Below, piece after piece: positions 1 through 64,000 of a DNA stretch of 64,000 bases. The stretch lies in IMG/VR virus record IMGVR_UViG_3300010396_000037. The stretch is one strand, 5' to 3'. Position numbers and translations under genes: made by a program. This DNA is from a virus. Position 1 is the stretch's first letter, and each line of letters starts with the position of its first letter. The notes below the pieces were generated by a model that made no database searches, was not told where the DNA came from, and saw nothing but the letters and a program-made list of their open reading frames with translations.

Positions 1-870
1 CCTGATACGTCACCTTTCAAGTTCTTGATTGATAAACAAGGTAAGACTTTCTATAATGGTAAGTTTGGCGCTCGTGTTAAGACCATTCGTTTGCGCGGAC
101 AATTGTCACAGGGTCTGGCGCTGCCAATCAATTCATTTCATTTGGTTGATTTGGGTGGTGATATAACTGCTAACCTGGATATCTGGAAATATGATCCGCC
201 ACCACCTGCTGAATTGGCAGGTAAGGTTGCAGGCAATTGGCCATCTTGGTTGCAGAAAACAGACCAAGAAAGGATTCAAAACATTGACCCATCTGAATTG
301 ACTGGAACTTATGCAGTTGAGGAGAAAATGGATGGTACATCTATGTCAGTGTGGATTGATGAACACGGAGTTCTAGGTGTTGGTACCAAGAGCATGTCTC
401 TGAAAATAGATGACGCAGTAAATGACGGCAATACGTATGTCCGCATGGCGCATGATAGCGGCATGTTGAAGTGGCTATCAACTCATGTTTTGCCTCAGGA
501 TGCTCCATTTGCTATTCAGGGTGAATTGTGTGGACCAGGGGTTCAAGGTAATCCTTACAAATTAGACCGAGCAGCTTTCTTTGCTTTCGACATTTTTGCA
601 CCACGCAAGGGAGGCAAATTGCCAGAAGGTGAACGTGATAATATTATTGAAGCAATGCAACTGGATGGAGTCAGAATCGACACGGTGCCATTCATTTGTT
701 ACTGCGATCTGGACGAAATTACAGGAAACAAGATAGAGTTTCTATTGGCAGAAGCTGATGATAAAAGTCTTGTTTCTGATGTTTCGCGTGAAGGAATAGT
801 GTTGAAGGACGTGGCTGACGGGAATAAATCTTTCAAATGTATTAGCAACAAATACCTTGAAAATCAATAA
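1..870 (+). CDS. ATP-dependent RNA ligase (Rnl2-like/DRB0094 family), 5'-truncated
   Basis: Motif I EKMDG, QGELCG, FAFDI, REGIV, SFKCISNKYL; N-terminal RLRGQLSQGL; frame open to window edge. Confidence 0.9.
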   Translation, partial: PDTSPFKFLIDKQGKTFYNGKFGARVKTIRLRGQLSQGLALPINSFHLVDLGGDITANLDIWKYDPPPPAELAGKVAGNWPSWLQKTDQERIQNIDPSELTGTYAVEEKMDGTSMSVWIDEHGVLGVGTKSMSLKIDDAVNDGNTYVRMAHDSGMLKWLSTHVLPQDAPFAIQGELCGPGVQGNPYKLDRAAFFAFDIFAPRKGGKLPEGERDNIIEAMQLDGVRIDTVPFICYCDLDEITGNKIEFLLAEADDKSLVSDVSREGIVLKDVADGNKSFKCISNKYLENQ

Positions 871-886
871 AGTAAAATTTACTTAT

Positions 887-926
887 TTAACAACGGTTAA
901 CGCTACTAATCAAAAACTCATATAGT
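887..926 (+). promoter_or_regulatory. Phage promoter TTAA-N6-TTAA-N20-TATAGT
   Basis: Member of a recurring motif. Confidence 0.65.
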
Positions 927-965
927 ATTTTTTCTGCAGGGGAATTACCTGTAAGGAGAAGTACC

Positions 966-1940
966 ATGAATGTCACTGTTGAAAGTCTGCAAAAGGAAAT
1001 CCCGGAAAAGAAACTCGTGGGTAATGTAGCCTATGTTCTACAGGCACCATGGGATCAGCCGGATTTTGCCAAAGAAACATCTTTGGAGAAAAGGATCAAG
1101 TCAGCTGGCCTGGATTGGAGAGCGGAGTCCTCAACCCTGCACTACTTTAATAGTAAAGGAACTGCATTGGTCCCGGGACGTATGGCATTGTTCCGGTCCG
1201 ACAATGGAAAGTTTCTTGGAGCAGTTGGAGAGAATTACAAAGTCGTGCAACCCAAAGAAGTCATTGAGTTTTATGAGAACTTGATTGCCAACTTTGGGTT
1301 TGAAATGGAAGCGGCTGGTTCTTTCTCTGAAGGCAAAAGGATTTGGGCTCTGGCCAATACCAAGAACGTCATGACATTGGATGGGGATGAAAGCAAGATG
1401 TATCTTTTGCTCGCTACCTCCTTCGACGGAAGCATGGCAACTCATGTTCGACTGACTAGCATTCGAGTCGCGAGTGAAAGCAGTCTGAATGTTGCGGTGG
1501 ATGAAAAGATCCTCGCCAGAGATGTGATCAAAGTCATGCACAGCCAATCCTTTGATGCTGAAAAGGTCAAGCACCAACTCGCTATCGAGAAGCGGTGGGC
1601 CAAATTTCAGAAAACAGCGAAGAAGATGGTTGAGCATAAGATATCAGAAGACAAAGCGATAGAGTATCTGTCGAATGTCTATGATATCCATGAAGGTGTC
1701 AAGGGCGTGAGGCGGACTCGGTTCCTAAATGCAATGGAATTCAGTCTGAATGAAGCTCCTGGCGCCAACCTCGCAACCGCAAAAGGAACTCTATGGGGAG
1801 CAGTCAATGCGGTTAGCTTCGACATAGATCACAGGAAGCGTAGGAATGAAAACACGCGCGCGGAACTCGCCATGATTGGGTATGGTAACGCGACCAAGGA
1901 AAAGGCATGGAAGTTGGCTGAACGGCTCCTGGCGGCATAG
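966..1940 (+). CDS. DUF932 family protein
   Basis: PW..., GLDW, YKVVQPKEV, LLLATSFDGS, GTLWGAVNAV; AGGAG RBS. Confidence 0.88.
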   Translation: MNVTVESLQKEIPEKKLVGNVAYVLQAPWDQPDFAKETSLEKRIKSAGLDWRAESSTLHYFNSKGTALVPGRMALFRSDNGKFLGAVGENYKVVQPKEVIEFYENLIANFGFEMEAAGSFSEGKRIWALANTKNVMTLDGDESKMYLLLATSFDGSMATHVRLTSIRVASESSLNVAVDEKILARDVIKVMHSQSFDAEKVKHQLAIEKRWAKFQKTAKKMVEHKISEDKAIEYLSNVYDIHEGVKGVRRTRFLNAMEFSLNEAPGANLATAKGTLWGAVNAVSFDIDHRKRRNENTRAELAMIGYGNATKEKAWKLAERLLAA

Positions 1941-1962
1941 TAATATGCAACCATGGGGAAGC

Positions 1963-2003
1963 AAAGAGGCCAGCTGCCCTCCCCTGCACTGGCCTCTTTT
2001 TTT
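1963..2003 (+). terminator. Intrinsic terminator
   Basis: AAAGAGGCCAG/CTGGCCTCTTT stem plus T-run. Confidence 0.8.
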
Positions 2004-2019
2004 GCGTCTAAAATGCTGT

Positions 2020-2060
2020 TTAACATCGGTTAAGTTTTCTTCAGGAAGTGGGCGTATAAT
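2020..2060 (+). promoter_or_regulatory. Phage promoter TTAACatcgGTTAA-N21-TATAAT
   Basis: Recurring motif. Confidence 0.8.
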
Positions 2061-2096
2061 ATTCCTTGTTGGATCAAGTCCTACTGGAGACCTGAA

Positions 2097-2390
2097 ATGA
2101 ACATGACCGAATTTGAATCAACTTTCCCCCATCTGTCTGCCGATGATTACATGAAAGGGTCTCTGTCCTATTTCATTGGCAAGACGATCCGTTATATCAT
2201 TCCTGATGACCCATCGGAATATAAGAAATTCCTGAGAGCCAATGGCACCAATGCACTTGATGCCTACAAGATTATTGGTCTTCAGCGCAACTTCAAAGGC
2301 GAGATATGTGTCCGCGCTGTTAACACCAGCTTTGATGATCAATTTGGGCGCTGCATCAGCTTCAATGAATTTATTCTCGTTGATTGTTAA
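2097..2390 (+). CDS. hypothetical protein
   Basis: ORF with GGAG RBS. Confidence 0.75.
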   Translation: MNMTEFESTFPHLSADDYMKGSLSYFIGKTIRYIIPDDPSEYKKFLRANGTNALDAYKIIGLQRNFKGEICVRAVNTSFDDQFGRCISFNEFILVDC

Positions 2391-2401
2391 GGAGAACTGT
2401 C

Positions 2402-2773
2402 ATGAGCTACATGATCACCAAGTCAGGTCGCACCAAGGAAATTCCTGAGCGCATGTTGCGGGAAACTGAAGAATATCCCATGCAGATGACTCGGGACAAA
2501 CTGGTTGGTTTGGATTCAAATGGCCGCATTGTGGTTGACATGTTTGATGCTCGCCATTCTGACCGCAAAGACGCTTACCTGTTTGGCTTGACTCTCTGCT
2601 GCAATGCCAGCGACAAGGGCACAGAATTTGGAGTTGTCTGCCGCGGATGCCATGGCACCACTGATACTGGCAACTACATCTGGCGTGATGTGGATGGAAG
2701 TTTCCCTGGGTTGGATCCAATCGAATCCATTGTTGAAGGAAAGTCCCCACGTTCAACTGTAAAGGAGAGCTGA
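2402..2773 (+). CDS. hypothetical Cys-containing protein
   Basis: AAGGAG RBS; CC and CxxC motifs. Confidence 0.75.
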   Translation: MSYMITKSGRTKEIPERMLRETEEYPMQMTRDKLVGLDSNGRIVVDMFDARHSDRKDAYLFGLTLCCNASDKGTEFGVVCRGCHGTTDTGNYIWRDVDGSFPGLDPIESIVEGKSPRSTVKES

Positions 2774-2774
2774 A

Positions 2775-2948
2775 ATGAAAGCCAGCGAGCTCATTGAACG
2801 TCTGCAATACTTGATAGCTGATCATGGAGACCAAGAAGTTAAGCATGGTGCTAATAGCAATCAGGACGTGGACGATGTAGTGTTCTACAAGGGAGATACA
2901 TGGGGCTCGGGAAGCGACAGCAGCTTCGACATCAAGTCATTTGAGTAA
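2775..2948 (+). CDS. hypothetical protein (MKASELIERL...)
   Basis: 57-aa ORF below the track threshold; AAGGAG RBS. Confidence 0.7.
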   Translation: MKASELIERLQYLIADHGDQEVKHGANSNQDVDDVVFYKGDTWGSGSDSSFDIKSFE

Positions 2949-2960
2949 AGGAGAACTGAA

Positions 2961-3182
2961 ATGCCTTTCACGCATGAGGATTATCCGGAACCGATTGCCT
3001 ATCGTGGCGGTTGTAAAGTCTCCTGGAGGACCTATGATGATCCAGAAGCAGCCAGCGTAGCACAGGAAGTCGCAAGGTTTCTCGCTCATCGTCTGGAAAC
3101 AGAAGGTTATGAGTGGGGTTACTGCTCACCAGGTGAGTTGAAAGACAATGGTGATGGCACCTACACTGTTTGTTGTCCTTAG
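2961..3182 (+). CDS. hypothetical protein
   Basis: AAGGAG RBS; ends TAG-TGA. Confidence 0.75.
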   Translation: MPFTHEDYPEPIAYRGGCKVSWRTYDDPEAASVAQEVARFLAHRLETEGYEWGYCSPGELKDNGDGTYTVCCP

Positions 3183-3283
3183 TGAAATTTCTGAAGTCAA
3201 ACGTCATTTAACATCCGTTAAGCTAACTCTAAGTCAGACGCGTTATAATAGTTGAGTTGGAGCAGTCCTACTGGAGAGTTAAA

Positions 3284-3484
3284 ATGAAAAACAAACTTCT
3301 CGGTTTCACCTATCGCTGGCGCACTCCAACCATGGCATCATGGAGATATGTATGGTGCGATAACATGGAAGAAGCCAAAAGCATAGTGCGTGGTGAGTTG
3401 GGTGAATATGCAGATGGTTTCCGTATGCCGCGTGGCACGATATTCGAACGTGTTTGCGCCGGGCCACTGGTCAAGGAGAGCTGA
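3284..3484 (+). CDS. hypothetical protein
   Basis: GGAG RBS after promoter 3208-3249. Confidence 0.7.
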   Translation: MKNKLLGFTYRWRTPTMASWRYVWCDNMEEAKSIVRGELGEYADGFRMPRGTIFERVCAGPLVKES

Positions 3485-3485
3485 A

Positions 3486-3722
3486 ATGAATATCGAAGTC
3501 ACCGAAGAACTTTTGAACACGGCCAACCGCGCTTATGTTGGACGTGATCATCATTGCCGCTGCGGTTGTGCTGGTGTCTATCATCAAGTTGGCACACATG
3601 GCTTCAAACTGGCTTTGAGTCGTGCAAAAAAACTCTTGAAAGAAGAGAGCTATGATGACGCCAACGAACACTTTGTGAATTTCATTTCTGGTGATGACCG
3701 TGCCATCACTTTATATTTCTGA
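3486..3722 (+). CDS. hypothetical protein (HHCRCGC motif)
   Basis: AAGGAG RBS. Confidence 0.7.
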   Translation: MNIEVTEELLNTANRAYVGRDHHCRCGCAGVYHQVGTHGFKLALSRAKKLLKEESYDDANEHFVNFISGDDRAITLYF

Positions 3723-3818
3723 AGTCAAACGTCATTTAACATCCGTTAAGTAAACTTCAAGTCAATTGAATTATACTAGTCCTGCTGAAACGCAAAACCC
3801 TCAAACTAGGAGATTGAA

Positions 3819-4781
3819 ATGAGTGCTGAAATCGACATGAGTAATGGTAAGGCCAATGTTGCTTACATCAATGAGACTCCTTGGCATGGTCTGGGTCAGT
3901 CTCTGACTCCGGGTGCTGCTCTGGAAATCTGGGCTGAACAGGCTGGTCAGAACTGGGAAGCCAAGCGTGCGGCTCTGCGTTACACGGCTGGCAAGGACAC
4001 GGTCAGTATCCCGAACCGCAAGGCTCTGTATCGTTCTGACACGCATGCTTTCCTGGGTATGGTGGCCGATGGCTACAAGATCGTGCAGCCGAAGGAAGTC
4101 CTGGAGTTCTACCGTGACCTGATCAGTGACTTCGGTTTCGAGATGGAGACGGCTGGTTGCTTGTTCGGTGGCAAGCGCGTCTGGGCTTTGGCCAACTGCA
4201 AGAAGGCTGTTGCTCTAAAGGGTAATGATGACGTCAACTTGTATCTGCTGCTTGCCACGTCCTTTGATGGCTCCATGAGCACGCAGGCTCGTCTGACCGG
4301 TGTTCGCGTGGTCTGCAACAACACGCTTGAACTGGCGACTGCTTCTAATGGTGTGGGTAACAATGTGGTACGCGTGTATCACACGGCCAGCTTCAATTCG
4401 GATGCGGTCAAGAAACAGCTGGACATCGACAATCGCTGGCAGAACTTCTGCGACACGGCAAGCAAAATGCAAAATCGTGAAGTCAGCAAGGCTGAAGTGA
4501 TTGACTTCCTGACCAAGTTGTACAAGATCAATCCCAACAGTTCTGAACTGATCAAGAACCGTTTCTTGGCCCGTATGGAGCACTCGCTGTTCAATGCTCC
4601 GGGTGCCCAGAAGACTGGCTCGGCTGGTACCCTCTGGGGTGTCTTGAATGCGGTGACCTATGATGTTGATCACAAGGCCACGCGCGTCGCTGACTACCGG
4701 ATGGCCAATGGCATGATGGGTGCGGGTAGCTTGCTGAAGCAGCAGGCTTGGAAGGAAGCTGAAATGGCTCTGGCTGCATGA
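3819..4781 (+). CDS. DUF932 family protein (second paralog)
   Basis: TPWHGLG, YKIVQPKEV, RVVCNNTL, GTLWGVLNAV; own promoter 3736-3777. Confidence 0.92.
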   Translation: MSAEIDMSNGKANVAYINETPWHGLGQSLTPGAALEIWAEQAGQNWEAKRAALRYTAGKDTVSIPNRKALYRSDTHAFLGMVADGYKIVQPKEVLEFYRDLISDFGFEMETAGCLFGGKRVWALANCKKAVALKGNDDVNLYLLLATSFDGSMSTQARLTGVRVVCNNTLELATASNGVGNNVVRVYHTASFNSDAVKKQLDIDNRWQNFCDTASKMQNREVSKAEVIDFLTKLYKINPNSSELIKNRFLARMEHSLFNAPGAQKTGSAGTLWGVLNAVTYDVDHKATRVADYRMANGMMGAGSLLKQQAWKEAEMALAA

Positions 4782-4797
4782 TGCGGCCGTGAGTGGG

Positions 4798-4833
4798 AGT
4801 GACCCGGTTCCAGTAGGCCGGGTCACTTCTTTC
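4798..4833 (+). terminator. Probable terminator hairpin
   Basis: AGTGACCCGG/CCGGGTCACT followed by TCTTT. Confidence 0.65.
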
Positions 4834-4854
4834 TATCCTCAGTAGGAGAACATC

Positions 4855-5094
4855 ATGGAACAGAAATATTTGAAAACCGCATATGACGCCCATTTGAAAA
4901 TTGAAAATTTGAAGAACCAGGTAGCCTTGGTGAAGCGAGACAATTTTCATGTAGGCATCAACAATACATACTGTGATACTTCAATTCTGAAGGCAGTCAA
5001 GAAGACAATTCTGACGGAATTACAATTGCGAATTGAACAACAAGAGCACATTCTGCGTGATCTTGGTGTTGAGTTGGACAGTGATACTAACTGA
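4855..5094 (+). CDS. hypothetical coiled-coil protein
   Basis: AGGAG RBS. Confidence 0.7.
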   Translation: MEQKYLKTAYDAHLKIENLKNQVALVKRDNFHVGINNTYCDTSILKAVKKTILTELQLRIEQQEHILRDLGVELDSDTN

Positions 5095-5125
5095 TTTTTG
5101 AACCTGGTTCAACTAGAATTATTGC

Positions 5126-5725
5126 ATGGAGAATGAAATGACCAACCAGACTGACTCCGAGAAACTGGCGCAGGCGTTGCGTGAAGCAATGCGTTGGAAT
5201 TGGCTGGATGATGATGCGCGTCCCTCTGAGACTGCCGATATTTGTGACGCCGCTCTCGCCGCCCACGAACGTGCACAACAAGCTAGCGACGTCAAGGTTC
5301 CAACCGAAATCGAATGGCTGCGCGATGAACTTGCAGCAGCCAAAGAAGAACTGATGTTTCTGCGGAAAGCACAACCGGCGAGCGAGTTCGCGTCTGATGA
5401 GGATGCTTACGAAAGCAATGTCGCAGAAGGAATCTGGACTGCCGGTATCAATGTGCTGCAGTCGAAAAGGTGGGATGCCAAGATTGAGTGCCACGGCGAA
5501 TCAAAGGAAGCTGCCGAACAACTGCGCGATTTCGTGCTGGCAACGTTGCAAGCACAACCGGCGAGCGTGGTGGATGTTCTCTACACGCGCGAGGAAGTTG
5601 ACGAAGCGATGGGAATCCTTCGACGCTTCCGTAGTCCCATCCACGACGATTGCCTGAATCAGATGGAGGCGGTGCTTATTGCAGCCGCGCCGCAGCCAGC
5701 GAATGGAGAGAAAGATGTCGACTAA
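5126..5725 (+). CDS. GC-rich modular hypothetical protein
   Basis: ORF with repeated AQPAS linkers. Confidence 0.75.
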   Translation: MENEMTNQTDSEKLAQALREAMRWNWLDDDARPSETADICDAALAAHERAQQASDVKVPTEIEWLRDELAAAKEELMFLRKAQPASEFASDEDAYESNVAEGIWTAGINVLQSKRWDAKIECHGESKEAAEQLRDFVLATLQAQPASVVDVLYTREEVDEAMGILRRFRSPIHDDCLNQMEAVLIAAAPQPANGEKDVD

Positions 5726-5945
5726 GCTCTCAAAATTGAAACCGTGTCCTTGGTGCGGCCACTACCCGGCGCTGGAGAAGGAAGTTATCCACTATCCAAA
5801 CAGCAAGAACAACCTGTGGGCTGTGGTTTGCCGAACTGAGAACTGCCCTGCCTCGAATATAGTTCAGGACGGGGAAATGGGCGGCTTCATCTATTCCTGG
5901 CCGATGGATAAAGCAATTGCAATCTGGAACCGGAGAGTTCGATGA
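5715..5945 (+). CDS. Lar-like restriction alleviation family protein
   Basis: LKPCPWCG...VVC...C...WNRR signature. Confidence 0.7.
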   Translation: MSTKLSKLKPCPWCGHYPALEKEVIHYPNSKNNLWAVVCRTENCPASNIVQDGEMGGFIYSWPMDKAIAIWNRRVR

Positions 5946-6361
5946 CCACTGAACGCGAGATGACGCTGGAACAGGTGCGGGATTCGATACGCTCAAGTGA
6001 CGTGGACTTGGACATTTATCCATCGCACAAGATTCGACTTGAATGGGCCAACGCCATCGACGCCTACCTTTCCCGTGCTGCGGATCCGGTGTATCAACTC
6101 AAGCATGGCGGTCTTTGGATGGATGCAACCGAGGACGAATATCGAATTGGATTTGATAATTTCAGGCGCATCCTCTACAGCCGTCCGCCAGAACTAATGC
6201 AGGATGCGGCCATCGGTGCAGTCGTGTGGAAATTCATAGACAGGATGAATGATGTTGCCGAATGTGACCCAGCAGATAGGATACTCGCGGAGTTCGTAGC
6301 TGCCGTGATGCCGATAATCAATGCAGCGAAAGAGTCGATTAATCCCAAGGAATACGAGTGA
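5942..6361 (+). CDS. GC-rich modular hypothetical protein
   Basis: LSRAADPV and RPPE linkers shared with paralogs. Confidence 0.75.
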   Translation: MTTEREMTLEQVRDSIRSSDVDLDIYPSHKIRLEWANAIDAYLSRAADPVYQLKHGGLWMDATEDEYRIGFDNFRRILYSRPPELMQDAAIGAVVWKFIDRMNDVAECDPADRILAEFVAAVMPIINAAKESINPKEYE

Positions 6362-6478
6362 TGAACGCATTTTGGGCAGCTTTGTTTAAAATTCCATGGT
6401 GGATTGGATTAGTACCAGTTTGCACCACAGTGATTTATTTTCCCGTGAAGCCTACTCCTTCAACTTTCGAGCACAACC

Positions 6479-7075
6479 ATGACTGAACATGAGGCGATGA
6501 CGCTGAAACGACAGGTGTTTGAGAAGTGGGCAACGGCCCAAGGTTTTTACATGGACCTTTGGGAAGCCGCTGGAAGCACATACACAAGCGAAATCACCGA
6601 ACGCGCCTGGAAAACATGGCAAGCCTCCATCGACGCCAACCTCTCGCGCGCTGCGGAGCCGGTGAGTGTGACGGAAGAATTGTTGGATTGCGCCGAAAAT
6701 GCCTACGACAGCATCGCAGGCGACAAATACTCCGAGTTGGGCATGTATGAACGTCCTACCAACGGCATGAACCCTTATGTGTGTGAGCGAGATTGCCTGC
6801 GTGCAGCACTGGAAGTCGCATTGTCAGCCCGACCGCCCGAACCAGCGCGGGAGAGGGCGAACTGGTACCTGTGTGGCGACACGCTGCACTTAGATATTTC
6901 GGACGATCCGAACAATCAGCTTTCGATCATGGTTCGTCGCGACGGCCTCATCAGCTACGCGATCTATTTCGGACCGTCTGACCGACATTATGGCGTCCCA
7001 TCCGGCAACGAGTTTCTAACTGCATTGGCACAATGGATGGACAGCGCCGCGATGGCGCAGGAGTCGGACGAATGA
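6479..7075 (+). CDS. GC-rich modular hypothetical protein
   Basis: LSRAAEPV and RPPEPAR linkers. Confidence 0.75.
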   Translation: MTEHEAMTLKRQVFEKWATAQGFYMDLWEAAGSTYTSEITERAWKTWQASIDANLSRAAEPVSVTEELLDCAENAYDSIAGDKYSELGMYERPTNGMNPYVCERDCLRAALEVALSARPPEPARERANWYLCGDTLHLDISDDPNNQLSIMVRRDGLISYAIYFGPSDRHYGVPSGNEFLTALAQWMDSAAMAQESDE

Positions 7076-7281
7076 AGATGCGACGCTATCCGGTTATGTG
7101 GACGCTCAAAGCGTTGGAAATCTATGTGCGGAATAACCATGCTCAGGTTGAGGTTCACGGTGAATACGTGCCTGCAAGACCGTGGCTGTGGCGTGAGCGT
7201 TGGGCCCGTGTCAAGAACGCGTGGCGTGTGCTTACAGGACAGTGCGATGCACTGTTATGGCCAGAGGATAACCAACGATGA
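7072..7281 (+). CDS. hypothetical protein
   Basis: VPARP...R.K.AW.V.TG..DAL.WP pattern; ATGA overlap. Confidence 0.7.
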   Translation: MKMRRYPVMWTLKALEIYVRNNHAQVEVHGEYVPARPWLWRERWARVKNAWRVLTGQCDALLWPEDNQR

Positions 7282-7387
7282 CCGCTCTCCATGTCGTGCT
7301 TTTGGTGCTAGGAACGATTGTCGGATTATTCGTCCTGGTCGTCCTCGTGTTGCTCCTGTTCCATTTCCTGTTTAGCGGAGATGACTC

Positions 7388-7759
7388 ATGGCAATGACTG
7401 ACACAGATGAGTTGGCGGGGCTGTCCGAGGACGTGCGCGAGGCGCTCTCCGTGTTAGTGGAAGCTGGTGAGGGCTACTACGCCAAGCTCATCGAACGCAT
7501 CCGCACCGAACTGCTGCGGCTCACACGTGACCTACATACCGAAACGCGCGTGCGCAAAAGTCGAGATTTGGAATACTCGGAACTGGTGAAAGGATTTGAT
7601 GCCACTAAGGTCGAACTCGCAGCGCTCAAGCGGAGGATCGCGGAAGCGCGCCGTATCGTGATGCCGGTTCCGCCAGACGAAAAAGGCGTCGCCGGAAAAG
7701 TATTTGCCCTGCTGCCGGTAGAGGGAGAGTCCAGTTTAGTTGCAACAAGGGAAACATAA
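7388..7759 (+). CDS. hypothetical coiled-coil protein
   Basis: GGAG RBS. Confidence 0.7.
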   Translation: MAMTDTDELAGLSEDVREALSVLVEAGEGYYAKLIERIRTELLRLTRDLHTETRVRKSRDLEYSELVKGFDATKVELAALKRRIAEARRIVMPVPPDEKGVAGKVFALLPVEGESSLVATRET

Positions 7760-8296
7760 ATGAGCAAAAGATTTGGACGCAACCAGAAGCGTAAATTAAG
7801 AGAGGAAGCTCAACGATATAAGGAAGCGCTGGATTTACAAGGGAAGCTAGTCAGACATTTATTCAATGAACATGATGAGGATGTTCATACTCTTCAGCAG
7901 GTTAGACGAGTTCTTGGTGAACACACAGCTTTGTTAACACCCAAAATAGAGCATGAGGCAAAGCCACCCAAATGGCGAGAGAGCATTAATCTTGCAAAAT
8001 TTGATGCCCACGCTGTCAATAATATCTTGAATGGTGATCAGCCTTGCCAAATGGATTTGCATTCCCAAGTCTTGTGGATGTTGAATTTTGTTGAAGAGCA
8101 TGATGTTTTGACAGACGCAGTACACTTGGGATTTCATTGGAAAGATGGCAGAGTAGGTTATGCTATCAGTCAAGAAGCAATGATGTGCCTTCCAGAAGAT
8201 ATGCTAGTGGAACAGATTGCTGATTCAATGGCTAAAATTATGATTTCATACTTCAAATCGAAAGGAGATGGAAGATGTTCAAAACAAAACCAGTAA
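7760..8296 (+). CDS. hypothetical protein (MSKRFGRNQKR...)
   Basis: 178-aa ORF. Confidence 0.75.
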   Translation: MSKRFGRNQKRKLREEAQRYKEALDLQGKLVRHLFNEHDEDVHTLQQVRRVLGEHTALLTPKIEHEAKPPKWRESINLAKFDAHAVNNILNGDQPCQMDLHSQVLWMLNFVEEHDVLTDAVHLGFHWKDGRVGYAISQEAMMCLPEDMLVEQIADSMAKIMISYFKSKGDGRCSKQNQ

Positions 8297-8580
8297 CCAG
8301 TGAAAAGAAGTCTGAGGAAAAAGTTCAAGTGACTATTCCGCTGAAAGCTGGACAGCCAACAGTTAGAACCAGCAGACAATGGATCCTGCCGGATGTCAAC
8401 TCTAATTATGAATGGCTCATCACCTCAAGAACTGACTCTGATCAATTGACCATTTACAAGTGCAGGAAACCAGAAAAAGCAGGTTATGGATACCAAGAAA
8501 CCATTGGTATCAATATACCACAACAATTGGTGCATGCTATTGCTGATGCAATGCTGCAAGCTTATGGAGAAGATAATTAA
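8275..8580 (+). CDS. hypothetical protein
   Basis: ORF with RBS. Confidence 0.65.
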   Translation: MFKTKPVTSEKKSEEKVQVTIPLKAGQPTVRTSRQWILPDVNSNYEWLITSRTDSDQLTIYKCRKPEKAGYGYQETIGINIPQQLVHAIADAMLQAYGEDN

Positions 8581-8582
8581 GT

Positions 8583-8623
8583 TTAACTTCGGTTAAGTTA
8601 AGTTTGCTGAATGGGCGTATAAT
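8583..8623 (+). promoter_or_regulatory. Phage promoter TTAACttcgGTTAA-N21-TATAAT
   Basis: Recurring motif. Confidence 0.8.
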
Positions 8624-8667
8624 ACATCCTGTTGAGTCAACCATTGGATGGCATCTGAGGAGTGGCA

Positions 8668-8940
8668 ATGAAAACTATCTACAAATATCGTCTGATTCCT
8701 TATGTTGCAATCCAGATGCCAAAAGGTTCAAAAATCATCTCCATCGCTGAACAACAAGCAGGAGAGGTTTTCATTTGGGCACAAGTTGACACCACTCAAC
8801 CTCTGGAAGAGAGGAATTTCATTTTCTTCACGACAGGCATAGCAATTGAATCAGAAGAACTCCTTGATTTTTACGGCACTGTTCATCTGAGGAATGGTTT
8901 GGTATTCCATGTCTTCGAAGAGAAGCAGATTCGCAACTGA
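8668..8940 (+). CDS. conserved phage hypothetical protein
   Basis: KTIYKY...IWAQVD...TG...YGT...LVFHVFE pattern. Confidence 0.75.
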   Translation: MKTIYKYRLIPYVAIQMPKGSKIISIAEQQAGEVFIWAQVDTTQPLEERNFIFFTTGIAIESEELLDFYGTVHLRNGLVFHVFEEKQIRN

Positions 8941-9156
8941 CAACACAGAGAAGATGCTAAAATGAGAGGTCAATGGGTTGAGTGGAAATTGATATTCGGA
9001 TGGACCGTCGCGCGGTGCGTCAGTAGCTGGGCGCTTGGCAGTAGTTACAGACTTGCTCGGAACAAATATGGTTTTGTTCAGAGGTTCTGGACCAAGAAAG
9101 CAGCCCAAGCTGAAGCTGATCGTCGCAACCAAGTAATTTCGATTTGAGGTGACATC

Positions 9157-9447
9157 ATGGACATTAACAAGTGGCATGAAATCAAACAACGACTTATCCA
9201 AGAAAATGGATGCCTGGATGATGTAGTGATTGATGGGCATGAAGGCATGTTGATGACTTGGGATGAATTTTTTATAGATGTGAATATAAACACATTGACT
9301 GACCATGATGGTAGTGGAGACCTGGTCAATGAAAAAGGAGTTATAATTGGCAGAATCAATCCCTCCGATGTCTATGTGGACGGTTGGAATCCCGAATGGA
9401 TAGACAAGAATAAAGAGGATGTATTTGTGCTCTGGTACAATAAATAG
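9157..9447 (+). CDS. hypothetical protein
   Basis: GAGG RBS. Confidence 0.7.
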   Translation: MDINKWHEIKQRLIQENGCLDDVVIDGHEGMLMTWDEFFIDVNINTLTDHDGSGDLVNEKGVIIGRINPSDVYVDGWNPEWIDKNKEDVFVLWYNK

Positions 9448-9547
9448 ATTTGCGTTGTTGGTTGAAAAGTAGGTGGCGCGAAATTCGTACAGAGAAGGTC
9501 CAGCAGCCAATTGGGATAAGCTCTGGCAACGCAAATTATTGTAGAAT

Positions 9548-9945
9548 GGTAGTAAAGGTGTTGTTTGGCGGCAGGTTGGACGCGGGTTCGATTCCCGCCC
9601 ACTCCACCAAAAGCAAATTAGTCACGAAAGGGGAAGGTAAGATCACCGTATCGTAAGAGAAATCCTAGACCCGGTGACGCTAGTTTGTTTTTGATGGGGT
9701 GGACATGGCTTCGACAGTCTGGACTGAGGACAAGGCTCTACCCAAGCGTTGAATGTAGGCTTGTAAATCTGAACACTCAAACGTCAAATGCAAACGATAA
9801 TGCATACGATCTAGCCCTAGCGGCCTGATCCCAAGAGTGGCTCCGTCTTGGTTCCTCAACGGAGCATTGAATTAAAGAACCCACAGGGTGATGCATTAAA
9901 TCCTGCGGATGAGAGGAAAGACTGACGCCTCTGAAAAGGTCAGTC
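9548..9945 (+). ncRNA. ssrA: tmRNA, circularly permuted (acceptor piece ends CCA 9609; coding piece starts 9696; tag ANDNAYDLALAA at 9790-9828)
   Basis: T-arm plus CCACTCC-ACCA precedes GGGGTGGACATGGCTTCGAC; G3:U70 pair; tag ORF ends LAA-stop; several pseudoknots; outer ends approximate. Confidence 0.92.
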
Positions 9946-10557
9946 CGTTTTATGTCTTCTTTTGTTCGCTTCAGATATCTTATTTCTTATTTCTTGCGAC
10001 GGATTTTTATTTGATTCTGATATTTTTTGTTTGTGATCTTTCGAAAGATGTTTTCCTCTATTCCAGCATACTAACTTAGATTTTTGTGATTCATTCATCG
10101 TTTTGCCTTTATTCCAAGGCACCATTCTAGATTTTTGAGCATGAGTAAAAATTTTGCCTTTATTCCATGGAACCAGTTTTGATAACTTTTGGCGTTGATG
10201 CTCTGGCATCCGTTTACCTTTATTCCAAGGCACTCGCCTACGCAATTTCTCTCTAGTTTCCTCAGTGATATTTTTACACACAAATTTTCCGTCTCCATTA
10301 TGTTGATTGTAATAGTCAGAATTATTCTTTGCGTCTGCAGTTTTCAAAATTGTTGCTTCTAACATCAAACAATCGTCATAAGTTCCTTCTGTAATGATTT
10401 GTCTTGTGAAATCGTCGGGCCTCTTGGTATATTCTTCTAACATCCATTTAGAAGAGCAAACATATCCGTCGTCCTCAGAACCTTTATGGCAACCAACATA
10501 GAGCATGTTTTTTAGATGATCAGTCCAACAATATGTGAAAGCTTCTTGATTTTTCAT
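9940..10557 (-). CDS. GIY-YIG-type homing endonuclease with NUMOD3-like repeats
   Basis: FTY...YVG-H, GY..SS, E..IL, YYN; repeated PWNKG. Confidence 0.85.
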   Translation of the reverse strand: MKNQEAFTYCWTDHLKNMLYVGCHKGSEDDGYVCSSKWMLEEYTKRPDDFTRQIITEGTYDDCLMLEATILKTADAKNNSDYYNQHNGDGKFVCKNITEETREKLRRRVPWNKGKRMPEHQRQKLSKLVPWNKGKIFTHAQKSRMVPWNKGKTMNESQKSKLVCWNRGKHLSKDHKQKISESNKNPSQEIRNKISEANKRRHKTD

Positions 10558-10576
10558 AATATAATTTTGAATAGAA

Positions 10577-10592
10577 ACTAAATATATTTAGT
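10577..10592. promoter_or_regulatory. Bidirectional T4-type late promoter
   Basis: Perfect palindrome ACTAAATATATTTAGT (TAAATA on both strands) between divergent genes. Confidence 0.6.
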
Positions 10593-10642
10593 GGCGTGTG
10601 CGCGTACCACGGGATAATTGAATTTAACAAGAGGCATTTGAT

Positions 10643-10960
10643 ATGAAGAAGTTCCTGTTGAGTTTGATGCTAGCATTCGCTGTGTGCACACCAGCTTTTG
10701 CACATTCCCACATTGGAGTTAGAATACAAGCTCCTGGTCTTTCAATTGGATACCACAATGGTTGGCGTGGACATGATCATTTTGATTTGCGCGTGTATCC
10801 TGCTTACCCAAGCTATCCAGCATACAACTATCCGCAATATCCCGCTTATCAGTATCCACATTATGTCTACCAACAGGTGCCAACTTACTGTGTAGACTAT
10901 TATGGTAATGCTTACATCTGCGGATATCACACCATTCTTGTTACAGTCCCACAATATTGA
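10643..10960 (+). CDS. exported Tyr/Pro-rich protein
   Basis: Signal peptide ending AFA; YPAY repeats. Confidence 0.75.
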   Translation: MKKFLLSLMLAFAVCTPAFAHSHIGVRIQAPGLSIGYHNGWRGHDHFDLRVYPAYPSYPAYNYPQYPAYQYPHYVYQQVPTYCVDYYGNAYICGYHTILVTVPQY

Positions 10961-10968
10961 GATAAATT

Positions 10969-11439
10969 ATGAAAGCAATGTTGAAGCGTACAAAAGGAAT
11001 GATCTGGAGAAGTATTGTAGGTCTTCCACCTTCTGTGGTAATGTTGGGTGTAGTGTGGGTCATGCAAACCACTCTGAAAGGAGTTGACGCATCAGGCCAA
11101 ATGATATTAAAGGAATGGCATAGACTTCAAGGTCATATGGATCAGTCAATAAATGTGCCACTCACGCAATTGGCTTGGATCATTCTCTACCTGCCTTTCA
11201 TGATTTTGAGTATAATTACTCTTATACTTATCCTCTACCCAATCTGGTTTGTAATCAAACCCATTTCAGACAAACTTTGCCAGGTGAACATTAATTTGTT
11301 GGTCTGGATTGAATATCGTGAAGCTTATCCAGAGGAACAAGAGCTGGTTCAAAAGGCTGTTGAAACTCTAAGACAAAAATTGAAAGCTGAAGGCATGACA
11401 GAACAGCAACTTGCAGAAATGTTTAAATCTAATGGTTGA
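10969..11439 (+). CDS. membrane protein
   Basis: Hydrophobic segments. Confidence 0.65.
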   Translation: MKAMLKRTKGMIWRSIVGLPPSVVMLGVVWVMQTTLKGVDASGQMILKEWHRLQGHMDQSINVPLTQLAWIILYLPFMILSIITLILILYPIWFVIKPISDKLCQVNINLLVWIEYREAYPEEQELVQKAVETLRQKLKAEGMTEQQLAEMFKSNG

Positions 11440-11487
11440 CAGATTTAAAATCCGTTAAGCTCTATCATAATAACACAGGTGTAATAA

Positions 11488-11763
11488 ATGGGTGATGTAA
11501 TTAAGTTTCCTTCTGTTGTTGATGAGTATGTAAAATTCAAATCAGATGAAAAAGAAATTGATCGCTTTAATATCATGTTAGACAAAGTGATACAGGCGAT
11601 TGAAGAGTCTTATCCTGAAATAGAAGATATAGACCCATCTGATTATGTTCTCATTGCTGAAGCTATCACGTCAGCTGTGATGCGTGAAAATGATATTGAA
11701 CATCCGCTTCAAAGTTTTGCTGATAGGAACATGACCGAATTCTTTGAGGAGTATGGATTATGA
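11488..11763 (+). CDS. hypothetical protein, paralog of 15191-15616
   Basis: Shared D.L..E...S..MR....HP...AD. Confidence 0.75.
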   Translation: MGDVIKFPSVVDEYVKFKSDEKEIDRFNIMLDKVIQAIEESYPEIEDIDPSDYVLIAEAITSAVMRENDIEHPLQSFADRNMTEFFEEYGL

Positions 11764-11957
11764 GCAAGAAATTCGGAATCAATCGTCCGATTGCGCTTGT
11801 TTCTCTTTTGTTAATTTACGCGACCAGCACTACTTATTTCGTTGTTGATGTTCTGGAAGCAGGAAAGTTTCTTCCTTTCAGCGCAGCTTCTTTCTGGCTT
11901 CTAACATCCGCGATTTCTCTGGTGCTGGTTGGATTTGAATTGGACTCAAAGAAATGA
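11760..11957 (+). CDS. small membrane protein
   Basis: Two TM segments. Confidence 0.6.
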   Translation: MSKKFGINRPIALVSLLLIYATSTTYFVVDVLEAGKFLPFSAASFWLLTSAISLVLVGFELDSKK

Positions 11958-12117
11958 CTGAAAAAACAATCAAAGTAGTAACTATCACCGAAGCAGAATA
12001 CAAAGAACTACAAAGAGATTCCGCAATCCTTGCTGCTCTACATGCTGGTGGTGTCAACAATTGGGATTGGTATGACGCATCACTTGAAGAATTCAGAGCA
12101 GCAGAGGAAGATGACGA

Positions 12118-12414
12118 ATGAAGACTGGCATAGAATTGATCGCTGAAGAGCGTGCTGGTCATTTTTCTAGGGAAGGTTTCACCTTAGAACACGATGACCA
12201 ATACATCAAGGAAGAACTTGCTTCTGCAGCGGCCTGTTATGCAACTCCACATCGCTGGAGACCATTTCCTGTAAGTCAAAGTGGCCAAGCCCCTTTAATC
12301 TGGCCTTGGTCCCCAAAGTGGTGGAAGCCAGGAGAAGATCGTATCAGGGAACTTCAGAAGGCAGGCGCATTGATTGCCGCTGAAATTGATAGACTCCAGA
12401 GGATACAGTCATAA
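12118..12414 (+). CDS. conserved phage hypothetical protein
   Basis: ER...EG...HDD...ELA.AAACY...WPW...WWKP...KAGALIAAEIDRL. Confidence 0.8.
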   Translation: MKTGIELIAEERAGHFSREGFTLEHDDQYIKEELASAAACYATPHRWRPFPVSQSGQAPLIWPWSPKWWKPGEDRIRELQKAGALIAAEIDRLQRIQS

Positions 12415-12626
12415 TGAATCTTCGGTATGATTATTTCGCTGCAACATGCAATGGTGTAAATAAGCACGCACAGGATGTAATGAATAAATTGGGAATAACA
12501 TACAGATCTTGTATTGGAAGAAGCATGGGTGACGATTATCTATTCTGGGATTGTGAGAATGTTCCTGCAGTCCTTCCAAAATATATTACTGAACACACTT
12601 ATAATCGTGCCGATTACGGACTGTAA
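12414..12626 (+). CDS. hypothetical protein
   Basis: Overlapping stop/start. Confidence 0.65.
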   Translation: MNLRYDYFAATCNGVNKHAQDVMNKLGITYRSCIGRSMGDDYLFWDCENVPAVLPKYITEHTYNRADYGL

Positions 12627-12644
12627 ATTATTGAGGATACAATT

Positions 12645-13007
12645 ATGATGATGACAATTCTTTTGTATGCTGGTGTGCTTCTATTGGTCATTGGCGCTAT
12701 TGCTGCACTTTGTATTCTGAATTATATTCTAAGTGAAGTCAATTGGCATGCTAAATGGAATTGGGGAAATGCTCGTCAGCTCAAGCGTAGTGTTAAGTTG
12801 GGATGGAATACAGGCGTACCACCTGAAGGCAAAAAGATACTGGTTCGGGGTAATATTTGGATGCATAGTTTTGACAGCAAATACAACGACACCAGTTGGG
12901 CTGTTATGACAGTTAGCAGAGGTCGCTGTTACACACCTAGAGGATCAAGTATGCCCGTCAAGAACATCACTGGCTGGCTTGAAATCGTTGAAGACAAACG
13001 ATCATGA
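12645..13007 (+). CDS. membrane-anchored hypothetical protein
   Basis: N-terminal TM helix; RBS. Confidence 0.65.
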   Translation: MMMTILLYAGVLLLVIGAIAALCILNYILSEVNWHAKWNWGNARQLKRSVKLGWNTGVPPEGKKILVRGNIWMHSFDSKYNDTSWAVMTVSRGRCYTPRGSSMPVKNITGWLEIVEDKRS

Positions 13008-13092
13008 TTGCATTCCTGTCTGAACATTTCTGGGCTCTTTGGTGGCTTATTGTATTTTTCTTGCTTGTATGGGGTAATAAGAGGACTCGCTG

Positions 13093-13626
13093 ATGAGACA
13101 TCCATATTGGCTTCATGATCTGAAGTCTCGCATCAAATACCATCCTAATCATCTTCACATCAAGACGTTGAAACGCGGATGGGTTGATTGTGATCATCAA
13201 CTCTTGCATGCTTCTATGCAGATCCTTGTTAATTTCGTTGAGAAAGAAAAACGTGATGGTATTGTTGATTGGGACTCTGATGCAAATCATCGCGAAGCTG
13301 CTGAAACAATGGAGCGTCTCTATTATTGGTGGAAACATGATCCTCTTGCACAAGATGCTACTTTGATGCCTTATGGCACGGCCCCTATGGAAGATGAAGA
13401 TGATCCATATGAAGGCATTCTAAACTGGTTGGATGAAATCTATGGGAAAGATGACATTGGTAATTGGACAAAGCGTGTTGTAAGAACATGTAAGAAACTC
13501 AATAAAAACAAAGCTATCATCCAACAGTATTACCAATGCCTGATTCAGCTTGAAAATATAGCTGTGAAGCGGCAGAATAAGGCTCTGAAAGACCTGATCA
13601 ACATCCGTAGGTATCTCTGGACTTAA
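13093..13626 (+). CDS. hypothetical protein
   Basis: 177-aa ORF with GAGG RBS. Confidence 0.75.
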   Translation: MRHPYWLHDLKSRIKYHPNHLHIKTLKRGWVDCDHQLLHASMQILVNFVEKEKRDGIVDWDSDANHREAAETMERLYYWWKHDPLAQDATLMPYGTAPMEDEDDPYEGILNWLDEIYGKDDIGNWTKRVVRTCKKLNKNKAIIQQYYQCLIQLENIAVKRQNKALKDLINIRRYLWT

Positions 13627-13633
13627 GGAATTC

Positions 13634-13728
13634 AGAAATCTTTGATATTTTGCTAGTTTAAGGTCGGGGCCAAGGGTTTGTAGCTACAAGAAAATTTCCT
13701 AAAACAGTGATTCTAAATTATTGAATTT
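13634..13728 (-). repeat. ~95-bp non-coding repeat, inverted copy at 48005-48097
   Basis: Shared AAATTCAATAATTTAGAA, AGCTACAAACCCTTGG and ATCAAAGATT blocks. Confidence 0.85.
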
Positions 13729-13818
13729 ACTGGTAAATATCTACCAACTTTCAAGAAAAACCAAGAGTCTAGCAAACCAGCATGAAATAAATAGAGTGTC
13801 AATACCAAGGGCACTCTA

Positions 13819-14589
13819 ATGTCACCTATCAAACGTTCATATGGGTGGAAGAAGCAACAGCATGATTCAAGAGACAATTTCTTCGGTGTACAAGAACCAG
13901 TTCAACTACCATCTTCCTTCAGATTGGTTGAAGGAATGCCTGAAGTCTGGGATCAAGGTCAAACCAATAGCTGTACAGCCCATGCTGCATCTGCAGCCTA
14001 TGAGTATGAGCTTTCCCAACAACACTTGCCCGATTTCATGCCTTCCCGTTTGTTTCTCTACTACAACGAAAGAATTGAAGAAGGTACAACCAATCAGGAT
14101 GCGGGCGCAACTATCCGTGACTCCGTCAAAGCACTTGCCAAATACGGAACTCTCCCAGAAAGTTATTGGCCATTTTCTGAAAGAATATCAGCAGCACCTG
14201 AATCAGCAGATTATCAAGTCGCTATTAGAAACATTATTACATCCTACAGCGCAGTGCCCCAAGTCCTGCAATCCATCAAAACAGCAATCTTTCAAAAACA
14301 CCCTGTCATATTCGGATTTTCAGTCTATGAGTCCTTTGAGTCCGCAGAAGTCGCAAGGACAGGCATTCAGCCCATACCTTCGCCTGCCGAGCAATGCCTC
14401 GGTGGTCACGCAGTCTTGGCTGTAGGGTTTGATGATTCAAGAAAAAGTTTTTGGATTAGAAACAGTTGGGGAGCAGATTGGGGCCAGGAAGGATATTTTT
14501 TGATGCCTTATGACTACATAATTAATGTTAAACTAGCAAGTGACTTTTGGATCATAGAATCAGAACTGGAAAATGATAAATCTAGCTAA
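13819..14589 (+). CDS. Papain-like (C1A) cysteine peptidase
   Basis: DQGQTNSC, GGHAV, IRNSWG..WG..GY; late promoter TAAATA at 13788. Confidence 0.92.
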   Translation: MSPIKRSYGWKKQQHDSRDNFFGVQEPVQLPSSFRLVEGMPEVWDQGQTNSCTAHAASAAYEYELSQQHLPDFMPSRLFLYYNERIEEGTTNQDAGATIRDSVKALAKYGTLPESYWPFSERISAAPESADYQVAIRNIITSYSAVPQVLQSIKTAIFQKHPVIFGFSVYESFESAEVARTGIQPIPSPAEQCLGGHAVLAVGFDDSRKSFWIRNSWGADWGQEGYFLMPYDYIINVKLASDFWIIESELENDKSS

Positions 14590-14806
14590 GTGGCTTCTTG
14601 CTTCAATCAAAGCAAGACGGTTCGCCCGGAATATGGAATGTGTAATTCATTCAATCCATCCTGAACCAAAATTCAAGATTCATTCAAAAATTGACAAGCA
14701 TAATTTGAACCAAGTGACTTATAATATAGACACCGATGATGATAAAGTCATGGGTTGTTTTATATTGATTCAAGAAGCATTGAAGGTGCAAGAAAATGGC
14801 GCTTGA
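14573..14806 (+). CDS. hypothetical protein
   Basis: ORF in operon. Confidence 0.55.
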   Translation: MINLAKWLLASIKARRFARNMECVIHSIHPEPKFKIHSKIDKHNLNQVTYNIDTDDDKVMGCFILIQEALKVQENGA

Positions 14807-14999
14807 AGCAGTCTATCGTAATTGGTTGAAAGGACTTTGGATTTGCACAATCCCTTCAATGGCAACACTGCTCATAAAATTCCTGTTGTGTCCCACCACT
14901 CCTTGGTGGCTGGTTTTCCTGCCTGTTATTTTGTATATCTGTCTGACAGGTATTTTCGCAATATTCATCCTTTGGGTCATCTCAACAATGTGGGGCTAA
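14796..14999 (+). CDS. small membrane protein
   Basis: WWLVFLP plus TM helices. Confidence 0.6.
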   Translation: MALEAVYRNWLKGLWICTIPSMATLLIKFLLCPTTPWWLVFLPVILYICLTGIFAIFILWVISTMWG

Positions 15000-15000
15000 T

Positions 15001-15198
15001 ATGAGTGCAGTTAGAACATATCTGGAAGAAGCACGTGATCTTATAAACAAGCATGGAAATTGGAGTTTGGAGTCATTAACGAATCAATATTGTAGAGAAA
15101 TGAAGTGCGATCAGGGGACAGCTATCTATTTCCTTGAGAAAGCAATTGAAGATGATGTGAATTGCATGGATCCATCCTTCGAGACTGATTATGAATGA
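15001..15198 (+). CDS. hypothetical protein
   Basis: ORF in operon. Confidence 0.6.
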   Translation: MSAVRTYLEEARDLINKHGNWSLESLTNQYCREMKCDQGTAIYFLEKAIEDDVNCMDPSFETDYE

Positions 15199-15616
15199 AT
15201 CTGATAATAAAAACAATGTTGTTTCAGTTGACTTTAAAAATAAGAAGAAAATAGCAACTCAAACAGAACCTGTGGAAACAACCAACAAGATTATGGTGTC
15301 CGATAATAATCCTTTGGAAGAGCAACCTCTACCTTTGAAGGTGCCAGATGTGTTGGAGGATAGTTATAAAAAATTTGTGACTGACCCTGTAAACTCTAAC
15401 AAGATTGAATTCATCATAGTTGAATTAATAAAGACAATTTCATCAGAATATCCAGAAATAACAACCTGTCGTTTTGCTGACATACTACTTTTGAAAGAGT
15501 GTGTAATATCATTACTCATGCGTTCATTGCTGAACCAAAACCATCCTTTTCATAACATGGCCGATGGTCTAGAAAAAGCATACAAGGAAAATGAGAAAAA
15601 TGGTTTCACAAAATGA
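15191..15616 (+). CDS. hypothetical protein, paralog of 11488-11763
   Basis: Shared C-terminal motif. Confidence 0.75.
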   Translation: MNESDNKNNVVSVDFKNKKKIATQTEPVETTNKIMVSDNNPLEEQPLPLKVPDVLEDSYKKFVTDPVNSNKIEFIIVELIKTISSEYPEITTCRFADILLLKECVISLLMRSLLNQNHPFHNMADGLEKAYKENEKNGFTK

Positions 15617-16565
15617 ATTAGATGTGAAGGCGAAAGGTGGGACAGAACTTCTAGGTGAACGTCTAGAAAGATTGGTTGCTCCAGATCTTCTGAAGGATTT
15701 CCAGATCATACGTTCCAGATTCCGTGGCTTTGATGAATCCAAGAAACATCATGTATTCTGGGAACATGATCTACCAGAAGATCCAGAGTCAGTAACTGTA
15801 TTCGAAAATGAAAAGATTTTAGAAAGACTAGATGCAATTGTGTTCTTGACACGATGGCAGAGGAATGAATTTCTGAGGACCTTTCCTAAATTGTTGCCAC
15901 ATAAATGTGCGATCATTAGGAATGCGATTGATCCGATTGATATTCTACAAAAACAAAAAGTAGATGATAAGATTCATTTGATCTACACGCCGACTCCCCA
16001 TCGTGGTTTGGAGTTGTTGGTCCCAGTGTTTCATGCTCTGACTCAAGAATTTCCAAATAAATTGCATCTTGATGTGTATTCAAGTTTCAAGTTGTATGGA
16101 TGGGAAGAAAGAGACAAACCATATCAGAAATTGTTTGAAGATATCAAGTCTCATCCTGATATGACTTATCATGGTACTGTTTCAAATGATAAAATCAGGG
16201 AAGCTCTCCTGAAATCTGATATTTTTGTTTATCCTTCTATCTGGAAAGAAACATCCTGTCTTTGTTTGATTGAAGCAATGTCTGCAGGATTGACTTGCGT
16301 TTGTAGTGATCTGGCAGCCATTCCAGAAACATCAGGCAATTTAATCCACCTTTATTCCTACATTCCGGATCTTAACATACATCTGCAGACGTTCTACAAT
16401 GCATGTAGAGGAACAATTCATCAATATATAAATGGTCCCAGGGGATTATCAGAAGCTGCAAATTTTACCAAAACTTATTCAGATATGTTGCATAACACAG
16501 AACTTATGCGATTGAACTGGACTCACATTCTCAACATGATCAAGGTTAGCCATGAAAAAGTCTAA
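15600..16565 (+). CDS. Glycosyltransferase (GT-B, GT4-like)
   Basis: GGTE, HD, PHRGL, YPS.W.ETSC...IEAMSAG. Confidence 0.88.
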   Translation: MVSQNELDVKAKGGTELLGERLERLVAPDLLKDFQIIRSRFRGFDESKKHHVFWEHDLPEDPESVTVFENEKILERLDAIVFLTRWQRNEFLRTFPKLLPHKCAIIRNAIDPIDILQKQKVDDKIHLIYTPTPHRGLELLVPVFHALTQEFPNKLHLDVYSSFKLYGWEERDKPYQKLFEDIKSHPDMTYHGTVSNDKIREALLKSDIFVYPSIWKETSCLCLIEAMSAGLTCVCSDLAAIPETSGNLIHLYSYIPDLNIHLQTFYNACRGTIHQYINGPRGLSEAANFTKTYSDMLHNTELMRLNWTHILNMIKVSHEKV

Positions 16566-16758
16566 GAAGTATTACAAGCAGCGTTTCAATGATTTCTGCG
16601 CAATTGCATGGTTGGGTATACATGCTACTCCTGAACGCGCCAGAGCATTACATCATGGAATGCAGGATGCGATTATGAATCCTCTTGAGGATATAACCAA
16701 GATCAAAAAGACTGAAAATGCGGTTCAGGAACCAGTATTGGTTGAGGAGGCTGCATGA
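16552..16758 (+). CDS. hypothetical protein
   Basis: ORF in operon. Confidence 0.6.
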   Translation: MKKSKKYYKQRFNDFCAIAWLGIHATPERARALHHGMQDAIMNPLEDITKIKKTENAVQEPVLVEEAA

Positions 16759-16985
16759 TCACAATCTATGGAAAGCCAAATTGCATTTATTGCGATCAAG
16801 CAAAACTCTTGTTGAATTCACACAATCTTGATTATGACTACAAAGAACTTGATAGGGATTTCACTCGAGAGGAACTTCTAGAGTTGAATCCAAATGCAAG
16901 AACATTTCCACAGGTCTTTGATGGTGATCGTTTGATTGGTGGTTATGATGATCTCTTGTTTGAATGTTCAAAACTCTGGCTCTGA
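16755..16985 (+). CDS. Glutaredoxin
   Basis: CIYC, TFPQVF, IGGYDDL. Confidence 0.93.
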   Translation: MITIYGKPNCIYCDQAKLLLNSHNLDYDYKELDRDFTREELLELNPNARTFPQVFDGDRLIGGYDDLLFECSKLWL

Positions 16986-17000
16986 AGAATAAAATCATGA

Positions 17001-17288
17001 ATGAATTTAAGAATGAATCTCTCTGAACGACTATTTTGCTCCACATTTGCTAGAGCAGAAATAGAAAACATGTTGGAGCCGTCTATCCCAGACTGGTGTG
17101 ATTGGCATCTATCTTGGGATTATTATGATGATTCTATAGAGCTCCATGGCATGCCATTGGATTGGAAAATTTCTACTGGAATCTTACAGAAGTTGTTTGA
17201 TGAGGGATTTCAAAGAGTTTGGGTCAATTACAGCGACAAGTCTGAAAAATATTACGCAAAGGCATATCCAGAAGGATGGAACAAATGA
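17001..17288 (+). CDS. hypothetical protein
   Basis: ORF in operon. Confidence 0.6.
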   Translation: MNLRMNLSERLFCSTFARAEIENMLEPSIPDWCDWHLSWDYYDDSIELHGMPLDWKISTGILQKLFDEGFQRVWVNYSDKSEKYYAKAYPEGWNK

Positions 17289-17731
17289 TTGAAATTAGAA
17301 TTCTACCCCATGGCGAACCATTCTACAAGAAAGAAGCATTCACTGGGAGCAAATTGGGTGGTTTGGACCTCCGTGTAACTGAGGATGTTTTCCTGCAACC
17401 TAATGAAATCAAGATGGTTCCAAGTGGACTATCAGTATGGCTGCAGGACCCATTCTTGTTGGGATTGGTTTACATTCGCTCAAGTATTGGCAGAATGGGA
17501 GTTAGACTGGCCAATGGTACAGGTGTGATTGATCCTGACTATCAAGGTGAACTGATTCAATGTTTGCATAACTATGGTGGCAAGCCAATCAACTTCACGG
17601 CTGGTGACCGTGTCGCCCAATTGATAGTTACTCCACAAATCAATATCAACAAACACCTACAGTTAGTCTGTGAATTCACTTCTGGAACAGAACGTGGAGA
17701 AGGTGGTTTTGGAAGTTCTGGAATCAAATGA
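17285..17731 (+). CDS. dut: dUTPase (trimeric)
   Basis: GLDL, RSS.G, GVIDPDYQGE, GDRVAQ, RGEGGFGSSG. Confidence 0.95.
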   Translation: MIEIRILPHGEPFYKKEAFTGSKLGGLDLRVTEDVFLQPNEIKMVPSGLSVWLQDPFLLGLVYIRSSIGRMGVRLANGTGVIDPDYQGELIQCLHNYGGKPINFTAGDRVAQLIVTPQININKHLQLVCEFTSGTERGEGGFGSSGIK

Positions 17732-18085
17732 AACAGAAAGTTAGAATTCTAGTTTGCGGTGGTCGCAATTATGATGACTACATCAAACTGAATACAGTTT
17801 TGAATGCTCTAAATGAAGAAGTTGAAATCGTGGAAATCATTCATGGCGACGCATCAGGCGCTGATTCAATGGCAGGTTACTGGGGGAAATCAAAATGGTA
17901 TCAAAGTGACCCCAGTTCCTGCCGATTGGTCTGGATTACATTGCGCTGCTGGACGTGTCAGAAACAAGAAGATGTTAGAAATGGAACCAGATGGTGTTGT
18001 TGCTTTTCCTGGTGGGAATGGAACCAAAAACATGATTTCAATTTCAAGAAAAGCAGGCGTCCCTGTTTGGGAAATTCACAGTTAA
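17728..18085 (+). pseudogene. DUF2493/YspA-type SLOG protein split by a frameshift at the G5 run near 17882
   Basis: VCGGR, HGDASGAD in one frame; PADW..AAG..RN..ML, VVAFPGG.GT in another. Confidence 0.8.
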
Positions 18086-18188
18086 GGAAGATTAATTTTT
18101 TGAATGGGAATCAATTATCATTATAAATCTAAGGAAGAGTCAAGGCATCAGGACGATCCATTCAACAATCATACAAAGGTAAAGTAAC

Positions 18189-19145
18189 ATGGCAATCAAT
18201 TTCAAAGATTTAAAGCGTGGTTCAGCAGATTCATTTGAGAAGCTGCGTCAGGAAGTAGAAAAGAGCAACACCAATAAGTACAGCAAGGATGAGCGTTACT
18301 GGGAACCAACTGTTGATAAGGATGGCAATGGTTCTGCAATTATTCGTTTCCTGCCAGCTTGTGAGGGCGAAGAAATTCCGTTTGTAAAGTATTTTGATCA
18401 TGGTTTTAAGGGTCCAACTGGACGTTGGTATATCAATCTCTCCAGAACGACTCTGGGCGAAGAGGATCCTGTTTCTGTTCTGAATAGCAAGTTGTGGAAC
18501 TCAAGTAAGGATGATGAGAGTGCTGCTCGTAAGATGGCACGTGCACAACGTCGCCAGTTGCATTATGTCTCAAACATCAAGGTAGTCCGTGATCCAGGAA
18601 ACGTTGCCAATGAAGGTAAAGTGTTCTTGTATCGCTATGGTGCCAAGATCTGGAAGAAGGTCAATGATGTAATGCATCCGGAGTTTGAAGGTGATGAACC
18701 AGTAAATCCATTTGATATGTGGACTGGTGCCAATTTCCGTCTGATTATCAAGAAGGAAAATGGATATCGCTCTTATGAATCTTCTAAGTTTGAATCTGCA
18801 AAACCCATTTCAGATTCGGATGAAGAGATTGAAAAGATCTGGTCTCAAACCTATCCTCTTCTTCCTGAAGTGGCTCCAAACAAGTTCAAGACTTATCAGG
18901 AGCTGGAAGCTAATCTGCGTTCAGTGATTGGTAATTCAGCTGACTTGATTTTGGGCGAAACCAACGCATCAGCAGCGCCAACACAAACTGCGACAAGGCC
19001 TGTTGAAGTTTCAGAGCATGCTAAGAAGGAAGAGACAAGTCCTTCAACTGTTATTGCTAAGCAAGCGGAAGAAGTTGCACAAACTTCAATCTCAGATGAA
19101 GAGGAAGATGAAGCAATGGCATTCTTCAAGGACATTGCAGGTTAA
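18189..19145 (+). CDS. 32: T4 gp32-like single-stranded DNA-binding protein
   Basis: D.R.W.P..DK.GNG.A.IRFLP, HGF.GP, NPFD.W.GANF, acidic tail. Confidence 0.95.
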   Translation: MAINFKDLKRGSADSFEKLRQEVEKSNTNKYSKDERYWEPTVDKDGNGSAIIRFLPACEGEEIPFVKYFDHGFKGPTGRWYINLSRTTLGEEDPVSVLNSKLWNSSKDDESAARKMARAQRRQLHYVSNIKVVRDPGNVANEGKVFLYRYGAKIWKKVNDVMHPEFEGDEPVNPFDMWTGANFRLIIKKENGYRSYESSKFESAKPISDSDEEIEKIWSQTYPLLPEVAPNKFKTYQELEANLRSVIGNSADLILGETNASAAPTQTATRPVEVSEHAKKEETSPSTVIAKQAEEVAQTSISDEEEDEAMAFFKDIAG

Positions 19146-19147
19146 GG

Positions 19148-19423
19148 ATGCCACATTGCAGATGTTCTCATTGTGGACGCAGACAAACATTAACACGTCA
19201 TCCAGATGAATATATCCGAAAACATTATGCTAATTGTCGATTCTGTAAGAAATCGCCAAAAGTCTATGTTGATCACTATAGGGACTCTGGAAAAGAAAGG
19301 AAAAAGCAAGGAAAACCTTGTAATTGTTTAGGATATTTCTTTCCCCACAGGAAAGGGTCTGGATGGTGTGAAAATGGTGGTCCACTATTTTTGAAAAATG
19401 AAGAAAGAGAAAGCTGGAGCTAG
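19148..19423 (+). CDS. Cys/His-rich zinc-binding protein
   Basis: CxxC pairs; C.C.GY.FPHRKGS..C. Confidence 0.7.
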   Translation: MPHCRCSHCGRRQTLTRHPDEYIRKHYANCRFCKKSPKVYVDHYRDSGKERKKQGKPCNCLGYFFPHRKGSGWCENGGPLFLKNEERESWS

Positions 19424-19451
19424 GATACATCTAGACCAGCAAATAAATAGA

Positions 19452-19481
19452 GGGTGCAGTCGCAAGGCTGCATCCTTTTTT
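19452..19481 (+). terminator. Intrinsic terminator next to late promoter TAAATA (19444)
   Basis: GGGTGCAGTC-GCAA-GGCTGCATCC plus T-run. Confidence 0.8.
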
Positions 19482-19501
19482 GTTGATAGAGTACAGATAT
19501 C

Positions 19502-21448
19502 TTGACTGCCCAAATCACTGCAGGTTCACCCAACGTAAAAGTTAATGGTATTCAAGTCGCTCGTGTAAACGACACCACCGATGGTGTAACAGAAGATAGC
19601 GCTGCTGGCATTGCAGGTGCAGTTGTTTCTTCAACTCTAAGCCAGATGCCATCGCCTCTCAGTTGGCCTGATGGGTCCTCTATTGACGCAGCGAATGGGT
19701 TATTGTCTGTCACTGCACCCATAGAATTGCCAGGCGCACCAACATCTAACAATCAAGCCGCGACCAAACAATATGTTGATGAAGCCACTGGTTCTGCTAT
19801 AGTCTATCCAATATCAACTGATAAAGGTGGCACCGGTGCCAATAACATTGCAACCATTGGTAATGCTTTGGTTGGTGATGGTTCTGGTTTCAATTCTGTA
19901 CCCATTTCTGGAGACATAACTCTTCACAGCAACGGATTAATAACTGTTGTGAAATTGGGTGGAAACTCTTATGGTAATACAGTCTACCATTCATCAGATG
20001 ATTTCGCAGGCAATAATGCTGTTTTGCCTACACAATTAACTGCGAACCTTGCTAATTACACCAATACTGAAGTTCTAACTGCAAATTATCCGAACACAAC
20101 GCAATTGTCATCTAATTTAGCGAACTATGCAGCTCTTTCTGGTGCAACATTTTCAGGCAATGTTACAATCAGCACGCATCTATCAGTTGTAAAATCAGCA
20201 ACTTTTTCTAATACTCTGACTCTTGCAGCAGATCCTTCTTCTGCATTACAAGCCGCTACTAAGCAGTATGTAGACTCTCAAGTGAGCGGCGGCACAGTGC
20301 CAACCGGCAATGCTGGTGGTGTTTTGACTGGGTCCTATCCTAATCCCACAATCAATTCTTCCGCGTCAATAACCATCACCAATTTAACAGCACAAGGTAA
20401 CATTGTATTATCAACTAATGGAGTCAATATTCTTAATGGGGGATATTTGTTTGCAGCACCGGGTGGAGCATATGCAAATGTGGGTGGAGGGGGAGGTACA
20501 CTAGTTATTGGAACGAGTGCGAATGTTGCTGACGTAATAGCATTCGCTAATAGTTCTGGCACTCAATGGAATATGAATTCATCTGGAACAGTGAATCAAA
20601 ACGGAGCATTGATTGTTAACAACACCATAACATCTACTAATCTTTCTGGTAATAATACAGGAGATCAAGACCTTTCTGGACTTTTGTCCAAAACAGGTGG
20701 AACAGTCACAGGATTGACTGAATTTACAGGAGGCCAGGCTTCTGTTATCGGCACCGCTACCAGTGGATTGGGCGCAATTTGGTGTTATAATAATAGTCCC
20801 ACAGGTGCTGGTGCATTCATGACATTCCACAGAAATGGAATTTTCGCATGCTATTTTGGACTTGATTCAGACAACCAGTTAAAAATTGGCGGATGGTCAT
20901 TTGGTGCAGCTTCATATCGTATTGTGCATGAAGGACTAACAAATCCTGTACTATCCGGCAACACCACTTCTACTGGATTTTTAACCAATGGGGATTGGTA
21001 TCGCAGCACAGGGCAGATGGGTTGGTATAACAATACTTATGCTGGTGGTTGGTATATGACTGATACAACGTATGTGAGGTCATATACCAATAAGGCAGTA
21101 ATGGCGTCAGATTTCGTTATTTCATCAGATAGAAAACTAAAGAACAATATTCAGGATATGGCGCCTCGTCCTAGACTGCGTCCACGCACGTTTGTCATGA
21201 AAGACACAGGCAAACTTGAATTCGGATTCATAGCTCAAGAATTAGAAGAAGATTATCCAGAAGTAGTGGGAGAAGTCACAACCGAAACTGGGGAAAAGAT
21301 CAAACAAGTTTCCTACTCCAAGTTAACTGCGGCATTGGCTGCACAAATAAATGATTTAGGAGATGTTGTTAAACAGCAATCTATTAAAATCGAATGTTTA
21401 CAACAAGAATTGCTTGATCTCAAACAACATTTGGAGAAATATCTATGA
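19502..21448 (+). CDS. Tail fibre protein with C-terminal S74-type intramolecular chaperone
   Basis: AATKQYVD repeats, SDRKLKNNI, GFIAQE, coiled-coil end. Confidence 0.88.
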   Translation: MTAQITAGSPNVKVNGIQVARVNDTTDGVTEDSAAGIAGAVVSSTLSQMPSPLSWPDGSSIDAANGLLSVTAPIELPGAPTSNNQAATKQYVDEATGSAIVYPISTDKGGTGANNIATIGNALVGDGSGFNSVPISGDITLHSNGLITVVKLGGNSYGNTVYHSSDDFAGNNAVLPTQLTANLANYTNTEVLTANYPNTTQLSSNLANYAALSGATFSGNVTISTHLSVVKSATFSNTLTLAADPSSALQAATKQYVDSQVSGGTVPTGNAGGVLTGSYPNPTINSSASITITNLTAQGNIVLSTNGVNILNGGYLFAAPGGAYANVGGGGGTLVIGTSANVADVIAFANSSGTQWNMNSSGTVNQNGALIVNNTITSTNLSGNNTGDQDLSGLLSKTGGTVTGLTEFTGGQASVIGTATSGLGAIWCYNNSPTGAGAFMTFHRNGIFACYFGLDSDNQLKIGGWSFGAASYRIVHEGLTNPVLSGNTTSTGFLTNGDWYRSTGQMGWYNNTYAGGWYMTDTTYVRSYTNKAVMASDFVISSDRKLKNNIQDMAPRPRLRPRTFVMKDTGKLEFGFIAQELEEDYPEVVGEVTTETGEKIKQVSYSKLTAALAAQINDLGDVVKQQSIKIECLQQELLDLKQHLEKYL

Positions 21449-21825
21449 ATTATGTTCCAGGCAGCACTGATCCCGCCACCAATTCCAGATTCGCTGATTT
21501 GGGTGCAAACACCAATAGCGAGATGCTCGCTCCGATGACACAGTTGATTTGGAATCCTGTGTCTGGAGAAACTGCTGTTTCTTTCCAAAGTGCCCCTTAT
21601 ATATCTGTAGCAAACACATACCATCAATTGAGTAATAATCCTAACACATTATATGTTGATCTCTCGCAGAAACTAGCAACTTGTTATGGTGAACCTCTAG
21701 GAACGTTAGTTGATCCAGTGACTGGAGCAGACCTGACCAAAATTTCAGTAGCAGGTATCATGACTCTGATCAAGACCGCTTATGATCAAGAATATAATGT
21801 TAAAACTCCTCCAGGAAGCAATTAA
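21445..21825 (+). CDS. tail-fibre-associated protein
   Basis: Position; DPVTGADL motif. Confidence 0.7.
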   Translation: MNYVPGSTDPATNSRFADLGANTNSEMLAPMTQLIWNPVSGETAVSFQSAPYISVANTYHQLSNNPNTLYVDLSQKLATCYGEPLGTLVDPVTGADLTKISVAGIMTLIKTAYDQEYNVKTPPGSN

Positions 21826-21827
21826 GA

Positions 21828-22331
21828 ATGACGATAACTGCTCCAGTTTCACTCACCAAGATCAAGACAGAATTCGGTGGTCCGAACAATCTAAGTGCCT
21901 ATGTTCGTGGTGGCAGTTATGTGCCTAACACTGCAGCTAATGCTAACGTCAGTGCAACTGTAGCAGGGTTGGCGATAAGTCAATTTCTTGGTGCAACCAA
22001 TTACGTTAATGTCAGCGCATCAGTAAGTCCGACTTCTATATCCCATACTGGTACAGGTACAACTGCCAGTGGACCATCTGGTTCATCAGGAACAGTTACA
22101 GCATCTGGTTCTGGCGGGTCTGGTAGTTATACTTTCTCTTGGTCAAGAGTCAGTGGAGACACAAACACTGCCATTTCATCCGCAACTGTAGCTGCTGTCA
22201 CCTTCTCCAGGACAGGTTGCGTGGATGGTACCAATTATGTATCAACTTGGCGTTGTCTCGTATCAGATGGAACAACTTCAGCTTTCACTCCTAACGTGAC
22301 TGTAACATTGAGTTACACCCGAACCGCTTAA
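21828..22331 (+). CDS. putative fibre-tip adhesin (gp38-like arrangement)
   Basis: VSL..I..EFGG...LSAY...ISQF N-terminus; beta-rich C-domain. Confidence 0.65.
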   Translation: MTITAPVSLTKIKTEFGGPNNLSAYVRGGSYVPNTAANANVSATVAGLAISQFLGATNYVNVSASVSPTSISHTGTGTTASGPSGSSGTVTASGSGGSGSYTFSWSRVSGDTNTAISSATVAAVTFSRTGCVDGTNYVSTWRCLVSDGTTSAFTPNVTVTLSYTRTA

Positions 22332-22372
22332 CTTTCAAATAAATACACTAGTCTAACCATTGTTGCCAAGAA

Positions 22373-23107
22373 ATGTCTAATCTTGTAATCTCCAGAAGAT
22401 TCACTGACTTCCCTGTTGTGGTTGCTAATGGCATCACCACGTCTAACACTTGGTTGTTGATTCAAGACAATCTACCGAACGCCAATGGTGGTGTGGGTAA
22501 CACTTACAGAATAACAGTGCAACAGGCTGTAGCTGCTGCAGGCAATGTTCAGGTAGCCACAAGTAATTCAACAACTTATGCCGCCCCTACTCCATCTCGC
22601 AGATGGATTGATTTCCCAGTAGCCATCTCCAATGTATCTATTTCAAACACATGGGTTCTGGCACAAGACAATTTGCCGAATTCTAATGGTGGGTCAGGCC
22701 ATACATTCCGTCTAAACTTGCAAACCATTGTACAAGCTGGGTCTAATTCTGAACCTCTACAATTGTTCGTCGCAAACAGTGCAGTTGATCTGCCAGCAGC
22801 AAACCAACATCCTAGCACTATTGCTCTGGTTGCCAATGTTTCAACAGGTGCATTGTCTGTTTATTCCTCAAATGGTACAGAATGGTCTACTGCGCAAGGT
22901 GGTGGCGGAGGTGACGCATTCTTCAAATTCAACCAATCTCAAGCAAATTCAACATGGAATATCAACCATGGTCTAAATAAATACCCTAGTGTAACAGTTG
23001 TGGATACAGCCGGAACACAAGGTTTTGGCACAGTTGGTTATGTTGACTCTAACAATGTAACTGTCTCTTTTTCTGCAGCCTTCGCTGGCACGGCATATCT
23101 AAACTAA
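22373..23107 (+). CDS. virion protein with duplicated N-terminal module
   Basis: Late promoter; SRR..DFPV...QDNLPN twice; W.INHGL.KYPSV. Confidence 0.75.
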   Translation: MSNLVISRRFTDFPVVVANGITTSNTWLLIQDNLPNANGGVGNTYRITVQQAVAAAGNVQVATSNSTTYAAPTPSRRWIDFPVAISNVSISNTWVLAQDNLPNSNGGSGHTFRLNLQTIVQAGSNSEPLQLFVANSAVDLPAANQHPSTIALVANVSTGALSVYSSNGTEWSTAQGGGGGDAFFKFNQSQANSTWNINHGLNKYPSVTVVDTAGTQGFGTVGYVDSNNVTVSFSAAFAGTAYLN

Positions 23108-23119
23108 TTAGGAAGTACA

Positions 23120-24172
23120 ATGGCAATCACTTATCTTGACAATGTAGATTTGAAACAAAACCAATTGTTGAACGTGGTGGTGCAAGTTTTGTCTACTCCT
23201 CCTGCTTCTCCATTCGCAGGACAGGTCTACTACAATTCTGTTCAGAACAGTCTTTATCAATATAATGGCACTGCTTGGGTTGTTCTTGACGCAACCAAGG
23301 CTGTTAACATACCTGTTTCCGCATTGAATTCTGGGCAGTTAACATCTTCAATCACTGGTACCACCTTGAATTCATTTGCTGCTCCAACAGCGAATGTAAG
23401 CATGAACAACCGCAACATCACCAATTTGGCTGATCCTGTTGCCAACACTGATGCCGCCACCAAAGCATATGTTCTGTCCGCAGCACAATCTGCTGCTGCT
23501 GGATTGGATGTAAAGAACGCTGTAAATGCTGCTACCACTGCAAACATCACTCTTTCTGGCCTACAGACCATTGACGGCGTGTCTCTGACGGGTGGACAAC
23601 GCGTCCTTGTCAAGAATCAAAGCAATGCTGCATTGAATGGTATTTACATTGCCAATTCAACTGCGTGGGGTCTAGCGAATGACTCTATCACTGGCGAGCT
23701 AACAACTGGTGCATTGGTTCTTTCAGTAGGCGGTTCAACTCAAGCAGGAACACAATGGTATTTGACAACACCTGATCCTATTACTGTTGGAACAACCAAC
23801 CAGACTTGGACCCAATTTGGTGCAGGTGGTACATATACAGCATCAGCATCTGGTGGTTTGCAATTGATTGGAAGTGCATTCAGTGTATTGCTTCCTGCTG
23901 GGTCAGGATTGGTAGCAGATTCAACAGGTTTGTACGTCAACAATTCAGTCTATGGTCGCAAATATTCTGCCAACGTTGGTGATGGATCATCCACAACTAT
24001 CAACATCACGCATGGTCTAGGAACACAGGATGTTATCGTACAATTAAGAAACAACGCAAGTCCATATGATATGCAATATGCTACTGTTGAATGCACCAAC
24101 ACAACTGTTGTCACTTTGATTTTCTCGGCAGCACCTTCAGCAAATGCTTTGCGCGCAACTGTGATTGGTTAA
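23120..24172 (+). CDS. fibre/head decoration-like structural protein
   Basis: DAATKAYV, LSGLQTIDGV..RVLVKNQ..NGIY, THGLGT.DV. Confidence 0.8.
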   Translation: MAITYLDNVDLKQNQLLNVVVQVLSTPPASPFAGQVYYNSVQNSLYQYNGTAWVVLDATKAVNIPVSALNSGQLTSSITGTTLNSFAAPTANVSMNNRNITNLADPVANTDAATKAYVLSAAQSAAAGLDVKNAVNAATTANITLSGLQTIDGVSLTGGQRVLVKNQSNAALNGIYIANSTAWGLANDSITGELTTGALVLSVGGSTQAGTQWYLTTPDPITVGTTNQTWTQFGAGGTYTASASGGLQLIGSAFSVLLPAGSGLVADSTGLYVNNSVYGRKYSANVGDGSSTTINITHGLGTQDVIVQLRNNASPYDMQYATVECTNTTVVTLIFSAAPSANALRATVIG

Positions 24173-24175
24173 TAG

Positions 24176-24505
24176 ATGTCAAACATAACTTTCCTGACGC
24201 CACCACTGCCATTACCGATTAACACGGTAACAGCAAATACATATACACTGGTGGTCACTGACCAAAGAAATGGTATCCTTTGCACCAACACTGCAAACAT
24301 TAGTGTCACAATAGCCAACAATGCAACTGTTCCTATGCCCCTGGGTGCGACAGTTCCTATGCGTCAAGCCAATACAGGCGCGATTTCTATATCTGCTGGA
24401 ACAGGGGTGACTCTGCTCACTCCTAATGGAGCCAATACAAGTGGTTCAGCTGGAGATGCCAGAGTTGCAGAACAAATTGTAATTGACACTTGGATTATCT
24501 GGTAA
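24176..24505 (+). CDS. structural protein
   Basis: YTLV..D fibre-associated domain. Confidence 0.7.
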   Translation: MSNITFLTPPLPLPINTVTANTYTLVVTDQRNGILCTNTANISVTIANNATVPMPLGATVPMRQANTGAISISAGTGVTLLTPNGANTSGSAGDARVAEQIVIDTWIIW

Positions 24506-25206
24506 TGCTTCACAGTTGTTTGTTGAAACAAAGAGCATTAACGAATCATCTGCCAACTGGTGGAGTGCCAACATTAATCCAGAATCCATCAACTTACTCA
24601 ACTGGTGCACTTGGTACATCATTAGTCTACACTCTACCAGCAACTCCTGTCAATGGGCATCCTATCTTAATTGGAGTATGCGGATCTCTGGCACCAACAT
24701 TATCAATATCTGATAACGGAGCCACTTCAGGTGCATGGGTGTTAGTTAAAGCGTTTAACGCTAGCACAGAACAATTGAAAGTGTATAAGAAAATTGCTGG
24801 TGGTGATGAAACTACAATCACGATCACGGCAAGCGCAAGTGCTTATATGTCTGTAAAATATTATGAAACGACTGGCAGTGGTAATATAGAAAACATAAAT
24901 GCTAACTATGTATCTTCCGCATCTAGTCCTGTTTCCTTTGGTCCTCTGGTAGCACCAACCCAACCAAATGCTATTCCATTAATGTTCTTTGGTTGGCGTA
25001 AAACCAATGCTGCGGCTGGTGGTGGTGGAGATTCCGTAACATCACCATGGTTGTTATCACCGCCTCCCATCGTGGTAAATGATGCAATATCCTCTGCGTA
25101 TCAGTTAAATCCTCCGGGCAGTGGCGTGAGTGGCACAATCAGCTACACGGACACCGTGCGCAATGGCAATGCGTTTACTTGGATAGGATTTTTCCTTGAT
25201 CCATAA
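24505..25206 (+). CDS. structural protein
   Basis: Beta-rich ORF in the fibre module. Confidence 0.7.
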   Translation: MLHSCLLKQRALTNHLPTGGVPTLIQNPSTYSTGALGTSLVYTLPATPVNGHPILIGVCGSLAPTLSISDNGATSGAWVLVKAFNASTEQLKVYKKIAGGDETTITITASASAYMSVKYYETTGSGNIENINANYVSSASSPVSFGPLVAPTQPNAIPLMFFGWRKTNAAAGGGGDSVTSPWLLSPPPIVVNDAISSAYQLNPPGSGVSGTISYTDTVRNGNAFTWIGFFLDP

Positions 25207-25260
25207 ATATATCAGCTAAATAATTTTTACAGGGATACACGCAAAACCGAGGAACGTTTA

Positions 25261-27900
25261 ATGACAACTCCTGTTTTTACAGATACTATCCTATACACAG
25301 TAAACAATGTTTCATATCCCAGATTTGAAGAAGCTTTGGCTGCGTCTCAAAGTCTTTCATTGCCTGTAACTATTACAGCATCTGGTTCTCTTGTTATTTC
25401 AGATGCAACATCTAATACAACTCCTCCAGCGAACACAACACCAGACCCACCTGTAGCCAATGTGTCATCCAACGTGGTTGCCAGTGTGCATGTGGTTTGT
25501 TCTAACCAAACTGTTACTTTCACGGATCAATCAGTAAGTGCTCTGCCTTTGACATCTGTTACAGTTGGATACGGATTGGGCGGAACTGCTAAGGAAATCG
25601 GAGCTGGTGGTTCAGCTACAAAAGATTATCCAAATCCAGGAACATTTAATGCTGCACTTGTATCCACAGACAGTAGTGGCGTCAAGAGCACAGTTCTTTT
25701 CCGTGTAACAGTGCCCGGAACGAGTGATAATGTTTACACGGCAGGTGCTCCAACATCTCCACCTACTGGTAACACTAGCAGCAACACAAGTAGCAATACT
25801 GGCGGCACGAGTGGTTCCCCTCCAGTGGCGTCATTTAAGATCACCCAAGATGGTTTGACAGTGACGTTGACCGACACCAGCACTGACAAGGACGCCGACA
25901 TTGTTGACGTGGCTGTGAATTGGGGCGATGGCGCATTGGATCCAGATATTGGCAAGGGCGCAGTTGTTTCTCATACATATGCCCAGAATGGATCCTACAC
26001 TATCTTAGAATCAGTTGCAGATTCAACAGGAAACACCAGCAAGGTATCTAAGGATGTATATGCAGTTCCTGCTAATACACCTGCGACAGCTGACTTTGAT
26101 GTGGTGGTAAACGGACTTGATATCGTAGTGACCGATAAGTCACAACGTGGTAGTGTTCCATTGGCTACCGCCGTATGGCAATGGGGAGATTTCCCTGGTT
26201 CAAGCCCAACAGTGCCGCCAGGTGGTACAATGCGACATGGCTTTGATGTTGCTGGTACTTACCCAGTCATGATGCGAATTTCAGACGCTTCTGGCAGTGG
26301 TGCTGCTGTAACTAAACAAGTCACTGTATCTGGTGTGCGTGCGGCTCCATTAAACATTCCATCACCTGACTCTGTTACAGTGGTGTGGACTCCAGTAGGT
26401 GGTACTCCAATCACCATCAATCCAAAATTGGGCGAATGCGTACCATTCGTTGCTGGAGACCCAACCAAAGGTGGCGCCAAATATTATGCAGATGGTCTAT
26501 GTGTAACTCTAGAAAACATGTACGCAGGGACCACTGGTGACTTGTCTGGTCATTTCACTATCACTGCCGCTGGTGTTACCGTATTCGATGGTGACCTGAC
26601 TCTGTATGTTGGAGCTGGTTCACGACCATTCTGGTTACGAACACCAACTTTGGTAACAGACCCAGATCTATCATTGTTCCCTGAATTGGTTGATGCTCCA
26701 ACTGCCAGCATGTGGAATTCATACCATGCTGCTGATAATAGTCCAACTGGTTATGGTTGCGATATCTCAGCTATGGGTACTGCTGGTGAACATGCGCATT
26801 TAGGACAACCATATCCTCAGTGGGATGCTTGCCATCGTACCAACCCTAGTGATCAAAATACCGAAGTTGTACTTGGCATGGCTAACGCTTCACGTGTATG
26901 GAGTTCGCATTGGCGTGATATCACTACTGGTCAGATGATTGATGTTACACAGTATCCTAAGATCAGCACCTTGTCAGCATTCCGAGGTATCCAAGGCAAT
27001 CCAATTGCACCATATACAACTAGCAATCCAACACAGTTGGGACAAGCGCAAGCTCATGCTACCAACTTCTGTGCATATGCTGCAGTGGTATTCGGTACTG
27101 AATATCACAAAGAGGAGTTGGCGATGTGGAGTAATTACTACTCCGCATTGTGGCAGAACTATGCTTATCGTTTACCTGCTGGTTGTGTAAGTGTACAGCA
27201 TGGTATCGTGCGTGGTAAAGGCCGTGGACTGACTGCATTGGTGTATGCTGCAAAATACTCCAGCAATCCAGCTTACTTTGACAAATGGGTTCTGGCTATT
27301 GCAGCTGATTACAATGCATTCTATCCAGCGCAACAAGGTTTTGCTATTGATCAGACAGCCAAAGGACAAGGATATCCTCATCAGGAATATGCTCCATGGC
27401 AACAACAAATCCTGATCACGGGTATTGGATTGGCTATGTTGGCTGGTTACAGTGAATTTCAACCGACCTTGGATTATTTCGCTACAGTTGCATTTGACGC
27501 GATCCTAAGCGATGGTGCTCAACCTGTATTGCAACACGAGTTTGCTACTGTGTACAATTCAGGATTGATACGCGCAGATGGTTCAGGTCCTGTCTCTGAC
27601 TGGCGTGAAAGTATCAACTTGGCTGGTACTTATGATGCTGCTGTTGCTGCCGCATTGTTGTGTCCAGAAGACTCTGCCGCATTGCAGTCTGCTAAAGGTG
27701 GTGGACAACCAGGTAACTTTATTGGATCACCAACTTCTCCAGTGGGGTATCCTGCTATCGCACGTCCATCATATGCGTTGTTGTTCCGATTTGCTACTGA
27801 CCAAGTGCGCGCACAAGCAGCTGGTCAAAAATTTGAACAATATGATGTAGCTGATTATTCAACCAACCCAAAGTATGGATACAAGTTCATCACTAAGTAA
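25261..27900 (+). CDS. PKD-repeat protein with helical C-terminal domain (possible glycan-active virion protein)
   Basis: FTD.S, WGDG, HTYA..G.Y PKD motifs; APWQ C-domain; late promoter. Confidence 0.8.
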   Translation: MTTPVFTDTILYTVNNVSYPRFEEALAASQSLSLPVTITASGSLVISDATSNTTPPANTTPDPPVANVSSNVVASVHVVCSNQTVTFTDQSVSALPLTSVTVGYGLGGTAKEIGAGGSATKDYPNPGTFNAALVSTDSSGVKSTVLFRVTVPGTSDNVYTAGAPTSPPTGNTSSNTSSNTGGTSGSPPVASFKITQDGLTVTLTDTSTDKDADIVDVAVNWGDGALDPDIGKGAVVSHTYAQNGSYTILESVADSTGNTSKVSKDVYAVPANTPATADFDVVVNGLDIVVTDKSQRGSVPLATAVWQWGDFPGSSPTVPPGGTMRHGFDVAGTYPVMMRISDASGSGAAVTKQVTVSGVRAAPLNIPSPDSVTVVWTPVGGTPITINPKLGECVPFVAGDPTKGGAKYYADGLCVTLENMYAGTTGDLSGHFTITAAGVTVFDGDLTLYVGAGSRPFWLRTPTLVTDPDLSLFPELVDAPTASMWNSYHAADNSPTGYGCDISAMGTAGEHAHLGQPYPQWDACHRTNPSDQNTEVVLGMANASRVWSSHWRDITTGQMIDVTQYPKISTLSAFRGIQGNPIAPYTTSNPTQLGQAQAHATNFCAYAAVVFGTEYHKEELAMWSNYYSALWQNYAYRLPAGCVSVQHGIVRGKGRGLTALVYAAKYSSNPAYFDKWVLAIAADYNAFYPAQQGFAIDQTAKGQGYPHQEYAPWQQQILITGIGLAMLAGYSEFQPTLDYFATVAFDAILSDGAQPVLQHEFATVYNSGLIRADGSGPVSDWRESINLAGTYDAAVAAALLCPEDSAALQSAKGGGQPGNFIGSPTSPVGYPAIARPSYALLFRFATDQVRAQAAGQKFEQYDVADYSTNPKYGYKFITK

Positions 27901-27978
27901 TTGTTGTTGATCAATGTTGTTAGCATAAGCAGCCCAGGCAACTTGGCTGCTTATTGCTATTCGCCAGAGGTTTGCCAT

Positions 27979-28019
27979 TTAACATCCGTTAAGCTCTCTT
28001 CCAATTTTTCAGGTATAAT
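27979..28019 (+). promoter_or_regulatory. Phage promoter TTAACatccGTTAA-N21-TATAAT
   Basis: Recurring motif. Confidence 0.8.
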
Positions 28020-28051
28020 AATTCTTGTTGGAACAGCCATTGGAGTTTAAA

Positions 28052-28633
28052 ATGAAAGCTTTCGTGATTGCTCTAGTTTTGGTGACTGCTAACGCTTTTG
28101 CTGCGCCAGTTTCCTCAACCATTTCAGCTTTCAAGTTGAGCCATGTCCCTTCGGTTGCTGTTTCCGTTGTGACTTCTGAACCTGGTGAAAGTTTGAAGCA
28201 GTTTTTGATGAATCAGGTCCGTCCTGCTTTGCGTGGCTTCACTGATAAGACCGACTTGGAAGGGTGCGGTGAAGTGGCTTTTAACTCGGCCACCAAGCAA
28301 TATTCGGTGATGCTGTTCTCAAGCAAGAGCCATCTGGCTTGCGTTGTTGACTCTAACAAAGTTGAGGCTGGGTTCTCTGCCTTGAATGTTAGCATCCACT
28401 CACACGGTTTTCCTTCCCCCTTCACGGTGAATCGCGCTGATCGTGTATTTACTGGTCTGGAAAATGATAGTCGTCCCTTGATGATTGGTGGCGAGAATGA
28501 TGAACACTTCTCTGCTACTGACTATGCTGGTGGTGCTGGTTTCTTGGCCACTCCAACCACGGTTCGCTTTCAGAATGGTTCGGCTGGTTCTGAATGCGAT
28601 GTGAAAACTGTTACTTGCGCTACCAAGTTCTGA
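28052..28633 (+). CDS. exported protein with JAB/MPN-like motif
   Basis: Signal peptide AFA; E.CG, IHSHG, FS.TD. Confidence 0.7.
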   Translation: MKAFVIALVLVTANAFAAPVSSTISAFKLSHVPSVAVSVVTSEPGESLKQFLMNQVRPALRGFTDKTDLEGCGEVAFNSATKQYSVMLFSSKSHLACVVDSNKVEAGFSALNVSIHSHGFPSPFTVNRADRVFTGLENDSRPLMIGGENDEHFSATDYAGGAGFLATPTTVRFQNGSAGSECDVKTVTCATKF

Positions 28634-28643
28634 GGACAACACC

Positions 28644-28958
28644 ATGAAAATTCAACTGAATCCTGCTGGACACAAAAGTTTGCAAGAATTTGCCAAAGTG
28701 AATGATCTTGTATTGGAAGTAAATGAAAGGGAACCAGAATTTCTTGCTGGTAGAAAATTGCCTCGCTATTATGTTGAGTTTCAGCGATGCGAAATCAAAG
28801 ATGACTACATCCTGACTTCTGCCACTGGTAATGGCGACACCATTGAAGAAGCTTTGGCAGATTATGCTAAGCAGATCAGTAGAAAGCAACTGGTGTTCAA
28901 TGCGTATGACCAAGACACTCGGCGAGTGATTTACGCTCCTTCGCTGTATTTTGAATGA
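28644..28958 (+). CDS. hypothetical protein
   Basis: GAGG RBS; G.GDTIEEAL motif. Confidence 0.7.
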   Translation: MKIQLNPAGHKSLQEFAKVNDLVLEVNEREPEFLAGRKLPRYYVEFQRCEIKDDYILTSATGNGDTIEEALADYAKQISRKQLVFNAYDQDTRRVIYAPSLYFE

Positions 28959-28976
28959 ATTCAGAGGAGAATAACA

Positions 28977-29192
28977 ATGAGAATGATTGACGGATTAAAA
29001 GTTGAATTCATCCCATACGATACCTATTTTTCATCTTTAGCGACAGACTCAATGGGCGCTGTGGCGAAAGAAACAGGAGCTGATGTTGTGTGTCTACTTT
29101 CAAAACATGTTCAGGAAGAAGATGTGACGGATGGTGAAATACGCAATCTTCTTGAAGCTGCGAAAGAAGCAAAGAAGGCACGCCATGATTAA
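28977..29192 (+). CDS. hypothetical protein
   Basis: AGGAG RBS. Confidence 0.65.
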   Translation: MRMIDGLKVEFIPYDTYFSSLATDSMGAVAKETGADVVCLLSKHVQEEDVTDGEIRNLLEAAKEAKKARHD

Positions 29193-29523
29193 GAAATATC
29201 GCATTACGTCTGGTATGGATTTAGAGCTAACTTTGGGCATCGACACAGATGTCTTGTCTGAAGAACTCGCGCATGAAATCAATGATTTTTGGGCTGGAGC
29301 AGACGAAATCCTTGAAGCATCTGATAATGATGTCTATCAAGCAGTTGTTCGACGTGCCGCTAATCCGATTTGGAATGAGTTGTTGAATGACTGGGATGGA
29401 GTCTGGGCATTGGAACAACTTGGTAAGTCAGAGGGGTGGCCTGAAAGACATGGCATCACTATACTCGACTATGAGTTGCCTGATCGTGATCAATGCAGTC
29501 TGGACGTGACGCAATTACCATGA
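29185..29523 (+). CDS. DUF2528-like protein
   Basis: EINDFW..A, EGWP...GI. Confidence 0.7.
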   Translation: MIKKYRITSGMDLELTLGIDTDVLSEELAHEINDFWAGADEILEASDNDVYQAVVRRAANPIWNELLNDWDGVWALEQLGKSEGWPERHGITILDYELPDRDQCSLDVTQLP

Positions 29524-29759
29524 ATATCAACGACGCACTACCATTAACAGCTGTTCAGTTGAATATGATCGATGGATATGATACCAGTGAAATGGTGGTA
29601 CTGCAATTATATGGGGTTACTCATGACACGGACAATCTCTTTGGTATCTTCAGAGATATGGATACTGCAAAAGAGATAGGACGCCTGATGGTGGCCATCC
29701 ATCCTGACATGTACATGACATTTGCTGCTATTTCCAACCAGAGTCCTACGGGTTGTTAA
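29520..29759 (+). CDS. hypothetical protein
   Basis: ATGA overlap. Confidence 0.55.
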   Translation: MNINDALPLTAVQLNMIDGYDTSEMVVLQLYGVTHDTDNLFGIFRDMDTAKEIGRLMVAIHPDMYMTFAAISNQSPTGC

Positions 29760-30019
29760 GGTTTCATCAGTTCAGTGGTGAAATCAATTACAACATCTAA
29801 ATTCTCAATCGTGGCGGCACCTTGCATTTTGATCTTGCCATCAGGTCCGCTGGCACAGAATGAGAAGTCTGAATTGGAATTCTCTCCAACTTCAAGAATG
29901 GCCCAAGCGCCATCTGTTGTATTCCAACACAGGTCCAGAATACCAGCTTCTGTGTCATGGTATTGTTCTGGACTTGGTTCTGAATATTTCCTGCTCTTGA
30001 GATAATCTATCACATTCAT
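29756..30019 (-). CDS. hypothetical protein
   Basis: ATGA overlap with protease gene. Confidence 0.6.
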   Translation of the reverse strand: MNVIDYLKSRKYSEPSPEQYHDTEAGILDLCWNTTDGAWAILEVGENSNSDFSFCASGPDGKIKMQGAATIENLDVVIDFTTELMKP

Positions 30020-30630
30020 TGAATATGTTCCAACTGTTGTGTCGAGAATGACAAAGGATAAGCGCAGGCGAATCCGATGTAATCATGATTGTCAGACAGG
30101 GAGGCTATACAAGTGATGGTTGTGATGATTTCTCCTTGTTGATTGAAAATAGCTGAACCAGAGTCCCCATAGAAACTTGGTAGTTGAAACATCATCATTA
30201 CTGCGCGTGATCCTACATGTGATAGTCCTGAATACACACCAGTCCTATACAACTGATCCAAACGCCCAGGAGCGCCAGCGATAAACACTTCCTGACCCAA
30301 TTGTAAAGGTTGTTGACTAATACTAGCCCAGTTCTTAAAAGTGTATCCCAAAATAACGATCACATGATCTTTGGTATCATATGTTTTATGCTTAACGGGT
30401 ACAACTTTGTCTTTGGAATCCACAGCAAGTGAAGAAGTGTTCTTGTCAACACAATGAGATGCGGTTAATATAGTATGAGGTCCAACTGCAACAGAATTAC
30501 AATCACTGCCGTCAGCAAACCAGATTTGATGTGTCACAGATATCAATGAAACAGGGAAGTCTGCTCTCTGTTGAATTGAACAGCATGAACATAACAAAAG
30601 TAGCAGTATAGCTATCAACAACTTCTTCAT
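30016..30630 (-). CDS. Trypsin-like serine protease, probable lipoprotein
   Basis: LTASHC, D, GDSGS; lipobox-like signal; minus-strand TAAATA near 30656. Confidence 0.88.
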   Translation of the reverse strand: MKKLLIAILLLLLCSCCSIQQRADFPVSLISVTHQIWFADGSDCNSVAVGPHTILTASHCVDKNTSSLAVDSKDKVVPVKHKTYDTKDHVIVILGYTFKNWASISQQPLQLGQEVFIAGAPGRLDQLYRTGVYSGLSHVGSRAVMMMFQLPSFYGDSGSAIFNQQGEIITTITCIASLSDNHDYIGFACAYPLSFSTQQLEHIQ

Positions 30631-30736
30631 GGTTGTTCCCTATTCAAGCCAAAATTATTTAGTTTAGTAAAAAAATTGTCAATACATGCAGCATTTTTTG
30701 AATTCACCTATAAATAGAATACTCGCGAGCTGTCAT

Positions 30737-30777
30737 TTATCATCCGTTAATAAATTTTCATCAAACACGGGTATAAT
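30737..30777 (+). promoter_or_regulatory. Promoter heading the RNA island (late TATAAATA also at 30709)
   Basis: TTATcatccgTTAA-N21-TATAAT. Confidence 0.75.
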
Positions 30778-30878
30778 AGTCCTCGTGTTAAGGGTTAAAG
30801 CGAAATGCTGAACCCAGCTGTAAAATTCAAGCTACTTTGAAAACTGATCAAATTTCACTTGTCCACTCGCAAGAGTGG

Positions 30879-31007
30879 ACATTAGAAAGGGTTCGCCGAT
30901 ATTAGAGCTGATAACTGAACACGACTAGCAAATCGATTCAGGAATAAGCTGCTCGGCTAGGAGGAATCTGGAAACAGAAATACCAGCGGATGAATCCTTT
31001 CTAATGT
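30879..31007 (+). ncRNA. structured ncRNA candidate
   Basis: 17-bp terminal stem ACATTAGAAAGGGTTCG/TGAATCCTTTCTAATGT. Confidence 0.6.
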
Positions 31008-31011
31008 ATAT

Positions 31012-31097
31012 GGGTGTCAGGGAGAGGTCTCCCACGCAGTCTGTAAAACTGCTGCCTCACAAGGGCAATCTAGGATCGTTACCTAGGGCACCCACCA
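31012..31097 (+). tRNA. tRNA-Tyr(GTA)
   Basis: Cloverleaf, long V-arm, CCA; atypical D and T loops. Confidence 0.85.
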
Positions 31098-31102
31098 ATT
31101 TA

Positions 31103-31185
31103 TGGCCTGAAAGCTTGTAAGTCCATGCCGAATTACAACATGGCGTTGAAAACGTAAGCGGGAGAATGGCCCGCCAAGGCAACCA
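31103..31185 (+). ncRNA. degenerate tRNA-like RNA
   Basis: 5-bp/7-nt T-like arm plus ACCA; weak acceptor stem. Confidence 0.45.
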
Positions 31186-31189
31186 AATG

Positions 31190-31287
31190 CAGTAAATGTA
31201 ACAGTGCTGGATGAACGGCTAAGTCGCCCCATTAAAGGGGAGATCCTAGGTTCGAGTCCTAGGGAATAACACTGATAACATTTGCTG
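31190..31287 (+). ncRNA. tRNA-like domain on a long closing stem
   Basis: D-like arm, CCCC/GGGG arm, CTAGG-TTCGAGT-CCTAG, no CCA. Confidence 0.6.
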
Positions 31288-31289
31288 AA

Positions 31290-31601
31290 GTCAGAGGATA
31301 ATGGATGGCCGTCCGGCATCCTCTGGCGGATCTATCTGGATCACAAGAGGGTAGCGGCACAGATAAACCGTCCTGGCGTGATCCTGTTCTTTGCTCATTG
31401 TAAGATGTAAATGAGCTATATCGGTGAGGTTTGCTGCAATCTCACACGTGACCTAAACTGGCAGCATTTAAGTAAAGTTGATGTATCTGGACCTCGAGAC
31501 GGAACATAGCAAAATCTGTGTTCAAATAGAATGACCGGATAGCGCCGGATCACGGGGTAGAACGTTACCAGATGGGAGCTGAGCATCTCATAAAACTGCT
31601 C
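31290..31601 (+). ncRNA. large pseudoknot-rich ncRNA candidate
   Basis: Multiple hairpins, two H-type pseudoknots, no credible ORF. Confidence 0.6.
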
Positions 31602-31609
31602 TTGAATTT

Positions 31610-31682
31610 GGGGCGTGAGCAGATGGCGAGCAACCGCACTGTCTATGCGGTGAAAGGGTTTCGAATACCCTACGTCCCGCCA
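31610..31682 (+). tRNA. tRNA-Asp(GTC)
   Basis: Cloverleaf, GCCA. Confidence 0.88.
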
Positions 31683-31686
31683 AATT

Positions 31687-31787
31687 GAGGTGGCACTTGT
31701 CTCTTCAGACAGAGCTCCTGAATGTGAGACAATGAGTTGGGATCAGAGAATCCGCGAACTCAACACAATTTATGTGCGCACCCGCCA
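31687..31787 (+). ncRNA. structured ncRNA candidate ending GCCA
   Basis: Three-way junction; TTGTCTC/GAGACAA and TGAGTT/AACTCA. Confidence 0.5.
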
Positions 31788-31816
31788 GCTTTTAGAGTGG
31801 TCTAGGTAGCGGCAAT

Positions 31817-31891
31817 GAACCACGACGCAGCTGGTGTGGCGGAGAGGCTTTCACCCTCTTGAGATGGGATCGAAACCCATGTGGTTCTCCA
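31817..31891 (+). tRNA. tRNA-Glu(TTC)
   Basis: Cloverleaf, CCA. Confidence 0.85.
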
Positions 31892-31980
31892 ATTTTTGTA
31901 AAAGTTGTAGTATACTTGAAAGAATTCAGTGGGCGCATCCTCGGCTCCTACAAATTGTTGCACACAGAGAATCAATTTAA

Positions 31981-32058
31981 CGGAGTGTAGCTCAGTCTGG
32001 CTAGAGCATCTGCTTTGGGAGCAGAGGGTCGCAGGTTCGAATCCTGTTTCTCCGACCA
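31981..32058 (+). tRNA. tRNA-Pro(TGG)
   Basis: Canonical cloverleaf. Confidence 0.95.
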
Positions 32059-32062
32059 ATAT

Positions 32063-32139
32063 CAGGGTATAGTTCAGTCTAGTAGAATACTCGGCCTGGA
32101 ACCGAGAGGTCGTTGGAGCGAAGCCAACTGCCCTGACCA
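32063..32139 (+). tRNA. tRNA-Pro(TGG) variant (C33, AGCG T-loop)
   Basis: Cloverleaf, CCA. Confidence 0.85.
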
Positions 32140-32225
32140 ATAAAAAAGATACAAGATAGCCGTCAACTGGGCAACTCCTTTCCCAGTTGCCTTTGAACCG
32201 GAACTTGTATTGATGGAGAAGAACT

Positions 32226-32299
32226 GGGCTGCAAGCATTAAAGTGATGCAGCGGGCCTTTAACCCGCAGAACAGAGAGCGTTACTCTGGCGGCCCACCA
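32226..32299 (+). tRNA. tRNA-Lys(TTT) variant (C33)
   Basis: Cloverleaf, CCA. Confidence 0.85.
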
Positions 32300-32323
32300 A
32301 ATATGCAGCAGAGGAGAATTGCC

Positions 32324-32560
32324 ATGAACACTTATAAGAGTCCAGCGACATATTTTTCTCCATATTCTGTTGTTTCTGGTGTGAACGCTGATATTGCTCG
32401 TCATAGAGACGCGATTAAGGATATGGAAGAAAGGCGCGAAGAGGAAATTCGGAATTCTGGATACAGTACAGATATTGCCCGTCATTATGAATTCTTTATA
32501 AGATTGGCAAAGGATAGTCTTGCAATTGTGACTGATAAAGGTCTTGGCAGAAAGAAGTAA
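32324..32560 (+). CDS. hypothetical protein
   Basis: GAGGAG RBS. Confidence 0.65.
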   Translation: MNTYKSPATYFSPYSVVSGVNADIARHRDAIKDMEERREEEIRNSGYSTDIARHYEFFIRLAKDSLAIVTDKGLGRKK

Positions 32561-32746
32561 TTTAGAGTCAGAACTGAATTTGGTGATGGGCGTTTCCCAC
32601 AAGAACCTTTCAGCAGGGGGAAACTTAAATGGCCTGTAGCCTGCCAACTCGTTTTTTTTAGTCTCGAGAAACGGGTAGTCCGTTAGCTGCTAGCCATAGC
32701 TGGCAGTTTTCTGATGGTGCAACTCCATCAATCTTTACAACGCTGT

Positions 32747-32821
32747 GGGGATTGTAGTTCAATGGTAGAATCTCCGGCTGTGAACCGGAAGACTCAAGAT
32801 CGATACTTGACTTTCCCCCCA
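32747..32821 (+). tRNA. tRNA-His(GTG)
   Basis: Cloverleaf with G-1:C73, CCA. Confidence 0.88.
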
Positions 32822-32827
32822 ATTTAT

Positions 32828-32901
32828 GGGTCTGTAGCTCAAAGGTAGAGCAGAGAGCTGTTAACTCTCCGACCAGGGATCATTACCCTGCTGGCCCGCC
32901 A
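32828..32901 (+). tRNA. tRNA-Asn(GTT)
   Basis: Cloverleaf, GCCA. Confidence 0.88.
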
Positions 32902-32905
32902 ATTT

Positions 32906-32981
32906 GGAACCGTAACTCAATTGTGTAGAGACACGCCTTTTAAGCGGAATGATGAGGGTTCGAGTCCCTCCGGTTTCACCA
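32906..32981 (+). tRNA. tRNA-Lys(TTT)
   Basis: Cloverleaf, weak anticodon stem. Confidence 0.85.
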
Positions 32982-32992
32982 GATTTATAGAA

Positions 32993-33130
32993 TGGACGTG
33001 CATAACGTCCAATAGCAGGTTGAGTCTTGAAAACTCCTTTGCCTGCGAGTTTGTCAACTGACTTGACGGAAAGTTGATGAGCGATTAGTCAATGAAATTC
33101 AACTGCGTCAACAGATGAATGAATTGACTC
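32993..33130 (+). ncRNA. four-hairpin ncRNA candidate with kissing loops
   Basis: Loops TTGACG (33063) and CGTCAA (33106) are complementary. Confidence 0.55.
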
Positions 33131-33138
33131 ATTATTTT

Positions 33139-33212
33139 GGGCTCATAGTACAATGAGAGTACACTGCGCTTGCACCGCGGAGATTAGGGTTTGATTCCCT
33201 ATGGGTCCACCA
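33139..33212 (+). tRNA. tRNA-Ala(TGC)
   Basis: G3:U70, CCA. Confidence 0.9.
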
Positions 33213-33282
33213 ATTTAACAAGCGTTAATTTTTATTTGCTGAATCAAGGTATAATTATCAATTCACATTGATGAAGAATACC

Positions 33283-33516
33283 ATGAATACGATACCTACC
33301 ACGCTTGAATCATTCAAACGATTGGTTGCAAGTTTTTGTAAGAAAGCTGCTGAATGTGATTCGTTGGAGAGTTTGGATGCTGGTTTCAAGACTGTCTCAT
33401 TAGGATATCTTGGATTGCAGAGTGATTCATCTGCGGACGCTCTGATCTCGCAATCATATCTAGAGTATGCATCAAACAGATATGCAGAAAACGAAGTTAG
33501 ATTGTTACAGAAATAA
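33283..33516 (+). CDS. hypothetical protein
   Basis: Follows promoter 33215-33255. Confidence 0.6.
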   Translation: MNTIPTTLESFKRLVASFCKKAAECDSLESLDAGFKTVSLGYLGLQSDSSADALISQSYLEYASNRYAENEVRLLQK

Positions 33517-33520
33517 ATTT

Positions 33521-33608
33521 GCCGGTGTGGTGGAATTGGTAGTCACGCTGGACTCAAAATCCAGTGCCCTCAAAAGGCGTGTCGGTTCGAGTCCGACCAT
33601 CGGTACCA
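33521..33608 (+). tRNA. tRNA-Leu(CAA)
   Basis: Canonical type II. Confidence 0.95.
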
Positions 33609-33686
33609 AATTTCATGTATCAGTCCCAGTTAATACGTTAGGCTGATTTAATTCCTAGGTCGGTGTAGGAGCATGAAAAATACAAT

Positions 33687-33776
33687 GGAGAATGAAGCAG
33701 AGCGGCCTCTGCCACCGCCTTGAAAGCGGATGGTCCGGGAAACCGGATGGTGATCGACACAGCCCGTTCTCCGCCA
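33687..33776 (+). tRNA. tRNA-Ser(TGA), 8/4 fold
   Basis: 8-bp acceptor, 6-bp D stem, long V-arm, G73. Confidence 0.85.
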
Positions 33777-33780
33777 ACTT

Positions 33781-33871
33781 GGAGGATTACCTGACGCAGT
33801 CGTCAGCATCGCCTGGAAAGCGATCGGTTCGGTGCAAACCGAATGGGAGGCGGCATCTCAATTCTCCGCCA
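33781..33871 (+). tRNA. tRNA-Ser(GGA), 8/4 fold
   Basis: GGAGGATT/AATTCTCC acceptor, 4-bp T stem. Confidence 0.85.
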
Positions 33872-33939
33872 CTTACTTTTTTGAATCTTGTGTAGTATAA
33901 TAACTGTTCTGTTCAACAACATCATTATGGAGAAGTTCT

Positions 33940-34215
33940 ATGAATCAGTCCAAACAATATTTGGTCATGCGTAAGCAACATTCTGCTGGACATAACACCC
34001 GTTTTCTGACCACCTTCGGATCATTTCGGTATAAAGCAGAACTGCAAGGTGGAGAAGAGTTCGTTATTGTTCCATATAAAAAAGCTGTCAAGTTCACAAA
34101 TGAATTCCAACAAGAAAGTTATCAAGTTGCTAAGAATCTAAAAAGGAAACTTGGCAGTGCAGGGAAGTCTTTCGGCGTCCGTCCCGATTTCTTTTTTGCT
34201 CCAAAGGAAGTCTAA
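33940..34215 (+). CDS. hypothetical protein
   Basis: TATAAT plus GGAG RBS. Confidence 0.7.
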   Translation: MNQSKQYLVMRKQHSAGHNTRFLTTFGSFRYKAELQGGEEFVIVPYKKAVKFTNEFQQESYQVAKNLKRKLGSAGKSFGVRPDFFFAPKEV

Positions 34216-34223
34216 ACAAATTC

Positions 34224-34298
34224 GGGTTGCTAACTCAACTGGTAGAGTCACGCCTCTTAAGCGGAAAGATCGGGATTCGACTTCCCGGCAACCCACCA
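34224..34298 (+). tRNA. tRNA-Lys(CTT)
   Basis: Cloverleaf, CCA. Confidence 0.88.
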
Positions 34299-34305
34299 AA
34301 TTTAT

Positions 34306-34379
34306 GGCCAGATGGCAGAGTGGTTATGCAGTCGCCTGCAAAACTTCGTACGTCGGTTCGATTCCGACTCTGGCTTCCA
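34306..34379 (+). tRNA. tRNA-Cys(GCA) with disrupted anticodon stem
   Basis: U73, CCA; stem GTCGC/ACTTC mostly unpaired. Confidence 0.8.
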
Positions 34380-34446
34380 ATTCGTTAAGCTTCTGTTAAG
34401 AATTATAGCATTATAATACCTGGTTCCACAACCACAGGACCAAATA

Positions 34447-34644
34447 GTGAAAACTCTTGAAGGCTTGTACGAAGATTGTCGTTCCTACATTGGTTTGAAT
34501 CCAGTTGAAATGACTTCAAGTGATGCACTGGCGTTGTATGCCTTTGTTGAACAGTACACAACAATGGCAAAGGTTCCGAAGGAAGTCATTGATGCTGCAC
34601 AAAAGGTGGCCAACAAATTGCAAGAGTTACACATTCAAGTATAA
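34447..34644 (+). CDS. hypothetical protein
   Basis: Promoter plus AGGA RBS. Confidence 0.6.
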   Translation: MKTLEGLYEDCRSYIGLNPVEMTSSDALALYAFVEQYTTMAKVPKEVIDAAQKVANKLQELHIQV

Positions 34645-34653
34645 ATAAATGTA

Positions 34654-34727
34654 GAGCGTGTGGTATATTGATTGTGCCACGGTCTTCCAAACCGTCGAAG
34701 CGGGTTTGATTCCCGTCATGCTCTCCA
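34654..34727 (+). tRNA. tRNA-Gly(TCC)
   Basis: Cloverleaf, U73. Confidence 0.88.
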
Positions 34728-34734
34728 AATTCGT

Positions 34735-34810
34735 GCAGGTATAGTTCAATTGGTAGAATGCTTCCTTGCCAAGGAAGTGGTTGAGGATTCGAGTTCCTCT
34801 ACCTGCTCCA
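34735..34810 (+). tRNA. tRNA-Gly(GCC)
   Basis: Cloverleaf, U73. Confidence 0.92.
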
Positions 34811-34818
34811 AGCTCCAT

Positions 34819-34894
34819 GCGGGAGTCGTCCAATATCTAAGACGCCAGTCAGCTAAAGACTGGAAATGCTGGTGAAAATCCAGCCCCTGCTCCA
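34819..34894 (+). tRNA. atypical tRNA with central CTA triplet (candidate amber suppressor, Gly-like acceptor)
   Basis: 6-bp stem CCAGTC/GACTGG, loop AG-CTA-AA, TCCA end. Confidence 0.6.
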
Positions 34895-34900
34895 AATTAT

Positions 34901-34975
34901 ATGCCGCTAGTGTTAATGGCAGCACACCAAACTCCAAATCTGGTAGTGAGGGTTCGAATCCTTCGCGGCATGCCA
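34901..34975 (+). tRNA. tRNA-Trp(CCA)
   Basis: Cloverleaf, GCCA. Confidence 0.9.
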
Positions 34976-35044
34976 AATAGCAGAGAAATTCTATGAGTAT
35001 GTGGGGATAGTTTAATTAGAACACCATTTCTGTGAGGTCATATC

Positions 35045-35278
35045 ATGAGCATAGATAAGTCTAAGGTCATCAAAATTATTGGCCCAGATTCAATGTGCTT
35101 TCAAGTGGATGCACAAACTCTTGAAGCAATCTGTTGTGAATATTATGATCCATGGGCCAAGACTCACCCAGAAGCTGGTTACAAAGAAACCATTTCATAT
35201 TTTGAATGGCTTCGCAGACTGGATGAGAGACATGAAAAAGAAAAACAAGAATTCTACCTATCGTTTAACAAGGATTAA
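35045..35278 (+). CDS. hypothetical protein
   Basis: GAGG RBS. Confidence 0.65.
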   Translation: MSIDKSKVIKIIGPDSMCFQVDAQTLEAICCEYYDPWAKTHPEAGYKETISYFEWLRRLDERHEKEKQEFYLSFNKD

Positions 35279-35297
35279 TAAATCTTTGCTGAATCAC

Positions 35298-35332
35298 AGT
35301 ATAATTACTCCTGTTGACAAACTTACTGGAGT
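35298..35332 (+). repeat. 35-bp promoter/RBS repeat, identical copy at 42238-42272
   Basis: AGTATAATTACTCCTGTTGACAAACTTACTGGAGT. Confidence 0.9.
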
Positions 35333-35337
35333 GTGTC

Positions 35338-35532
35338 ATGAAAGTTACTGTGTATCTGACTTCTGGCGCAAAGATTACACTGAAACACGTGGAGAAGTTT
35401 GATATCAAGGTCAATAGTGAAGGTGTTTGTACATCATACCAAATGAAGTCCTATGGCGATGTAGCGCTTTACATCAATCCTTTGCAAATCGTGGCGTTGG
35501 TGCGTCATCACCGTTTCCTGGGAATCTTCTGA
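35338..35532 (+). CDS. hypothetical protein
   Basis: Promoter plus GGAG RBS. Confidence 0.7.
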   Translation: MKVTVYLTSGAKITLKHVEKFDIKVNSEGVCTSYQMKSYGDVALYINPLQIVALVRHHRFLGIF

Positions 35533-35542
35533 GGAGAACACC

Positions 35543-35767
35543 ATGTCTTATGCAACTGGCTCCAAAGAAAACTTCATCACTGTGACCAAAGGAATGTCTG
35601 GCAACTTCGCCGTCATGTTCTGGTGGAATCCTGATCTTGGCGGTTTCTGGGAACCTTGGACAACTGGTTTTGGTCGTTATGAAACCCAGAAGGAAGCCAT
35701 TCAAGAAGGAATTGCATGGGCTGAAGCTGAAGAACTTGAATTTGTTGAACCATCCAAAATTGCTTAA
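35543..35767 (+). CDS. hypothetical protein
   Basis: GAGGAG RBS. Confidence 0.7.
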   Translation: MSYATGSKENFITVTKGMSGNFAVMFWWNPDLGGFWEPWTTGFGRYETQKEAIQEGIAWAEAEELEFVEPSKIA

Positions 35768-35895
35768 CCCAGAATCGCCGACTAATAGGCAGGATCTGAA
35801 GCAATTTGATGTGTAAACCACTAATGAAGTTAGGCAAATCCTGCTTCTGACCTGTGGGTATCGGAGATGAGGTTCATCCGAACATTTTTGTTGTA

Positions 35896-36107
35896 TGGTG
35901 AGCTTTGTAGGCTAAATATGCTGATGAACGCGGAGACTTAGCGGCTTGATTCTACTCGGGTGTGGCAGCATTGTAGTGCACTATGATGCAACGATTGATC
36001 ATCGTGACTGTTCGTGGGTTTGACTCCCACCATCGGCTTCTACAAAGATAGCAGTTACATGGAGTGACTGAGGGAATAACACGAGGCGCAATTGCGCGCC
36101 TACACCA
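35896..36107 (+). ncRNA. scaffolded tRNA-like RNA, copy 1
   Basis: GGTG-AG-stem-[tRNA-like 35920-36037]-stem-AACACG-AGGCG/CGCCT-A-CACC. Confidence 0.7.
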
Positions 36108-36123
36108 AAAGGAAAATAAATTT

Positions 36124-36197
36124 GCCCGGTTAGTTTAATAGTAAAATGCCTCTCTTACACGGAGGATTCGGCGGAGCGTAACCGTCACTGGGTACCA
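36124..36197 (+). tRNA. tRNA-Val(TAC)
   Basis: Cloverleaf, CCA. Confidence 0.88.
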
Positions 36198-36310
36198 ATT
36201 TTGTACATGGAGCATATATGATTACTACAGGTTGGGTCGCTAGAGCGATCATCAGTATGACTCCTGTTGTTTTAATTGGAATTTTGATTGTCTATGTTGT
36301 TTGTAATTTT

Positions 36311-36485
36311 TAGGTGAGTTCTTGAGGTAACAGAATTGACTGTGGGGGTGTAGCTCAACGTTAGAGCACTGAATGCAAGGAGTGTGGCGCGCGCGATCTC
36401 CTTTGGTTCAAGGATGGTGGTTTAACTCCGCCCATCCCCTGCTCAAGAAAACTTAACACGAGGCGTCAACACACGCCTACACCTA
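36311..36485 (+). ncRNA. scaffolded tRNA-like RNA, copy 2
   Basis: Same scaffold around tRNA-like 36344-36439. Confidence 0.7.
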
Positions 36486-36495
36486 GAAAGTTTAT

Positions 36496-36607
36496 GCGGT
36501 TGTCGGGTAAGCTGGTATCCCTCTGCATCATTTGATGCAGGCTTTAATTCCAATAAACGGTCCGTGAGGGAATTGAAGTGGTGGTTCGAATCCATCTGAC
36601 CGCGCCA
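36496..36607 (+). ncRNA. tRNA-like RNA with closed anticodon arm and ~40-nt V-arm
   Basis: Acceptor, D arm, TTCGAAT T-loop, GCCA. Confidence 0.7.
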
Positions 36608-36610
36608 AAT

Positions 36611-36687
36611 TGAATTGTTAGTTCAAAGGAAATCAAAGAACACTTCCGCGGAGGGAGGATGTGAGGTTCGACTCCTTGCACAATTCA
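36611..36687 (+). ncRNA. degenerate tRNA-like RNA (5-nt anticodon loop, no CCA)
   Basis: TGAATTGT/ACAATTCA acceptor, D and T arms. Confidence 0.6.
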
Positions 36688-36693
36688 TAAAAT

Positions 36694-36770
36694 GCCCTCG
36701 TAGCCCAATTGGTAGAGGCGTCGTCCTTAGAAGTCGAAGGTTGTCGGTTCGAATCCGACCGAGGGTACCA
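36694..36770 (+). tRNA. tRNA-Leu(TAG), short variable loop
   Basis: Cloverleaf, A73. Confidence 0.88.
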
Positions 36771-36778
36771 AGTTTAAA

Positions 36779-37104
36779 GTAGCATGTTGTAAGATGTAAT
36801 TTTGTGGCTGATAAGGTACGTTCTTCGGTATCAAGGCACGCTGCACATTACAGTGGTATGGAATCACAGGAAGGATAAATCCGATTTGACCGCAGTGAAC
36901 AACTAATGTCACTCCTGCGGAGGTTGCGAAGTCAGTGTTAAACCCACATATACTGAGAAGAAGCTGACTTGTGAGTGAAATCCTCACCAAAGCGTTGAAA
37001 AATGGTTCGCGACTGTTTGGAGCTTTGTAGATAAATAATCCAACTTGTGATGAAGTTGTTGGGGGTTCAGATCCCTACCAAAATTACATCTTAGAACATG
37101 TTGC
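36779..37104 (+). ncRNA. ~325-nt structured RNA closed by a ~25-bp stem
   Basis: GCATGTTGTAAGATGTAATTTTG / CAAAATTACATCTTAGAACATGT. Confidence 0.7.
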
Positions 37105-37285
37105 AGTCTGCACCAGTGCAGACCAACAAGGCTTGAGTCTAGAGCAATATGTGCTTTTAACGTTTCGTTAACTCGCTTCATAGTATAATAGTCGTTTCCG
37201 CCGTGAGGAATGTCAATGCAGACTCTTGACTCTGTCTTCAGGCAAGGCTTGAAGTTGAGAAGTTGTTGGAAAAGATCAAAGAAGA

Positions 37286-37357
37286 GGCTGTCGGTCTAGA
37301 GACCAAGCGGGTTTCATAAACCCACTGAGATTGGAGCGTAACCAATGTCAGCCACCA
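37286..37357 (+). tRNA. tRNA-Met(CAT)-like with minimal D arm
   Basis: Loop TT-CAT-AA, T arm, ACCA. Confidence 0.65.
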
Positions 37358-37359
37358 GT

Positions 37360-37434
37360 GCTGTTATAGTTCAAATGATAGAACGGTGGTTTCGTACTCC
37401 ACAGAAGAGGGTTTGATTCCTTCTAACAGCACCA
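37360..37434 (+). tRNA. tRNA-Thr(CGT)
   Basis: Cloverleaf, CCA. Confidence 0.88.
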
Positions 37435-37441
37435 AAGTTTC

Positions 37442-37515
37442 GCTCCTATAGTTAAGTGGCATAACAGTTGCCTTGTAAGCATCTATCCTCTGTTCGATTC
37501 GGAGTGGGAGCACCA
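37442..37515 (+). tRNA. tRNA-Thr(TGT)
   Basis: Cloverleaf, CCA. Confidence 0.88.
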
Positions 37516-37520
37516 ATTTA

Positions 37521-37560
37521 TCCTCAGAGAGCCTGCTAGTGTGGGCGGTCGGCTGTTCAA
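37521..37560 (+). pseudogene. 5' half of a tRNA-Asn(GTT), truncated at the anticodon loop
   Basis: TCCTCAG acceptor strand, D arm GCC/GGC, GTCGG-CT-GTT. Confidence 0.6.
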
Positions 37561-37575
37561 ACACTAAATATATTC

Positions 37576-38238
37576 ATGGAATGTAAATATTGCAACAAGT
37601 CGTTTATCAATAAACAAAAACTAGCAAGTCATGAGAGCAACTCTGCTTGCAATCCTAACAAAACGATTTACTGTGCCCACTGCAAGTTTTGCGGTAGAAA
37701 TTGCTCTCATCTAAATGGCTTACGTTCTCACGAAATCACTTGTATAAACAATCCAAACAGAGTTAAGGGTAAGAGAGGCGATGGTTGGTACAAAGTAGAT
37801 AAAACTGCATTTTCTAAAAAATTGAGCGAACGTTACAGAAGTCATGAAACGAACAAATTGATAAGCGCGACATGTTTAGCAAAAGCGAAATCTGGTAATT
37901 GGCATCATGGCGCCGGCAAAAGTAAAAAATACACATACAAAGGATACAAATTCGACTCTACTTGGGAAGTACAACTTGCTATTTACTGGGATTCGAAAGA
38001 AATAAATTGGATTAGAAATTCCGAAACATTTCCTTACTTCTGGAACAAAAAGAACAGATCTTACACTCCCGATTTTCTTTTACCAAACTCAAATACGTAC
38101 ATAGAAGTCAAAGGATACAAAACAGAAAGAGACATTGCAAAATGGTCTTCTTTCCCTGGTAGACTTCAAATATTTGATGAAAGGATTTTGAAGGATATGG
38201 GAGTTCTAAAAATTTCTACGTCTGTAGCTCAAAGGTAG
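37576..38238 (+). CDS. Zn-finger plus PD-(D/E)XK (TnsA-like) free-standing endonuclease
   Basis: Two C2HC fingers; DSTWE, YTPDF, YIEVKGY; late promoter TAAATA at 37565. Confidence 0.85.
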   Translation: MECKYCNKSFINKQKLASHESNSACNPNKTIYCAHCKFCGRNCSHLNGLRSHEITCINNPNRVKGKRGDGWYKVDKTAFSKKLSERYRSHETNKLISATCLAKAKSGNWHHGAGKSKKYTYKGYKFDSTWEVQLAIYWDSKEINWIRNSETFPYFWNKKNRSYTPDFLLPNSNTYIEVKGYKTERDIAKWSSFPGRLQIFDERILKDMGVLKISTSVAQR

Positions 38239-38291
38239 AGCACGGGGCTGATAACCTCGCGACAGTGGATCGTTCCCACTCAGACGTACCA
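38218..38291 (+). tRNA. tRNA-Ile(GAT)
   Basis: Cloverleaf, CCA; overlaps endonuclease stop. Confidence 0.88.
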
Positions 38292-38368
38292 ATTTAATAT
38301 TCCTTAATTTTTGAATACTGAATCAGGGTATAATAACTTCATAGCGATCAGTTCGCTTCCAAATTTAG

Positions 38369-38506
38369 GCGCGGGTCATCCAATGCTAGGATCCTTCTCA
38401 TGGAGTTGGGAAAGATTGTGCACAATCTTCCTGATCAAGAGAGAGGGCAATGTGTAATACAAGGCGATATCCTTGTATTTTGGTTCAAATCCCACTCCGT
38501 GCTCCA
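38369..38506 (+). ncRNA. giant tRNA-like RNA with Gly-like acceptor
   Basis: GCGCGGG/TCCGTGC-TCCA, D arm, long anticodon-position hairpin, extra hairpin at the T stem. Confidence 0.7.
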
Positions 38507-38522
38507 ATTTGAGGATGCAACA

Positions 38523-38708
38523 ATGAAGACCAAGCTTGAACGCGATTCGTATAAACGCCACCACGAGTCTGGCACCAAGATAATTTGCGCTCATTGTGGA
38601 AAAGAATTTCTGGCCGGGGACTTAGGTCTGTTGAGCATGGCAATCAACAATCACAAACCCGCTTGTTCCTATGAATGCAATAAGGCATTAGGTCAGGTAA
38701 GTGAATAA
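38523..38708 (+). CDS. small zinc-finger protein
   Basis: CAHCG...CSYEC; GAGG RBS. Confidence 0.7.
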   Translation: MKTKLERDSYKRHHESGTKIICAHCGKEFLAGDLGLLSMAINNHKPACSYECNKALGQVSE

Positions 38709-38757
38709 CATGTCATCTAAGCTAGTTATTTGAATTGAAACAAACCATAATAACAAT

Positions 38758-38832
38758 AGCGATCAGGTAGTCAAGCGACTATGCCAGCCCCATAAGCTGG
38801 AGAGCACGGCGCAATTCCGTGGTTCGCTACCA
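38758..38832 (+). tRNA. tRNA-Met(CAT) variant (6-bp D stem)
   Basis: Cloverleaf, ACCA. Confidence 0.8.
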
Positions 38833-38836
38833 ATTT

Positions 38837-38962
38837 GGGATGCTAGTTTAATGGTAGAACGGTTGGTGCGCTGTGCTGAAAGTGCGTACTAGGCGCAGTT
38901 CATCAGCAAATGCGTAAAGCACTTATGGATGAGTACTGGTTCGAATCCCGCGCATCCCATCA
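38837..38962 (+). ncRNA. tRNA-like RNA with expanded anticodon and variable arms
   Basis: GGGATGC/GCATCCC, canonical D arm, GGTTCGAATCC. Confidence 0.7.
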
Positions 38963-38974
38963 CAAGTTTAACAT

Positions 38975-39049
38975 GCGGTTGTAGCTCAATGGATAGAGCA
39001 TCAGTTTCCGAAGCTGAAGACATAGGCTCGAATCCTATCAGCCGCTCCA
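38975..39049 (+). tRNA. tRNA-Arg(CCG)
   Basis: Cloverleaf, A20, CCA. Confidence 0.9.
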
Positions 39050-39062
39050 ATTGGACACCAAC

Positions 39063-39245
39063 ATGAAATTTGAATTGACAATCACTTTAACCTATGATGT
39101 TGATCCTGAGGATTATGCTGAAGATCAGTCTCCACAAGAAATGGTTGATTCAGACGTCGCTGCAGCTGATGATAGTCCTGAATCCTTTCTTGCTGCCGCT
39201 TGGCCTTACCAATGCAAGGTCACTGGCAAAGTTTTAGAAGAATAA
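39063..39245 (+). CDS. acidic hypothetical protein
   Basis: ORF between tRNAs. Confidence 0.6.
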   Translation: MKFELTITLTYDVDPEDYAEDQSPQEMVDSDVAAADDSPESFLAAAWPYQCKVTGKVLEE

Positions 39246-39247
39246 AT

Positions 39248-39321
39248 GCTCCTGTAGTTAAATGGCAGAACACCACTTTGGTAAAGTGGTAACAACAGTT
39301 CGATTCTGTTCTGGAGCACCA
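39248..39321 (+). tRNA. tRNA-Thr(GGT)
   Basis: Cloverleaf, CCA. Confidence 0.9.
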
Positions 39322-39322
39322 T

Positions 39323-39397
39323 GATCCATTCGACCAGTGGCTAAGTCGTCTCCCTCTCAAGGAGGGGAACCGGGATCGAAACCCGGATGGATCACCA
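39323..39397 (+). tRNA. tRNA-Glu(CTC)
   Basis: Cloverleaf, CCA. Confidence 0.88.
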
Positions 39398-39404
39398 AAA
39401 ATAT

Positions 39405-39487
39405 GCGGCTGTAACCGAGGGGAGCTTCTACCTCCTTACACGTAACTGGAGTTGAGAATGCGGGTTCGAATCCTGCCAGCCGCGCCA
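39405..39487 (+). tRNA. rearranged tRNA-Arg(TCT), no D arm at the normal position
   Basis: Perfect acceptor and T arm; anticodon arm follows TAACC; GTAACTGGAG lies after the anticodon arm. Confidence 0.75.
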
Positions 39488-39492
39488 ATTTT

Positions 39493-39569
39493 GCCCATGT
39501 AGCTCAATTGAATAGAGCAGTCCTTTCCTAGGGGAATGGTTGGGAGTTTGAGTCTCTCCATGGGCGCCA
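39493..39569 (+). tRNA. tRNA-Arg(CCT)
   Basis: Cloverleaf, GCCA. Confidence 0.88.
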
Positions 39570-39586
39570 AATAAAAAGGTATTCAC

Positions 39587-39778
39587 ATGAGCATAAGTTC
39601 ATCCCGAACACCAGAAGAGGCTCTTCTAGAATGTGATAGACTGATAACTTACTATCAATCTGTTATGAATGCATCTATTGTATCTGATCTAAATCCTACA
39701 GCTGCGCGTGATCTTTTATATTCTGCGATTGCTGTGAAGAGAGACATTCAATTAAGAATCAGAAATAATTCTAACTGA
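39587..39778 (+). CDS. hypothetical protein
   Basis: AAGG RBS. Confidence 0.6.
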   Translation: MSISSSRTPEEALLECDRLITYYQSVMNASIVSDLNPTAARDLLYSAIAVKRDIQLRIRNNSN

Positions 39779-39856
39779 CATTTATCACTCGTTAATAAAT
39801 CTTTAGTGAATTACGGTATAATAATTCCTGTTGAATCAACTCTACTGGAGAATATC

Positions 39857-40180
39857 ATGGACACGCATGCTCAAGTCGTTAAAGCTATGCAGCAACTTTT
39901 GAAGAATCCTGACTTGTGTGTGAACGTATGCTGGGAAATAGCAGCTAACTGCCCAGTCTATTTTCTTCAAGCTGTTGATGAAGTATGCCCAGATATCAAA
40001 GAAGCATCATTACCCTTGGTCGAAAGAGTGCGCAAATTAGCTTACTCACTTCCCCGTTCCGACTCCAGCGTAGGCAAGGTTGAGTTCATCAAAGCCCATC
40101 GCCAATTGACAAAGATGGGGTTAAAAGAATCAAAAGACTGGGTAGAAGCCAACTGGGCTGAATTTGGTCCACGCTGTTAA
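39857..40180 (+). CDS. protein with ribosomal L7/L12 C-terminal-like domain
   Basis: KVEFIKAHRQLTKMGLKESKDWVE matches K...IK..R..T..GLKE.KD.VE. Confidence 0.7.
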   Translation: MDTHAQVVKAMQQLLKNPDLCVNVCWEIAANCPVYFLQAVDEVCPDIKEASLPLVERVRKLAYSLPRSDSSVGKVEFIKAHRQLTKMGLKESKDWVEANWAEFGPRC

Positions 40181-40218
40181 AAAGCAATAAATGACTTCAG
40201 TTCTTCAATGATTGATTT

Positions 40219-40361
40219 GAAACTTGGCGGCGTGGAGAGTAGACACGCACTTGCATGCAGGAGTGGCCTGCCACCGGGAGCCCTATTTAAGATTCACTGG
40301 CGGATCGTACCCACGACAATAATCAAAACGCGCAGTTGGAGTAACGCCCAACCCAAGTTTC
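40219..40361 (+). ncRNA. tRNA-shaped ncRNA candidate
   Basis: GAAACTTGG/CCAAGTTTC stem, GCGTG/CACGC and GTTGG/CCAAC arms, T-run after. Confidence 0.6.
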
Positions 40362-40379
40362 CCTTTTTTGGAACCAATC

Positions 40380-40677
40380 ATGAATAATATGAAAATTCGC
40401 TATCATAAGGAAGATGTAGATCAAACCATTAAATGAATCAAGCAATACAATCCATATTACGACTCTAGACAAGCGAAATGGTCAGATGACGCTATCCGGA
40501 AGTCTATTATGGATAGCATTGAGATAATGCGTGACTCAGAAGTGCCGTGGACTTCAACCATGGGGTATGTGATTTTTTAAATGTTTTGATGATGAAGAAG
40601 GTTTCATTGATGTAGAGATCGCGATGAATTGCAATTTGCCTCGCAATATAATCCAAGAACCCATTATTTTGAGCTGA
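40380..40677 (+). pseudogene. disrupted hypothetical gene
   Basis: In-frame TGA at 40434 and apparent frameshift at T6 near 40573. Confidence 0.5.
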
Positions 40678-40679
40678 TC

Positions 40680-40892
40680 ATGAATACTATTGAATTAACT
40701 CCAGAGTTCATTGATGCTGTGAGTGCAGGTGCTAGTGCACTTGTAACTATGGCAGAAGAACTTCAGAGAAATGAACATTACAACGAAGACGGCCCAATCG
40801 GAGAATTGGTTCGAAAAACTGTTGAAAGCAACTATCAAAAAGTTGACCTCTTGAGAGGTTGGCTGGTACGAATTGAAGGAAAAGAAAAGTAA
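40680..40892 (+). CDS. hypothetical protein
   Basis: ORF in operon. Confidence 0.65.
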   Translation: MNTIELTPEFIDAVSAGASALVTMAEELQRNEHYNEDGPIGELVRKTVESNYQKVDLLRGWLVRIEGKEK

Positions 40893-41296
40893 TGAGAGCT
40901 TATACAATTGTTAATATGTACATGCAGGGCATTCATGCCGGCATTCAAAGTGCGCATATCTTGTCTGAAATGGCGTTGGATTCTGCAAGCAAACCAGATC
41001 ATAAATCTGCTGCGACTTTCTACAGTTGGGCAACGAACGACAAGACTCTCATTGTACTGAATGGCGGTAGCAACAAAAATCTTCGCAAGATGATGGATTT
41101 GATTGAACCTGCTTGCGATAAGCTTGATTTGCCTTTCGCTTACTTCACTGAATCAGAAGAAGCTTTGGATGGGGCATTGACTGGATTTGGATTGATTGTT
41201 CCGTCAAGGATCTATGAATCTGGTGTCGCTAATGACTACCGCACTTCTGAAAACAGTATTTCAAGTTGCCTAAATTTGCTTCAATTAGCGCGATAA
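40892..41296 (+). CDS. Pth2-like (peptidyl-tRNA hydrolase II fold) protein
   Basis: G..AGIQSAH...W....KT.IVL.GG...F.E...L...T..G pattern. Confidence 0.6.
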   Translation: MRAYTIVNMYMQGIHAGIQSAHILSEMALDSASKPDHKSAATFYSWATNDKTLIVLNGGSNKNLRKMMDLIEPACDKLDLPFAYFTESEEALDGALTGFGLIVPSRIYESGVANDYRTSENSISSCLNLLQLAR

Positions 41297-41303
41297 TAAA
41301 TTT

Positions 41304-41397
41304 GGTCCTGTAGTGTAATTGGAAGCACCGACTGCCTTATAAACAGTGAGCGCCAGATTAGCGCCGAGCGTGGGTTCGATTCCCACTGGGACCACCA
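41304..41397 (+). tRNA. tRNA-Ile(TAT) with long variable arm
   Basis: Loop CT-TAT-AA, GCGC/GCGC V-arm, ACCA. Confidence 0.8.
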
Positions 41398-41413
41398 ATT
41401 TTAGGAATATATT

Positions 41414-41620
41414 ATGTCACATCATCATTCCTTCAATACACAACCACGCAAGCGCATGCGTCAAAAGGACGCATTGATGCGCTGGAAGTGGCGGTTGAGC
41501 AAAAAGGGACAATTATCGAACAAGCTCACAGATGAACAGGAACGTTCATTTTGTTCAGCTGCTATTGAAATCTGCAAACAACAGATCGCCTTTATCGAAG
41601 CCAAAGGCATAACAGCTTAA
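41414..41620 (+). CDS. basic hypothetical protein
   Basis: AGGA RBS. Confidence 0.6.
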   Translation: MSHHHSFNTQPRKRMRQKDALMRWKWRLSKKGQLSNKLTDEQERSFCSAAIEICKQQIAFIEAKGITA

Positions 41621-41626
41621 ATTCTT

Positions 41627-41703
<77 letters not shown>

Positions 41704-41711
41704 AATAGGAA

Positions 41712-41993
41712 ATGATTATGGAGATTAACGCTGTTATTACAACTGCAGAACATCGCACTGTAGATATACGTGTTGAAGATGTATTTGAAATATTCTGGAG
41801 AAAGATCATTAACAAGTTTGGTGTACCAGCAAAAGCATACATAAATTTAGACGGCATGTGGGAAACTTGGGAAGACACAGGTCACGGTTCAGGCATATAT
41901 GATACTATCCGGAAGGCAACACCAGAAGAAGTGAGTGTGGTTGGCGCATTTGCAAAAATGCGTGAGTTTATTAGGGATAAATATGAACGCTGA
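41712..41993 (+). CDS. hypothetical protein
   Basis: HGSG...IRKAT.EE motif; RBS. Confidence 0.65.
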   Translation: MIMEINAVITTAEHRTVDIRVEDVFEIFWRKIINKFGVPAKAYINLDGMWETWEDTGHGSGIYDTIRKATPEEVSVVGAFAKMREFIRDKYER

Positions 41994-42201
41994 AGATAAT
42001 TTGCTTGATAATATTGACTATCTAAAACAGAAGTTGAATGAAGCAAGGGAAGAATTGGAACGGATGAAGAACAATATCAAAAATGCTCAACCAGTGACAG
42101 TCAATTCCCTGAATTACATGAAAGACGTCCTAGAAGGTTATTACGAAATTGGCATTGGCCGCTATCCAAAACCCAATTACGTGTTTTTGCATGTTGACTG
42201 A
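41983..42201 (+). CDS. hypothetical protein
   Basis: ORF in operon. Confidence 0.6.
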   Translation: MNAEDNLLDNIDYLKQKLNEAREELERMKNNIKNAQPVTVNSLNYMKDVLEGYYEIGIGRYPKPNYVFLHVD

Positions 42202-42277
42202 CGTTTAACTTAGATTAAGTTATCTTACTTAAAATGTAGTATAATTACTCCTGTTGACAAACTTACTGGAGTACGTC

Positions 42278-42631
42278 ATGAACATCAATCGTTGGAAAAT
42301 CAAGGATTTCAAAGAAGCCGAAAAGGTTGCTGAGAAGTTGACTGAGGAAACGTTGGTGCGCCATGTCGCAGTTGATGCGGGCTCAAATGTTTTTCCACGC
42401 TTTGGTGCTATTCGCGTACCACAAGTTGGTGATGCTGTCAGTTATGCTTTCAATGGTGACTATTATCCTGATGGCTACATCGCCTCCGTTTCCAGTGGAG
42501 TCAAGATGGTTATCAAGACTTCTAAAGGCCACGTGTATTATCGCCACTTGAAGACTGGCTGTTGGATCATGAAAGGTGGCACATGGCGTTTGGTCGATGG
42601 CCATCGTAGCGAATTGAATCCCAGTTTCTGA
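42278..42631 (+). CDS. hypothetical protein (SH3-like C-half)
   Basis: Promoter 42205-42245 plus RBS; P.VGD.VSY.FNGDYYP..LNPSF. Confidence 0.75.
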   Translation: MNINRWKIKDFKEAEKVAEKLTEETLVRHVAVDAGSNVFPRFGAIRVPQVGDAVSYAFNGDYYPDGYIASVSSGVKMVIKTSKGHVYYRHLKTGCWIMKGGTWRLVDGHRSELNPSF

Positions 42632-42653
42632 GAATAGAAGTAAGGAGAGCAAT

Positions 42654-42827
42654 GTGTTAGCCGAAGCCAGTTATCCATACCAAGATTGGGAGACTGAAGT
42701 CTTGCAAGATTTTCCCAATGCTGAATTCACTGACAATGATGCAATCGCCGTGGTGAATGGGGTTGAAACTCTTGTTTCGACGTATTATCCGCATCAAAAC
42801 TTTGCTCGTTGGTGGCTGGAGAAATGA
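42654..42827 (+). CDS. hypothetical protein
   Basis: GTG start, AAGGAG RBS, 57 aa. Confidence 0.55.
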   Translation: MLAEASYPYQDWETEVLQDFPNAEFTDNDAIAVVNGVETLVSTYYPHQNFARWWLEK

Positions 42828-42828
42828 C

Positions 42829-43047
42829 ATGTATGACTCTATCTACACTCACAGAGAACGCACAGTAGCCAATCATACAATTGGCGAAGCTCTTGAAAGT
42901 GCAAAACGCAGGCTGATTGAAAAGGATTTTGGTGGCTATTTCTGTGTTGATTCAATTAGCAATCGTTCCTTGCATGACAAAATCACTCTGGAAGAGCTAA
43001 ATAACATTGCTGAAAGAATAGTGGAAGATAGCTTGTATTATGACTGA
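42829..43047 (+). CDS. hypothetical protein
   Basis: GGAG RBS. Confidence 0.6.
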   Translation: MYDSIYTHRERTVANHTIGEALESAKRRLIEKDFGGYFCVDSISNRSLHDKITLEELNNIAERIVEDSLYYD

Positions 43048-43055
43048 TGATATGT

Positions 43056-43129
43056 TGGGGATTAGTTCAATGGTAGAATAGATGGCTCTGAACCATCAGA
43101 CAGCAGATCGATACTGCTATCCCCTGCCA
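43056..43129 (+). tRNA. tRNA-Gln(CTG)
   Basis: Cloverleaf, GCCA. Confidence 0.9.
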
Positions 43130-43295
43130 TTTATGGAGCTGAGATAATGAATTACAAGTTATATCTTCTGCTGTGTGCTGTATCTGGTTTAAATTGTGGA
43201 TTTTTATCCACTCTCTTGCTACATCAATAATCGTCAATTTAATCATTTGTGGTTTGTTGAGCGCAGTTTACTTGGTATGCAAGGAAAATTAATCT

Positions 43296-43376
43296 ACCCG
43301 TGTAACCAGCATCGCTACGAACGATGACTAAGGTAATTGGAGGCAGATGCAGGTTCGAATCCTGTCGCGGGTGCCA
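43296..43376 (+). tRNA. rearranged tRNA-Arg(ACG), no D arm at the normal position
   Basis: Acceptor, TAACC, CATCG-CTACGAA-CGATG, GGTAATTGGAG, canonical T arm, GCCA. Confidence 0.78.
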
Positions 43377-43392
43377 ATTTTAGGGTTTGATT

Positions 43393-43632
43393 ATGGAACA
43401 CGACCCTAACAAAGCTATAGATAACGTCGTCAAAGTCATTGATGATCATCTTCCAATTTTATGTAAAGAAATGTTACAATTTGAAGATGATAGAGGCAAA
43501 GGCTTGCGCATGATTTACTGCGAGCAATTGTTAGCTGACGCAGGCATGAGTAATTACAATGCTCAAGTGATAGTGCAAAATTTAATCAGACACGCAGCTG
43601 TCAAGAGAATTTGCAAAGAATTTGAAGAGTAA
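43393..43632 (+). CDS. hypothetical protein
   Basis: ORF. Confidence 0.6.
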   Translation: MEHDPNKAIDNVVKVIDDHLPILCKEMLQFEDDRGKGLRMIYCEQLLADAGMSNYNAQVIVQNLIRHAAVKRICKEFEE

Positions 43633-43635
43633 ACT

Positions 43636-43866
43636 ATGAACAATCTAGAAGAAGCTTTTCAAGACATCAAATTTTTAAATAATATACGAACGAAGTTTCA
43701 ATCTGGCAACGAAATTCCTGTTACGGAAGCATGTATTACAAGACAAGAATGGGAAGCTGTTGATCGCATTCTTAAAGCACAAGCAAGAGATTTAGCTGTT
43801 TTGGAGAGTAAGCTAGACTTAAAAAATTGGAGAGTGAATTGGGCTGGGCCCAAGGTGGTTTGCTAA
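43636..43866 (+). CDS. hypothetical protein (KFQSGN.IPV motif); 3' end runs into tRNA-Ser
   Basis: ORF; true stop uncertain (A6 run). Confidence 0.6.
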   Translation: MNNLEEAFQDIKFLNNIRTKFQSGNEIPVTEACITRQEWEAVDRILKAQARDLAVLESKLDLKNWRVNWAGPKVVC

Positions 43867-43919
43867 ACCATTCGTTCGGTGAAGAACCGAATCGGGATCG
43901 TAACCTGCTCTCTCCGCCA
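43829..43919 (+). tRNA. tRNA-Ser(GCT), 8/4 fold
   Basis: GGAGAGTG/CTCTCTCC acceptor, CGGG/CCTG T stem. Confidence 0.85.
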
Positions 43920-44017
43920 TCTGGTACACTTTATGAAAATTTCTAAATAACTCGAACAAGATTGTTTGAGTAGAAACTACAAAGTTGAAGTGAAATTGAC
44001 TAAGAAATGAATTATAT

Positions 44018-44105
44018 GCCCATGTGGTGGAATCGGTAGTCACGGCGGACTTAAAATCCGCTGCTCTAATAAAGCGTGTCGGTTCGAGTCCGACCATGGG
44101 CACCA
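44018..44105 (+). tRNA. tRNA-Leu(TAA)
   Basis: Canonical type II. Confidence 0.95.
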
Positions 44106-44125
44106 AATAATTATGGAGCAATATC

Positions 44126-44317
44126 ATGAAGACGACTGAAGATATTATTCTTGAAAACGTAGAGAAAGCTATCAAAGACTACAATGACGTACCTAAGCAC
44201 ACTAGCAACAAACTTCTTTATCGGTGGTATGCGTTTGGAGTAATTTCTTCAGCTTTCACTTCTTTACATTTTCCTTCACATGAATATTACAGTTATCTTG
44301 AACGCATAAATATATAG
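44126..44317 (+). CDS. hypothetical protein
   Basis: GGAG RBS. Confidence 0.6.
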   Translation: MKTTEDIILENVEKAIKDYNDVPKHTSNKLLYRWYAFGVISSAFTSLHFPSHEYYSYLERINI

Positions 44318-44322
44318 AATGA

Positions 44323-44398
44323 TGGGGACAAACGCAAGTGGCTGAGCTGGATGCCTTTGAAGCATTCGTAGTCGGATCGAAACCGACGTCCCCTGCCA
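44323..44398 (+). tRNA. tRNA-Gln(TTG)
   Basis: Cloverleaf, weak D arm, GCCA. Confidence 0.82.
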
Positions 44399-44403
44399 AT
44401 TTT

Positions 44404-44479
44404 GGGTTGTTAACAATTACGGTTAATGTACGCGCCTGAAGAGCGCAGGAAGTAGGTTCGACTCCTACACAACCCACCA
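44404..44479 (+). tRNA. tRNA-Phe(GAA)
   Basis: Cloverleaf, CCA. Confidence 0.88.
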
Positions 44480-44509
44480 ATTTGAAATTTGATCAGTTAG
44501 GATAAAGTC

Positions 44510-44995
44510 ATGAGCAAGTCAAATTACGACAAGAAGATCACGATTGAAGAACTTCAGGAATTCATGAAAAGTGTTGGACCAAACACCAAGGTGTTCTATG
44601 GCTCTGACTCTGAACGCTATAAGCATAATGGTGTTTGGTATGCTGATTATTTCTGTGTTATCGTGATTCATGTTGATGGATGCCATGGCGGAAAAGTGTT
44701 CGCTGAAGTCTCCACTGAAGCAGATCATGACCAAAATGTTGACCGTCCTTTCAACCGTCTGATGACGGAGACGCAGAAGGTTGCAGAACTTTTCTTAAGG
44801 ACCAAGGAAGTGTTCTATGACTATGAAATTGAAATTCACTTGGACATCGCACGTGATGAGAAGTGGGGTTCAAACTGTGCTGCACAGGCAGCGACTGGTT
44901 ACATCAAGGGTGTGTGTCAAGTTACGCCTGTATTGAAGAATGACTCCTTCGCGGCATCGTTCTGTGCCGACCGTGGTAGGGAATTCATTCACTGA
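44510..44995 (+). CDS. RNase H-like YkuK (DUF458) family protein
   Basis: GSDS, RLMTE, EIHLDI, FAASFCADR. Confidence 0.85.
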   Translation: MSKSNYDKKITIEELQEFMKSVGPNTKVFYGSDSERYKHNGVWYADYFCVIVIHVDGCHGGKVFAEVSTEADHDQNVDRPFNRLMTETQKVAELFLRTKEVFYDYEIEIHLDIARDEKWGSNCAAQAATGYIKGVCQVTPVLKNDSFAASFCADRGREFIH

Positions 44996-45002
44996 TAAGT
45001 AA

Positions 45003-45106
45003 TGGTTGGTGGTCAATTAAGCGTTGACTTAAATTCAAGGGAATCGGAGTTAGCTGCTCCGTAACCGAGGGAATGTCCGAGCAATAAGCAAAGACTACAC
45101 CAACCA
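45003..45106 (+). ncRNA. structured ncRNA candidate
   Basis: TGGTTGGTG-GTC/GAC-TA-CACCAACCA terminal stem. Confidence 0.5.
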
Positions 45107-45132
45107 CTACCTTTTTTTGATGGGAAATGAAA

Positions 45133-45330
45133 ATGAAAACGTATCAATTATCCGCAAGTGTAACTGTAAGTGCCTACACTGAAGTTGAAGCCAACAGTCT
45201 TGAAGAAGCGATAGAAATCGCAAAAGGACGCTCTGTTTTGATTGGTGATGAAAGAAGCGGCGTGTTTGTAGATGAAATGTGGGCAATTGATGAAGCAGAT
45301 GGTGAACCAACAAATATACATGAAGCGTAA
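45133..45330 (+). CDS. hypothetical protein
   Basis: VEANSLEEAIEIA motif. Confidence 0.65.
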   Translation: MKTYQLSASVTVSAYTEVEANSLEEAIEIAKGRSVLIGDERSGVFVDEMWAIDEADGEPTNIHEA

Positions 45331-45338
45331 GAGATGAT

Positions 45339-45454
45339 GGTAGTGAATGCGGAGGCTGATCCGCAAGGAATGGTGACCGAGTGGCGTATGGGCTGCGGGG
45401 TCAAAAATCCTAAATCCTCCATACAAGTCAGAGAATCCAGCACTGGCCACTACC
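45339..45454 (+). ncRNA. tRNA-shaped ncRNA candidate
   Basis: GGTAGTG/CACTACC, TGCGGA/TCCGCA arm, GTCAG/CTGGC arm, T8. Confidence 0.6.
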
Positions 45455-45525
45455 TTTTTTTTGAATGCGACGAAGCGATAATATTGAATTAGATAGCGAT
45501 CATTGTGCTTAAGAAGGATAAGATC

Positions 45526-45926
45526 ATGATGACCCCGACCGACATCGATCTGGCGCATGCGCTGCGTGAGTTGATCCCATACGCGGCCGAGTGTGCGGCA
45601 TGTCCCGGTTACAGGATCAAGAATGCACGCGCTGCCCTCGCTGCACACGAATCCCGCGCTGCGGAACCGGTGTATCAGGTGCGTCATTCTCAAACTTGGG
45701 CAGACGTAAATAAATCGGATTACGACATATCCAAATCTGAACGCCGCATTCTCCACACCCACCCGAACCGGCGCGGGATGTTGTGCAAACCATCCGCAAT
45801 GCGCTGATTCTTTCGGCATGGTCGAGTCATAATGATTCGGCAACGGCGGCGCAGATGAGACAAGCGGCAATCCTGCTGTTCGGTCAAGAAATGTTCGATG
45901 CTGCGATAGAGAAGGAAAACAAGTGA
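45526..45926 (+). CDS. GC-rich modular protein with apparent frameshift near 45762
   Basis: SRAAEPVYQ linker; EPARD linker continues in a shifted frame. Confidence 0.6.
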
Positions 45927-46279
45927 TGAACACGATAAGTGGTTTCGTTGAAATCCCATCTGTTGATCTTAAACTTGCGTGTAAGAAATTTCTAGACGCA
46001 CAACAAAAGATGATTGATGATGAAAGAGAAATGCTGATTCAAAAAGAAATGAGTCGCATGTTCTTCCGTGCAAAGAGACGTGACATAGCTATTGCAAGAC
46101 TACAAACCAGAGTCAAATATGGTGTTACAGAATGGATTCGCGCTAAGATGGTTGCATCATTTCGCAGATATGATGTTGAGGATCTTTATGATTCAGCATG
46201 CATGGCTCCGAGTGTTTTAGTGAATGCCAATTTTGCAAGTCTATTGAGACCATATCTAGAAACGGATGCATTCAAATGA
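45926..46279 (+). CDS. hypothetical protein
   Basis: ORF. Confidence 0.65.
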   Translation: MNTISGFVEIPSVDLKLACKKFLDAQQKMIDDEREMLIQKEMSRMFFRAKRRDIAIARLQTRVKYGVTEWIRAKMVASFRRYDVEDLYDSACMAPSVLVNANFASLLRPYLETDAFK

Positions 46280-46965
46280 ATGATCTCGTAAAACATTTCA
46301 GCAAGAACACAGATGGTCGAGACTTTATTGTAGGTGACCTGCATGGGTGTTTTGATTCTCTTCGCCAATCATTGTCTGATGTAAATTTCAATGAATCCAC
46401 AGATCGCTTGTTCAGTGTTGGTGATCTTGTTGATCGTGGAACGCAGTCTGAGGAATCCATTGATTGGATTGCCAAACCTTGGTTTCATGCTGTCCGCGGA
46501 AACCATGAACAAATGGCTATTGAAGTATTCGGTGGTGGGTGGCCTGAACATAATTACATCTCCAATGGCGGAAAATGGTTCACCAGACTCCCACCAGAGA
46601 GACAGAAATTGTTCGCACAGATTTTTGAAACTCTACCCATTACCATAGAAATAGATCACCAGATTGGAAAGATTGGCATCGTGCATGCTGATTGTCCTTA
46701 CTCTGATTGGCATTCTTTTGTTAATGTTCTTAGCTCTGATGAAAGTGATGAATCAGACAACATCATTTATGAAATGAGCATCACTGAAAAAGCTATCTGG
46801 TCCAGGACTCGCTTTCAAAAGCAAGACACTTCCAATGTGAAAGGTGTTGAACGTATCTATGTTGGACATACTCCCATCAAGGAGTGGACGATTCTAGGGA
46901 ATGTTTATTTCATCGACACTGGATGTGTGTTTGGTGGCAAGTTGACTCTGTTGGAGATCAAATAA
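46276..46965 (+). CDS. Ser/Thr protein phosphatase (PphA/NinI-like metallophosphoesterase)
   Basis: GDLHG, GDLVDRG, RGNHE, VHA, GHTP, IDTG. Confidence 0.95.
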   Translation: MNDLVKHFSKNTDGRDFIVGDLHGCFDSLRQSLSDVNFNESTDRLFSVGDLVDRGTQSEESIDWIAKPWFHAVRGNHEQMAIEVFGGGWPEHNYISNGGKWFTRLPPERQKLFAQIFETLPITIEIDHQIGKIGIVHADCPYSDWHSFVNVLSSDESDESDNIIYEMSITEKAIWSRTRFQKQDTSNVKGVERIYVGHTPIKEWTILGNVYFIDTGCVFGGKLTLLEIK

Positions 46966-47609
46966 TGTACAATGACGAATATGTGAGCACGAAAGATCTT
47001 TTGAAATACACAAGCTACAAGAAGTATGTAGATGAACTTCTAAATTCAAATGGTAGAGTGAGTCATGTGTACATACCTATGTCTCCACTCATCAAAACCA
47101 AGGAACTGCAAAGAGCTGTTCATAAGTATGCTGGCAATGGTGTTGTTAGCACTTATGAAAACACCAACCATGAACTTGTTGTTTCAAGGATACACGTAAC
47201 TACTTCCCCCAATCTAAATTTGAAAACCATCGAGAAAGATACAGATTCCAAGAAAACTCCTTTCATCTTCAAAGTGGGTGATAAAGGCAAGACGGTAGCT
47301 GGGGAGTCTTATGAGGTTGTTGAACGTACAGTAGCACTGAGAGTTAAGATCACCGACAAATTCGGACGTGTAAGAAACGCAATCAGGAAGGAAAATGGGG
47401 AAGTCGTTAATGGATGTAGTTATCAAAATAAAGAAAAATATAAGCTTCTACCACCCACTGAAAAACGAACTGTTTATTTGAATGTTTATCCAAAAAATAC
47501 ATTCTCTCACGACACACTAGAGGCTGCGAAGCGGAATGCTGATAAGGACGTTTTAGCTGTTGGCATACCTGTTATGATTGAATTCTCTCGCGAAGAAAGC
47601 AGTATTTGA
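46965..47609 (+). CDS. hypothetical protein
   Basis: 214-aa ORF. Confidence 0.7.
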   Translation: MYNDEYVSTKDLLKYTSYKKYVDELLNSNGRVSHVYIPMSPLIKTKELQRAVHKYAGNGVVSTYENTNHELVVSRIHVTTSPNLNLKTIEKDTDSKKTPFIFKVGDKGKTVAGESYEVVERTVALRVKITDKFGRVRNAIRKENGEVVNGCSYQNKEKYKLLPPTEKRTVYLNVYPKNTFSHDTLEAAKRNADKDVLAVGIPVMIEFSREESSI

Positions 47610-47924
47610 ATGTTCAATGTTTATCTAGATGATGTTAGAAAGGAACCTGTTGAATGGGTTCGAACCAAGACTGCACCTGAAACTGTATCAATGTTGATAG
47701 AACATCAAGGACAAATCAATATATTGTCACTGGACCATGATCTTGGAGAATGTGAGCATGCTGGAACAGGCCATGATGTTGTTTTGTTCCTTGAAGAACA
47801 GGTCTACAACAATCCTAAATTTATCTTCCCGAAACAAATACAATGTCATTCTGCGAATCCAGTTGGGAGGGACAGAATAGAACAAGTGATAAGAAAATTG
47901 AGAAGAATGGGTAAGATTGTTTGA
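47610..47924 (+). CDS. cyclic-phosphate-processing-type receiver domain protein
   Basis: YLDD.R, SLDHDLG, TG.D, HSANPVG. Confidence 0.82.
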   Translation: MFNVYLDDVRKEPVEWVRTKTAPETVSMLIEHQGQINILSLDHDLGECEHAGTGHDVVLFLEEQVYNNPKFIFPKQIQCHSANPVGRDRIEQVIRKLRRMGKIV

Positions 47925-47950
47925 GGAGCCGAAAGGCTCCTCTTTTTTTT
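47925..47950 (+). terminator. Intrinsic terminator
   Basis: GGAGCC-GAAA-GGCTCC plus T8. Confidence 0.88.
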
Positions 47951-48004
47951 ACACAACTATCAGAAAATCATTTATTTTTAAAAACAGGCCAGAAAATTCC
48001 CAAC

Positions 48005-48097
48005 AAATTCAATAATTTAGAAACACCAAATTTACAGAATTTTCCTGAAGCTACAAACCCTTGGCTCATGCTTAAATCAGCGAAAATCAAAGATTCT
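48005..48097 (+). repeat. ~95-bp non-coding repeat, inverted copy of 13634-13728
   Basis: See first copy. Confidence 0.85.
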
Positions 48098-48105
48098 GGT
48101 CAGAG

Positions 48106-48486
48106 TTAATCTAATCCTTTAAGTAGTTGCTTAGCCTTTTCATCTTGTAAAATTGCTTCCGTGTAGATAGGCAATTTCAAGTCTTTGACGATAACAGGCA
48201 AAAATCCCAAGAATTCAATGAAAGGGGTTATCACGCACCAATCTTGTTCAGGCACTTTGAAATACAGCATTGTTGTGCAAGCTGGTCCAAAAAGATTATA
48301 CAATATCACGAGATGGTTTAGAAGCAGACGTTCTTTGATCTCGCCAGTTTCCTGGTATCTGCTACACAGTCGCTTTACATATCTGAAACGACAAAGATCT
48401 TCCTCAAACTCTTCCTTCGAGATACAAGACGGATTGTTATAATGTTTAGCTGCGAAGAGTTCGAATGTATCTTTGGTGAGAATCAT
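48106..48486 (-). CDS. conserved T4-like phage protein
   Basis: FAAKHYNNP.C...EF.EDL.RF.Y.KRL..ERL.LNHL..LYN.FG. Confidence 0.85.
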   Translation of the reverse strand: MILTKDTFELFAAKHYNNPSCISKEEFEEDLCRFRYVKRLCSRYQETGEIKERLLLNHLVILYNLFGPACTTMLYFKVPEQDWCVITPFIEFLGFLPVIVKDLKLPIYTEAILQDEKAKQLLKGLD

Positions 48487-48487
48487 A

Positions 48488-51400
48488 TTACTTGTTGCTG
48501 ATATAAGACAAGGAAATTCCCACATTAGGAGTATTAGCGGAACTGGTTCCATCACTCACAGTACACCAAGCAGTGCCAGAAGCACTAGTAATACTATCAG
48601 CTCTAAAAGAAACACTAGCATCAGTGTTCGCGTTTGTAATGTAAATATTACCACCGTCTGTGCTGGTAGTGGTAACATGCCAATTGTATGTGTAGGAACC
48701 ATGCCCATTGTGGCCAGCCGCTACGGTTGATGGACTGGTAACAGCTGTGCCTTTTATTGCAAGTCCCGATGCTGCTCCTGACGCCTGTGTACTGTTAACT
48801 GTAGCACTCACAGGTGTGTAAGTTATCGTAACAGCAGAATACATGGTGCCTGTGACTGGTCCAGCTATCGTTTGCCCATTCAATAGAATAGACGCATTGT
48901 AGCTATACACAGCATTAGCAGTTGTAGAACTCGTCAATGTTAGTGAACCACCTGTGTTGCCGCCATTGATAGCAACTGTTCCAGTTGCGCCACTGGATTT
49001 CACGATACTTAACTGATAAGCGCCACCAGTAGCATTAGAACTCAATGCTATGGTTGATTTGGCAGTTAGACTTCCACCACCTGAAACAGCGGCATTCGCA
49101 ACAGATACGCCAAACGCTGGGTTGTAAACTGTTGCAGTCAAGGCATAATTTCCAGATGTTAATGTTGTTATCAAATTACCATCTGGATCATATACATTAC
49201 AAGTCTGGTAAATGGTTCCAGTTGTTGTACCAACACTTCCCCTCGTCTGTGTGGTCGTAATATATCCATTTGAACCACCTGGAGTTGACCATGCAGGAAT
49301 TGTTCCTGAAACACCATTCATTATCCAGAAAGCATAATCACCTGAACCTGTGAGTCCATTTAAAATGCACTGTGATGATGTAGTCTGAGCGAAGTTGAAG
49401 CCAGCAGCAGACACATTGCTTGGTGTTGTTAGAGTGTAATTAGGAACGGTTCCTGTAGCTGATAGAGACACCTGTTTGGTAGCACTTTGAATCACGGTGC
49501 CATTTGTAAGAACATTGAATGTCACATTGTATGTCGCGGATGATGTTGTGTGCAGACCTGTAACACTCAAAGTACAACTAGTGTTACCAGCGCCATAATT
49601 CACGGATGCACTGCCGGAAACAGGTGCAGCTGAAACTTGGTAACTCACTCCAGGAATAGAAGCATTCGCGGACGCAGTCAAAACAATTGATGCAGTTGAA
49701 GTGAATTGTGCTGATTGCGTGTTAGATGTTGGGCCTGAAATCACCAATGCTGGATCATAGAGCTGTGAAGACACTTGAATTGTTGGTGTAGGACTTACTG
49801 TGGCAACAGCTGTTCCATTCACGTACAAAGTAACAGCGGCAGGATAACCAGAAGCTGATAAAGAACCAATATCACTCTCTGTTAAATATCCAACCCATTG
49901 GCTGTTTCCTGAACCTTGTAAATAATTACTCGTAAGTGCACCAGAAACAGCTGTCCATGCTCCCCATGTCCAAACCGGCGCGCTTATAGAAGAATTGCAA
50001 GTTGCTGTTTCAATTCCATAAGCAGTCTGGGCACTTATCCAACCCGCCACGATACTGTTTGCACCTGACACGGATGGAGAAGGATCATAATTGTTAGCAG
50101 TCAATGATACGGTTGATGCCCAACCAATGTCATTTGATGATGCTTCATAGAATGAGATTGTTGGTTGAAAGGTGATTGTGTCTGAAAGATTCTGATAAGT
50201 CGCACCAGTCTTTAATGAATAATTCATTCTCCAATGGACGGTGTTTTGCACCCCATTTGTCAGAACAGGAGCGTCTCCTGTGTTTGATACAGCAACAGAT
50301 AACGCAGTTGCTCCATTCCACAAAGTCAAAATGTAGCTGCCAGAAGCTGTTTGAGCCGTGTATCCATAGACAGCAGAATTGCTGAAGCTTATTACAGGAT
50401 TTGGGAAGTAGGAACGCAGAATCACAGGATAGCTAAAAGTCTGCACCAATCTTCCAGAATCATCTAACAGATTGCCTGAAATAGTCGTGGTGTAATATGC
50501 AACAGGCGCAGCTGATGTCAGAGTGGTAGTGAATCCAATAACAGATGCTGTTGTGTTAGAGGTGAAACTGTAACCACTCGTTGTGTTAGAGCAATTCCAA
50601 CCAGACAGTGTGTATCCAGAAATATTGCAAGTTGGTGTTGTTGTGATGTTTAAGTTGGAAGCAGTTGAACTCAACAATTGCGTGTTGGTTGCGTTAGAAG
50701 GAACAGAAAAACTATAAGCATTCTGCTGGGCAATTAAACTGAATGTTTGGGCTGATGAAGTGTAAACCACCGCATTACTGTTGGGATCTACAGCAGTAAC
50801 TTGCCATGACTCAACCACTGTATTAGTTGATGGCACAACTGTTGTTTGAGTCCAAGTTGCAGTTGAGTTATTGGCAGAACCAGATGTTGAGAATGTTGGG
50901 GAGGCGCCAGAAGTGTTAGAATAAATCCAACCCACTTTACCTGATGATGTTGCTGTTGCTGTTGCAATCGCTGTTTGTGCTGCATATCCAGATTGCGTGT
51001 TTGACACTGGTGTGACAAGTATTGTTAATCCATAAGTACCAGCCACCAAGGTCACAGTTTGTGTATTTGCATTCAGAGACCAATTGGTTGATGTATCATA
51101 ACAATTAGCTGTGATGTTGTAAACAGCATTGGTGAATAGATAAGTGTTGGCATCAAGAGATAATGTTAATGAAGCATTTTGATTGTTATTTGCTACTGAT
51201 AAAATGGCATTTGAACCAGAAACTTTAGTAGCAGACCAAACAACATTAGTTCCTGGTGGAGTATTGCCAGAAACAGCTAAGACAACAGAAGAACTCAATG
51301 GACCACTGTTGGCATATTGAGCATTAGAAGTTGGACCTGAAACAATCAAATTGTAAGGTTGAACAGTGGCACTCAAGTTGACATTTGTTGTTGGACCTGA

Positions 51401-52777
51401 TATTGTGATTGATCCATAAGACAGAGTGGGTGTTATTCTCCAAGCTGATGTATTGCTTCCTGTGCGTTGGGAAATAACATCAGATAATGTTATACTAGCT
51501 GGCGTTACGCCAACAACACCAGATGATAGTGACACATTAGCAACGCCAGAAACAGCATTGTATATCCATGCGAATGTTCCTGCTTGATAAGTTGCGTAAC
51601 CAGATGTTGCTGCAGTCTGAGCAGTAAATCCTGTAACAGAAACATTAGATGGTGGTATGTAATCTAAGCCATACACCAATCCTTGCATGGATATATTCGC
51701 AGAATGCGTCGTGATAAGAGTCGTCAGAGTAGCATCAGAATACATATTGGCTGTAACAGTCACGATGCTGTTTGCTCCGCCATATGTGGTAGAATTAGCA
51801 GCTATCAGAAGAGATAGATTGGCGGTTAAATTACCAGAAGCTACTGTCAAAGTAGCCGCGTTGCTCCCTGAAACAATAGTACTGTTCCAAGTGATTACTG
51901 AACCAGGAGTATTGCCAGATACAGAAAATGGAGCGGAAGCATACAATGGACCTGAATTAGATGAAACAACAACATTTGCAGGTGCAGTAAAAATGAAATC
52001 ATTAGAATACATAAAAGCTGAAACATTGGCTGTCACTCCACCACCTGTAACAGTTTGCCCTGAGAGCATGACCAATGCTGTCAACTGATATGAAGTTGCA
52101 TTTACCAATCCAGCTCTAGAAGAAGATGCTGTAAGCGTGACTGTGTTGCCATTGATTGAAACTGCTGAAGTATTATTAGGAATCACATTCCAATTAATAG
52201 TTGAGCCAGGAACGTTAGCATGGGCTGTAACTGCCAAGGTTGCAATCTGGTTGCTGTAACCATTCGCAAAGGAAACAAATCCTGAAGGAACAGAAGTGAA
52301 AGTCAAATTGGAATTATAAACATTCGCTTGTAAATTGACGTACACCGTGTTGCTACCAATCAAAGTGTTTCCATAATAGACTGAAGCAGTCACTCCAGCA
52401 TTGGCAGCAGAGTTACCGATGCTTGATCTAGACAATGAAAGGGACGCATTAGCACCAGAAGAAGTGAAAACAGTTGCGTCACCAGCAATAAGATTAGATG
52501 ACCAAACTATATTGGCTTGGTAAACATTGGTCAAGAACTGCAGATTGACACTAGAATTAGCTGTGAAATAACTAGATTGACTGTTACTCAAAGGGCCAAC
52601 GATAGGTCCAACACCATATTTGCCTGATAGATCAGCAAAACTGATAGCACTTTTGGTAGGTATGTCAGCAGCAATACCTGTTAACGCTCTGACTAAAGTA
52701 TCATTGATGGTGATAGGAGCAGTCTGAGCGAAATTTAATTGCTGGTTTACACCTGAAAAGGAAGTATTAGTTGGCAT
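48488..52777 (-). CDS. giant repeat-containing adhesin/fibre protein
   Basis: 1429 aa, S/T/N/A-rich ~100-aa beta repeats; C-domain shared with 21828-22331. Confidence 0.85.
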   Translation of the reverse strand: MPTNTSFSGVNQQLNFAQTAPITINDTLVRALTGIAADIPTKSAISFADLSGKYGVGPIVGPLSNSQSSYFTANSSVNLQFLTNVYQANIVWSSNLIAGDATVFTSSGANASLSLSRSSIGNSAANAGVTASVYYGNTLIGSNTVYVNLQANVYNSNLTFTSVPSGFVSFANGYSNQIATLAVTAHANVPGSTINWNVIPNNTSAVSINGNTVTLTASSSRAGLVNATSYQLTALVMLSGQTVTGGGVTANVSAFMYSNDFIFTAPANVVVSSNSGPLYASAPFSVSGNTPGSVITWNSTIVSGSNAATLTVASGNLTANLSLLIAANSTTYGGANSIVTVTANMYSDATLTTLITTHSANISMQGLVYGLDYIPPSNVSVTGFTAQTAATSGYATYQAGTFAWIYNAVSGVANVSLSSGVVGVTPASITLSDVISQRTGSNTSAWRITPTLSYGSITISGPTTNVNLSATVQPYNLIVSGPTSNAQYANSGPLSSSVVLAVSGNTPPGTNVVWSATKVSGSNAILSVANNNQNASLTLSLDANTYLFTNAVYNITANCYDTSTNWSLNANTQTVTLVAGTYGLTILVTPVSNTQSGYAAQTAIATATATSSGKVGWIYSNTSGASPTFSTSGSANNSTATWTQTTVVPSTNTVVESWQVTAVDPNSNAVVYTSSAQTFSLIAQQNAYSFSVPSNATNTQLLSSTASNLNITTTPTCNISGYTLSGWNCSNTTSGYSFTSNTTASVIGFTTTLTSAAPVAYYTTTISGNLLDDSGRLVQTFSYPVILRSYFPNPVISFSNSAVYGYTAQTASGSYILTLWNGATALSVAVSNTGDAPVLTNGVQNTVHWRMNYSLKTGATYQNLSDTITFQPTISFYEASSNDIGWASTVSLTANNYDPSPSVSGANSIVAGWISAQTAYGIETATCNSSISAPVWTWGAWTAVSGALTSNYLQGSGNSQWVGYLTESDIGSLSASGYPAAVTLYVNGTAVATVSPTPTIQVSSQLYDPALVISGPTSNTQSAQFTSTASIVLTASANASIPGVSYQVSAAPVSGSASVNYGAGNTSCTLSVTGLHTTSSATYNVTFNVLTNGTVIQSATKQVSLSATGTVPNYTLTTPSNVSAAGFNFAQTTSSQCILNGLTGSGDYAFWIMNGVSGTIPAWSTPGGSNGYITTTQTRGSVGTTTGTIYQTCNVYDPDGNLITTLTSGNYALTATVYNPAFGVSVANAAVSGGGSLTAKSTIALSSNATGGAYQLSIVKSSGATGTVAINGGNTGGSLTLTSSTTANAVYSYNASILLNGQTIAGPVTGTMYSAVTITYTPVSATVNSTQASGAASGLAIKGTAVTSPSTVAAGHNGHGSYTYNWHVTTTSTDGGNIYITNANTDASVSFRADSITSASGTAWCTVSDGTSSANTPNVGISLSYISNK

Positions 52778-52782
52778 ACTCC

Positions 52783-53199
52783 CTACTCATTAATGATGGG
52801 TGTTGTATTACTTTCCGCATCGACGACCAAAGGAGGCATTCCAGCCAAAACAGCAGGTTCAATTTGAATGACTCCATATAAAGCTTTCATGACTGTGTTA
52901 TCAGAAGGGTCCGTCAACAATACATTGTATGAAAAATTGCCTGAAGGAATTGTAAGCATGACTCCAGAATTAGCAACCAATGTAATAGTACCATTTAAAT
53001 CTGTTGAAACTCCCACTGTATACATAGTTGGAGTTGCATTCTGCCACAACATTGGAGATGTTGTTATATAACAAACACCATTTGCATTCGTCAAATCAAC
53101 CACTGCACCTGATCCTGTTCGAGCATTCCAAACAGCTCTATTCAGAGTGGTACCTTGTGATATGGATAAATCAAGGCGAACAGGAAGGAAATCAAACAT
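52783..53199 (-). CDS. virion protein (BppU-like pattern)
   Basis: L.I.QG.T...DLT...G.I.L...Y.V.L pattern. Confidence 0.7.
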   Translation of the reverse strand: MFDFLPVRLDLSISQGTTLNRAVWNARTGSGAVVDLTNANGVCYITTSPMLWQNATPTMYTVGVSTDLNGTITLVANSGVMLTIPSGNFSYNVLLTDPSDNTVMKALYGVIQIEPAVLAGMPPLVVDAESNTTPIINE

Positions 53200-54127
53200 C
53201 TGATTCATCATCCTTTCTGATATTAATTGCTGATTGAGCTGAACGTGCGCTTTCATCAAAAGCAGCCTGAGCCTTATAACGAGTCTGTGCAACCGCAATA
53301 GGATGGAGCTCATGAATCAGTCTATCAATCTGTCCCTGTTGTCTCTGCACGATTGCTAACAGAACAGGAATCAGTCCTATGTAATTGACACCAAGATATC
53401 CATCTGACTCTCCACCCACGCAGTAGGGTAATATCTTCTGCAAATCTTGGGCAATAACACCATGACTATGAAGACCTGCTAGAGGACCTGCCAATTCATT
53501 CCAATCAAATTCAACAGCTGGTAATTCATCTAGAACCTTGTTTATCAAATCATTCTGAATAGGTTTAACATTGTCCTTCAATCTCTTGTCTGAAGGTTGA
53601 AATCCTTGAATGTTTCCTGTGGCATAAATGTTACCATAGACGGTGACATTAGCAGATACGGAAGTGTTACCTATGGAAACAACATCAGATATTGAATTAG
53701 CAACAACAGTCATGATGCCAGCAAAAGATGAATTACCAGATGCTGTCAATGTGTTAGTTGATGTTGATCCAGTGACTGTTACATTGTTTCCAACTGAAAC
53801 TGCTCCATTAGAAACAATGGATCCTTTTGATGTTAGAGAGCTCGCAGCATCCAATACAACAGCAGTACTCTGAAAAGTCAACGCATTAGATGAAGTTGTA
53901 ATGGTATTGGCATTTAATGTGTAAACAACAATCGCACCATTATGTGTGACGGTTCCAATTGTAGCAACGTAGTTGTTGCCTGAAAATTGAGTCGCGTTCG
54001 CAGGCGATGTGTCAGAAGTTAAAGCCACATTATTCAATGCGTTAGCAGACAAATTGGTGTTGTTGAGCCAACCAGAAAAGGTTGAAGCTGTATTCACTGT
54101 CCACAAAGTATTGCTGCTAATTGCCAT
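53192..54127 (-). CDS. short fibre protein with S74-type chaperone
   Basis: STF..W...TN start; SDKRLKDNV, GVIAQDL, VNY.GL. Confidence 0.85.
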   Translation of the reverse strand: MAISSNTLWTVNTASTFSGWLNNTNLSANALNNVALTSDTSPANATQFSGNNYVATIGTVTHNGAIVVYTLNANTITTSSNALTFQSTAVVLDAASSLTSKGSIVSNGAVSVGNNVTVTGSTSTNTLTASGNSSFAGIMTVVANSISDVVSIGNTSVSANVTVYGNIYATGNIQGFQPSDKRLKDNVKPIQNDLINKVLDELPAVEFDWNELAGPLAGLHSHGVIAQDLQKILPYCVGGESDGYLGVNYIGLIPVLLAIVQRQQGQIDRLIHELHPIAVAQTRYKAQAAFDESARSAQSAINIRKDDESDV

Positions 54128-54341
54128 GGTTCATTAAATCCTTGAGGAGTTGCTTGATCTCAGTCAAGTCTTGCTCTAACTTGTTAATTCTGTTATTATT
54201 TAGTTTGGATTCTTGCAATCTTTGACGTTCACGCCTGTAAGCTTCTAACTTGCTAATATTAGTGTTCAGTAAGACACCATGATTTCTATCAACTGTGAAA
54301 TCTGGATATTCTTTTGCTCGAAAAATGACCTGTTCTATCAT
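54117..54341 (-). CDS. conserved virion-cluster protein
   Basis: LLNTN...INKLEQDL.EIKQLL coiled coil. Confidence 0.75.
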   Translation of the reverse strand: MIEQVIFRAKEYPDFTVDRNHGVLLNTNISKLEAYRRERQRLQESKLNNNRINKLEQDLTEIKQLLKDLMNHGN

Positions 54342-54344
54342 ATC

Positions 54345-55988
54345 TTACATCTGTTGGGCTAGAGCTCTAATATCATTCAATGTTGGCACTATATTGGTAT
54401 TGGTACCATCAACTGCTAAAATAACCTTGATAGCGAACGCTTTGTAATTTACAAAAACTCCATTGCCGTTTGTATATTGAACAGCTTGAACAACACCATT
54501 TACGACTGGTTGATATGCGGTCCCTGCGATGGTTGGCACTGCATTACCAAAAGTGAATTGGTATTCACGATAATCTTCAGTGTCTTTTGGATCAGAATAG
54601 ATGCCGACATTAGAAATTTGAACCATCTGTGTCCAAGGCTCTGAATCAAAAGAGGTTGAATCTTCTGAATTCCAGATCTTAGAGTACACATAAACTTCTG
54701 TACCAGCAGGTTTGTAAGCATCAATCCAGATATTCATGGTTTCAGCGTCCATGCCTTCAGCCAGCACAACAGTTTCGCTTATGTATCTCGTCAAAGCAGC
54801 ACCCAAGTCTCCAGATTCTCCAGCAGTGTTGGAATTGATCTGGTTGCTATACACTATCAAAGAATGTTCTTTGGTGTCAATGATAGGAGACAGATAATCA
54901 GAATTGGAAATCATGTTCACACGCAATTGTGTTGAAGACGCATTTCCCAAGGAAGCCACTTCATTTGACTTGCTCAAAGCAAAATGAGTCGCGTCTGTAA
55001 ATTGTTCTTCAGTCTGAATTGGGATCGTTCTCCAGGTTGAATCTAAGACAGGAGTGGTTCCATTGGGTTTGGTAGTACCCAAGAACTGATATGAAACACC
55101 TGTCATACTATCAGTTGGGCTACCAATTTTAGCAGTCAGGCCATCTGTTTGAATATCATAAACACTATTGATGGTAGAAATGGCTTGTAGAAATGCCCCA
55201 TTCAAACTCTTCTCAACTGGTGCACGGACGATCTGGATAAGTTGGCCATTAGAGAAATTGCCTGTGCTGTTGTAACAATACAGAAGTCCATTGGTAAGAT
55301 CGTATTTGTTGATCTTAGCATAAATCAAGGTATTGGCTTGTGAATTTGCAGTCAGACCATAAACTTCATCACCTGCAACAATGTCAATAGGACCACTTAG
55401 GAAATTCGTATTCGCTAGAACAAAGATTTCTGTATTTCCTTTGACCAGTCCCGCATATGCTGTATTAGCAATGTTAAATTGTGCACGGTAGATAGTGTAC
55501 TTCAGGTCCTCATTAGGGATCTCGGCCCAGACGTTTGAGTTCTTAGCATAGTAGAGTGAACCACTTGCTGGGTTTGAAGCTACAACAGAACCTGAATTAA
55601 TATCCACATCTCCAGCTGCTGCGGTCCAGATTTCATAATCAGGAGCAACACCCAAAGGTTTTACAACCATAGCATACGTGGTGTTAGATTGTAGAAATAC
55701 CAATCTGTTGAATGAGAACACAGTTTGGGCTGTGCCTGTGTTAGAAGCAACAACTGAACCTGCCGGAAGGGTGCACGTAGCACCCAACACCGGCTGCGAA
55801 ACATCTGGTAAACCTTTGCTGAGATTCACCAATTGCAATTGTACACCAAATGAAGAAGAAACCGCGCTGAAGAACAGCGCAATATCGCGAACATAAATTC
55901 CAGAGATGCCTGTTGGAGTTGTTACCGTAAAGGTCTGCGCGATAGAAGCGTTTGCGTAGTTTACAGATGTCTGATTCTGTGTGGCCAT
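54345..55988 (-). CDS. virion structural protein (VrlC-like C-terminal part)
   Basis: AQTF, EDLKY, SPIID, RYIS..V.L, FAIKV.L, DIRALA. Confidence 0.85.
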   Translation of the reverse strand: MATQNQTSVNYANASIAQTFTVTTPTGISGIYVRDIALFFSAVSSSFGVQLQLVNLSKGLPDVSQPVLGATCTLPAGSVVASNTGTAQTVFSFNRLVFLQSNTTYAMVVKPLGVAPDYEIWTAAAGDVDINSGSVVASNPASGSLYYAKNSNVWAEIPNEDLKYTIYRAQFNIANTAYAGLVKGNTEIFVLANTNFLSGPIDIVAGDEVYGLTANSQANTLIYAKINKYDLTNGLLYCYNSTGNFSNGQLIQIVRAPVEKSLNGAFLQAISTINSVYDIQTDGLTAKIGSPTDSMTGVSYQFLGTTKPNGTTPVLDSTWRTIPIQTEEQFTDATHFALSKSNEVASLGNASSTQLRVNMISNSDYLSPIIDTKEHSLIVYSNQINSNTAGESGDLGAALTRYISETVVLAEGMDAETMNIWIDAYKPAGTEVYVYSKIWNSEDSTSFDSEPWTQMVQISNVGIYSDPKDTEDYREYQFTFGNAVPTIAGTAYQPVVNGVVQAVQYTNGNGVFVNYKAFAIKVILAVDGTNTNIVPTLNDIRALAQQM

Positions 55989-56000
55989 TTATATCTCTCT

Positions 56001-59000
56001 TTACTCTTTCTTAATGGTGACTCTGCCATTAGTCGTGTTATGAACAGAAACATAGAAGTCTTTCTGTTCACCAGCCCAGTAGCACAAATCTTGGCCAGAT
56101 ATTGAAATTCTGTTCACTGTTCTTTCTTGAACAGGTTCTACTTTCATAATAGTATCCCAGAACACATATGGGGTCTTTCCTATTTGTCTTGAATCCATTA
56201 CAGGCAATTGTTTGCCTAATGAATTCTCTGGTAGGAATCTCTCGAAATCACGTCCTTCGAGAGGAGTAGATGAAGAAATCACGACTGTGGCGCCACAAGC
56301 CATATGTAGTCTGAAACATGGTTGCAAACTTTGGTAAGCGCGACTGATGCGACGAGACAATACATTTAGATCCTTATGCCTACACGCTGAAATCAAATCA
56401 TCCTTAGCATATTCACCAATTAGTTTGTTATCAAGTGGAGTGTAGGATTGCACATCAGCGCATCCACCGCCACCACCCATTGGTCGAGTTGGTTGTATCT
56501 GTGTGATAGCATTCATTGTCATCTGCATACTTACATTAGCCAGTGATGTGTTACCAGAAACATATGTAGCAGTCACTCTGTAAGTTGAAGTGGTGTTTGA
56601 AGCGCCATTCTGCAAGAAAGCCCAGAATTGGTTGTTGCTTGGCGGATTCCACTTGCTGTTAAATATTGTGTTTGAACCTGAAATTGGTGTGATAGCCCAA
56701 TTCCAATATGCGCCAGGAACTGTGTTAGAGCTCGTTGCTTGGAACACAATACCAAATCCGGCTGCGCAAGTCACATTATCAGATACGATGTCTCTCAATT
56801 GTGAATTCCACACGTTACCAGCTGGTGGTGGCATTCCTGTCACTTCTAGATAAGCAGTGATTTGAGGGACCACATTTGGAGAAGGTGGTGGGAGAGCAGG
56901 AACCAATCTGCTCAACTTATAAGACTGAACAGTAGATGAAGTCAAGCCAGAAGAGTCTTTCGTAGTCAATGTCACGTTAACTTGTTGTGTATTGGTCAAC
57001 ATGTTAGAATATGTATGACTTACAGATTGTCCTGGAGTTGTAATGACCTGTGTTGAACCATCACCAAAATTCCAAGTCCACTGGCTGATAGGATTGCTAC
57101 CAGCTGCTGAAGTGTCAATGAAATTCAATGTTGGGAATGTAGGGGTTACAGTGGTAAGTGACGCAGTTCCAGAAGTCAATTTGAAAGCTGCTGTTGGAGC
57201 AGTGTTCGCTCTAACAGGCACAGTTGTTGGTGGTGGTAATGATGGAGGAGGAGCTGGTGGTGGCACTCTGTAAACTACATCAGCAATAAACACAGCAGCC
57301 GCTCCAGAAACAGGAGCGTCTGTAACCGCATCAATTGATGAATCCAATACAGTTACAACATGTTGACCACCCATGAAGTAGTTGGCTGGTATGCTCAATT
57401 TGGCATACAAGTTACCACGTGAATCGGATTGCAGAGCATTTCCCCAAGTTCCTGATCTTGTTACTAGACTATCATCAGATGTGTTACCAGAAGCGTTATA
57501 TGTACCAGGAGCTGCCCACTGGTTTGCAAGAACACTGTCAATGTATATATTGTATTGTGTATATGGTTTCAAACCACTCGTGACAATGGCCAATTGTCTG
57601 GTTGAAATATAAGACTGTACAGAGACATTGATATAAGTGGCATCATTCAAAGAATAACTGTTTGGATTGTTTTCATTACCACTTAGAATTGTAGCACTGC
57701 GCAATGAATTGGATTCGCTGTTGGAAGCAGCAGCCAATGAAGTCTGAACAGATTGTCTCCACCAACCAAAGGTCATTGTTAATGGTGGACCTGCCATCTC
57801 AGCCAACGCCATTGTTGCTGGTGATCCATCAGAAGATATAGATGCTGCTGGTGCAAATGCTTCTACTTCAGACCAGAAATCAGGATACACACGCATACTA
57901 CCAGCGAAGGTTGGTGGCATACCAGACAAGAATCTTTCATCTGTTGCATAACCTTGGGTAATATGTGGAACAGAATTATAAGCAATTGACAATGAGTCGC
58001 CAGTCTGTTGAATGTTTTGAGAGTCTGCACCACTGTATTGCAACTCAACGAACCAAGGATAAATCAATGGACGTGCATAACTGTTCTGAGCGTCGATAGC
58101 AATCTGATATTGTGGAAGATCAGTCCTACCAAAAGCATGGCTGGACATTGGATCAACGAAAATACCATTCTTGAATTGTTCTTGACCATTACCATTGATT
58201 GTGCTGGTTGAAGCTGCAGCATTCTCGAGGGTATTCAATGTTACATAGTATTCAAGCTGTGATATACGCTGGTCTAATGAAGAAATATCATTCATCGTAT
58301 AACGACGATGGCTCTGTAAAGATACCGCCATATCATAAGTTGCAGGAGCATTTGGAAACTCCTGTTGTTCATTAGAAGGCAAAGAAGGATATGGTGGTAC
58401 TGTGATGCTAGCAATGGCCAAATTTGTATTCGCGTCATAAGTAGATAGACGTGGATTCAAGGATGGCACACCTTCAGCAATATTAAATGAACCTGAAGAA
58501 CTTAACAACAACAAGTCCTTTCGTCCTACATAATGTGTTGCGTTACAAATGAAGTTTCCAGATGGGAAAGGAGTTTGTCCTGTTGTTCTGGCATCAAACG
58601 TGTTAGAGTCAGTAGGATTCAAAGTGGCATTTGACAGAGAGTTACCAATGTTAGCTGTTGCTGTCTTGTAAGGACGGAAATCAACACAATCTCTCAAATT
58701 GTAGGAAGTCTGTTGTGAAATTGAGAAGAAGGTGGGAATTTCTGCAGTCTTGATCGACGCAAGTGTATTGGCTGAAACCGTGTCATCCACAGGATAACTA
58801 TCAATGCTGAAGAAGCCAGACCCTGTTGTGTTGTTAGGAGTGAAATGATCAACCATCACAACCATCAACTGGTTGGCATAAGCAGCTACATTCGCAGTTG
58901 GAGATAGACTCAAGGAACCCAATTCATAATATCCATCACGTTCTCCATTATCAACAATAAAATCATTGATATGGTTAATGGAAAGATCAGGTGAAGAGTT

Positions 59001-61496
59001 GGTAATCGCGTATACTGCTGTGACATTCAAAATATCTGGCAATCCGAGACACCAAGGACCAATGTCCAAACCTGTGTTGGCTGGCTGAATTAATACAGTG
59101 GTGGAGCGATTGATTTGTTTTGCTGTCTGTGTAGCACCTGCACGCAAAGCATAGAACTCCATTACAACGTTAGCTGTGCCAGTGTAATTCAGTCCTACAT
59201 TTGCAAAGCCTGCCGTGGTATTGCTGAACGTGACTGTACGAGTCGCGCCATCAAGAGGAATTGTTCTTCCTTGTTGTTCAATACGCCAGATCTTAGCTGA
59301 AGCATTTGCAACAGTGCAAGTGGTTTGAAGAGCAGTAGAGTTGACTACAGATTGCACTAACCACGAACCACTGTTGGTTCCCACCACATCCCCAGGATAG
59401 AACACAGAGTTGCCAATAGCTGGGGACGAACATGTTATCAAACCATTGGCAGAAGTTACAGCATTGTTTGCAATGACAGCGCTTGCTGTATTAGACACAA
59501 CAGTTAGAGTAATATATTGTAGTTCCGCTTGTGTTGCTGAACCCACGCCAAATCCTAGTTGTTCTCCAGAAACAGGTACAGAGAAGGCAACTTTACCTGT
59601 TGTATCCATTGAGGTAGGAACAGAAGCCATGAAATAATAATTGGTGTCAGAAGCACCATTTGCATTTACCAAACTCTTGGTTGCACTTGATCCCAATGAA
59701 AAAACCAATGGTGTGTAAGCAGAATCAACTAGAGTTGCATTTACAGTTGAAATATCAGCAAATGCGTTATTGCCTGATGATGTATAAACTAGACTCTTAA
59801 CAGCAGGGAATCCAGTGTTAGATGACATGGATATATCAAACAGATAAGCATTAGAAATACTGTTTGGTTGTCCTTGAAGAGACTGGACAGGCAACAATTC
59901 CCTTAGAATAGCAGTGCCAATCTGATTACCTGTTGGTGCAGTTAAAGAGTTCTTTCCTGTTGACACGGCATGTTGAGCAGTGTCATACAATAGAATTTCA
60001 GTGTCTCTTGGGAAGTAACCAACTAATTCATCAACTGTTAGATAGTTACCATAGGAAGTTGTTACCACTATGCTGTTAGAAGAAGTTGTATCTGTACCAC
60101 GACGTTCTACAACATCCAAACTTGACAGCATCTGAATGCGTTCACCTTCTACATACGCCAATCCTGGCTGCACTGTCAAAAGAACACTGTTTGCATCAGC
60201 AGGATTGGTATTTGAAGACACCAAGAATGGCTGTATAATGAAGTGGCCTGCTTCCTCATAAGTGCGCTCAGCAAGCGCATCACCCAATGTGCTGTATTGT
60301 GGATCAGTCTTTTGAAAGACCGCACCAGTGTTAGAAAATTGCACGATTGGAAAGAAAGTGCTGTTAGATGAAAGCGAAGAAGTCGTTACAGAAACAAGAT
60401 TGGCTGTCAACTTCAAGCGATATGCACCAGGAGCATTATAATTTGGATAACCAAGCGCATTATCAGTCAATGATGGATCAATGTCTTCAGTGATGATAGA
60501 GGCTGATGTTACAAATCCTAATGAATAATTAGCTGGAGTTGCTGTATTAGGATTAACAACAATGGTTTGTGGATCAACATTTACAAAGAATCCAGACTGA
60601 TAGACCACACCTTCAGAAATATAAGCGCCATATGAATAACCACTTGCGTCTGTATTGGTAAAAGCTGCATTAGTTGTAAGAACACCATTCGCTGGAGCTG
60701 AAATATAAGGATCAGAACCAGAGCACAACATGTTGATTGACCCAATCAATGCACCAGTATCATATACAAAGCTGTTGATGCCTGTGTTGGTTGCAGGAGT
60801 GTTCAGCAATATCAAAGATTGTCCAGTCTCGAAGAAGTCCTGAATATTATTTACAACGATAGTCTGTGCAGCAGTATTTACAGCTACAATCACACCTGTT
60901 GCTAGAACATTCGCTGTGTTGCCAGTCTGAACGCATTGTACAACAGAACCAATAGAACCAATGAATCCAGTCACAGATGAGTTACATGTTAAAACGATGT
61001 CTTCGACATAAGAAGTGTTAGAACTGTAAACATTAAGATATTCACCAGGAATAAATTTGGTGTTACCTGTTGAACCAGGAGCCGTGTAACGAACAAAGAA
61101 TTTACCAGGATTTTGTGAAGCGAAACCTGCCTGTGTTGAAACCAAATAAGCTTGAACACCAGAAGTGTTACCAACAACTACAGCGCCTGTTAGCAGAGGA
61201 TCATTCTGCGCCAATGAAGAATTGTTTACAAAATGGTCAGCTAGAGCAACCCACTCAAGGTTAGGGATATATTCAATTGAGCACCCTTCAACCACACTGC
61301 CATTCTTATATACTGTAGAAGCAAACTCGCTGATCTGATTTTGAATTTGTTGCTGTAGATTATTAACTTCACGGGTTTGAACAGCAACTCCAGGACGGAA
61401 CAAAATCTGGTAATAATTCTTGGTCGCATCAAAGTCAGCAAAGAAAGGCGCTGCTGCTAATAGATTGGAAATTGTTGGGTCAAAATTAGATGGCAT
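56001..61496 (-). CDS. VrlC/DUF4815-like virion protein with PKD and C-terminal Hint domain
   Basis: ILFRPG.AVQ.RE, NAPGA.RLK, RYTM.DI, FKNGIFVD; WNFGDG; C...VHN-T. Confidence 0.9.
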   Translation of the reverse strand: MPSNFDPTISNLLAAAPFFADFDATKNYYQILFRPGVAVQTREVNNLQQQIQNQISEFASTVYKNGSVVEGCSIEYIPNLEWVALADHFVNNSSLAQNDPLLTGAVVVGNTSGVQAYLVSTQAGFASQNPGKFFVRYTAPGSTGNTKFIPGEYLNVYSSNTSYVEDIVLTCNSSVTGFIGSIGSVVQCVQTGNTANVLATGVIVAVNTAAQTIVVNNIQDFFETGQSLILLNTPATNTGINSFVYDTGALIGSINMLCSGSDPYISAPANGVLTTNAAFTNTDASGYSYGAYISEGVVYQSGFFVNVDPQTIVVNPNTATPANYSLGFVTSASIITEDIDPSLTDNALGYPNYNAPGAYRLKLTANLVSVTTSSLSSNSTFFPIVQFSNTGAVFQKTDPQYSTLGDALAERTYEEAGHFIIQPFLVSSNTNPADANSVLLTVQPGLAYVEGERIQMLSSLDVVERRGTDTTSSNSIVVTTSYGNYLTVDELVGYFPRDTEILLYDTAQHAVSTGKNSLTAPTGNQIGTAILRELLPVQSLQGQPNSISNAYLFDISMSSNTGFPAVKSLVYTSSGNNAFADISTVNATLVDSAYTPLVFSLGSSATKSLVNANGASDTNYYFMASVPTSMDTTGKVAFSVPVSGEQLGFGVGSATQAELQYITLTVVSNTASAVIANNAVTSANGLITCSSPAIGNSVFYPGDVVGTNSGSWLVQSVVNSTALQTTCTVANASAKIWRIEQQGRTIPLDGATRTVTFSNTTAGFANVGLNYTGTANVVMEFYALRAGATQTAKQINRSTTVLIQPANTGLDIGPWCLGLPDILNVTAVYAITNSSPDLSINHINDFIVDNGERDGYYELGSLSLSPTANVAAYANQLMVVMVDHFTPNNTTGSGFFSIDSYPVDDTVSANTLASIKTAEIPTFFSISQQTSYNLRDCVDFRPYKTATANIGNSLSNATLNPTDSNTFDARTTGQTPFPSGNFICNATHYVGRKDLLLLSSSGSFNIAEGVPSLNPRLSTYDANTNLAIASITVPPYPSLPSNEQQEFPNAPATYDMAVSLQSHRRYTMNDISSLDQRISQLEYYVTLNTLENAAASTSTINGNGQEQFKNGIFVDPMSSHAFGRTDLPQYQIAIDAQNSYARPLIYPWFVELQYSGADSQNIQQTGDSLSIAYNSVPHITQGYATDERFLSGMPPTFAGSMRVYPDFWSEVEAFAPAASISSDGSPATMALAEMAGPPLTMTFGWWRQSVQTSLAAASNSESNSLRSATILSGNENNPNSYSLNDATYINVSVQSYISTRQLAIVTSGLKPYTQYNIYIDSVLANQWAAPGTYNASGNTSDDSLVTRSGTWGNALQSDSRGNLYAKLSIPANYFMGGQHVVTVLDSSIDAVTDAPVSGAAAVFIADVVYRVPPPAPPPSLPPPTTVPVRANTAPTAAFKLTSGTASLTTVTPTFPTLNFIDTSAAGSNPISQWTWNFGDGSTQVITTPGQSVSHTYSNMLTNTQQVNVTLTTKDSSGLTSSTVQSYKLSRLVPALPPPSPNVVPQITAYLEVTGMPPPAGNVWNSQLRDIVSDNVTCAAGFGIVFQATSSNTVPGAYWNWAITPISGSNTIFNSKWNPPSNNQFWAFLQNGASNTTSTYRVTATYVSGNTSLANVSMQMTMNAITQIQPTRPMGGGGGCADVQSYTPLDNKLIGEYAKDDLISACRHKDLNVLSRRISRAYQSLQPCFRLHMACGATVVISSSTPLEGRDFERFLPENSLGKQLPVMDSRQIGKTPYVFWDTIMKVEPVQERTVNRISISGQDLCYWAGEQKDFYVSVHNTTNGRVTIKKE

Positions 61497-61497
61497 T

Positions 61498-63279
61498 TTA
61501 TGGACTCAAGAAAACATGAATGGTATCTGAAGGAGAAACCGGATTGTGTAAGACAGGTGTAAAATTGCTAAGGTAGATTATTTCACCACTGTAGGGTTCA
61601 AGACTTGGCGCTCCTGTTATGGTATTTAGTGTCAGTTTCGCGCCCGAAGACAAACCAGTCAATACTTCACCGACTTGAATGTTTCCTTCCCAACCTGTTA
61701 CATCAACAGTCAGAGCTGAAGCATTAGCAGCTGCTACAACTACAATTCCGTTTTCAGCTGATCCTTGAAGTATCTCACCAGTCTGGAAGAAAACACCACC
61801 GTCAGAAACAAATTTCATGGACACACGTTGATTGAATGAAATGTGTGTGTAAGGATTGTTGTTCTGATAGAAAGTAGGATTTTTTAATATACCAGCAGAC
61901 CTGTAAGTAAAATTGACATTAGCTTCACCCAAACCGAAATTAGAGTCAGTATTGGATAAAATAGCTGTTATGCCGATGGTGTTAGCGAACAATTCTGACG
62001 CAACATTAGAACCATGTCCGCCAGCAGGACTGATAATCGCTCTCAAGGAAGCGTTGGCACCAAACACACTTGGAGTCTTAATTAAAGCAGTCGCAAAATG
62101 GTATCCGGAACCAGGATTCAAAATAATCACATCAGAAACACCACCATTGGTGTTAGCAACTGTTGCATATGCACTGAAATCTGTTCCATCTCCAAGAACC
62201 TGCACAGCAGGTCCTATCTGATACTGATAACCAGCATTGATTTGGTTTGCAGTAAATGAGCCAGCTACTGTGATTTGTTGATATGGACCAGCAGATACAG
62301 AACTCAGGATAGAGAAATTATTTACTATGCCGCCTGCTCCCCAAACTGTTAGATAGCATCCTTGATAATAGTTTACATAAGGACTAGGTTGGGCAGACAG
62401 GTAAATGCTTCCTGCTCCATTCGCTCCTGTTGAAACAATCACACCACTAGATGTGGGATAATTTGAACCAGAGCTTGCGACATCTACACTGTATATGGCT
62501 CCATCCACAGCATTGTTAGAAGTATTGGCTTCCTGATACACAGGAATCATTGAGGTTGTTGAATAAGGTTGTGTTGGTGGCAATGTGTACAGATACATCC
62601 ATTGGTAACCATCTGACAACACAGGTGGGAATGCTTCTGATGAATTAACAGTAGGTTGCACTGTGCTAGGCATTCCTTGCGCGTTATTCAAACATTTGTA
62701 GACAACACCAGAGCTATTCACGACAAAAAATGATTCATTAGACAAATCAGGATCTTGGTCATCATACTTTGCATAGACGGTATTGCTGGTCCATCTATTC
62801 AGAGGAACCATCATCATAAAAGTATTCGGACCAAGTTTCTCACCCATCATCATCTGTTGATAAGGAACATAGAATGTGCCATTAACAGACGTGTTTACAG
62901 CGTCTGGAGTTGGATCATTCACGAAAGGTTCAGAACGTCCAACAAACATATAGTAAGAGTCAGCATCAATAATAGAAACAAGATTAGCACCTGTACCAGT
63001 GTTACCAGCAACAGAAAGAGAAGGTGCTATGCTATACAATCCGCTGGTGGTAACATTCGCTTCTGTTATCACACCATTGGGATCAGTCATCACAGTGGCA
63101 ATTGCATCAGGTGTTAACACTGGATCATTAGGATCACGGGTGAAAACAATATTGGTGCCATTAGAATAAGCAGTGCCACCATTTTCAATCTGAACAATGG
63201 AAATGGGTCCCTGCATAGAAGCAAGCACATCAGTATTAAAAATTTGGGAGAATCCTGAGAGAATTACATTCTGTGCCAT
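61498..63279 (-). CDS. Baseplate wedge subunit (T4 gp8-like)
   Basis: W....Y..YDD, VYKCLNN, DGYQW.YLY, ISP.GGHG.N...EL, YSGEIIY. Confidence 0.88.
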   Translation of the reverse strand: MAQNVILSGFSQIFNTDVLASMQGPISIVQIENGGTAYSNGTNIVFTRDPNDPVLTPDAIATVMTDPNGVITEANVTTSGLYSIAPSLSVAGNTGTGANLVSIIDADSYYMFVGRSEPFVNDPTPDAVNTSVNGTFYVPYQQMMMGEKLGPNTFMMMVPLNRWTSNTVYAKYDDQDPDLSNESFFVVNSSGVVYKCLNNAQGMPSTVQPTVNSSEAFPPVLSDGYQWMYLYTLPPTQPYSTTSMIPVYQEANTSNNAVDGAIYSVDVASSGSNYPTSSGVIVSTGANGAGSIYLSAQPSPYVNYYQGCYLTVWGAGGIVNNFSILSSVSAGPYQQITVAGSFTANQINAGYQYQIGPAVQVLGDGTDFSAYATVANTNGGVSDVIILNPGSGYHFATALIKTPSVFGANASLRAIISPAGGHGSNVASELFANTIGITAILSNTDSNFGLGEANVNFTYRSAGILKNPTFYQNNNPYTHISFNQRVSMKFVSDGGVFFQTGEILQGSAENGIVVVAAANASALTVDVTGWEGNIQVGEVLTGLSSGAKLTLNTITGAPSLEPYSGEIIYLSNFTPVLHNPVSPSDTIHVFLSP

Positions 63280-63280
63280 G

Positions 63281-64000
63281 TTATGAAACCTGTATGCTGG
63301 ACTGCCATCCAAATGATGATGATTGGCGTTGTACCATTCTACCAAACATCTGCGTTCCTGCTACATGCCAACCATTCTTAACAATGCTAGCATATTGATC
63401 TGGTGATAATGAAGATTGAATCTCGTAACTATAATTCTGATAATAATATGAATCCTGCAGATATTTATCATAGTCTAGAAAACCCTGGGTGTTCTTCCAC
63501 TTACCATATCCATAGCCAACTCCAACAATCTGTGCAATACCATTTGCAAATATACCCTTGTTGTTTGCGCTGAATAATCCAAGATGTTCTCTAGACACAA
63601 ATCCTATTCCAGACTGTTTCACAACAACATTGGCAATGGCTCCAGAACCAAATGCAGCGAAACCAACAATGTTAGCATCTGTTCCATCCAGAACACCATT
63701 CAGATCTAGCAAATGCAAGGAAGCAATCACTGGATTATTTACTGTGGCGGTTATCTGTGAAGTGTATCCAGCACCAGGGTTGACTGAAGTTAAAAGCTCT
63801 ATGGTGCCGACTTCAATAGTCTTTATGTTAAGTGCTACTTCTAGGGGTGTGCTGATATTGGCAGAAGGGTCCTAAAAAAAGCCATATGATGTTGCATGCA
63901 AGACAGTGTTGGTGTAAGGATAAATGAAATCATTACTGCATGTTACATTGAAAGTATTAGACAATGAACCAATTTGAAATGTCGCTCCTGAACCAGGATC
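63281..64000 (-). CDS. Baseplate wedge subunit (gp7-like) C-terminus, partial, with in-frame TAG at 63872-63874
   Basis: QDSYYYQNYSYEI, H.AGT.MFG; frame open on both sides of the TAG. Confidence 0.8.

Follow-up and report, generated by a model that had tools for sequence, protein, structure and literature searches.

A tRNA and structured-RNA island of about 14 kb in a T4-like soil phage

The analyzed window (64,000 nt of the IMG/VR virus record IMGVR_UViG_3300010396_000037) belongs to a T4-like phage of ~154 kb from soil, and the T4-like context includes genes for gp32, dUTPase and RNA ligase. Codon usage is AT-leaning, AUA accounting for 19% of Ile codons. The window contains a permuted tmRNA, which we take to point to an alpha-proteobacterial host; the host is probably an alpha-proteobacterium. 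The RNA ligase, tmRNA, phosphatase (Metallophos), SLOG and cyclic-phosphate receiver (cREC) genes listed in a preliminary description of this DNA were all confirmed (Table 1).

The island occupies 30.78–45.46 kb (~14 kb) and carries every tRNA gene on the plus strand. ARAGORN with default settings found 27 tRNAs (31012–44479, all plus strand). Rfam RF00005 found 29 at its gathering score, and 31 once the filters were relaxed. These searches were combined with R1 (a covariance model trained on the tRNAs of the island itself, searched with filters off), an acceptor/T-arm/NCCA scan and inspection. This union gave 39 tRNA genes, each with an encoded CCA, whose anticodons together represent all 20 amino acids, so that the earlier count of about 39 was right. 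Related phage contigs of ~160 kb had 25–37 tRNA hits each. In addition, the island contains some 20 small ORFs, seven tRNA-shaped RNAs lacking a usable anticodon or CCA and ~10 further structured stretches with no coding signal, several of which fold better than dinucleotide shuffles (z −2.2 to −5.7; control mean −0.46, sd 0.8). Thus, about 17 structured non-tRNA candidates stand close to the "about 20" proposed previously, with comparative support for 6 or 7 of them only. No Rfam family matched any non-tRNA element of the island. A promoter-like motif occurs in six copies, with none expected by chance, and the first copy is kept in relatives L032, L034, L038 and L040.

Compensatory base changes were found in soil-metagenome relatives for the leader RNA, the scaffold RNA and two tRNA-Arg genes. 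The leader RNA G1 (z −4.3), for which the Rfam search gave no match, has both-side changes in 24 of 63 predicted pairs across five lineages. Scaffold RNA B shows them in 15 of 41 predicted pairs (six copies), and the homologue of scaffold RNA A in L020 has compensatory changes in the passenger acceptor. The scaffold RNA is a three-way junction carrying interchangeable tRNA-like passengers. The preliminary description had named a lack of covariation in relatives as the observation that would speak against it; several atypical RNAs are instead conserved with compensatory changes.

Other elements varied in their conservation. G7 is 89% identical in L032 and the changes preserve pairs, while the closing stem of the hairpin at 31338 is GGAUCA/UGAUCC here versus AGAGGUC/GACCUCU in L032 and L034. 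A search for relatives of the stretch at 31396–31609 found none. The stretch at 40225–40360 shows 1- and 2-base indels and one helix swap in relatives, and its structure is unproven because of its z-score of +1.5. Among the tRNA-shaped RNAs, the 112-nt element scored only 14.8 bits with the tRNA-Sec model, and the core of the element at 36612 is 87–89% identical in L032 and L034, where ARAGORN calls Pro(CGG). The ORF overlapping the 138-nt RNA (38400–38708) has a coding score of 0.07.

A number of the tRNA genes are rebuilt. The two tRNA-Arg genes without a normal D arm retain a D-loop-like block, its GGA fitting G18, G19 and A20; across nine sequences, 9 of 11 acceptor and anticodon stem pairs have both-side changes, a covariation score reached by 0 of 500 shuffles. 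The extra arm of tRNA-Ile(UAU) covaries across three phages, and its second hairpin mimics a GAU anticodon loop. Several rebuilt tRNAs thus appear to retain the parts required for charging and decoding. The 8/4 type of tRNA-Ser has already been reported in alpha-proteobacterial phage tRNA clusters (PMC5389517).

The tRNA-Lys(TTT) variant with C33 has a D loop without GG and a T loop without UUC. It is conserved in two divergent phages. Its anticodon loop is unchanged in L013 with compensatory stem changes, and it is identical in L032. The only Cys(GCA) gene of the island is a doubtful assignment because its anticodon stem is unpaired; the stems of its homologues in L013, L020 and L034 are paired. 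No homologue of the tRNA-like gene at 34819 was found among relatives, and the homologue of the C33 tRNA(CAT) in L029 has U33. U33 is normally required for decoding and adjoins the PrrC-type cleavage site. Since four tRNA-shaped genes do not have it, some of these "tRNAs" may not decode.

Several modules differ between relatives. The tRNA 5' half at 37522 is completed in relatives by a 3' half, giving anticodon GAU; the neighboring endonuclease ORF is absent there, with a joint 37555→38288. Relatives show a joint 31101→31344 in place of the 242-nt module, which is missing in L032, L034 and L040 and present in L038. The 326-nt RNA is also a discrete module, as a contig piece covers 36779–37102 with five differences and joints at both ends.

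Three protein genes had been named previously. The RNase H-like gene is supported by its PF04308 match, and the Pth2-like gene by PHROG 3668, Atlas features (0.91 to a cluster that is 56% PF01981) and structure (TM 0.70–0.78 to PTH2-bearing clusters), though Pfam PTH2 gave no match. The L7/L12-like gene (Atlas 0.84 to clusters that are 56% PF00542) is borderline, as its PF00542 score falls just under the cut-off.

Table 1. Features of the island and related genes of the window (R1, own covariance model; L numbers, relatives)
Position	Strand	Feature	Basis or remark
1–870		RNA_ligase	profile match
9517–9919		permuted tmRNA	ARAGORN, Rfam
17728–18126		YAcAr SLOG domain	profile match
30730–30778	+	promoter-like repeat 1, opens island	TATAAT 30772–30777; repeat families D8/D10/D16
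30785–31011	+	leader RNA G1, 227 nt	three hairpins, closed multi-helix domain; ends at tRNA-Tyr 5' end
31012–31097	+	tRNA-Tyr(GTA), class II, T loop AUCGUUA	ARAGORN; conserved in L032/L034
31102–31343	+	242-nt module	holds T-arm-bearing tRNA-like core 31207–31263; R1 19.6 bits
31207–31263, 35920–36037, 36344–36440, 36496–36607, 36612–36687, 38369–38506, 38837–38962	+	seven tRNA-shaped elements	no readable anticodon or CCA
31338–31384	+	small hairpin motif	core 88–97% identical; closing stem varies by lineage
31396–31609	+	structured non-coding stretch	z −2.5 to −3.4; no coding signal
31610–31682	+	tRNA-Asp(GTC)	ARAGORN; R1 54.7 bits
31817–31891	+	tRNA-Glu(TTC), T loop AUCGAAA	ARAGORN; R1 47.4 bits
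31981–32058	+	tRNA-Pro(TGG)	ARAGORN, Rfam
32063–32139	+	tRNA-Pro(TGG), second copy, T loop AGCGAAG	Rfam 50.2 bits; ARAGORN at lower threshold
32140–32225	+	structured spacer	z −4.3; not conserved in L032
32226–32299	+	tRNA-Lys(TTT) variant, C33, loop CCUUUAA	R1 59.8 bits; ARAGORN search, inspection
32324–32560	+	ORF, 78 aa	SD, coding score 0.34; ~90% conserved in relatives
32561–32650	+	conserved non-coding stretch	82–90% identity in L032/L034; weak structure
32748–32821	+	tRNA-His(GTG)	ARAGORN, Rfam
32828–32901	+	tRNA-Asn(GTT)	ARAGORN, Rfam
32906–32981	+	tRNA-Lys(TTT), canonical loop	ARAGORN, Rfam
32982–33138	+	structured RNA G7, three hairpins	z −5.7
33139–33212	+	tRNA-Ala(TGC)	ARAGORN, Rfam
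33209–33255	+	promoter-like repeat 2	repeat search
33521–33608	+	tRNA-Leu(CAA)	ARAGORN, Rfam
33687–33776	+	tRNA-Ser(TGA), 8/4 type	inspection/fold; identical in L032
33781–33871	+	tRNA-Ser(GGA), 8/4 type, 6-bp D stem	acceptor/T-arm/NCCA scan, inspection
33940–34215	+	ORF, 91 aa	coding score 0.40
34224–34298	+	tRNA-Lys(CTT)	ARAGORN, Rfam
34306–34379	+	tRNA-Cys(GCA)-like, U73	Rfam 44.8 bits; anticodon stem unpaired
34654–34727	+	tRNA-Gly(TCC)	ARAGORN, Rfam
34735–34810	+	tRNA-Gly(GCC)	ARAGORN, Rfam
34819–34894	+	tRNA-like gene with CCA, loop AGCUAAA (CUA at anticodon positions, G33)	R1 21.6 bits, E 3e-4; fold
34901–34975	+	tRNA-Trp(CCA)	ARAGORN, Rfam
35259–35305	+	promoter-like repeat 3	repeat search
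35338–35532	+	ORF, 64 aa	behind repeated 5' leader hairpin
35543–35767	+	ORF, 74 aa	8 homologues; adjoins scaffold A in relatives, synteny L020/L034
35897–36106	+	scaffold RNA A	P1 GGUGAG/CUACACC, P2, tRNA-like passenger 35920–36037, junction UAACACGA, P3 hairpin
36124–36197	+	tRNA-Val(TAC)	Rfam 45.5 bits
36313–36483	+	scaffold RNA B	CCA-less tRNA-like passenger 36344–36440, Rfam 41.9 bits
36496–36607	+	112-nt tRNA-shaped RNA	closed anticodon hairpin, ~38-nt variable arm, GCCA end; z −4.1
36612–36687	+	tRNA-shaped RNA, loop CGCGGAG (CGG, G33), no CCA	R1 12.8 bits
36694–36770	+	tRNA-Leu(TAG), no long variable arm	ARAGORN, Rfam, fold
36779–37104	+	326-nt multibranch RNA	terminal closing helix ~25 bp; z −4.2
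37286–37357	+	tRNA(CAT), small D arm	R1 29.4 bits; homologues in L020/L029
37360–37434	+	tRNA-Thr(CGT)	ARAGORN, Rfam
37442–37515	+	tRNA-Thr(TGT)	ARAGORN, Rfam
37522–37557	+	5' half of tRNA gene, ends in anticodon loop	sequence
37576–38238	+	zinc-finger endonuclease ORF, 220 aa, mobile	weak Phage_endo_I, zf-C2H2
38218–38291	+	tRNA-Ile(GAT), 3' end of nuclease cassette	ARAGORN, Rfam
38288–38334	+	promoter-like repeat 4	repeat search
38369–38506	+	138-nt tRNA-shaped RNA	giant anticodon-side arm, extra hairpin, UCCA end; z −3.3
38758–38832	+	tRNA(CAT), C33, loop CCCAUAA	R1 37.8 bits; ARAGORN search, inspection
38837–38962	+	126-nt tRNA-shaped RNA	two expanded arms, no CCA; Rfam 29.8 bits; fold
38975–39049	+	tRNA-Arg(CCG)	ARAGORN, Rfam
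39063–39245	+	ORF, 60 aa	coding score 0.34
39248–39321	+	tRNA-Thr(GGT)	ARAGORN, Rfam
39323–39397	+	tRNA-Glu(CTC)	ARAGORN, Rfam
39405–39487	+	tRNA-Arg(TCT), no normal D arm	block GUAACUGGAG 3' of anticodon arm
39493–39569	+	tRNA-Arg(CCT)	ARAGORN, Rfam
39587–39778	+	ORF, 63 aa	coding score 0.46
39776–39822	+	promoter-like repeat 5	repeat search
39857–40180	+	L7/L12 C-terminal-domain-like ORF, 107 aa	PF00542 25.8 bits, cut-off 25.9
40225–40360	+	conserved non-coding stretch	adjoins tRNA-Tyr in relatives; 73–77% identity in L032/L034/L040
40680–40892	+	ORF, 70 aa	coding-score scan
40892–41296	+	Pth2-like hydrolase ORF, 134 aa	phrog_3668 "hydrolase", E 1e-32
41304–41397	+	tRNA-Ile(TAT), extra arm, loop CAGAUUA	ARAGORN, fold
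41414–41620	+	ORF, 68 aa, weak	coding-score scan
41627–41703	+	tRNA-Met(CAT), top-scoring tRNA	Rfam 72.8 bits
41983–42201	+	ORF, 72 aa	coding-score scan
42202–42248	+	promoter-like repeat 6	repeat search
42278–42631	+	ORF, 117 aa, phrog_9742	PHROG match
42654–43047	+	two small ORFs, 57 and 72 aa	coding-score scan
43056–43129	+	tRNA-Gln(CTG), U1-U72 unpaired, G73	ARAGORN, Rfam, acceptor/T-arm scan
43296–43376	+	tRNA-Arg(ACG), no normal D arm	block GUAAUUGGAG 3' of anticodon arm; Rfam 31.8 bits
43393–43632	+	ORF, 79 aa	coding-score scan
43829–43919	+	tRNA-Ser(GCT), 8/4 type	ARAGORN (gave 43832–43915), inspection
44018–44105	+	tRNA-Leu(TAA)	ARAGORN, Rfam
44126–44317	+	ORF, 63 aa	coding score 0.47
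44323–44398	+	tRNA-Gln(TTG)	Rfam 29.9 bits; R1 59 bits
44404–44479	+	tRNA-Phe(GAA)	ARAGORN, Rfam
44510–44995	+	RNaseH_like (PF04308) ORF, 161 aa	E 1.1e-11; phrog_11311
45127–45492	+	two small ORFs at island end, 67 and 52 aa, weak	coding-score scan
46198–46965		Metallophos	profile match
47610–47924		cREC_REC	profile match

The readings below are based on gene content, conservation and base-pair covariation, from which we infer transcription, processing, charging and any anti-defence role. The function with the best support, and probably the main one, is that the island provides the phage with a tRNA supply of its own. Its six or more predicted phage promoters would give polycistronic transcripts, which may be cut by the RNase P and 3'-end enzymes of the host into 39 tRNAs reading every sense codon; the same processing could leave the leader, scaffold and giant tRNA-shaped RNAs as stable by-products. 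Independence from host tRNAs would be useful where a GC-rich host offers a pool that does not suit an AT-rich phage, and also where that pool is being destroyed, whether by shut-off of the host or by defences that cleave tRNAs. Against this reading stand the broken anticodon stem of the Cys tRNA, the four genes without U33, some of which may not decode, and ~4 kb of conserved structured non-tRNA RNA that supply leaves unexplained.

The RNA-based counter-defence arsenal of tRNA substitutes and putative decoys proposed in the preliminary description is plausible. Parts of it are supported: the tRNA set is complete, the window also holds genes for RNA repair and ribosome rescue (RNA ligase, Metallophos and cREC, tmRNA, Pth2-like), atypical RNAs keep their pairing in relatives through compensatory changes, and four tRNA-shaped genes lack U33, the neighbor of the PrrC-type cleavage site. 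The decoy role itself is putative. Published work demonstrates or proposes that phage tRNAs take the place of tRNAs that defence nucleases have cut (PMC10264068, PMC11555353). An ordinary role in codon supply is compatible as well, given a phage of 42–45% GC and a probably GC-rich alpha-proteobacterial host, and so is module mobility, since relatives differ in which modules they carry. On balance we favor the view that the island is an enlarged T4-type tRNA region that frees phage translation from reliance on host tRNAs. The T4 region, with 8 tRNAs, the stable RNAs rnaC and rnaD, the homing endonuclease segB and small ORFs, has the same layout, and the island follows this plan at ~10 times the size. 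In T4 rnaC itself, the T arm is canonical and the closing stem resembles an acceptor.

A search for tRNA genes in the island (30780–45460) was carried out with several methods. ARAGORN found 27 tRNAs in the region 31012–44479, all on the + strand, and the Rfam model RF00005 detected 29 tRNAs at its gathering score (29 bits) and 31 with relaxed filters. In addition, a covariance model built from 29 island tRNAs (R1) was run with filters off, the sequence was searched for T hairpins with a 7-nt acceptor strand and NCCA on their 3' side, and doubtful genes were folded. The union of all methods comprises 39 tRNA genes, every one with an encoded CCA, namely Tyr, Asp, Glu (two), Pro (two), Lys (three), His, Asn, Ala, Leu (three), Ser (three), Cys, Gly (two), a gene with a CUA loop, Trp, Val, CAU (three), Thr (three), Ile (two), Arg (four), Gln (two) and Phe. 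RF00005 scores of at least 29 bits were obtained for 31 elements; the other eight (Tyr, Asp, Glu-TTC, the three Ser, CUA and CAT-37286) were called by ARAGORN, R1 or hand. The preliminary description had estimated about 39 tRNA genes for 20 amino acids, and the count as well as the coverage (20 of 20) stands, with tRNA-Cys as the weak point. The latter has U73, a GCA loop and an unpaired anticodon stem, which is paired in its homologues from three relatives.

A decoding tRNA was defined by a 7-nt anticodon loop, U33 and a paired 5-bp stem, and 34 of the 39 genes agree with this definition. Apart from tRNA-Cys, the exceptions are a tRNA-Lys(UUU) and a CAU gene with C33, the CUA gene with G33, and tRNA-Ile(TAT), which has either a 4-bp stem with a C–A mismatch or a 9-nt loop. 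Together with a tRNA-shaped RNA that also carries G33 (36612–36687) and is conserved in relatives, four elements lack U33. The C33 variant of tRNA-Lys(UUU) is conserved in two divergent phages. The CUA gene was also considered as a mutated copy of the extra tRNA-Trp of a relative (locus L034), which was rejected on comparison.

About one third of the tRNA set deviates from the standard cloverleaf. Inspection of the three Ser tRNAs showed acceptor, T and D stems of 8, 4 and 6 bp, respectively, along with a long variable arm and G73; this 8/4 form is clear in Ser(GGA) and Ser(GCT), and the T stem of Ser(TGA) is weak (three of four pairs). It is an already described form, since Mukai et al. 2017 (PMC5389517) reported it in tRNA clusters of alpha-proteobacterial phages. 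The island shares the Ser tRNAs with this allo-tRNA group, whereas its tRNA-His scores as an ordinary 7/5 tRNA with two U–U mismatches. The tRNA-Leu(UAG) is devoid of the long variable arm. In the alignment of the island tRNAs (A2), T loops without UUC were found in 17 or 18 of the 39 tRNAs, mostly with A54 (AUCGAAA, AGCGUAA, AUCGUUA). Several of these tRNAs also lack GG in the D loop.

Two tRNA-Arg, namely Arg(TCT) and Arg(ACG), have no D hairpin. After the acceptor, UA and three further bases lead into the anticodon arm, which the invariant block GUAAYUGGAG separates from the T arm. At most, columns 10–12 could form a weak 3-bp helix with columns 38–40 (81% of cells paired). The same form was found with a pattern search in seven IMG/VR contigs, mostly of phages with large tRNA arrays. 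In an alignment of nine sequences, both bases have changed in 9 of the 11 pairs of the acceptor and anticodon stems, 94.7% of the cells pair, and none of 500 shuffles matched the observed score. The GGA of the block presumably corresponds to G18, G19 and the ArgRS identity base A20, by analogy with E. coli tRNA-Arg. Because the block reads like a tRNA-Arg D loop, both RNAs can be read as working tRNAs with a re-wired elbow. D-arm-less tRNAs are exemplified by metazoan mitochondrial tRNA-Ser(AGY) (PMC4013460), which likewise have three helices and no D hairpin at positions 10–25. In contrast to them, the island tRNAs are phage-encoded, belong to Arg, have full-size T arms and contain the conserved D-loop-like block after the anticodon arm.

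Another unusual molecule is tRNA-Ile(UAU), which has an extra hairpin ahead of the T arm. The 7-nt loop of this hairpin is C-N-GAU-U-A in three phages (the window, L010:1807–1901 and L003:5253–5342) and its stem covaries. This second loop may mimic the anticodon loop of tRNA-Ile(GAU) and so help IleRS to accept the UAU tRNA. If they are charged and used, the D-arm-less tRNA-Arg and the two-armed tRNA-Ile(UAU) would broaden the range of molecules that bacterial translation accepts as tRNAs and provide a new chassis for tRNA engineering.

Seven further elements are tRNA-shaped but have no decoding capacity. They keep the acceptor stem, the T arm and mostly the D arm, and their anticodon arm is closed, giant or missing. 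CCA is absent from four of the seven, including 36612–36687. The inserted arms are well paired, with folding scores against dinucleotide shuffles (z) of −3.3 to −4.1.

Positions of RNA elements and genes in the window
Feature	Position, nt	Characteristics
Two paralogous DUF932 proteins	966–1940; 3819–4781	Adjoin the RNA ligase gene
Promoter-like motif outside the island	8593–8623	Upstream of the tmRNA
Permuted tmRNA (two-piece type)	9517–9919	Tag ANDNAYDLALAA
Leader	30785–31011	Between the first promoter-like motif and tRNA-Tyr
tRNA-shaped RNA	31207–31263	
Hairpin motif	31338–31384	Core 88–97% identical; closing stem swapped entirely
tRNA-Lys(UUU) variant	32226	C33
tRNA-His	32748–32821	Both U–U mismatches in the acceptor stem
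Structured RNA	32982–33138	z −5.7
tRNA-Cys	34306–34379	Anticodon stem unpaired
CUA gene	34819	G33
Block upstream of scaffold A	35815–35885	Contains …CUGACCUGUGGGUAUCGG…
Scaffold A	35897–36106	
tRNA-shaped RNA in scaffold A	35920–36037	
Hydrophobic ORF	36212–36300	
Scaffold B	36313–36483	
tRNA-shaped RNA in scaffold B	36344–36440	
tRNA-shaped RNA	36496–36607	No homologue among the relatives' loci compared
tRNA-shaped RNA	36612–36687	G33
326-nt RNA	36779–37104	Closing helix of ~25 bp, z −4.2
Split tRNA gene with nuclease cassette	37522–38291	Cassette splits a resident tRNA gene
5' half of the split tRNA gene	37522–37557	
Nuclease gene	37576–38238	Zinc-finger, Endo I-like
tRNA-shaped RNA	38369–38506	No homologue among the relatives' loci compared
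CAU gene	38758	C33
tRNA-shaped RNA	38837–38962	No homologue among the relatives' loci compared
tRNA-Arg(TCT)	39405–39487	No D hairpin
L7/L12-like gene	39857–40180	
Conserved non-coding region	40225–40360	
Pth2-like gene	40892–41296	
tRNA-Ile(UAU)	41304–41397	Extra hairpin
Hydrophobic ORF	43147–43233	
tRNA-Arg(ACG)	43296–43376	No D hairpin
RNase H-like gene	44510–44995	RNaseH_like (PF04308)
Genes directly after the island	46198–47924	Metallophos phosphoesterase; 241-aa ORF with a weak SpmSyn_N match; cREC_REC

Two of the tRNA-shaped RNAs are enclosed as passengers by a repeated three-way-junction frame (scaffolds A and B). The frame begins with GGUGAG and a 7–8-bp helix P2, followed by the passenger, the second P2 strand and a linker; its 3' part contains the invariant junction UAACACGA, a 5-bp hairpin P3 and UACACC, which pairs with the start (P1). 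A pattern of the 3' motif gave 0 matches in IMG/VR, whereas eight contigs from JGI metagenomes contain the motif, as do relatives' contigs in Logan. At least 12 distinct diverged copies keep an invariant 22-nt junction and the hairpin. Among them P2 is represented by nine different self-complementary sequences, P1 alternates between GGUG/CACC and GAUG/CAUC, and the closing pair of P3 is C–G or U–A. From six aligned copies, RNAalifold predicted 41 pairs; both bases have changed in 15 of these, among them pairs in the acceptor and T stems of the passenger.

The passengers keep acceptor, D and T arms, and the length of the anticodon-side arm ranges from ~14 to 45 nt; in one copy the passenger is a permuted tRNA-like RNA. 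The copies in two relatives (loci L026 and L031) contain no tRNA-like passenger, and the scaffold core would accordingly have a role that is independent of it. There is no gap between P3 and the 3' strand of P1, an arrangement like that of T arm and acceptor strand in a tRNA, from which we infer that the frame itself has a tRNA-like topology. The position of the scaffold differs from phage to phage. A hammerhead or other self-cleaving core was also looked for in the scaffold, and inspection by eye showed the motifs to be absent. The block upstream of scaffold A is more conserved than its surroundings in the relative's locus L020 and may belong to the scaffold transcript. Its constant junction and exchangeable passengers make the scaffold RNA a clear candidate for a new RNA family tied to tRNA processing or tRNA conflict.

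Of the remaining structured RNAs, the leader is conserved in five lineages, and both bases have changed in 24 of its 63 predicted pairs. The 326-nt RNA is a discrete block in relatives: a contig piece spans 36779–37102 with joints at both ends. The RNA at 32982–33138 is 89% identical in the relative's locus L032 and the changes preserve pairs. The region 40225–40360 is conserved and folds no better than shuffles; relatives show indels of one and two bases in it, and it is therefore regarded as non-coding. The other gaps are structured by z-score alone or unstructured. Altogether, about 17 non-tRNA candidates were obtained where about 20 structured RNAs had been proposed, and comparative support was found for six or seven of them.

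The preliminary description had counted a lack of covariation of the atypical elements in relatives, besides missing stable RNAs, against its interpretation. Such covariation was seen in the leader, the scaffold, tRNA-Arg and tRNA-Ile(UAU); together with the Lys C33 variant, they are retained, with covariation, in lineages 20–30% apart. The suggested ARAGORN and Rfam check left the non-tRNA elements unassigned, and no Rfam family matched the scaffold RNA or any other of them at the gathering score. In this they differ from GOLLD, ROOL, HEARO, YrlA and tmRNA, with which they share the location of structured RNAs beside phage tRNAs. In YrlA (Y-RNA-like), as in the scaffold RNAs, a closing stem is connected with a tRNA-like module; the best YrlA match scored 23.4 bits versus the 69 needed and covered a T arm, and alpha_tmRNA scored 14.3 versus 50. 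Relaxed thresholds gave matches at chance level (snoZ266, Plastid-ycf2 antisense of tRNAs, HIV SL3 and tRNA-Sec with 14.8 bits), which were rejected.

Coding-potential maps indicated that the first 6.5 kb of the island are nearly gene-free except for five small ORFs and that the second half contains ~15 small ORFs. Minus-strand ORFs, including a 281-aa frame (31802–32647), had no coding signal and were discarded. Three genes had been named from the sequence alone. The RNase H-like gene has a Pfam match. For the Pth2-like gene, PHROG speaks for the assignment, and so do its features and structure in Atlas, where the model (pLDDT 0.88) gave TM scores of 0.70–0.78 with clusters carrying PF01981, eukaryotic Pth2 included. 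Pfam did not support it, with no match at E 0.01 or better, and no PDB sequence match was found. The L7/L12-like gene is a borderline case: its match to the C-terminal domain PF00542 reached 25.8 bits with a cut-off of 25.9 over 25 residues only, and an Atlas value of 0.84 serves only as a lead. Two hydrophobic ORFs of only ~28–30 aa were noted in the gaps that separate RNA genes; they may encode small membrane peptides.

The nuclease cassette splits the resident tRNA gene in its anticodon loop and ends with a different tRNA-Ile(GAU). In relatives, the nuclease is absent and the resident tRNA gene is intact, with the anticodon GAU (Ile). A promoter-like motif of ~47 nt ending in TATAAT occurs in six copies in the island. 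A pattern derived from its core found four of the six copies and one site upstream of the tmRNA, with none expected by chance. We take the upstream half of the motif to resemble the MotA box of T4 middle promoters. A sigma-70 consensus scan returned fewer sites than in shuffles and was uninformative, and most terminator-like sites fall within hairpins of the tRNAs or the scaffold.

Taken together, the island represents a much enlarged variant of the T4 tRNA region. The window belongs to a T4-like phage (gp32, dUTPase and an Rnl-type RNA ligase are encoded), and the other features of a T4-type tRNA region were also found, namely a one-strand tRNA cluster with stable RNAs, a homing endonuclease and small ORFs. 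The T4 region contains 8 tRNAs, the stable RNAs rnaC (species 1) and rnaD (species 2), segB and trna.2-4, whereas the island has 39 tRNAs and ~17 extra RNA candidates. The comparison of the island with T4 rnaC and rnaD was made by fold and by eye. With its 139 nt, rnaC is an object of the same type as the giant shapes of the island; its T arm is canonical, its closing stem resembles an acceptor, and it is therefore itself a giant tRNA-shaped RNA. In rnaC (L043:2409–2547, minus strand), the T arm reads CCGGG-UUCGAAU-CCCGG. The cassette that interrupts a tRNA gene parallels segB within the T4 tRNA cluster, but the island nuclease is zinc-finger Endo I-like and that of T4 is GIY-YIG. A BLASTP comparison of T4 trna.2-4, segB and e.5-e.8 with the island ORFs gave nothing below E 0.04. 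What the stable RNAs encoded among the T4 tRNA genes do is a question of ~50 years' standing; the present phage group supplies many more RNAs of this type, with natural variation sufficient to define their folds.

Phage tRNA arrays as a general idea are already known, and large ones (mycobacteriophage cluster C1, T5) were proposed to act against host defence (PMC10264068, PMC11555353). The island resembles them in its near-complete set, at least 30 genes and altered anticodon loops in some tRNAs; unlike in those arrays, the changes reach beyond the loops (missing D arm, extra arms, missing U33). By their sequences, some anticodon loops of the island are unusual. Nuclease-insensitive phage tRNAs whose anticodon loops differ from the host cognate at the cleavage site were reportedly described by van den Berg in 2023. 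A literature search found no published description of a D-arm-less tRNA-Arg with a displaced block, of a three-way-junction scaffold RNA with interchangeable tRNA-shaped passengers or of a tRNA-Ile(UAU) with a second, GAU-loop-like hairpin, and these three appear to be undescribed so far.

The best-supported reading of the island is a T4-type tRNA operon that is sufficient in itself. Several phage promoters would drive its transcription, and cleavage by RNase P and 3' enzymes of the host would yield tRNAs plus stable by-product RNAs. Phage translation would then be freed from a host tRNA pool that is either ill-matched to the AT-leaning phage codons or attacked. A narrower explanation is that the tRNAs only offset the codon difference between phage and host and that the other RNAs are spacers, leaders, terminators or small-ORF regulators. 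The AT-leaning codon usage agrees with it, as do an anticodon coverage that is complete rather than limited to a few defence-targeted species, the leader placed exactly between promoter and first tRNA, and the tRNA-like folds, which are natural RNase P signals. This explanation is nevertheless somewhat doubtful, since spacers need neither conserved multi-helix folds of 200–330 nt nor an invariant 22-nt junction with a hairpin in at least 12 diverged copies, and altered-loop duplicate isoacceptors (two Lys UUU, three CAU) would be superfluous. Alternatively, the odd elements could be drifting remains of duplicated tRNA genes. The broken anticodon stem of tRNA-Cys with its intact homologues, the persisting tRNA 5' half and the three tRNA-shaped RNAs without homologues among the loci compared fit such decay, which is very improbable given the well-paired inserted arms and the covariation of Arg, Ile(UAU), Lys-C33, scaffold and leader across diverged lineages.

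Modules are distributed as a mosaic among relatives, so recombination or mobility has a part in shaping the island as well. It appears unlikely that much of the non-tRNA sequence is made up of selfish, self-maintained small cassettes, mobile or recombining, that spread between related phages by way of recurrent tRNA ends and promoters; the candidates would be the scaffold elements, the 326-nt RNA, a 242-nt insert and the nuclease cassette with tRNA-Ile. In soil relatives, joints were found at the module borders 31101→31344, 36771→43828, 37102→37301, 37555→38288 and 39491→35282 (island parts without contig cover in four public runs were given no weight), scaffold sites differ among phages, and a resident tRNA gene is interrupted, as with segB in T4. 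On the other hand, no target-site duplications were found around the 326-nt module, there is no transposase or reverse transcriptase, and the compensatory changes indicate selection on RNA pairing and not on DNA ends alone. The preliminary description had interpreted the island as an RNA-based counter-defence arsenal; its observation was confirmed and this interpretation is supported in part. Such an arsenal is improbable. The rebuilt tRNAs would be nuclease-resistant substitutes, the shapes without CCA or anticodon would be decoys that, alone or on the scaffold RNA, soak up tRNA-cleaving or tRNA-modifying defence enzymes, and RNA ligase, phosphoesterase/cREC, tmRNA and Pth2 would mend what escapes. 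Literature on phage tRNAs and defences is consistent with this (PMC10264068, PMC11555353, PMC12409363), as are the four loops without U33, next to the PrrC-type cut site, with the conserved Lys C33 variant, and the presence of the repair genes in the same window. The passengers also vary in the anticodon arm while keeping the other arms, as expected of a decoy recognised by elbow and acceptor; however, anticodon nucleases mostly read the anticodon loop, which passengers lack, and scaffold copies without a passenger exist. A tentative proposal, somewhat doubtful as well, is that the three apparently undescribed RNA classes (D-arm-less tRNA-Arg, scaffold RNA and two-armed tRNA-Ile(UAU)) jointly serve in a conflict over the host tRNA pool, where they would be nuclease-proof substitutes, synthetase lures and decoys. 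Self-supply, counter-defence, decoy and mobility do not exclude each other.

The stretch is present in public soil metagenomes, and contigs of ~154 kb carry proteins identical to those of the window. A DNA search of the GenBank phage collection gave no near relative and matched single tRNAs only; the protein comparison gave one weak match. Loci reached via the RNase H-like and Pth2-like proteins (L001, L017, L018) contain few or no tRNAs, and a search with the L12-like protein yielded no viral locus. Permuted tmRNAs are typical of alpha-proteobacteria, among others, and the host of the phage is probably an alpha-proteobacterium because the window's tmRNA is of this type. The RNA ligase, tmRNA, Metallophos phosphoesterase and cREC (cyclic-phosphate processing receiver) genes named beforehand were all recovered elsewhere in the window. 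The distant relative L019 has likewise retained a Metallophos gene.

What the first reader, a model, noticed from the sequence alone, without database searches (positions are those of the whole stretch)
35896..36485. Repeated three-way-junction RNA scaffold carrying different tRNA-like passengers
Seen: two elements (35896-36107, 36311-36485) share GGTG-AG-[stem]-passenger-[stem']-...TAACACG-AGGCG-loop-CGCCT-A-CACC. Stems covary (TGGTG/CACCA vs TAGGTG/CACCTA; CTTTGTAG/CTACAAAG vs TTCTTGAG/CTCAAGAA) while the AACACG junction is invariant. Each passenger is a different CCA-less cloverleaf with a 7-bp acceptor, D arm and T arm: one has a TTCTAC loop and a giant branched V-arm, the other a ~45-nt anticodon-position arm. 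I recognise no known ribozyme or riboswitch core. Inference: a new modular ncRNA class (protein-binding or catalytic carrier plus variable tRNA-mimic effector), conceptually like Y RNAs.
Basis: partly seen in the sequence, partly recalled or inferred. Interest (0 to 1): 0.85.

Follow-up and report, generated by a model that had tools for sequence, protein, structure and literature searches.

The report
Phage RNA platform carrying tRNA mimics
The two look-alike elements are real members of a large, apparently undescribed family of phage non-coding RNAs, in which a conserved three- or four-helix junction holds a variable insert that is usually the top half of a tRNA unable to decode; what the RNA does is still unknown.

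Summary
Observation confirmed. Both elements (35896-36107, 36311-36485) fold as described. They share closing stem P1 (GGUG/CACC), AG, an 8-bp stem B enclosing the insert, UAACACG, hairpin P4 (AGGCGN-6 nt-N'CGCCU) and A.

I parsed 41 distinct members of the UAACACG type from soil metagenomes, IMG/VR and cultured phages of Erwinia, Salmonella, Klebsiella, Serratia and Yersinia. More than 120 further IMG/VR loci carry the same P4 hairpin with other junction variants. One variant lies between Q and the holin gene in E. coli prophages (337 of 5,426 genomes).

P1 and stem B covary strongly: 95% of cells paired, and 137 compensatory cells against 38 in shuffles. Most members have a fourth hairpin, so the core is usually a four-way junction. 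Natural circular permutations occur.

Inserts are mostly tRNA top halves, in normal or permuted order, and only 4 of 41 are called tRNAs. No Rfam 15 family matches and no paper I could search describes it. It lacks the YrlA Ro60-binding motif.

Best guess (about 0.4): a stable RNA that works as a whole, as an adaptor or decoy presenting a tRNA mimic. Main rival (about 0.2): a new self-cleaving or 3'-end-defining motif.

The parts
35896..35900 (+). Element 1, P1 5' strand (UGGUG)
   Evidence: Pairs with 36103-36107 in the MFE fold. This helix covaries across the family.
35901..35902 (+). Element 1, junction dinucleotide AG (J1)
   Evidence: AG in all 41 parsed members, but the parse itself required AG here. 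In the MAFFT alignment A2 of those members the two columns are invariant.
35903..35911 (+). Element 1, stem B 5' strand (CUUUGUAG, plus G)
   Evidence: Pairs with 36039-36047. Stem B is 8 bp in 37 of 41 members.
35912..36038 (+). Element 1 cargo: 8-nt leader, then a CCA-less tRNA-like body. Acceptor 35920-35926 with 36031-36037; T arm 36014-36030; 6-nt 'anticodon' loop; two-hairpin variable region.
   Evidence: Fold. ARAGORN finds no tRNA. Rfam gives only a tRNA-Sec hit at 14.7 bits, E 9.4. The orthologue L044:1908-2166 keeps the acceptor, D and T arms but replaces the middle.
36039..36047 (+). Element 1, stem B 3' strand (UCUACAAAG)
36048..36076 (+). Element 1, AUAG + hairpin D (36052-36058 with 36064-36070) + AGGGAA linker
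   Evidence: Fold. The equivalent G(U/G)AGC-hairpin-GAGCAAC segment is present in most members.
36077..36083 (+). Element 1, junction heptamer UAACACG (J2)
   Evidence: The leading U was outside the metagenome search pattern, yet it is present in all true hits and absent from the three chance hits.
36084..36101 (+). Element 1, hairpin P4 (AGGCGC-AAUUGC-GCGCCU)
   Evidence: This hairpin is shared by all junction variants found; note that the search patterns required it.
36102..36107 (+). Element 1, single A (J3) and P1 3' strand (CACCA)
36311..36318 (+). Element 2, P1 5' strand (UAGGUG) and AG
   Evidence: Fold. P1 can extend to 10 bp.
36319..36326 (+). Element 2, stem B 5' strand (UUCUUGAG)
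   Evidence: Pairs with 36442-36449. Two compensatory changes relative to the orthologue L044:2281-2444.
36327..36441 (+). Element 2 cargo: leader hairpin 36330-36343 abutting the acceptor; tRNA-like body 36344-36440 with a long closed arm in place of the anticodon loop; then G36441.
   Evidence: Rfam tRNA 41.9 bits with a 32-nt insert. Fold. ARAGORN finds nothing. A leader hairpin of the same kind occurs in distant members such as L078.
36442..36453 (+). Element 2, stem B 3' strand (CUCAAGAA) and 4-nt linker AACU; no hairpin D
   Evidence: The orthologue L044b has hairpin D here.
36454..36485 (+). Element 2, UAACACG, hairpin P4 (AGGCGU-CAACAC-ACGCCU), A, and P1 3' strand (CACCUA)

Best explanation
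Each element is a gene for a stable, non-decoding structured RNA of a widespread phage family. SHOWN: the constant part is a small junction 'platform'. Its order is closing helix P1, AG, an 8-bp helix B, usually a hairpin D, a conserved A/C-rich strand ending in UAACACG, a sequence-conserved hairpin P4, and a single A. Helix B carries a variable insert, bracketed by a G on each side. In most members the insert is the top half of a tRNA (acceptor-like stem, T arm, D-like arm) without a usable anticodon loop and without CCA. INFERRED: the tRNA-like part is not released as a tRNA. Its 3' end runs into helix B after only 1-2 nt, a leader hairpin abuts its 5' end, and P1 plus B clamp both ends, so the RNA acts as one rigid unit. 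MOST LIKELY MECHANISM (inference, about 0.4): an adaptor or decoy RNA in the manner of Y RNAs. The platform is a fixed docking or folding module. Its partner would be a conserved host factor, because small phages of unrelated families and host phyla carry the RNA and I saw no shared phage protein. The platform holds a tRNA elbow/acceptor mimic at a set distance, to engage or sequester a tRNA-binding factor during infection.
For: Family and structure. Homologues come from soil metagenomes, IMG/VR and cultured phages. I parsed 41 distinct members. On a MAFFT alignment of 39 full-length members, 95.2% of cells are paired against 75.3% in shuffles (0 of 500 shuffles as high). There are 137 compensatory cells against 38, and the covariation score is 0.481 against 0.117; sliding the partners gives at most 0.108. 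42 of 46 real cores have a P1+AG+B partner with at least 13 paired positions, against 24 of 920 shuffled upstream regions.

Geometry. Stem B is 8 bp in 37 of 41 members, and the insert starts and ends with G in 37 of 41.

Non-decoding inserts. ARAGORN calls only 4 of 41 inserts tRNAs, two of them with impossible anticodons. The window's inserts lack CCA while their neighbours encode it. A leader hairpin directly abuts the acceptor in many predicted folds. Orthologues keep the platform plus the acceptor, D and T arms, while the anticodon and variable region is replaced by indels.

Platform independent of cargo. Compact members carry only a hairpin (L043, L050). Some inserts are permuted tRNA-like bodies joined through the anticodon stem, as in YrlA (L048b, L063).

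Expression context. Members are co-oriented with tRNA arrays, often 2-6 nt after a tRNA's CCA. In phiEa104 a promoter-like site (10 of 12 matches, extended -10) ends about 12 nt before P1.

No dedicated phage partner seen. Carriers range from 40-kb P22-like prophages to 380-kb jumbo phages, in Proteobacteria and Actinobacteria. A DRB0094-type RNA ligase, present in this window, is absent from 7 other carriers.
Against: No binding partner is identified and no expression or end-mapping data could be obtained. The Ro60-binding motif of Y RNAs is absent, so the analogy is architectural only. Conserved junction nucleotides, natural circular permutation and the constant 1-2 nt spacing after the tRNA-like 3' end fit a ribozyme or processing element equally well. 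The strict conservation of P4 is partly an artefact, because every collection search required it. The members were picked with a requirement for 4 paired positions in P1 and 6 in B, which inflates the percentage paired, though not the compensatory variety. The P4 loop shows no complementarity to the insert above chance, so no intramolecular docking is demonstrated.
Confidence: 0.4

Rival explanations
1. The platform is a new small self-cleaving ribozyme, or a motif that otherwise defines an RNA end. It would cut next to the tRNA-like body or at the P4/P1 junction, as HDV-like theta ribozymes do 3' of phage tRNAs.
For: It is a three- or four-way junction with short conserved junction strands (AG...ACG; A) and variable peripheral helices. 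It tolerates inserts of 15-177 nt in one helix. Natural circular permutations exist: in L042, P1 is closed by a loop and B is open, and the GAACAACG group has a tRNA-like body directly upstream. The platform always starts 1-2 nt after the tRNA-like acceptor 3' end. The inserts lack CCA, as do 95.5% of theta-associated tRNAs (PMC10879173). Distribution in phage intergenic regions and polycistronic tRNA arrays is typical of small ribozymes.
Against: No Rfam ribozyme model matches. The junction sequence differs between subfamilies (UAACACG, UAAAACG, UAAGAACG, GAACAACG), which is unusual for a catalytic core. The associated bodies are almost never decoders (4 of 41), so tRNA maturation is not the obvious purpose. 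Compact members have nothing to release. The DRB0094 ligase that is enriched with theta ribozymes does not co-occur: 0 of 7 other carriers have it.
Confidence: 0.22
2. It is a passive structural module of polycistronic transcripts. A compact, nuclease-resistant fold would protect or punctuate tRNA-array and late-operon transcripts, being recognised or blocked by RNase E, RNase P, RNase III or 3' exonucleases, with no trans-acting role.
For: It sits inside tRNA arrays, directly after a tRNA's CCA. In CUS-3 it lies downstream of a terminator-like hairpin in the leader between gene Q and the holin gene. The clamped ends and the GNRA-capped hairpin D in many members suggest a very stable fold.
Against: A mere clamp would not need a sequence-conserved P4, fixed junction strands and an exactly 8-bp helix B across phyla. 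The tRNA-like top half is itself conserved between orthologues.
Confidence: 0.15
3. It is a Y RNA proper, that is, a ligand of a Ro60/Rsr protein, as proposed for other phage scaffolds in this scan.
For: It is modular with a tRNA-like domain. Some inserts have exactly the YrlA topology, with a closed acceptor and attachment through the anticodon stem (L048b, L063).
Against: The motif GNCGAAN0-1G (PMC4201824) is absent; the 5' strand reads (G/N)GAGAG or GGUGAG. The Rfam YrlA model does not hit any element. None of about 30 Pfam-scanned ORFs in the window, which include every ORF of 500 aa or more, has a TROVE domain. Carriers include 40-54-kb phages of well-known gene content (CUS-3, Faunus).
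Confidence: 0.05
4. It is a ligand-sensing aptamer (riboswitch-like).
For: It has a small conserved junction with an A/C-rich strand. A few compact members lie just upstream of an ORF (L043, L045, L050).
Against: Most members are stand-alone genes in tRNA arrays with no expression platform and no gene to regulate. No Rfam riboswitch model matches.
Confidence: 0.05
5. They are decaying tRNA genes with fortuitous flanking repeats; the similarity reflects only a recent local duplication.
For: The two copies lie 200 nt apart and their 30-nt 3' cores are identical apart from the hairpin loop.
Against: There are hundreds of homologues in unrelated phages, with compensatory changes.
Confidence: 0.01

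Closest known systems
Bacterial and phage Y RNAs of the YrlA type (Rfam RF02553; Chen et al. 2014, PMC4201824)
   Same: A modular small RNA whose 5' and 3' ends pair in a stem. It carries a tRNA-like domain with T and D arms that cannot decode. Some members here even share the permuted topology (closed acceptor, joined via the anticodon stem). It occurs in phages.
   Different: No GNCGAAN0-1G Ro60-binding motif, no hit to the YrlA model, and no TROVE gene found nearby. The constant part here is a three- or four-way junction with a conserved hairpin P4, not a bulged helix. Most inserts are attached through the acceptor ends.
HDV-like theta ribozymes next to phage tRNAs (Kienbeck et al. 2024, PMC10879173)
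   Same: A conserved small RNA motif placed immediately 3' of CCA-less tRNA(-like) genes in Caudoviricetes, very abundant and long overlooked.
   Different: No nested double pseudoknot and no HDV-like model hit. Here the motif usually encloses the tRNA-like body, which is almost never a decoder. Self-cleavage is untested.
Hammerhead and twister ribozymes (from my own knowledge of these families)
   Same: A three-way (optionally four-way) junction, short conserved junction strands, helices that tolerate large inserts, natural circular permutations, and frequent occurrence in phage or prophage DNA.
   Different: None of their core sequences is present (CUGAUGA...GAAA; the twister loop and pseudoknot nucleotides). 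The Rfam models do not match, and the P4 loop is not conserved except for its last C.
Phage T4 stable RNAs species 1 and 2 (rnaC, rnaD) in the T4 tRNA cluster (from my own knowledge)
   Same: Stable non-decoding RNAs of unknown function, encoded among phage tRNA genes and processed with them.
   Different: Not homologous by sequence: model R1 finds nothing in T4 or T5. Their reported architecture has tRNA-like free ends rather than an enclosing junction.
HK022 put RNA (PMC9378689)
   Same: A phage RNA placed just downstream of a promoter that acts without a phage protein, on a universally conserved host machine.
   Different: put is a V-shaped pair of stem-loops with a short triplex and open ends. 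It has no closed junction and no tRNA-like part.

Membership tests
Y RNA / YrlA (Ro60-binding) | Conserved Ro60/Rsr-binding motif GNCGAAN0-1G near the 5' end (PMC4201824) | tested here: not met
   The 5' strands read UGGUGAG and UAGGUGAG in the window, and NGAGAG or NGUGAG in 41 members. No CGAA is present.
Y RNA / YrlA (Ro60-binding) | Match to the Rfam YrlA covariance model RF02553 | tested here: not met
   No hit on any element at E up to 10 (window) or up to 1-5 (loci); the only weak YrlA hits lie on ordinary tRNAs.
Y RNA / YrlA (Ro60-binding) | Encoded next to a Ro60/TROVE-domain gene | tested here: not met
   None of about 30 ORFs scanned against Pfam, including every ORF of 500 aa or more, has a TROVE domain. 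Only 64 kb of the phage is visible, so a distant gene is not excluded.
Y RNA / YrlA (Ro60-binding) | tRNA-like domain with T arm and D arm that does not decode | tested here: met
Transfer RNA (functional decoder) | Cloverleaf with a 7-nt anticodon loop and a free (encoded or added) CCA 3' end | tested here: not met
   Element 2 matches RF00005 only with a 32-nt insert replacing the anticodon loop. Element 1 has a 6-nt loop on a G-U-rich stem. Neither has CCA, and both 3' ends continue into stem B after 2 nt. ARAGORN finds nothing.
Known small self-cleaving ribozymes (hammerhead, twister, twister-sister, pistol, hatchet, HDV-like, hairpin) | Match to the family covariance model or its conserved core nucleotides | tested here: not met
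   No such family among matches up to E 10 on the window region, or up to E 1-5 on 25 loci, including compact members without large inserts.
Known small self-cleaving ribozymes (hammerhead, twister, twister-sister, pistol, hatchet, HDV-like, hairpin) | Site-specific self-scission | not testable with these tools
   Needs in vitro transcription or end mapping.
Riboswitch classes in Rfam 15 | Match to an aptamer model and position in a 5' leader with an expression platform | tested here: not met
   No model match. Most members are inside tRNA arrays.
The new family itself (working definition) | P1 ending in G, then AG, an 8-bp stem B, insert, stem B', optional hairpin D, UAACACG, AGGCGN-loop-N'CGCCU, A, and P1' starting with C | tested here: met
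   Both window elements meet every feature. Model R1 scores 37-38 bits on them and 21-42 bits on 45 or more hits in fetched metagenome and IMG/VR loci.

The most novel reading that the evidence does not exclude
The platform is a previously unrecognised class of catalytic RNA, self-cleaving or otherwise end-defining. It would be widespread in phages of several bacterial phyla and in E. coli prophages, and it would process or tether tRNA-shaped RNAs independently of the host 3'-end machinery.
Probability: 0.2. Interest if true: 0.92.

Novelty: categorically new. Interest (0 to 1): 0.78.

Why it matters
If this holds, one of the commoner structured RNAs of tailed phages has gone unannotated. It is present in well-studied Erwinia, Salmonella, Klebsiella, Serratia and Yersinia phages, and as a variant in about 6% of complete E. 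coli genomes; where anything is annotated there, it is 'tRNA-OTHER' or 'tRNA-Undet'. The family combines a very conserved junction with swappable tRNA-shaped inserts. It therefore bears on why phages carry so many tRNA-like genes that cannot decode: as decoys for tRNA-targeting defences, as hijackers of tRNA-processing enzymes, or as a new ribozyme. Because culturable phage-host pairs carry it, the question is directly testable. The platform may also prove a natural, insert-tolerant RNA scaffold for engineering.

Tried and rejected
1. Rfam 15 was scanned at gathering and at permissive E-value thresholds on the window region and on 25 loci. Only tRNA hits were returned.

2. Y RNA reading: the motif and the model are absent and I found no TROVE gene.

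3. HK022 put-like antiterminator: the architecture differs.

4. The exact 21-base pattern found nothing in IMG/VR. A looser pattern requiring CCUACACC gave 29 chance hits, none confirmed by the model. The reason is that most IMG/VR members have ACUC rather than ACACC.

5. Relatives fetched through gp32 and through the 74-aa upstream ORF gave no element-bearing contig.

6. The genome-contig scan gave 2 hits. One is chance (L051). The other is a 3.6-kb contig of an Oscillospiraceae MAG that scores 30.8 bits (L052); I did not follow it up.

7. T4, T5 and Felix O1 have no member. The weak Felix O1 hit lies inside coding sequence.

8. Kissing or pseudoknot pairing between the P4 loop or UAACACG and the insert or hairpin D: complementarity equals that of shuffles.

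9. Link to the DRB0094-type RNA ligase. This ligase is enriched with theta ribozymes (PMC10879173) and is present at window 25-867 (TIGR02306, E 1e-32). It is absent from 7 other carrier phages, so no association.

10. The literature search for the core sequence and for descriptions of such an RNA returned only chance primer matches. The catalogue of 10,006 unnamed phage structured-RNA candidates (PMC10690425) could contain it, but its supplementary files are not held.

Full report
THE WINDOW. It comes from a tailed phage. It encodes a gp32-like ssDNA-binding protein, tail-fibre-type proteins, a DRB0094-type RNA ligase and two DUF932 proteins. It also carries a permuted tmRNA gene. About 30 tRNA genes lie between 31 and 44.5 kb on the + strand. 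No close relative is in GenBank phages, and no whole genome is held.

THE OBSERVATION. Both elements are as described. The shared parts, in order:
- closing helix P1 (GGUG/CACC, extended by covarying pairs);
- AG;
- helix B (CUUUGUAG/CUACAAAG against UUCUUGAG/CUCAAGAA) enclosing the passenger;
- UAACACG;
- hairpin P4 (AGGCGN, 6-nt loop, N'CGCCU);
- a single A;
- the P1 3' strand.
The 11-mer AACACGAGGCG occurs only at these two places in the window. A scaffold-only covariance model (R1) finds only these two copies.

Passenger 2 hits the Rfam tRNA model (41.9 bits), but a 32-nt closed arm replaces the anticodon loop. Passenger 1 has an acceptor, a short D arm and a T arm, with a 6-nt loop and a two-hairpin variable region. 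Neither passenger encodes CCA, unlike the neighbouring tRNAs. Element 1 has an extra hairpin (36052-36070) before UAACACG, so it is a four-way junction.

HOMOLOGUES. An exact-pattern scan of JGI metagenome contigs returned 10 contigs, 7 of them true by model R1.
- L044 and L046 come from related phages with the same tRNA order and hold orthologues of both window elements. The platform and the acceptor, D and T arms are conserved. The anticodon and variable region is replaced by indels, and stem B of element 2 shows two compensatory changes.
- L048 holds two tandem members. One has a cloverleaf-shaped insert that is not tRNA-like. The other has a permuted tRNA-like body, with the T arm first, a closed acceptor, and attachment through the anticodon stem.
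- L043 and L050 are compact, with only a hairpin in stem B.
- L042 is a natural circular permutation. The tRNA-like body comes first, followed by stem B 3' strand, hairpin D, UAACACG, P4, A, P1 closed by a loop, AG and stem B 5' strand.

Dropping the requirement for the ACACC tail gave 41 IMG/VR loci, about 36 of them true. In most, P1 is GAG/CUC rather than GUG/CAC.

BLAST against GenBank phages places members in the following:
- Kolesnikvirus (Erwinia phiEa21-4 and phiEa104, Salmonella SE5 and others);
- a T5-like Erwinia phage (KEY);
- Chaseviridae (Faunus, pEa_SNUABM_27);
- Stephanstirmvirinae (Klebsiella KP13-26);
- jumbo phages (ChrisDB, Serratia 2050HW, Pectobacterium CBB, Yersinia fHe-Yen9-04).
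In phiEa21-4 the insert is annotated 'tRNA-OTHER' and the element is the first gene of the tRNA array. A promoter-like site ends about 12 nt before P1, and a second one follows the element. T4, T5 and Felix O1 have no member.

FAMILY ANATOMY AND STATISTICS. In 41 distinct members:
- the P1 pair at the junction is always G-C; the next is A-U (29) or U-A (12); outer positions show 3-6 pair types;
- the junction dinucleotide is always AG, though the parse required it (the two columns are also invariant in the MAFFT alignment);
- stem B positions 2-7 show 4-5 Watson-Crick pair types;
- stem B is 8 bp in 37 of 41, and the insert begins and ends with G in 37 of 41;
- most members have G(U/G)AGC-hairpin D-GAGCAAC before UAACACG, and hairpin D is often capped by a GNRA tetraloop.

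On a MAFFT alignment of 39 full-length members (A2), the named structure gives 95.2% paired cells against 75.3% in shuffles. It gives 137 compensatory cells against 38, and a covariation score of 0.481 against 0.117. In each case 0 of 500 shuffles reach the observed value. Slid partners give a score of at most 0.108.

One caveat applies. The members were picked requiring 4 paired positions in P1 and 6 in B. As a control, 42 of 46 real cores have at least 13 paired P1+B positions, against 24 of 920 shuffled upstream regions. G-U pairs and co-orientation with tRNA genes fix the + strand as the RNA strand.

A WIDER SUPERFAMILY. The same P4 hairpin, flanked by ...ACG and A, occurs with other junction strands:
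- UAAAACG in P22-like E. coli prophages (CUS-3, IME10, Huey), phage Jgk1 and Acinetobacter phage SR;
- UAAGAACG in actinophages (Kumotta, next to an HNH gene);
- GAACAACG in many IMG/VR contigs, mostly in the permuted layout with a tRNA-like body directly upstream.
In CUS-3 the element lies between Q and the holin gene, after a terminator-like hairpin. That region is present in 337 of 5,426 complete E. coli genomes with nothing annotated. All these searches required the P4 sequence, so its invariance is partly by construction.

WHAT IT IS NOT. No Rfam 15 family other than tRNA matches any member, including compact ones. It is not a Ro60-type Y RNA by the published criteria. put RNA is architecturally different. 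I found no paper that describes it. It might sit unnamed among the 10,006 candidates of PMC10690425, which I could not check.

The inserts are not decoders: ARAGORN of 41, two of them with 2-base 'anticodons'. I found no loop-insert pairing above chance. The DRB0094 ligase, which is enriched in phages with theta ribozymes (PMC10879173) and present in this window, is absent from 7 other carriers.

HOW IT MOST LIKELY WORKS. Shown: a conserved, covarying junction platform with a fixed 8-bp arm that carries, in most members, a tRNA top half lacking both a usable anticodon loop and CCA.

Inferred:
- The body is not released, because its 3' end enters stem B after 1-2 nt and a hairpin abuts its 5' end, so the RNA acts as one unit.
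- Carriers range from 40-kb temperate phages to jumbo phages in two bacterial phyla, and I saw no shared accessory protein. Any partner is therefore probably a conserved host component.
- I rate an adaptor or decoy role at about 0.4: the platform as docking or folding module, the tRNA mimic as bait for a tRNA-binding factor.
- I rate a new self-cleaving or end-defining motif at about 0.2. Circular permutation, junction conservation and placement right after tRNA-like 3' ends favour it. Variation of the junction between subfamilies and the non-decoding inserts count against it.
- A passive stability or punctuation element gets about 0.15. A riboswitch and a true Y RNA get about 0.05 each.

VERDICT. 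This is a widespread RNA family that appears to be undescribed, and culturable phage-host pairs are available to test its function.

Noticed in passing
window 36124-36197: A tRNA between the two elements is found by Rfam (45.5 bits) but missed by ARAGORN. By eye its anticodon loop reads CUUACAC (UAC, Val), it has an odd T arm (GGCGG-AGCGUAA-CCGUC), and it has an encoded CCA.
   Followed up: no
window 36496-36607 and 36612-36686: Two more non-canonical tRNA-like genes lie right after element 2. The first has a closed anticodon hairpin, a long variable arm and GCCA. Only weak Rfam tRNA/tRNA-Sec scores (about 15 bits).
   Followed up: no
window 35840-35890 and L044:1866-1905: The approximately 45 nt just upstream of element 1 (GACCUGUGGGUAUCGG...GGUUCA.CCGAAC) are conserved in the related phage contigs L044 and L046. 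They may belong to another small structured RNA or to a processing signal.
   Followed up: no
window 9517-9919: A permuted (two-piece type) tmRNA gene: Rfam RF04321 at 106.5 bits; ARAGORN tag ANDNAYDLALAA.
   Followed up: no
window 25-867: An RNA ligase of the DRB0094 family (TIGR02306, E 1e-32), cut by the window start. This family is reported as 140-fold enriched in phages with tRNA-associated theta ribozymes (PMC10879173). It did not co-occur with the RNA family studied here.
   Followed up: yes
window 966-1937 and 3819-4778; L042:2110-3180: The window has two DUF932 genes. In metagenome contig L042 the permuted family member with its tRNA-like body lies about 70 nt upstream of an ORF whose N-terminus looks like DUF932 by eye (not scanned).
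   Followed up: partly
window 37576-38235: An ORF inside the tRNA array with an N-terminal C2H2-like zinc finger and a weak phage endonuclease I match (sub-threshold). It is probably a homing-type nuclease.
   Followed up: no
L095 (CUS-3, CP000711 about 25500-25800) and 337 E. coli genomes: The UAAAACG variant of the platform lies in the leader between Q and the holin gene of P22-like prophages. Nothing is annotated under the match in the RefSeq genomes listed, among them the E. coli type strain ATCC 11775.
   Followed up: partly
L099:78-203 (Escherichia phage Jgk1): A sub-threshold permuted-tmRNA hit (34.7 bits against a cut-off of 47) lies about 300 nt upstream of that phage's family member.
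   Followed up: no
L052 (Oscillospiraceae MAG contig, 2664-2726): A probable family member (R1 30.8 bits) on a 3.6-kb contig of a gut Firmicutes MAG. This hints that the family reaches beyond phages of Proteobacteria and Actinobacteria.
   Followed up: no

Follow-up and report, generated by a model that had tools for sequence, protein, structure and literature searches.

Phage tRNA clusters are usually seen as aids to codon usage or as spares against tRNA-cutting defences. What, then, is the place in such a cluster of RNAs that keep the outline of a tRNA but have abandoned decoding? The question is raised by the tRNA cluster (hereafter the island) of a soil phage in a 64-kb window, the whole stretch of DNA analysed here, which carries four non-decoding tRNA-shaped elements (E1 to E4). 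We hold with moderate confidence, from comparison of sequences, that E1 to E4 are real genes for stable tRNA-shaped RNAs unable to decode. An island with several selection-preserved RNAs of this kind revives a roughly 50-year-old question, the purpose of the small stable RNAs in the T4 tRNA cluster, and adds structurally distinct examples. It also bears on annotation: ARAGORN misses the elements, most lie under Rfam thresholds and one has been mis-called within a protein gene, so that a covariance model for them would improve the annotation of phages. The features of the locus are as follows.

36344–36440, + strand: E0, a fifth shell, related in kind, which lacks CCA and has T loop TTTAACT and a lengthened anticodon rod
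36496–36607, + strand: E1, a tRNA-shaped RNA with a closed anticodon hairpin, a long variable arm, G73 and an encoded CCA
36612–36687, + strand: E2, a tRNA-shaped RNA with a 7-bp acceptor, a 6-bp T stem and a 13-nt D loop; no CCA
38288–38334, + strand: copy of a promoter-like element, a TGCTGAAT box followed by GGTATAAT, 35 nt upstream of E3
38342–38364, + strand: relic minihelix, the first 11 nt and last ~12 nt of a Met-type tRNA copy
38369–38506, + strand: E3, a split-T-stem tRNA-like RNA
38523–38708, + strand: zinc-ribbon-like ORF of 61 aa in the same inserted segment as E3, with GAGGA 8 nt before the ATG at 38523
38758–38832, + strand: unusual Met(CAT)-type tRNA immediately upstream of E4, a conserved neighbour of E4 in relatives L055 and L063
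38837–38962, + strand: E4, a split-T-stem tRNA-like RNA

The initial annotation had placed four tRNA shells with an intact elbow and acceptor and rebuilt arms at these positions, and a reading of the sequence agrees with it on their coordinates (E2 taken here as 36612–36687) and features. All four have a 7-bp acceptor stem (fully paired in each), a D arm and a T arm able to form the elbow, and retain the parts read by the enzymes that process and handle tRNAs, with the acceptor stacked on the T arm; none has a 5-bp anticodon stem with a 7-nt loop. GG is present in the D loop of E1, E2 and E4 and absent in E3, and a 3′ CCA is encoded by E1, E3 and the L055 and L063 copies of E4, not by E2 or the window's own E4. 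With a T arm given, a 7/7 acceptor together with a correctly spaced 4-bp D stem is found by chance in 0.7–2.3% of shuffled upstream sequences. The z-scores for folding are –3.6 for E1 (0/200 shuffles fold as well), –1.9 for E2, –2.6 for E3 and –1.6 for E4. At default settings ARAGORN calls none of the four, and against the Rfam tRNA model RF00005 (gathering threshold 29 bits) E4 passes marginally at 29.8 bits, E2 scores 14.9 and E3 has no match. The sole Rfam match of E1 is to tRNA-Sec; a selenocysteine tRNA was rejected on the score of 14.8 bits and the lack of a UCA loop. The proposal that the elements form a single family did not hold up, as they are three kinds of RNA: E3 and E4 go together, and E1 and E2 are each of their own kind.

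In E1 the D arm carries GG and the T arm is normal; the anticodon hairpin (36522–36541) has 7–8 bp and a 4-nt loop, and the variable arm (36541–36579) of ~38 nt consists of a 10-bp stem and a cap. The orthologue in L055 (1484–1598) is 115 nt long vs. 112 nt for E1, with an identical acceptor, T arm and CCA and a variable arm that differs at two positions only. In the anticodon hairpin a C-G pair is replaced by A-U and a U.G by C-G, with a loop of 4 nt in E1 and 5 nt in L055. The anticodon hairpin of E2 is capped by a 5-nt loop, GCGGA, that is invariant in the L055 orthologue (1603–1674). The stems of the two differ by three double and four one-sided changes that keep pairing throughout, a count that for the anticodon hairpin requires a register shifted by one position from that in the tool's scoring. 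The 1-72 and 2-71 pairs are swapped, and the T stem shows one double and three single changes. Taken together, every stem change in E1 and E2 relative to L055 preserves pairing, with four compensatory double changes among them. Orthologues of both come from this one lineage, E1 and E2 being absent at the corresponding position in L061 and L063. The covariance model of E1 (R3) was used solely as a homology probe because its RNAalifold structure mispaired the 5′ part after a gap misplacement by MAFFT. When the shells were compared with 501 canonical tRNAs in search of a parent isotype, the nearest covariance-model neighbours of E1 were class II Leu(UAG)-type phage tRNAs, a weak signal beyond which there was no informative match.

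E3 and E4 share a design in which the anticodon arm is a long closed rod with a small cap and the T stem is split into 3 bp and 2 bp by a hairpin in its 5′ strand, between the third and fourth pairs (GYG[hairpin]GG / CC-CRC). We defined this split T stem in a model (R1) as GYG...GG with CC-CRC, a hairpin of 23–34 nt and a shell of acceptor and D arm; E3 and E4 both have it, and it is absent from E1 and E2. In E4 the acceptor (38837–38843 / 38952–38958) is followed by A73 and a 3′ TCA, the D arm lies at 38846–38860 and the rod, of 46 nt, at 38862–38907; part a of the T stem (GCG, 38912–38914), an inserted 23-nt hairpin (38915–38937) and part b (GG, 38938–38939) lead to the T loop (38940–38946). 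In E3 the acceptor (38369–38375 / 38496–38502) begins G1-C72, C2-G71, G3.U70 and is followed by U73 and CCA (38504–38506); a 55-nt rod (38393–38447) replaces the anticodon arm after the D arm (38378–38392), and the T stem runs from part a (GTG, 38452–38454) through an inserted 9-bp hairpin (38455–38481) to part b (GG, 38482–38483), with the T loop at 38484–38490.

Orthologues of E4 in L055 (3071–3214) and L063 (2813–2953) keep every helix with arm sequences that are almost entirely different. When E4, these two orthologues and E3 are aligned, all 64 of 64 shell cells pair, and 8/16 pairs are changed on both sides, which 0/500 shuffles reach; with the partners slid by 1–3 columns as a control, 47–59% of the cells pair. 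The rods and T-stem hairpins of the family differ in length and sequence and retain their pairing; between the L055 and L063 orthologues the rod shows two double changes and the T-stem hairpin one. The view that the arms are aptamer-like finds no support in E4, where orthologues share pairing alone and have almost wholly different loops and sequences. The arms of E1, unlike those of E4, are nearly invariant. E4 is absent from L061/L062, and a rapid turnover of E1 to E4 between lineages is an observation that we count against our best explanation. L031 is the same phage (99.97% identity, zero differences within the elements), and there were no relatives at 90–99% for comparison because the 90% protein clusters of eight island ORFs hold identical copies only.

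E3 and E4 evidently belong, by their common T-stem 5′ strand interrupted by an extra hairpin, to a family that spans several phage lineages. At least five more phage or metagenome contigs carry members (L028/G003, L082, L077/L204, L223 and L227), of which those of L028, L082, L223 and L227 are confirmed to lie in tRNA islands and those of L082 and L223 on the tRNA strand. The R1 covariance model gives L028 an independent score of 30.7 bits (E3 and E4 score 120 and 115 bits by construction); the L082, L077, L223 and L227 members were found by pattern search followed by inspection. In the G003 member one U.U mismatch in the acceptor caused it to be missed by a pattern demanding 7/7 acceptor pairs. 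The T-stem arm does not go strictly with loss of decoding, since a 7-nt loop of the anticodon type is retained in one member from a metagenome, L258. No split T stem was matched among the papers that could be searched or the Rfam models. A strict junction pattern gave one match in IMG/VR, an ordinary tRNA-Ser; a Met-type tRNA pattern gave zero matches in IMG/VR and the metagenome collection, both of which evidently lack this phage, and a tRNA-Ile pattern led to 15 tRNA islands, all lacking orthologues. A BLAST search of 50,697 isolate phages with the region returned nothing in near mode and ordinary tRNAs only in distant mode, and IMG/VR searches anchored on the proteins of three island ORFs led to phages without a syntenic island (L001-L008).

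E3 has no orthologue among the close relatives (absent from L055, L036, L061 and L063) and arrived together with the small ORF at 38523. The first 11 nt of the relic minihelix, ATAGCGATCAG, recur at 38757 and hence bracket the insertion of E3 and the ORF; in L055, 38352–38755 is missing, with overlapping alignment ends. The ORF starts 17 nt after the end of E3, and its homologues match residues about 20–60 only. Gene callers extend it to 38400, through E3; this 102-aa reading of 38400–38708 was rejected, and the open frame through E3 is not conserved in homologues of the downstream protein. The promoter-like element upstream of E3 is repeated across the island (repeat family D10, 4 copies, overlapping families D8 and D16) and is 94% conserved in L055, where it stands directly before the Met-type tRNA and E4; it is a putative promoter.

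The alternative that survives best, though we think it doubtful, is that the elements are processing punctuation, the shells being RNase P handles and the rods RNase III handles that cut the island transcript, with the released RNA having no role. Shells are interleaved with small ORFs, the short gap between E3 and the 38523 ORF within one inserted segment would suit such a purpose, and in vitro T4 species 1 RNA is an RNase III substrate. However, cut sites of this sort are already available in the ordinary tRNAs on both sides, the neighbours of E1, E2 and E4 are tRNAs and not mRNAs, and the conserved D arm, elbow bases and whole variable arm of E1 exceed what a cleavage handle needs.

That the elements are decaying pseudogenes, tRNA genes left without function after insertions and slippage destroyed their anticodon and variable regions, is improbable. 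The island does hold a broken tRNA, the 5′ half of an Ile(GAT) gene (37521–37555) interrupted by an endonuclease cassette, along with the relic minihelix; the presence of the elements varies among close lineages, and E2 and the window's E4 lack CCA. Against this, compensatory changes preserve every shell helix in E1, E2 and E4, the stem substitutions of E2 are all pair-preserving, the rods remain paired despite their replaced sequence and the identical unusual T-stem junction is found again in distant phages, so that covariation largely refutes the reading. E1, E2 and E4 would thus be working RNAs rather than decayed genes, because compensating mutations keep their shapes in relatives, and selection evidently maintains these odd shapes in the related phages that carry orthologues. 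The initial annotation's view of non-decoding tRNA mimics that random decay would not produce is in this respect upheld for E1, E2 and E4; the outcome that it named as refuting, inserts whose structure relatives do not conserve, did not arise for these three.

Equally improbable is that the elements are intron-bearing genes whose inserts are removed after transcription to give ordinary decoding tRNAs. With introns allowed and a lowered threshold, ARAGORN does force tRNA calls over E1, E3 and E4, and RNA-repair-type enzymes are encoded near the island (RNA ligase, with a phosphoesterase, in relatives). The forced anticodons are, however, inconsistent and the stems poor; E1 and E2 offer nothing removable, their short anticodon hairpins with 4–5 nt loops being conserved; and the rod of E3 and E4 is a continuous helix, so that excising its top yields no 7-nt loop. 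Two separate excisions would be required, one of them within the T stem, the inserts of 20–55 nt are far below group I size, and Rfam at permissive thresholds finds no group I intron or other ribozyme family. Splicing out of the inserts is unlikely. Least credible of all is that small MITE-like mobile hairpins jumped into tRNA genes, since, although the inserts are hairpins and an 11-nt direct repeat brackets the E3 segment, no insert recurs in the window beyond chance words of 10–11 nt, orthologous inserts at one structural site have unrelated sequences and different lengths, and the repeat corresponds to the opening bases of a duplicated tRNA gene, not to an element end.

The nearest known counterpart of E1 to E4 is phage T4 species 1 RNA (rnaC), a tRNA-like shell whose function is still unknown (PMC3014915, PMC12685909). 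Like the elements, rnaC and species 2 RNA (rnaD) are encoded within a T4-type phage's tRNA cluster, on the same strand as the tRNAs, and adjoin a homing endonuclease gene; they are 119–139 nt long. The acceptor-like terminal stem of rnaC stacks on a canonical T arm and encloses a long rod and a 10-bp hairpin before the T arm; 13 of its pairs covary across four genera, and the shell is conserved with the rod replaced in a distant genus. Unlike E1 to E4, rnaC has no D arm and has two U.U mismatches in the terminal stem; its T stem is unbroken, unlike that of E3 and E4, and rnaC itself lacks CCA. BLAST finds no sequence similarity between rnaC and the elements. A covariance model of rnaC from the four genera gives E3 17.2 bits, the best non-self match in 127 kb, at an E-value of roughly 0.03; E1, E2 and E4 score at most 6 bits, and the E4-family model has no match in rnaC.

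With canonical and class II tRNAs (RF00005) the elements share the 7-bp acceptor, the D arm and a T arm with a TTCRANY loop, and CCA is encoded as for most tRNAs of the island; they differ in arms 2–4 times normal length and in the interrupted T stem of E3 and E4. The tRNA-like domain of tmRNA likewise combines acceptor and T arm with a long helix in place of the anticodon arm, and G3.U70 of E3 is the alanine identity pair used by tmRNA, a pair not found in E4 or its orthologues. Unlike tmRNA, the elements have a complete D arm, no tag reading frame and no pseudoknots, and neither ARAGORN nor Rfam calls a tmRNA at them. YrlA (RF02553) also joins a tRNA-like module to a long helix, is non-decoding and is sometimes encoded by phages. 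In YrlA the acceptor-like stem is closed and the termini of the RNA are found at the distal tip of the long helix; E1 to E4 have the reverse topology, with their termini at the acceptor. The sole Rfam YrlA match in the island is at 39459–39518 (23 bits vs. a 69-bit threshold). Rewired tRNA-Arg genes resemble the elements in belonging to the same island and phage group, in departing from the cloverleaf and in being missed by gene finders, and they differ in having a normal anticodon loop and the look of working tRNAs; G003 carries them and a split-T member in one genome, and BLAST of the elements against three 160-kb phages with rewired Arg tRNAs found no match.

As to role, the shells would be transcribed with the neighbouring tRNAs from island promoters, excised by RNase P and 3′ trimming as tRNAs are and, by analogy with the species 1 and 2 RNAs of the T4 tRNA cluster, might accumulate as small stable RNAs. 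The D loop of the shells can dock on the T loop, and the likeliest role, tentatively, is that the tRNA-like top half may occupy or recruit a protein that recognises tRNA shape, candidate partners being a processing, repair, modification or defence factor. With the anticodon end closed, the shells would be barred from translation. EF-Tu grips the T stem of tRNAs at the site of the extra arm of E3 and E4, the position of which suggests that it would block EF-Tu as well. The discriminator of the E4 family varies (A, G and G, with U in E3), and this variation speaks against a single fixed synthetase identity; with CCA also inconstant a role that depends on charging is doubtful. The idea that the elements are nuclease decoys is unlikely for anticodon nucleases, which would find no anticodon loop to cleave; the elements may be decoys for factors that recognise the acceptor and elbow. 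A bolder conjecture, to which we give little credence, is that the split-T RNAs are widespread, undescribed phage tRNA mimics that would be matured and CCA-tailed, with EF-Tu excluded by the T-stem arm and the ribosome by the rod, and would soak up a host factor targeting the acceptor or elbow. If true, that factor might be an acceptor-end-modifying toxin or a tRNA-sensing defence, and counter-defence would work through tRNA shape, not supply.

Elsewhere in the window the same phage has a permuted tmRNA at 9517–9919. A relative, L034, carries T4-type replication genes, an indication that this phage is T4-like, and a look-alike of E0 is present at about L036:1655–1745.

The four tRNA-shaped, anticodon-less elements considered here (E1-E4) lie in a portion of a large soil phage contig whose 13.5-kb tRNA island (~31000-44500) holds ~35 tRNA genes, all on the + strand according to ARAGORN and Rfam; the window also carries a permuted tmRNA at 9517-9919. 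Ordinary tRNA genes flank them. None of the four is called by ARAGORN at default settings, and only E4 passes the Rfam tRNA model (29.8 bits; threshold 29). Sequence reading and folding confirmed all four where the initial annotation had placed them, with the arms that it described:

36496-36607, + strand, E1: acceptor of 7 bp, G73 and CCA; D arm with GG; anticodon hairpin of 7-8 bp with a 4-nt loop; variable arm of ~38 nt; normal T arm.
36612-36687, + strand, E2: acceptor of 7 bp without CCA; D loop of 13 nt; anticodon hairpin with the 5-nt loop GCGGA; T stem of 6 bp.
38369-38506, + strand, E3: acceptor of 7 bp including G3.U70, U73 and CCA; rod (a long closed helix replacing the anticodon arm) of 55 nt; T stem divided by a 27-nt insert with a 9-bp hairpin.
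38837-38962, + strand, E4: acceptor of 7 bp, A73 and TCA; rod of 46 nt; T stem divided by a 23-nt hairpin.

An acceptor and D stem fitting the given T arm arise in 0.7-2.3% of shuffled upstream sequences, and the fold z-scores are -3.6, -1.9, -2.6 and -1.6 for E1, E2, E3 and E4, respectively. E3 and E4 share a common plan of acceptor, D arm, rod, four unpaired bases and a two-part T stem, the latter consisting of three pairs (GTG/GCG with CAC/CGC), the inserted hairpin, two G-C pairs and a standard T loop. Read as contiguous, the T stem forms three of its five pairs in both elements; read as split, it forms all five, the middle pair of the split stem being U-A in one and C-G in the other. Imposing this plan on the window copies costs 2.4-2.8 kcal/mol relative to their unconstrained optimum.

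No close kin were found in isolate phages, IMG/VR or the metagenome collection; relatives were instead reached via homologues of small island ORFs in a large protein collection, from which the contigs (L-numbers) were fetched. L031 represents the same phage, at 99.97% identity and without any difference inside E1-E4, L036 is a compact syntenic island and L055 is a 74-99% relative covering window positions 35276-39767. L056 and L057 are identical to L055 across the E4 region, and L061, L062 and L063 represent two more lineages.

E4 has orthologues of the same plan in L055 (3071-3214, 144 nt) and L063 (2813-2953, 141 nt), both placed, like E4, 3' of an unusual Met-type tRNA. When these three are aligned with E3, all 64 cells of the tRNA-like shell (one base pair in one sequence) are paired and 8 of the 16 pairs have changed on both sides, values reached by none of 500 shuffles; with partners slid by 1-3 columns, just 47-59% of cells pair. 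The rods and T-stem hairpins of E4 can hardly be aligned when the window is compared with L055, but their helices are retained; the comparison of L055 with L063 adds three double changes in them. The 3' end is A-TCA in the window and G-CCA in both relatives. In L055 (3160-3195) and L063 (2900-2930), another T-loop-like sequence (GGTTCGAAAC) caps the T-stem hairpin; this cap is missing from the window E4. E4 itself is missing in L061 and L062, where the Met-type tRNA abuts tRNA-Arg.

E1 and E2 have orthologues in L055. The acceptor, T arm, G73 and CCA of E1 are identical, and its variable arm differs at two positions, one of which converts U.G to C-G. Its anticodon hairpin has several substitutions but is still closed, with one C-G replaced by A-U, an outer U.G replaced by C-G, and a loop of 5 rather than 4 nt. 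In E2, pairs 1-72 and 2-71 are swapped (G-C, A-U to A-U, G-C), the sixth T-stem pair changes from G-C to A-U, three further one-sided changes in the T stem keep pairing and the D loop is 4 nt shorter, while the loop GCGGA is invariant. The scored register of the E2 anticodon stem leaves one unpaired cell in L055; shifted by one position (CTYCC with GGGAG), the stem is fully paired in both sequences, with a 5-nt loop. Paired cells in E2 fall from 98% in the true register to 41-61% in the slid controls; the shuffle control (59/500) has no power with only two sequences. Neither element was found at the equivalent position in L061 or L063, where tRNA-Leu(UAG) directly follows the upstream RNA. When 393 kb of phage tRNA islands were searched with a model built on E1, no additional copies were recovered, and class II Leu(UAG)-type tRNAs ranked next. 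The window's own UAG-anticodon tRNA (36694-36770) has 77 nt and a short variable region; its L055 counterpart (1938-2025) is an 88-nt class II tRNA. Loss or gain of the long variable arm appears to have happened between closely related lineages.

The split T stem extends beyond these relatives. R1, a covariance model of the E3/E4 shell, finds a 149-nt member in a 157-kb phage, G003 (L028:6028-6176, 30.7 bits), and pattern scans of IMG/VR and the metagenome collection, with ordinary tRNAs filtered out, gave at least four more: L082 (174 nt), L077/L204 (on a 176-kb contig), L223 (on a 152-kb contig) and L227 (169 nt). Four of these five new members (L028, L082, L223 and L227) lie in a tRNA-island setting, those of L082 and L223 on the same strand as the tRNAs; the 3.9-kb stretch of L077 has one ARAGORN-called tRNA. 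A 108-nt tRNA-like gene in L258 (SDBV01036751.1, ~1818-1925), on a 5.5-kb contig where no other tRNA is called, has a split T stem and inserted hairpin like E3 and E4, and an ordinary anticodon arm (5-bp stem; 7-nt loop CATTTAA with A at position 33); a T-stem arm can thus occur without loss of the anticodon loop. Other shells also occur: L036 has an 86-nt shell at E4's position (2825-2909) with a TCCA tail and without a proper anticodon arm, which differs from E4, and another (~1655-1745) whose GC-rich palindromic rod resembles that of E0, a fifth window shell at 36344-36440. L032, a phage of 163 kb that is more distant and packs 36 tRNAs into 16.5 kb, carries shells of 135-179 nt (5902-6036, 7714-7892, 7901-8058 and 11125-11296). 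Their acceptor and T arms are well formed, their middles are large and rebuilt, and their tails include GCCA and ACCA.

E1-E4 are conserved, non-decoding, tRNA-shaped elements located in tRNA operons, and to this extent the initial reading of them as tRNA mimics stands. The closest known parallel is T4 species 1 RNA. In T4, rnaC (species 1, 139 nt) and rnaD (species 2, 119 nt) adjoin tRNA-Arg and the segB endonuclease gene, and their roles are stated as unknown (PMC3014915, PMC12685909). We aligned rnaC across four genera, Tequatrovirus (T4, L033:1409-1547), Kanagawavirus, Moonvirus and Karamvirus (homologues L058, L059 and L060). Its fold comprises an acceptor-like stem, in which two U.U mismatches are conserved, then a long rod, a hairpin of 10 bp and a T arm of canonical form; 13 covarying pairs support this structure. 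In Karamvirus the shell is kept and the rod replaced, the same evolutionary pattern as in E4. The top non-self match of the rnaC model in 127 kb is E3, weakly (17.2 bits), and R1 gives no match to rnaC; by analogy, we would file E1-E4 as working like species 1 RNA but outside the rnaC family. Of the 748 phage records in which rnaC is present, most leave it unannotated or cover it with "hypothetical protein" calls.

The elements would be co-transcribed with the tRNA operon, freed by RNase P cleavage and trimming of the 3' end, and stable as mature RNAs. We suggest, with low confidence, that their target is a protein recognizing tRNA shape, engaged through the tRNA-like top half, and that the T-stem arm and closed anticodon end would exclude the RNA from translation. 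The more specific roles first proposed fare less well. A charged mimic is disfavored for the E4 family because the discriminator varies and CCA is patchy, and a decoy for anticodon nucleases because no anticodon loop is present. Aptamer-like arms do not hold for E4, whose arm loops and sequences are not conserved; the near-invariant arms of E1 could be sequence-specific. A reading as decayed tRNA genes is opposed by the covariation and by the contrast with a truly broken tRNA-Ile(GAT) in the same stretch. Introns of any known kind are rejected as well: E1 and E2 contain nothing excisable, trimmed E3 and E4 rods give no 7-nt loop, and no Rfam intron or ribozyme family matches over the elements. 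Mobile hairpins are rejected, as the inserts have no further copies within the 64-kb window and show no sequence relationship between orthologues. The likeness to tmRNA is one of outline alone, with G3.U70 in E3 only and a tag frame in none.

E3 is a lineage-specific addition, because the segment holding it and a 61-aa ORF (38352-38755) has no counterpart in L055, L036, L061 or L063; in L055 its flanks are directly joined. The 11-mer that opens the Met-type tRNA brackets this segment, and 3' of its first copy lies what appears to be the 3' remnant of a tRNA copy that was deleted. Because the split-T junction is shared, the simplest reading of E3 is as a paralogue of E4 that has diverged. Nearby, 37521-37555 is the 5' half of a tRNA-Ile(GAT) that is intact in L055 (2857-2933), interrupted within the anticodon loop by a cassette with a 220-aa zinc-finger/endonuclease I-like ORF (37576-38238), the end of which is overlapped by a second, different tRNA-Ile(GAT) (38218-38291). 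The whole (37521-38291) looks like a homing endonuclease with its own replacement tRNA.

Just upstream of the E3 segment lies a promoter-like repeat copy, conserved in L055 (38288-38334; others at 30730-30778, 33209-33255, 35259-35342, 39776-39859 and 42202-42282). This element of 45-80 nt (TTAAT..., a TGCTGAAT-like box, then GGTATAAT) precedes island RNA and ORF units and resembles the layout of T4 middle promoters, with a MotA-box-like motif and a -10 element; a simple sigma-70 scan does not detect it. Public gene calls place a 102-aa ORF at 38400-38708, starting within E3; the conserved protein corresponds to its C-terminal 61 aa (38523-38708), for which a separate ribosome-binding site, GAGGA, is present.
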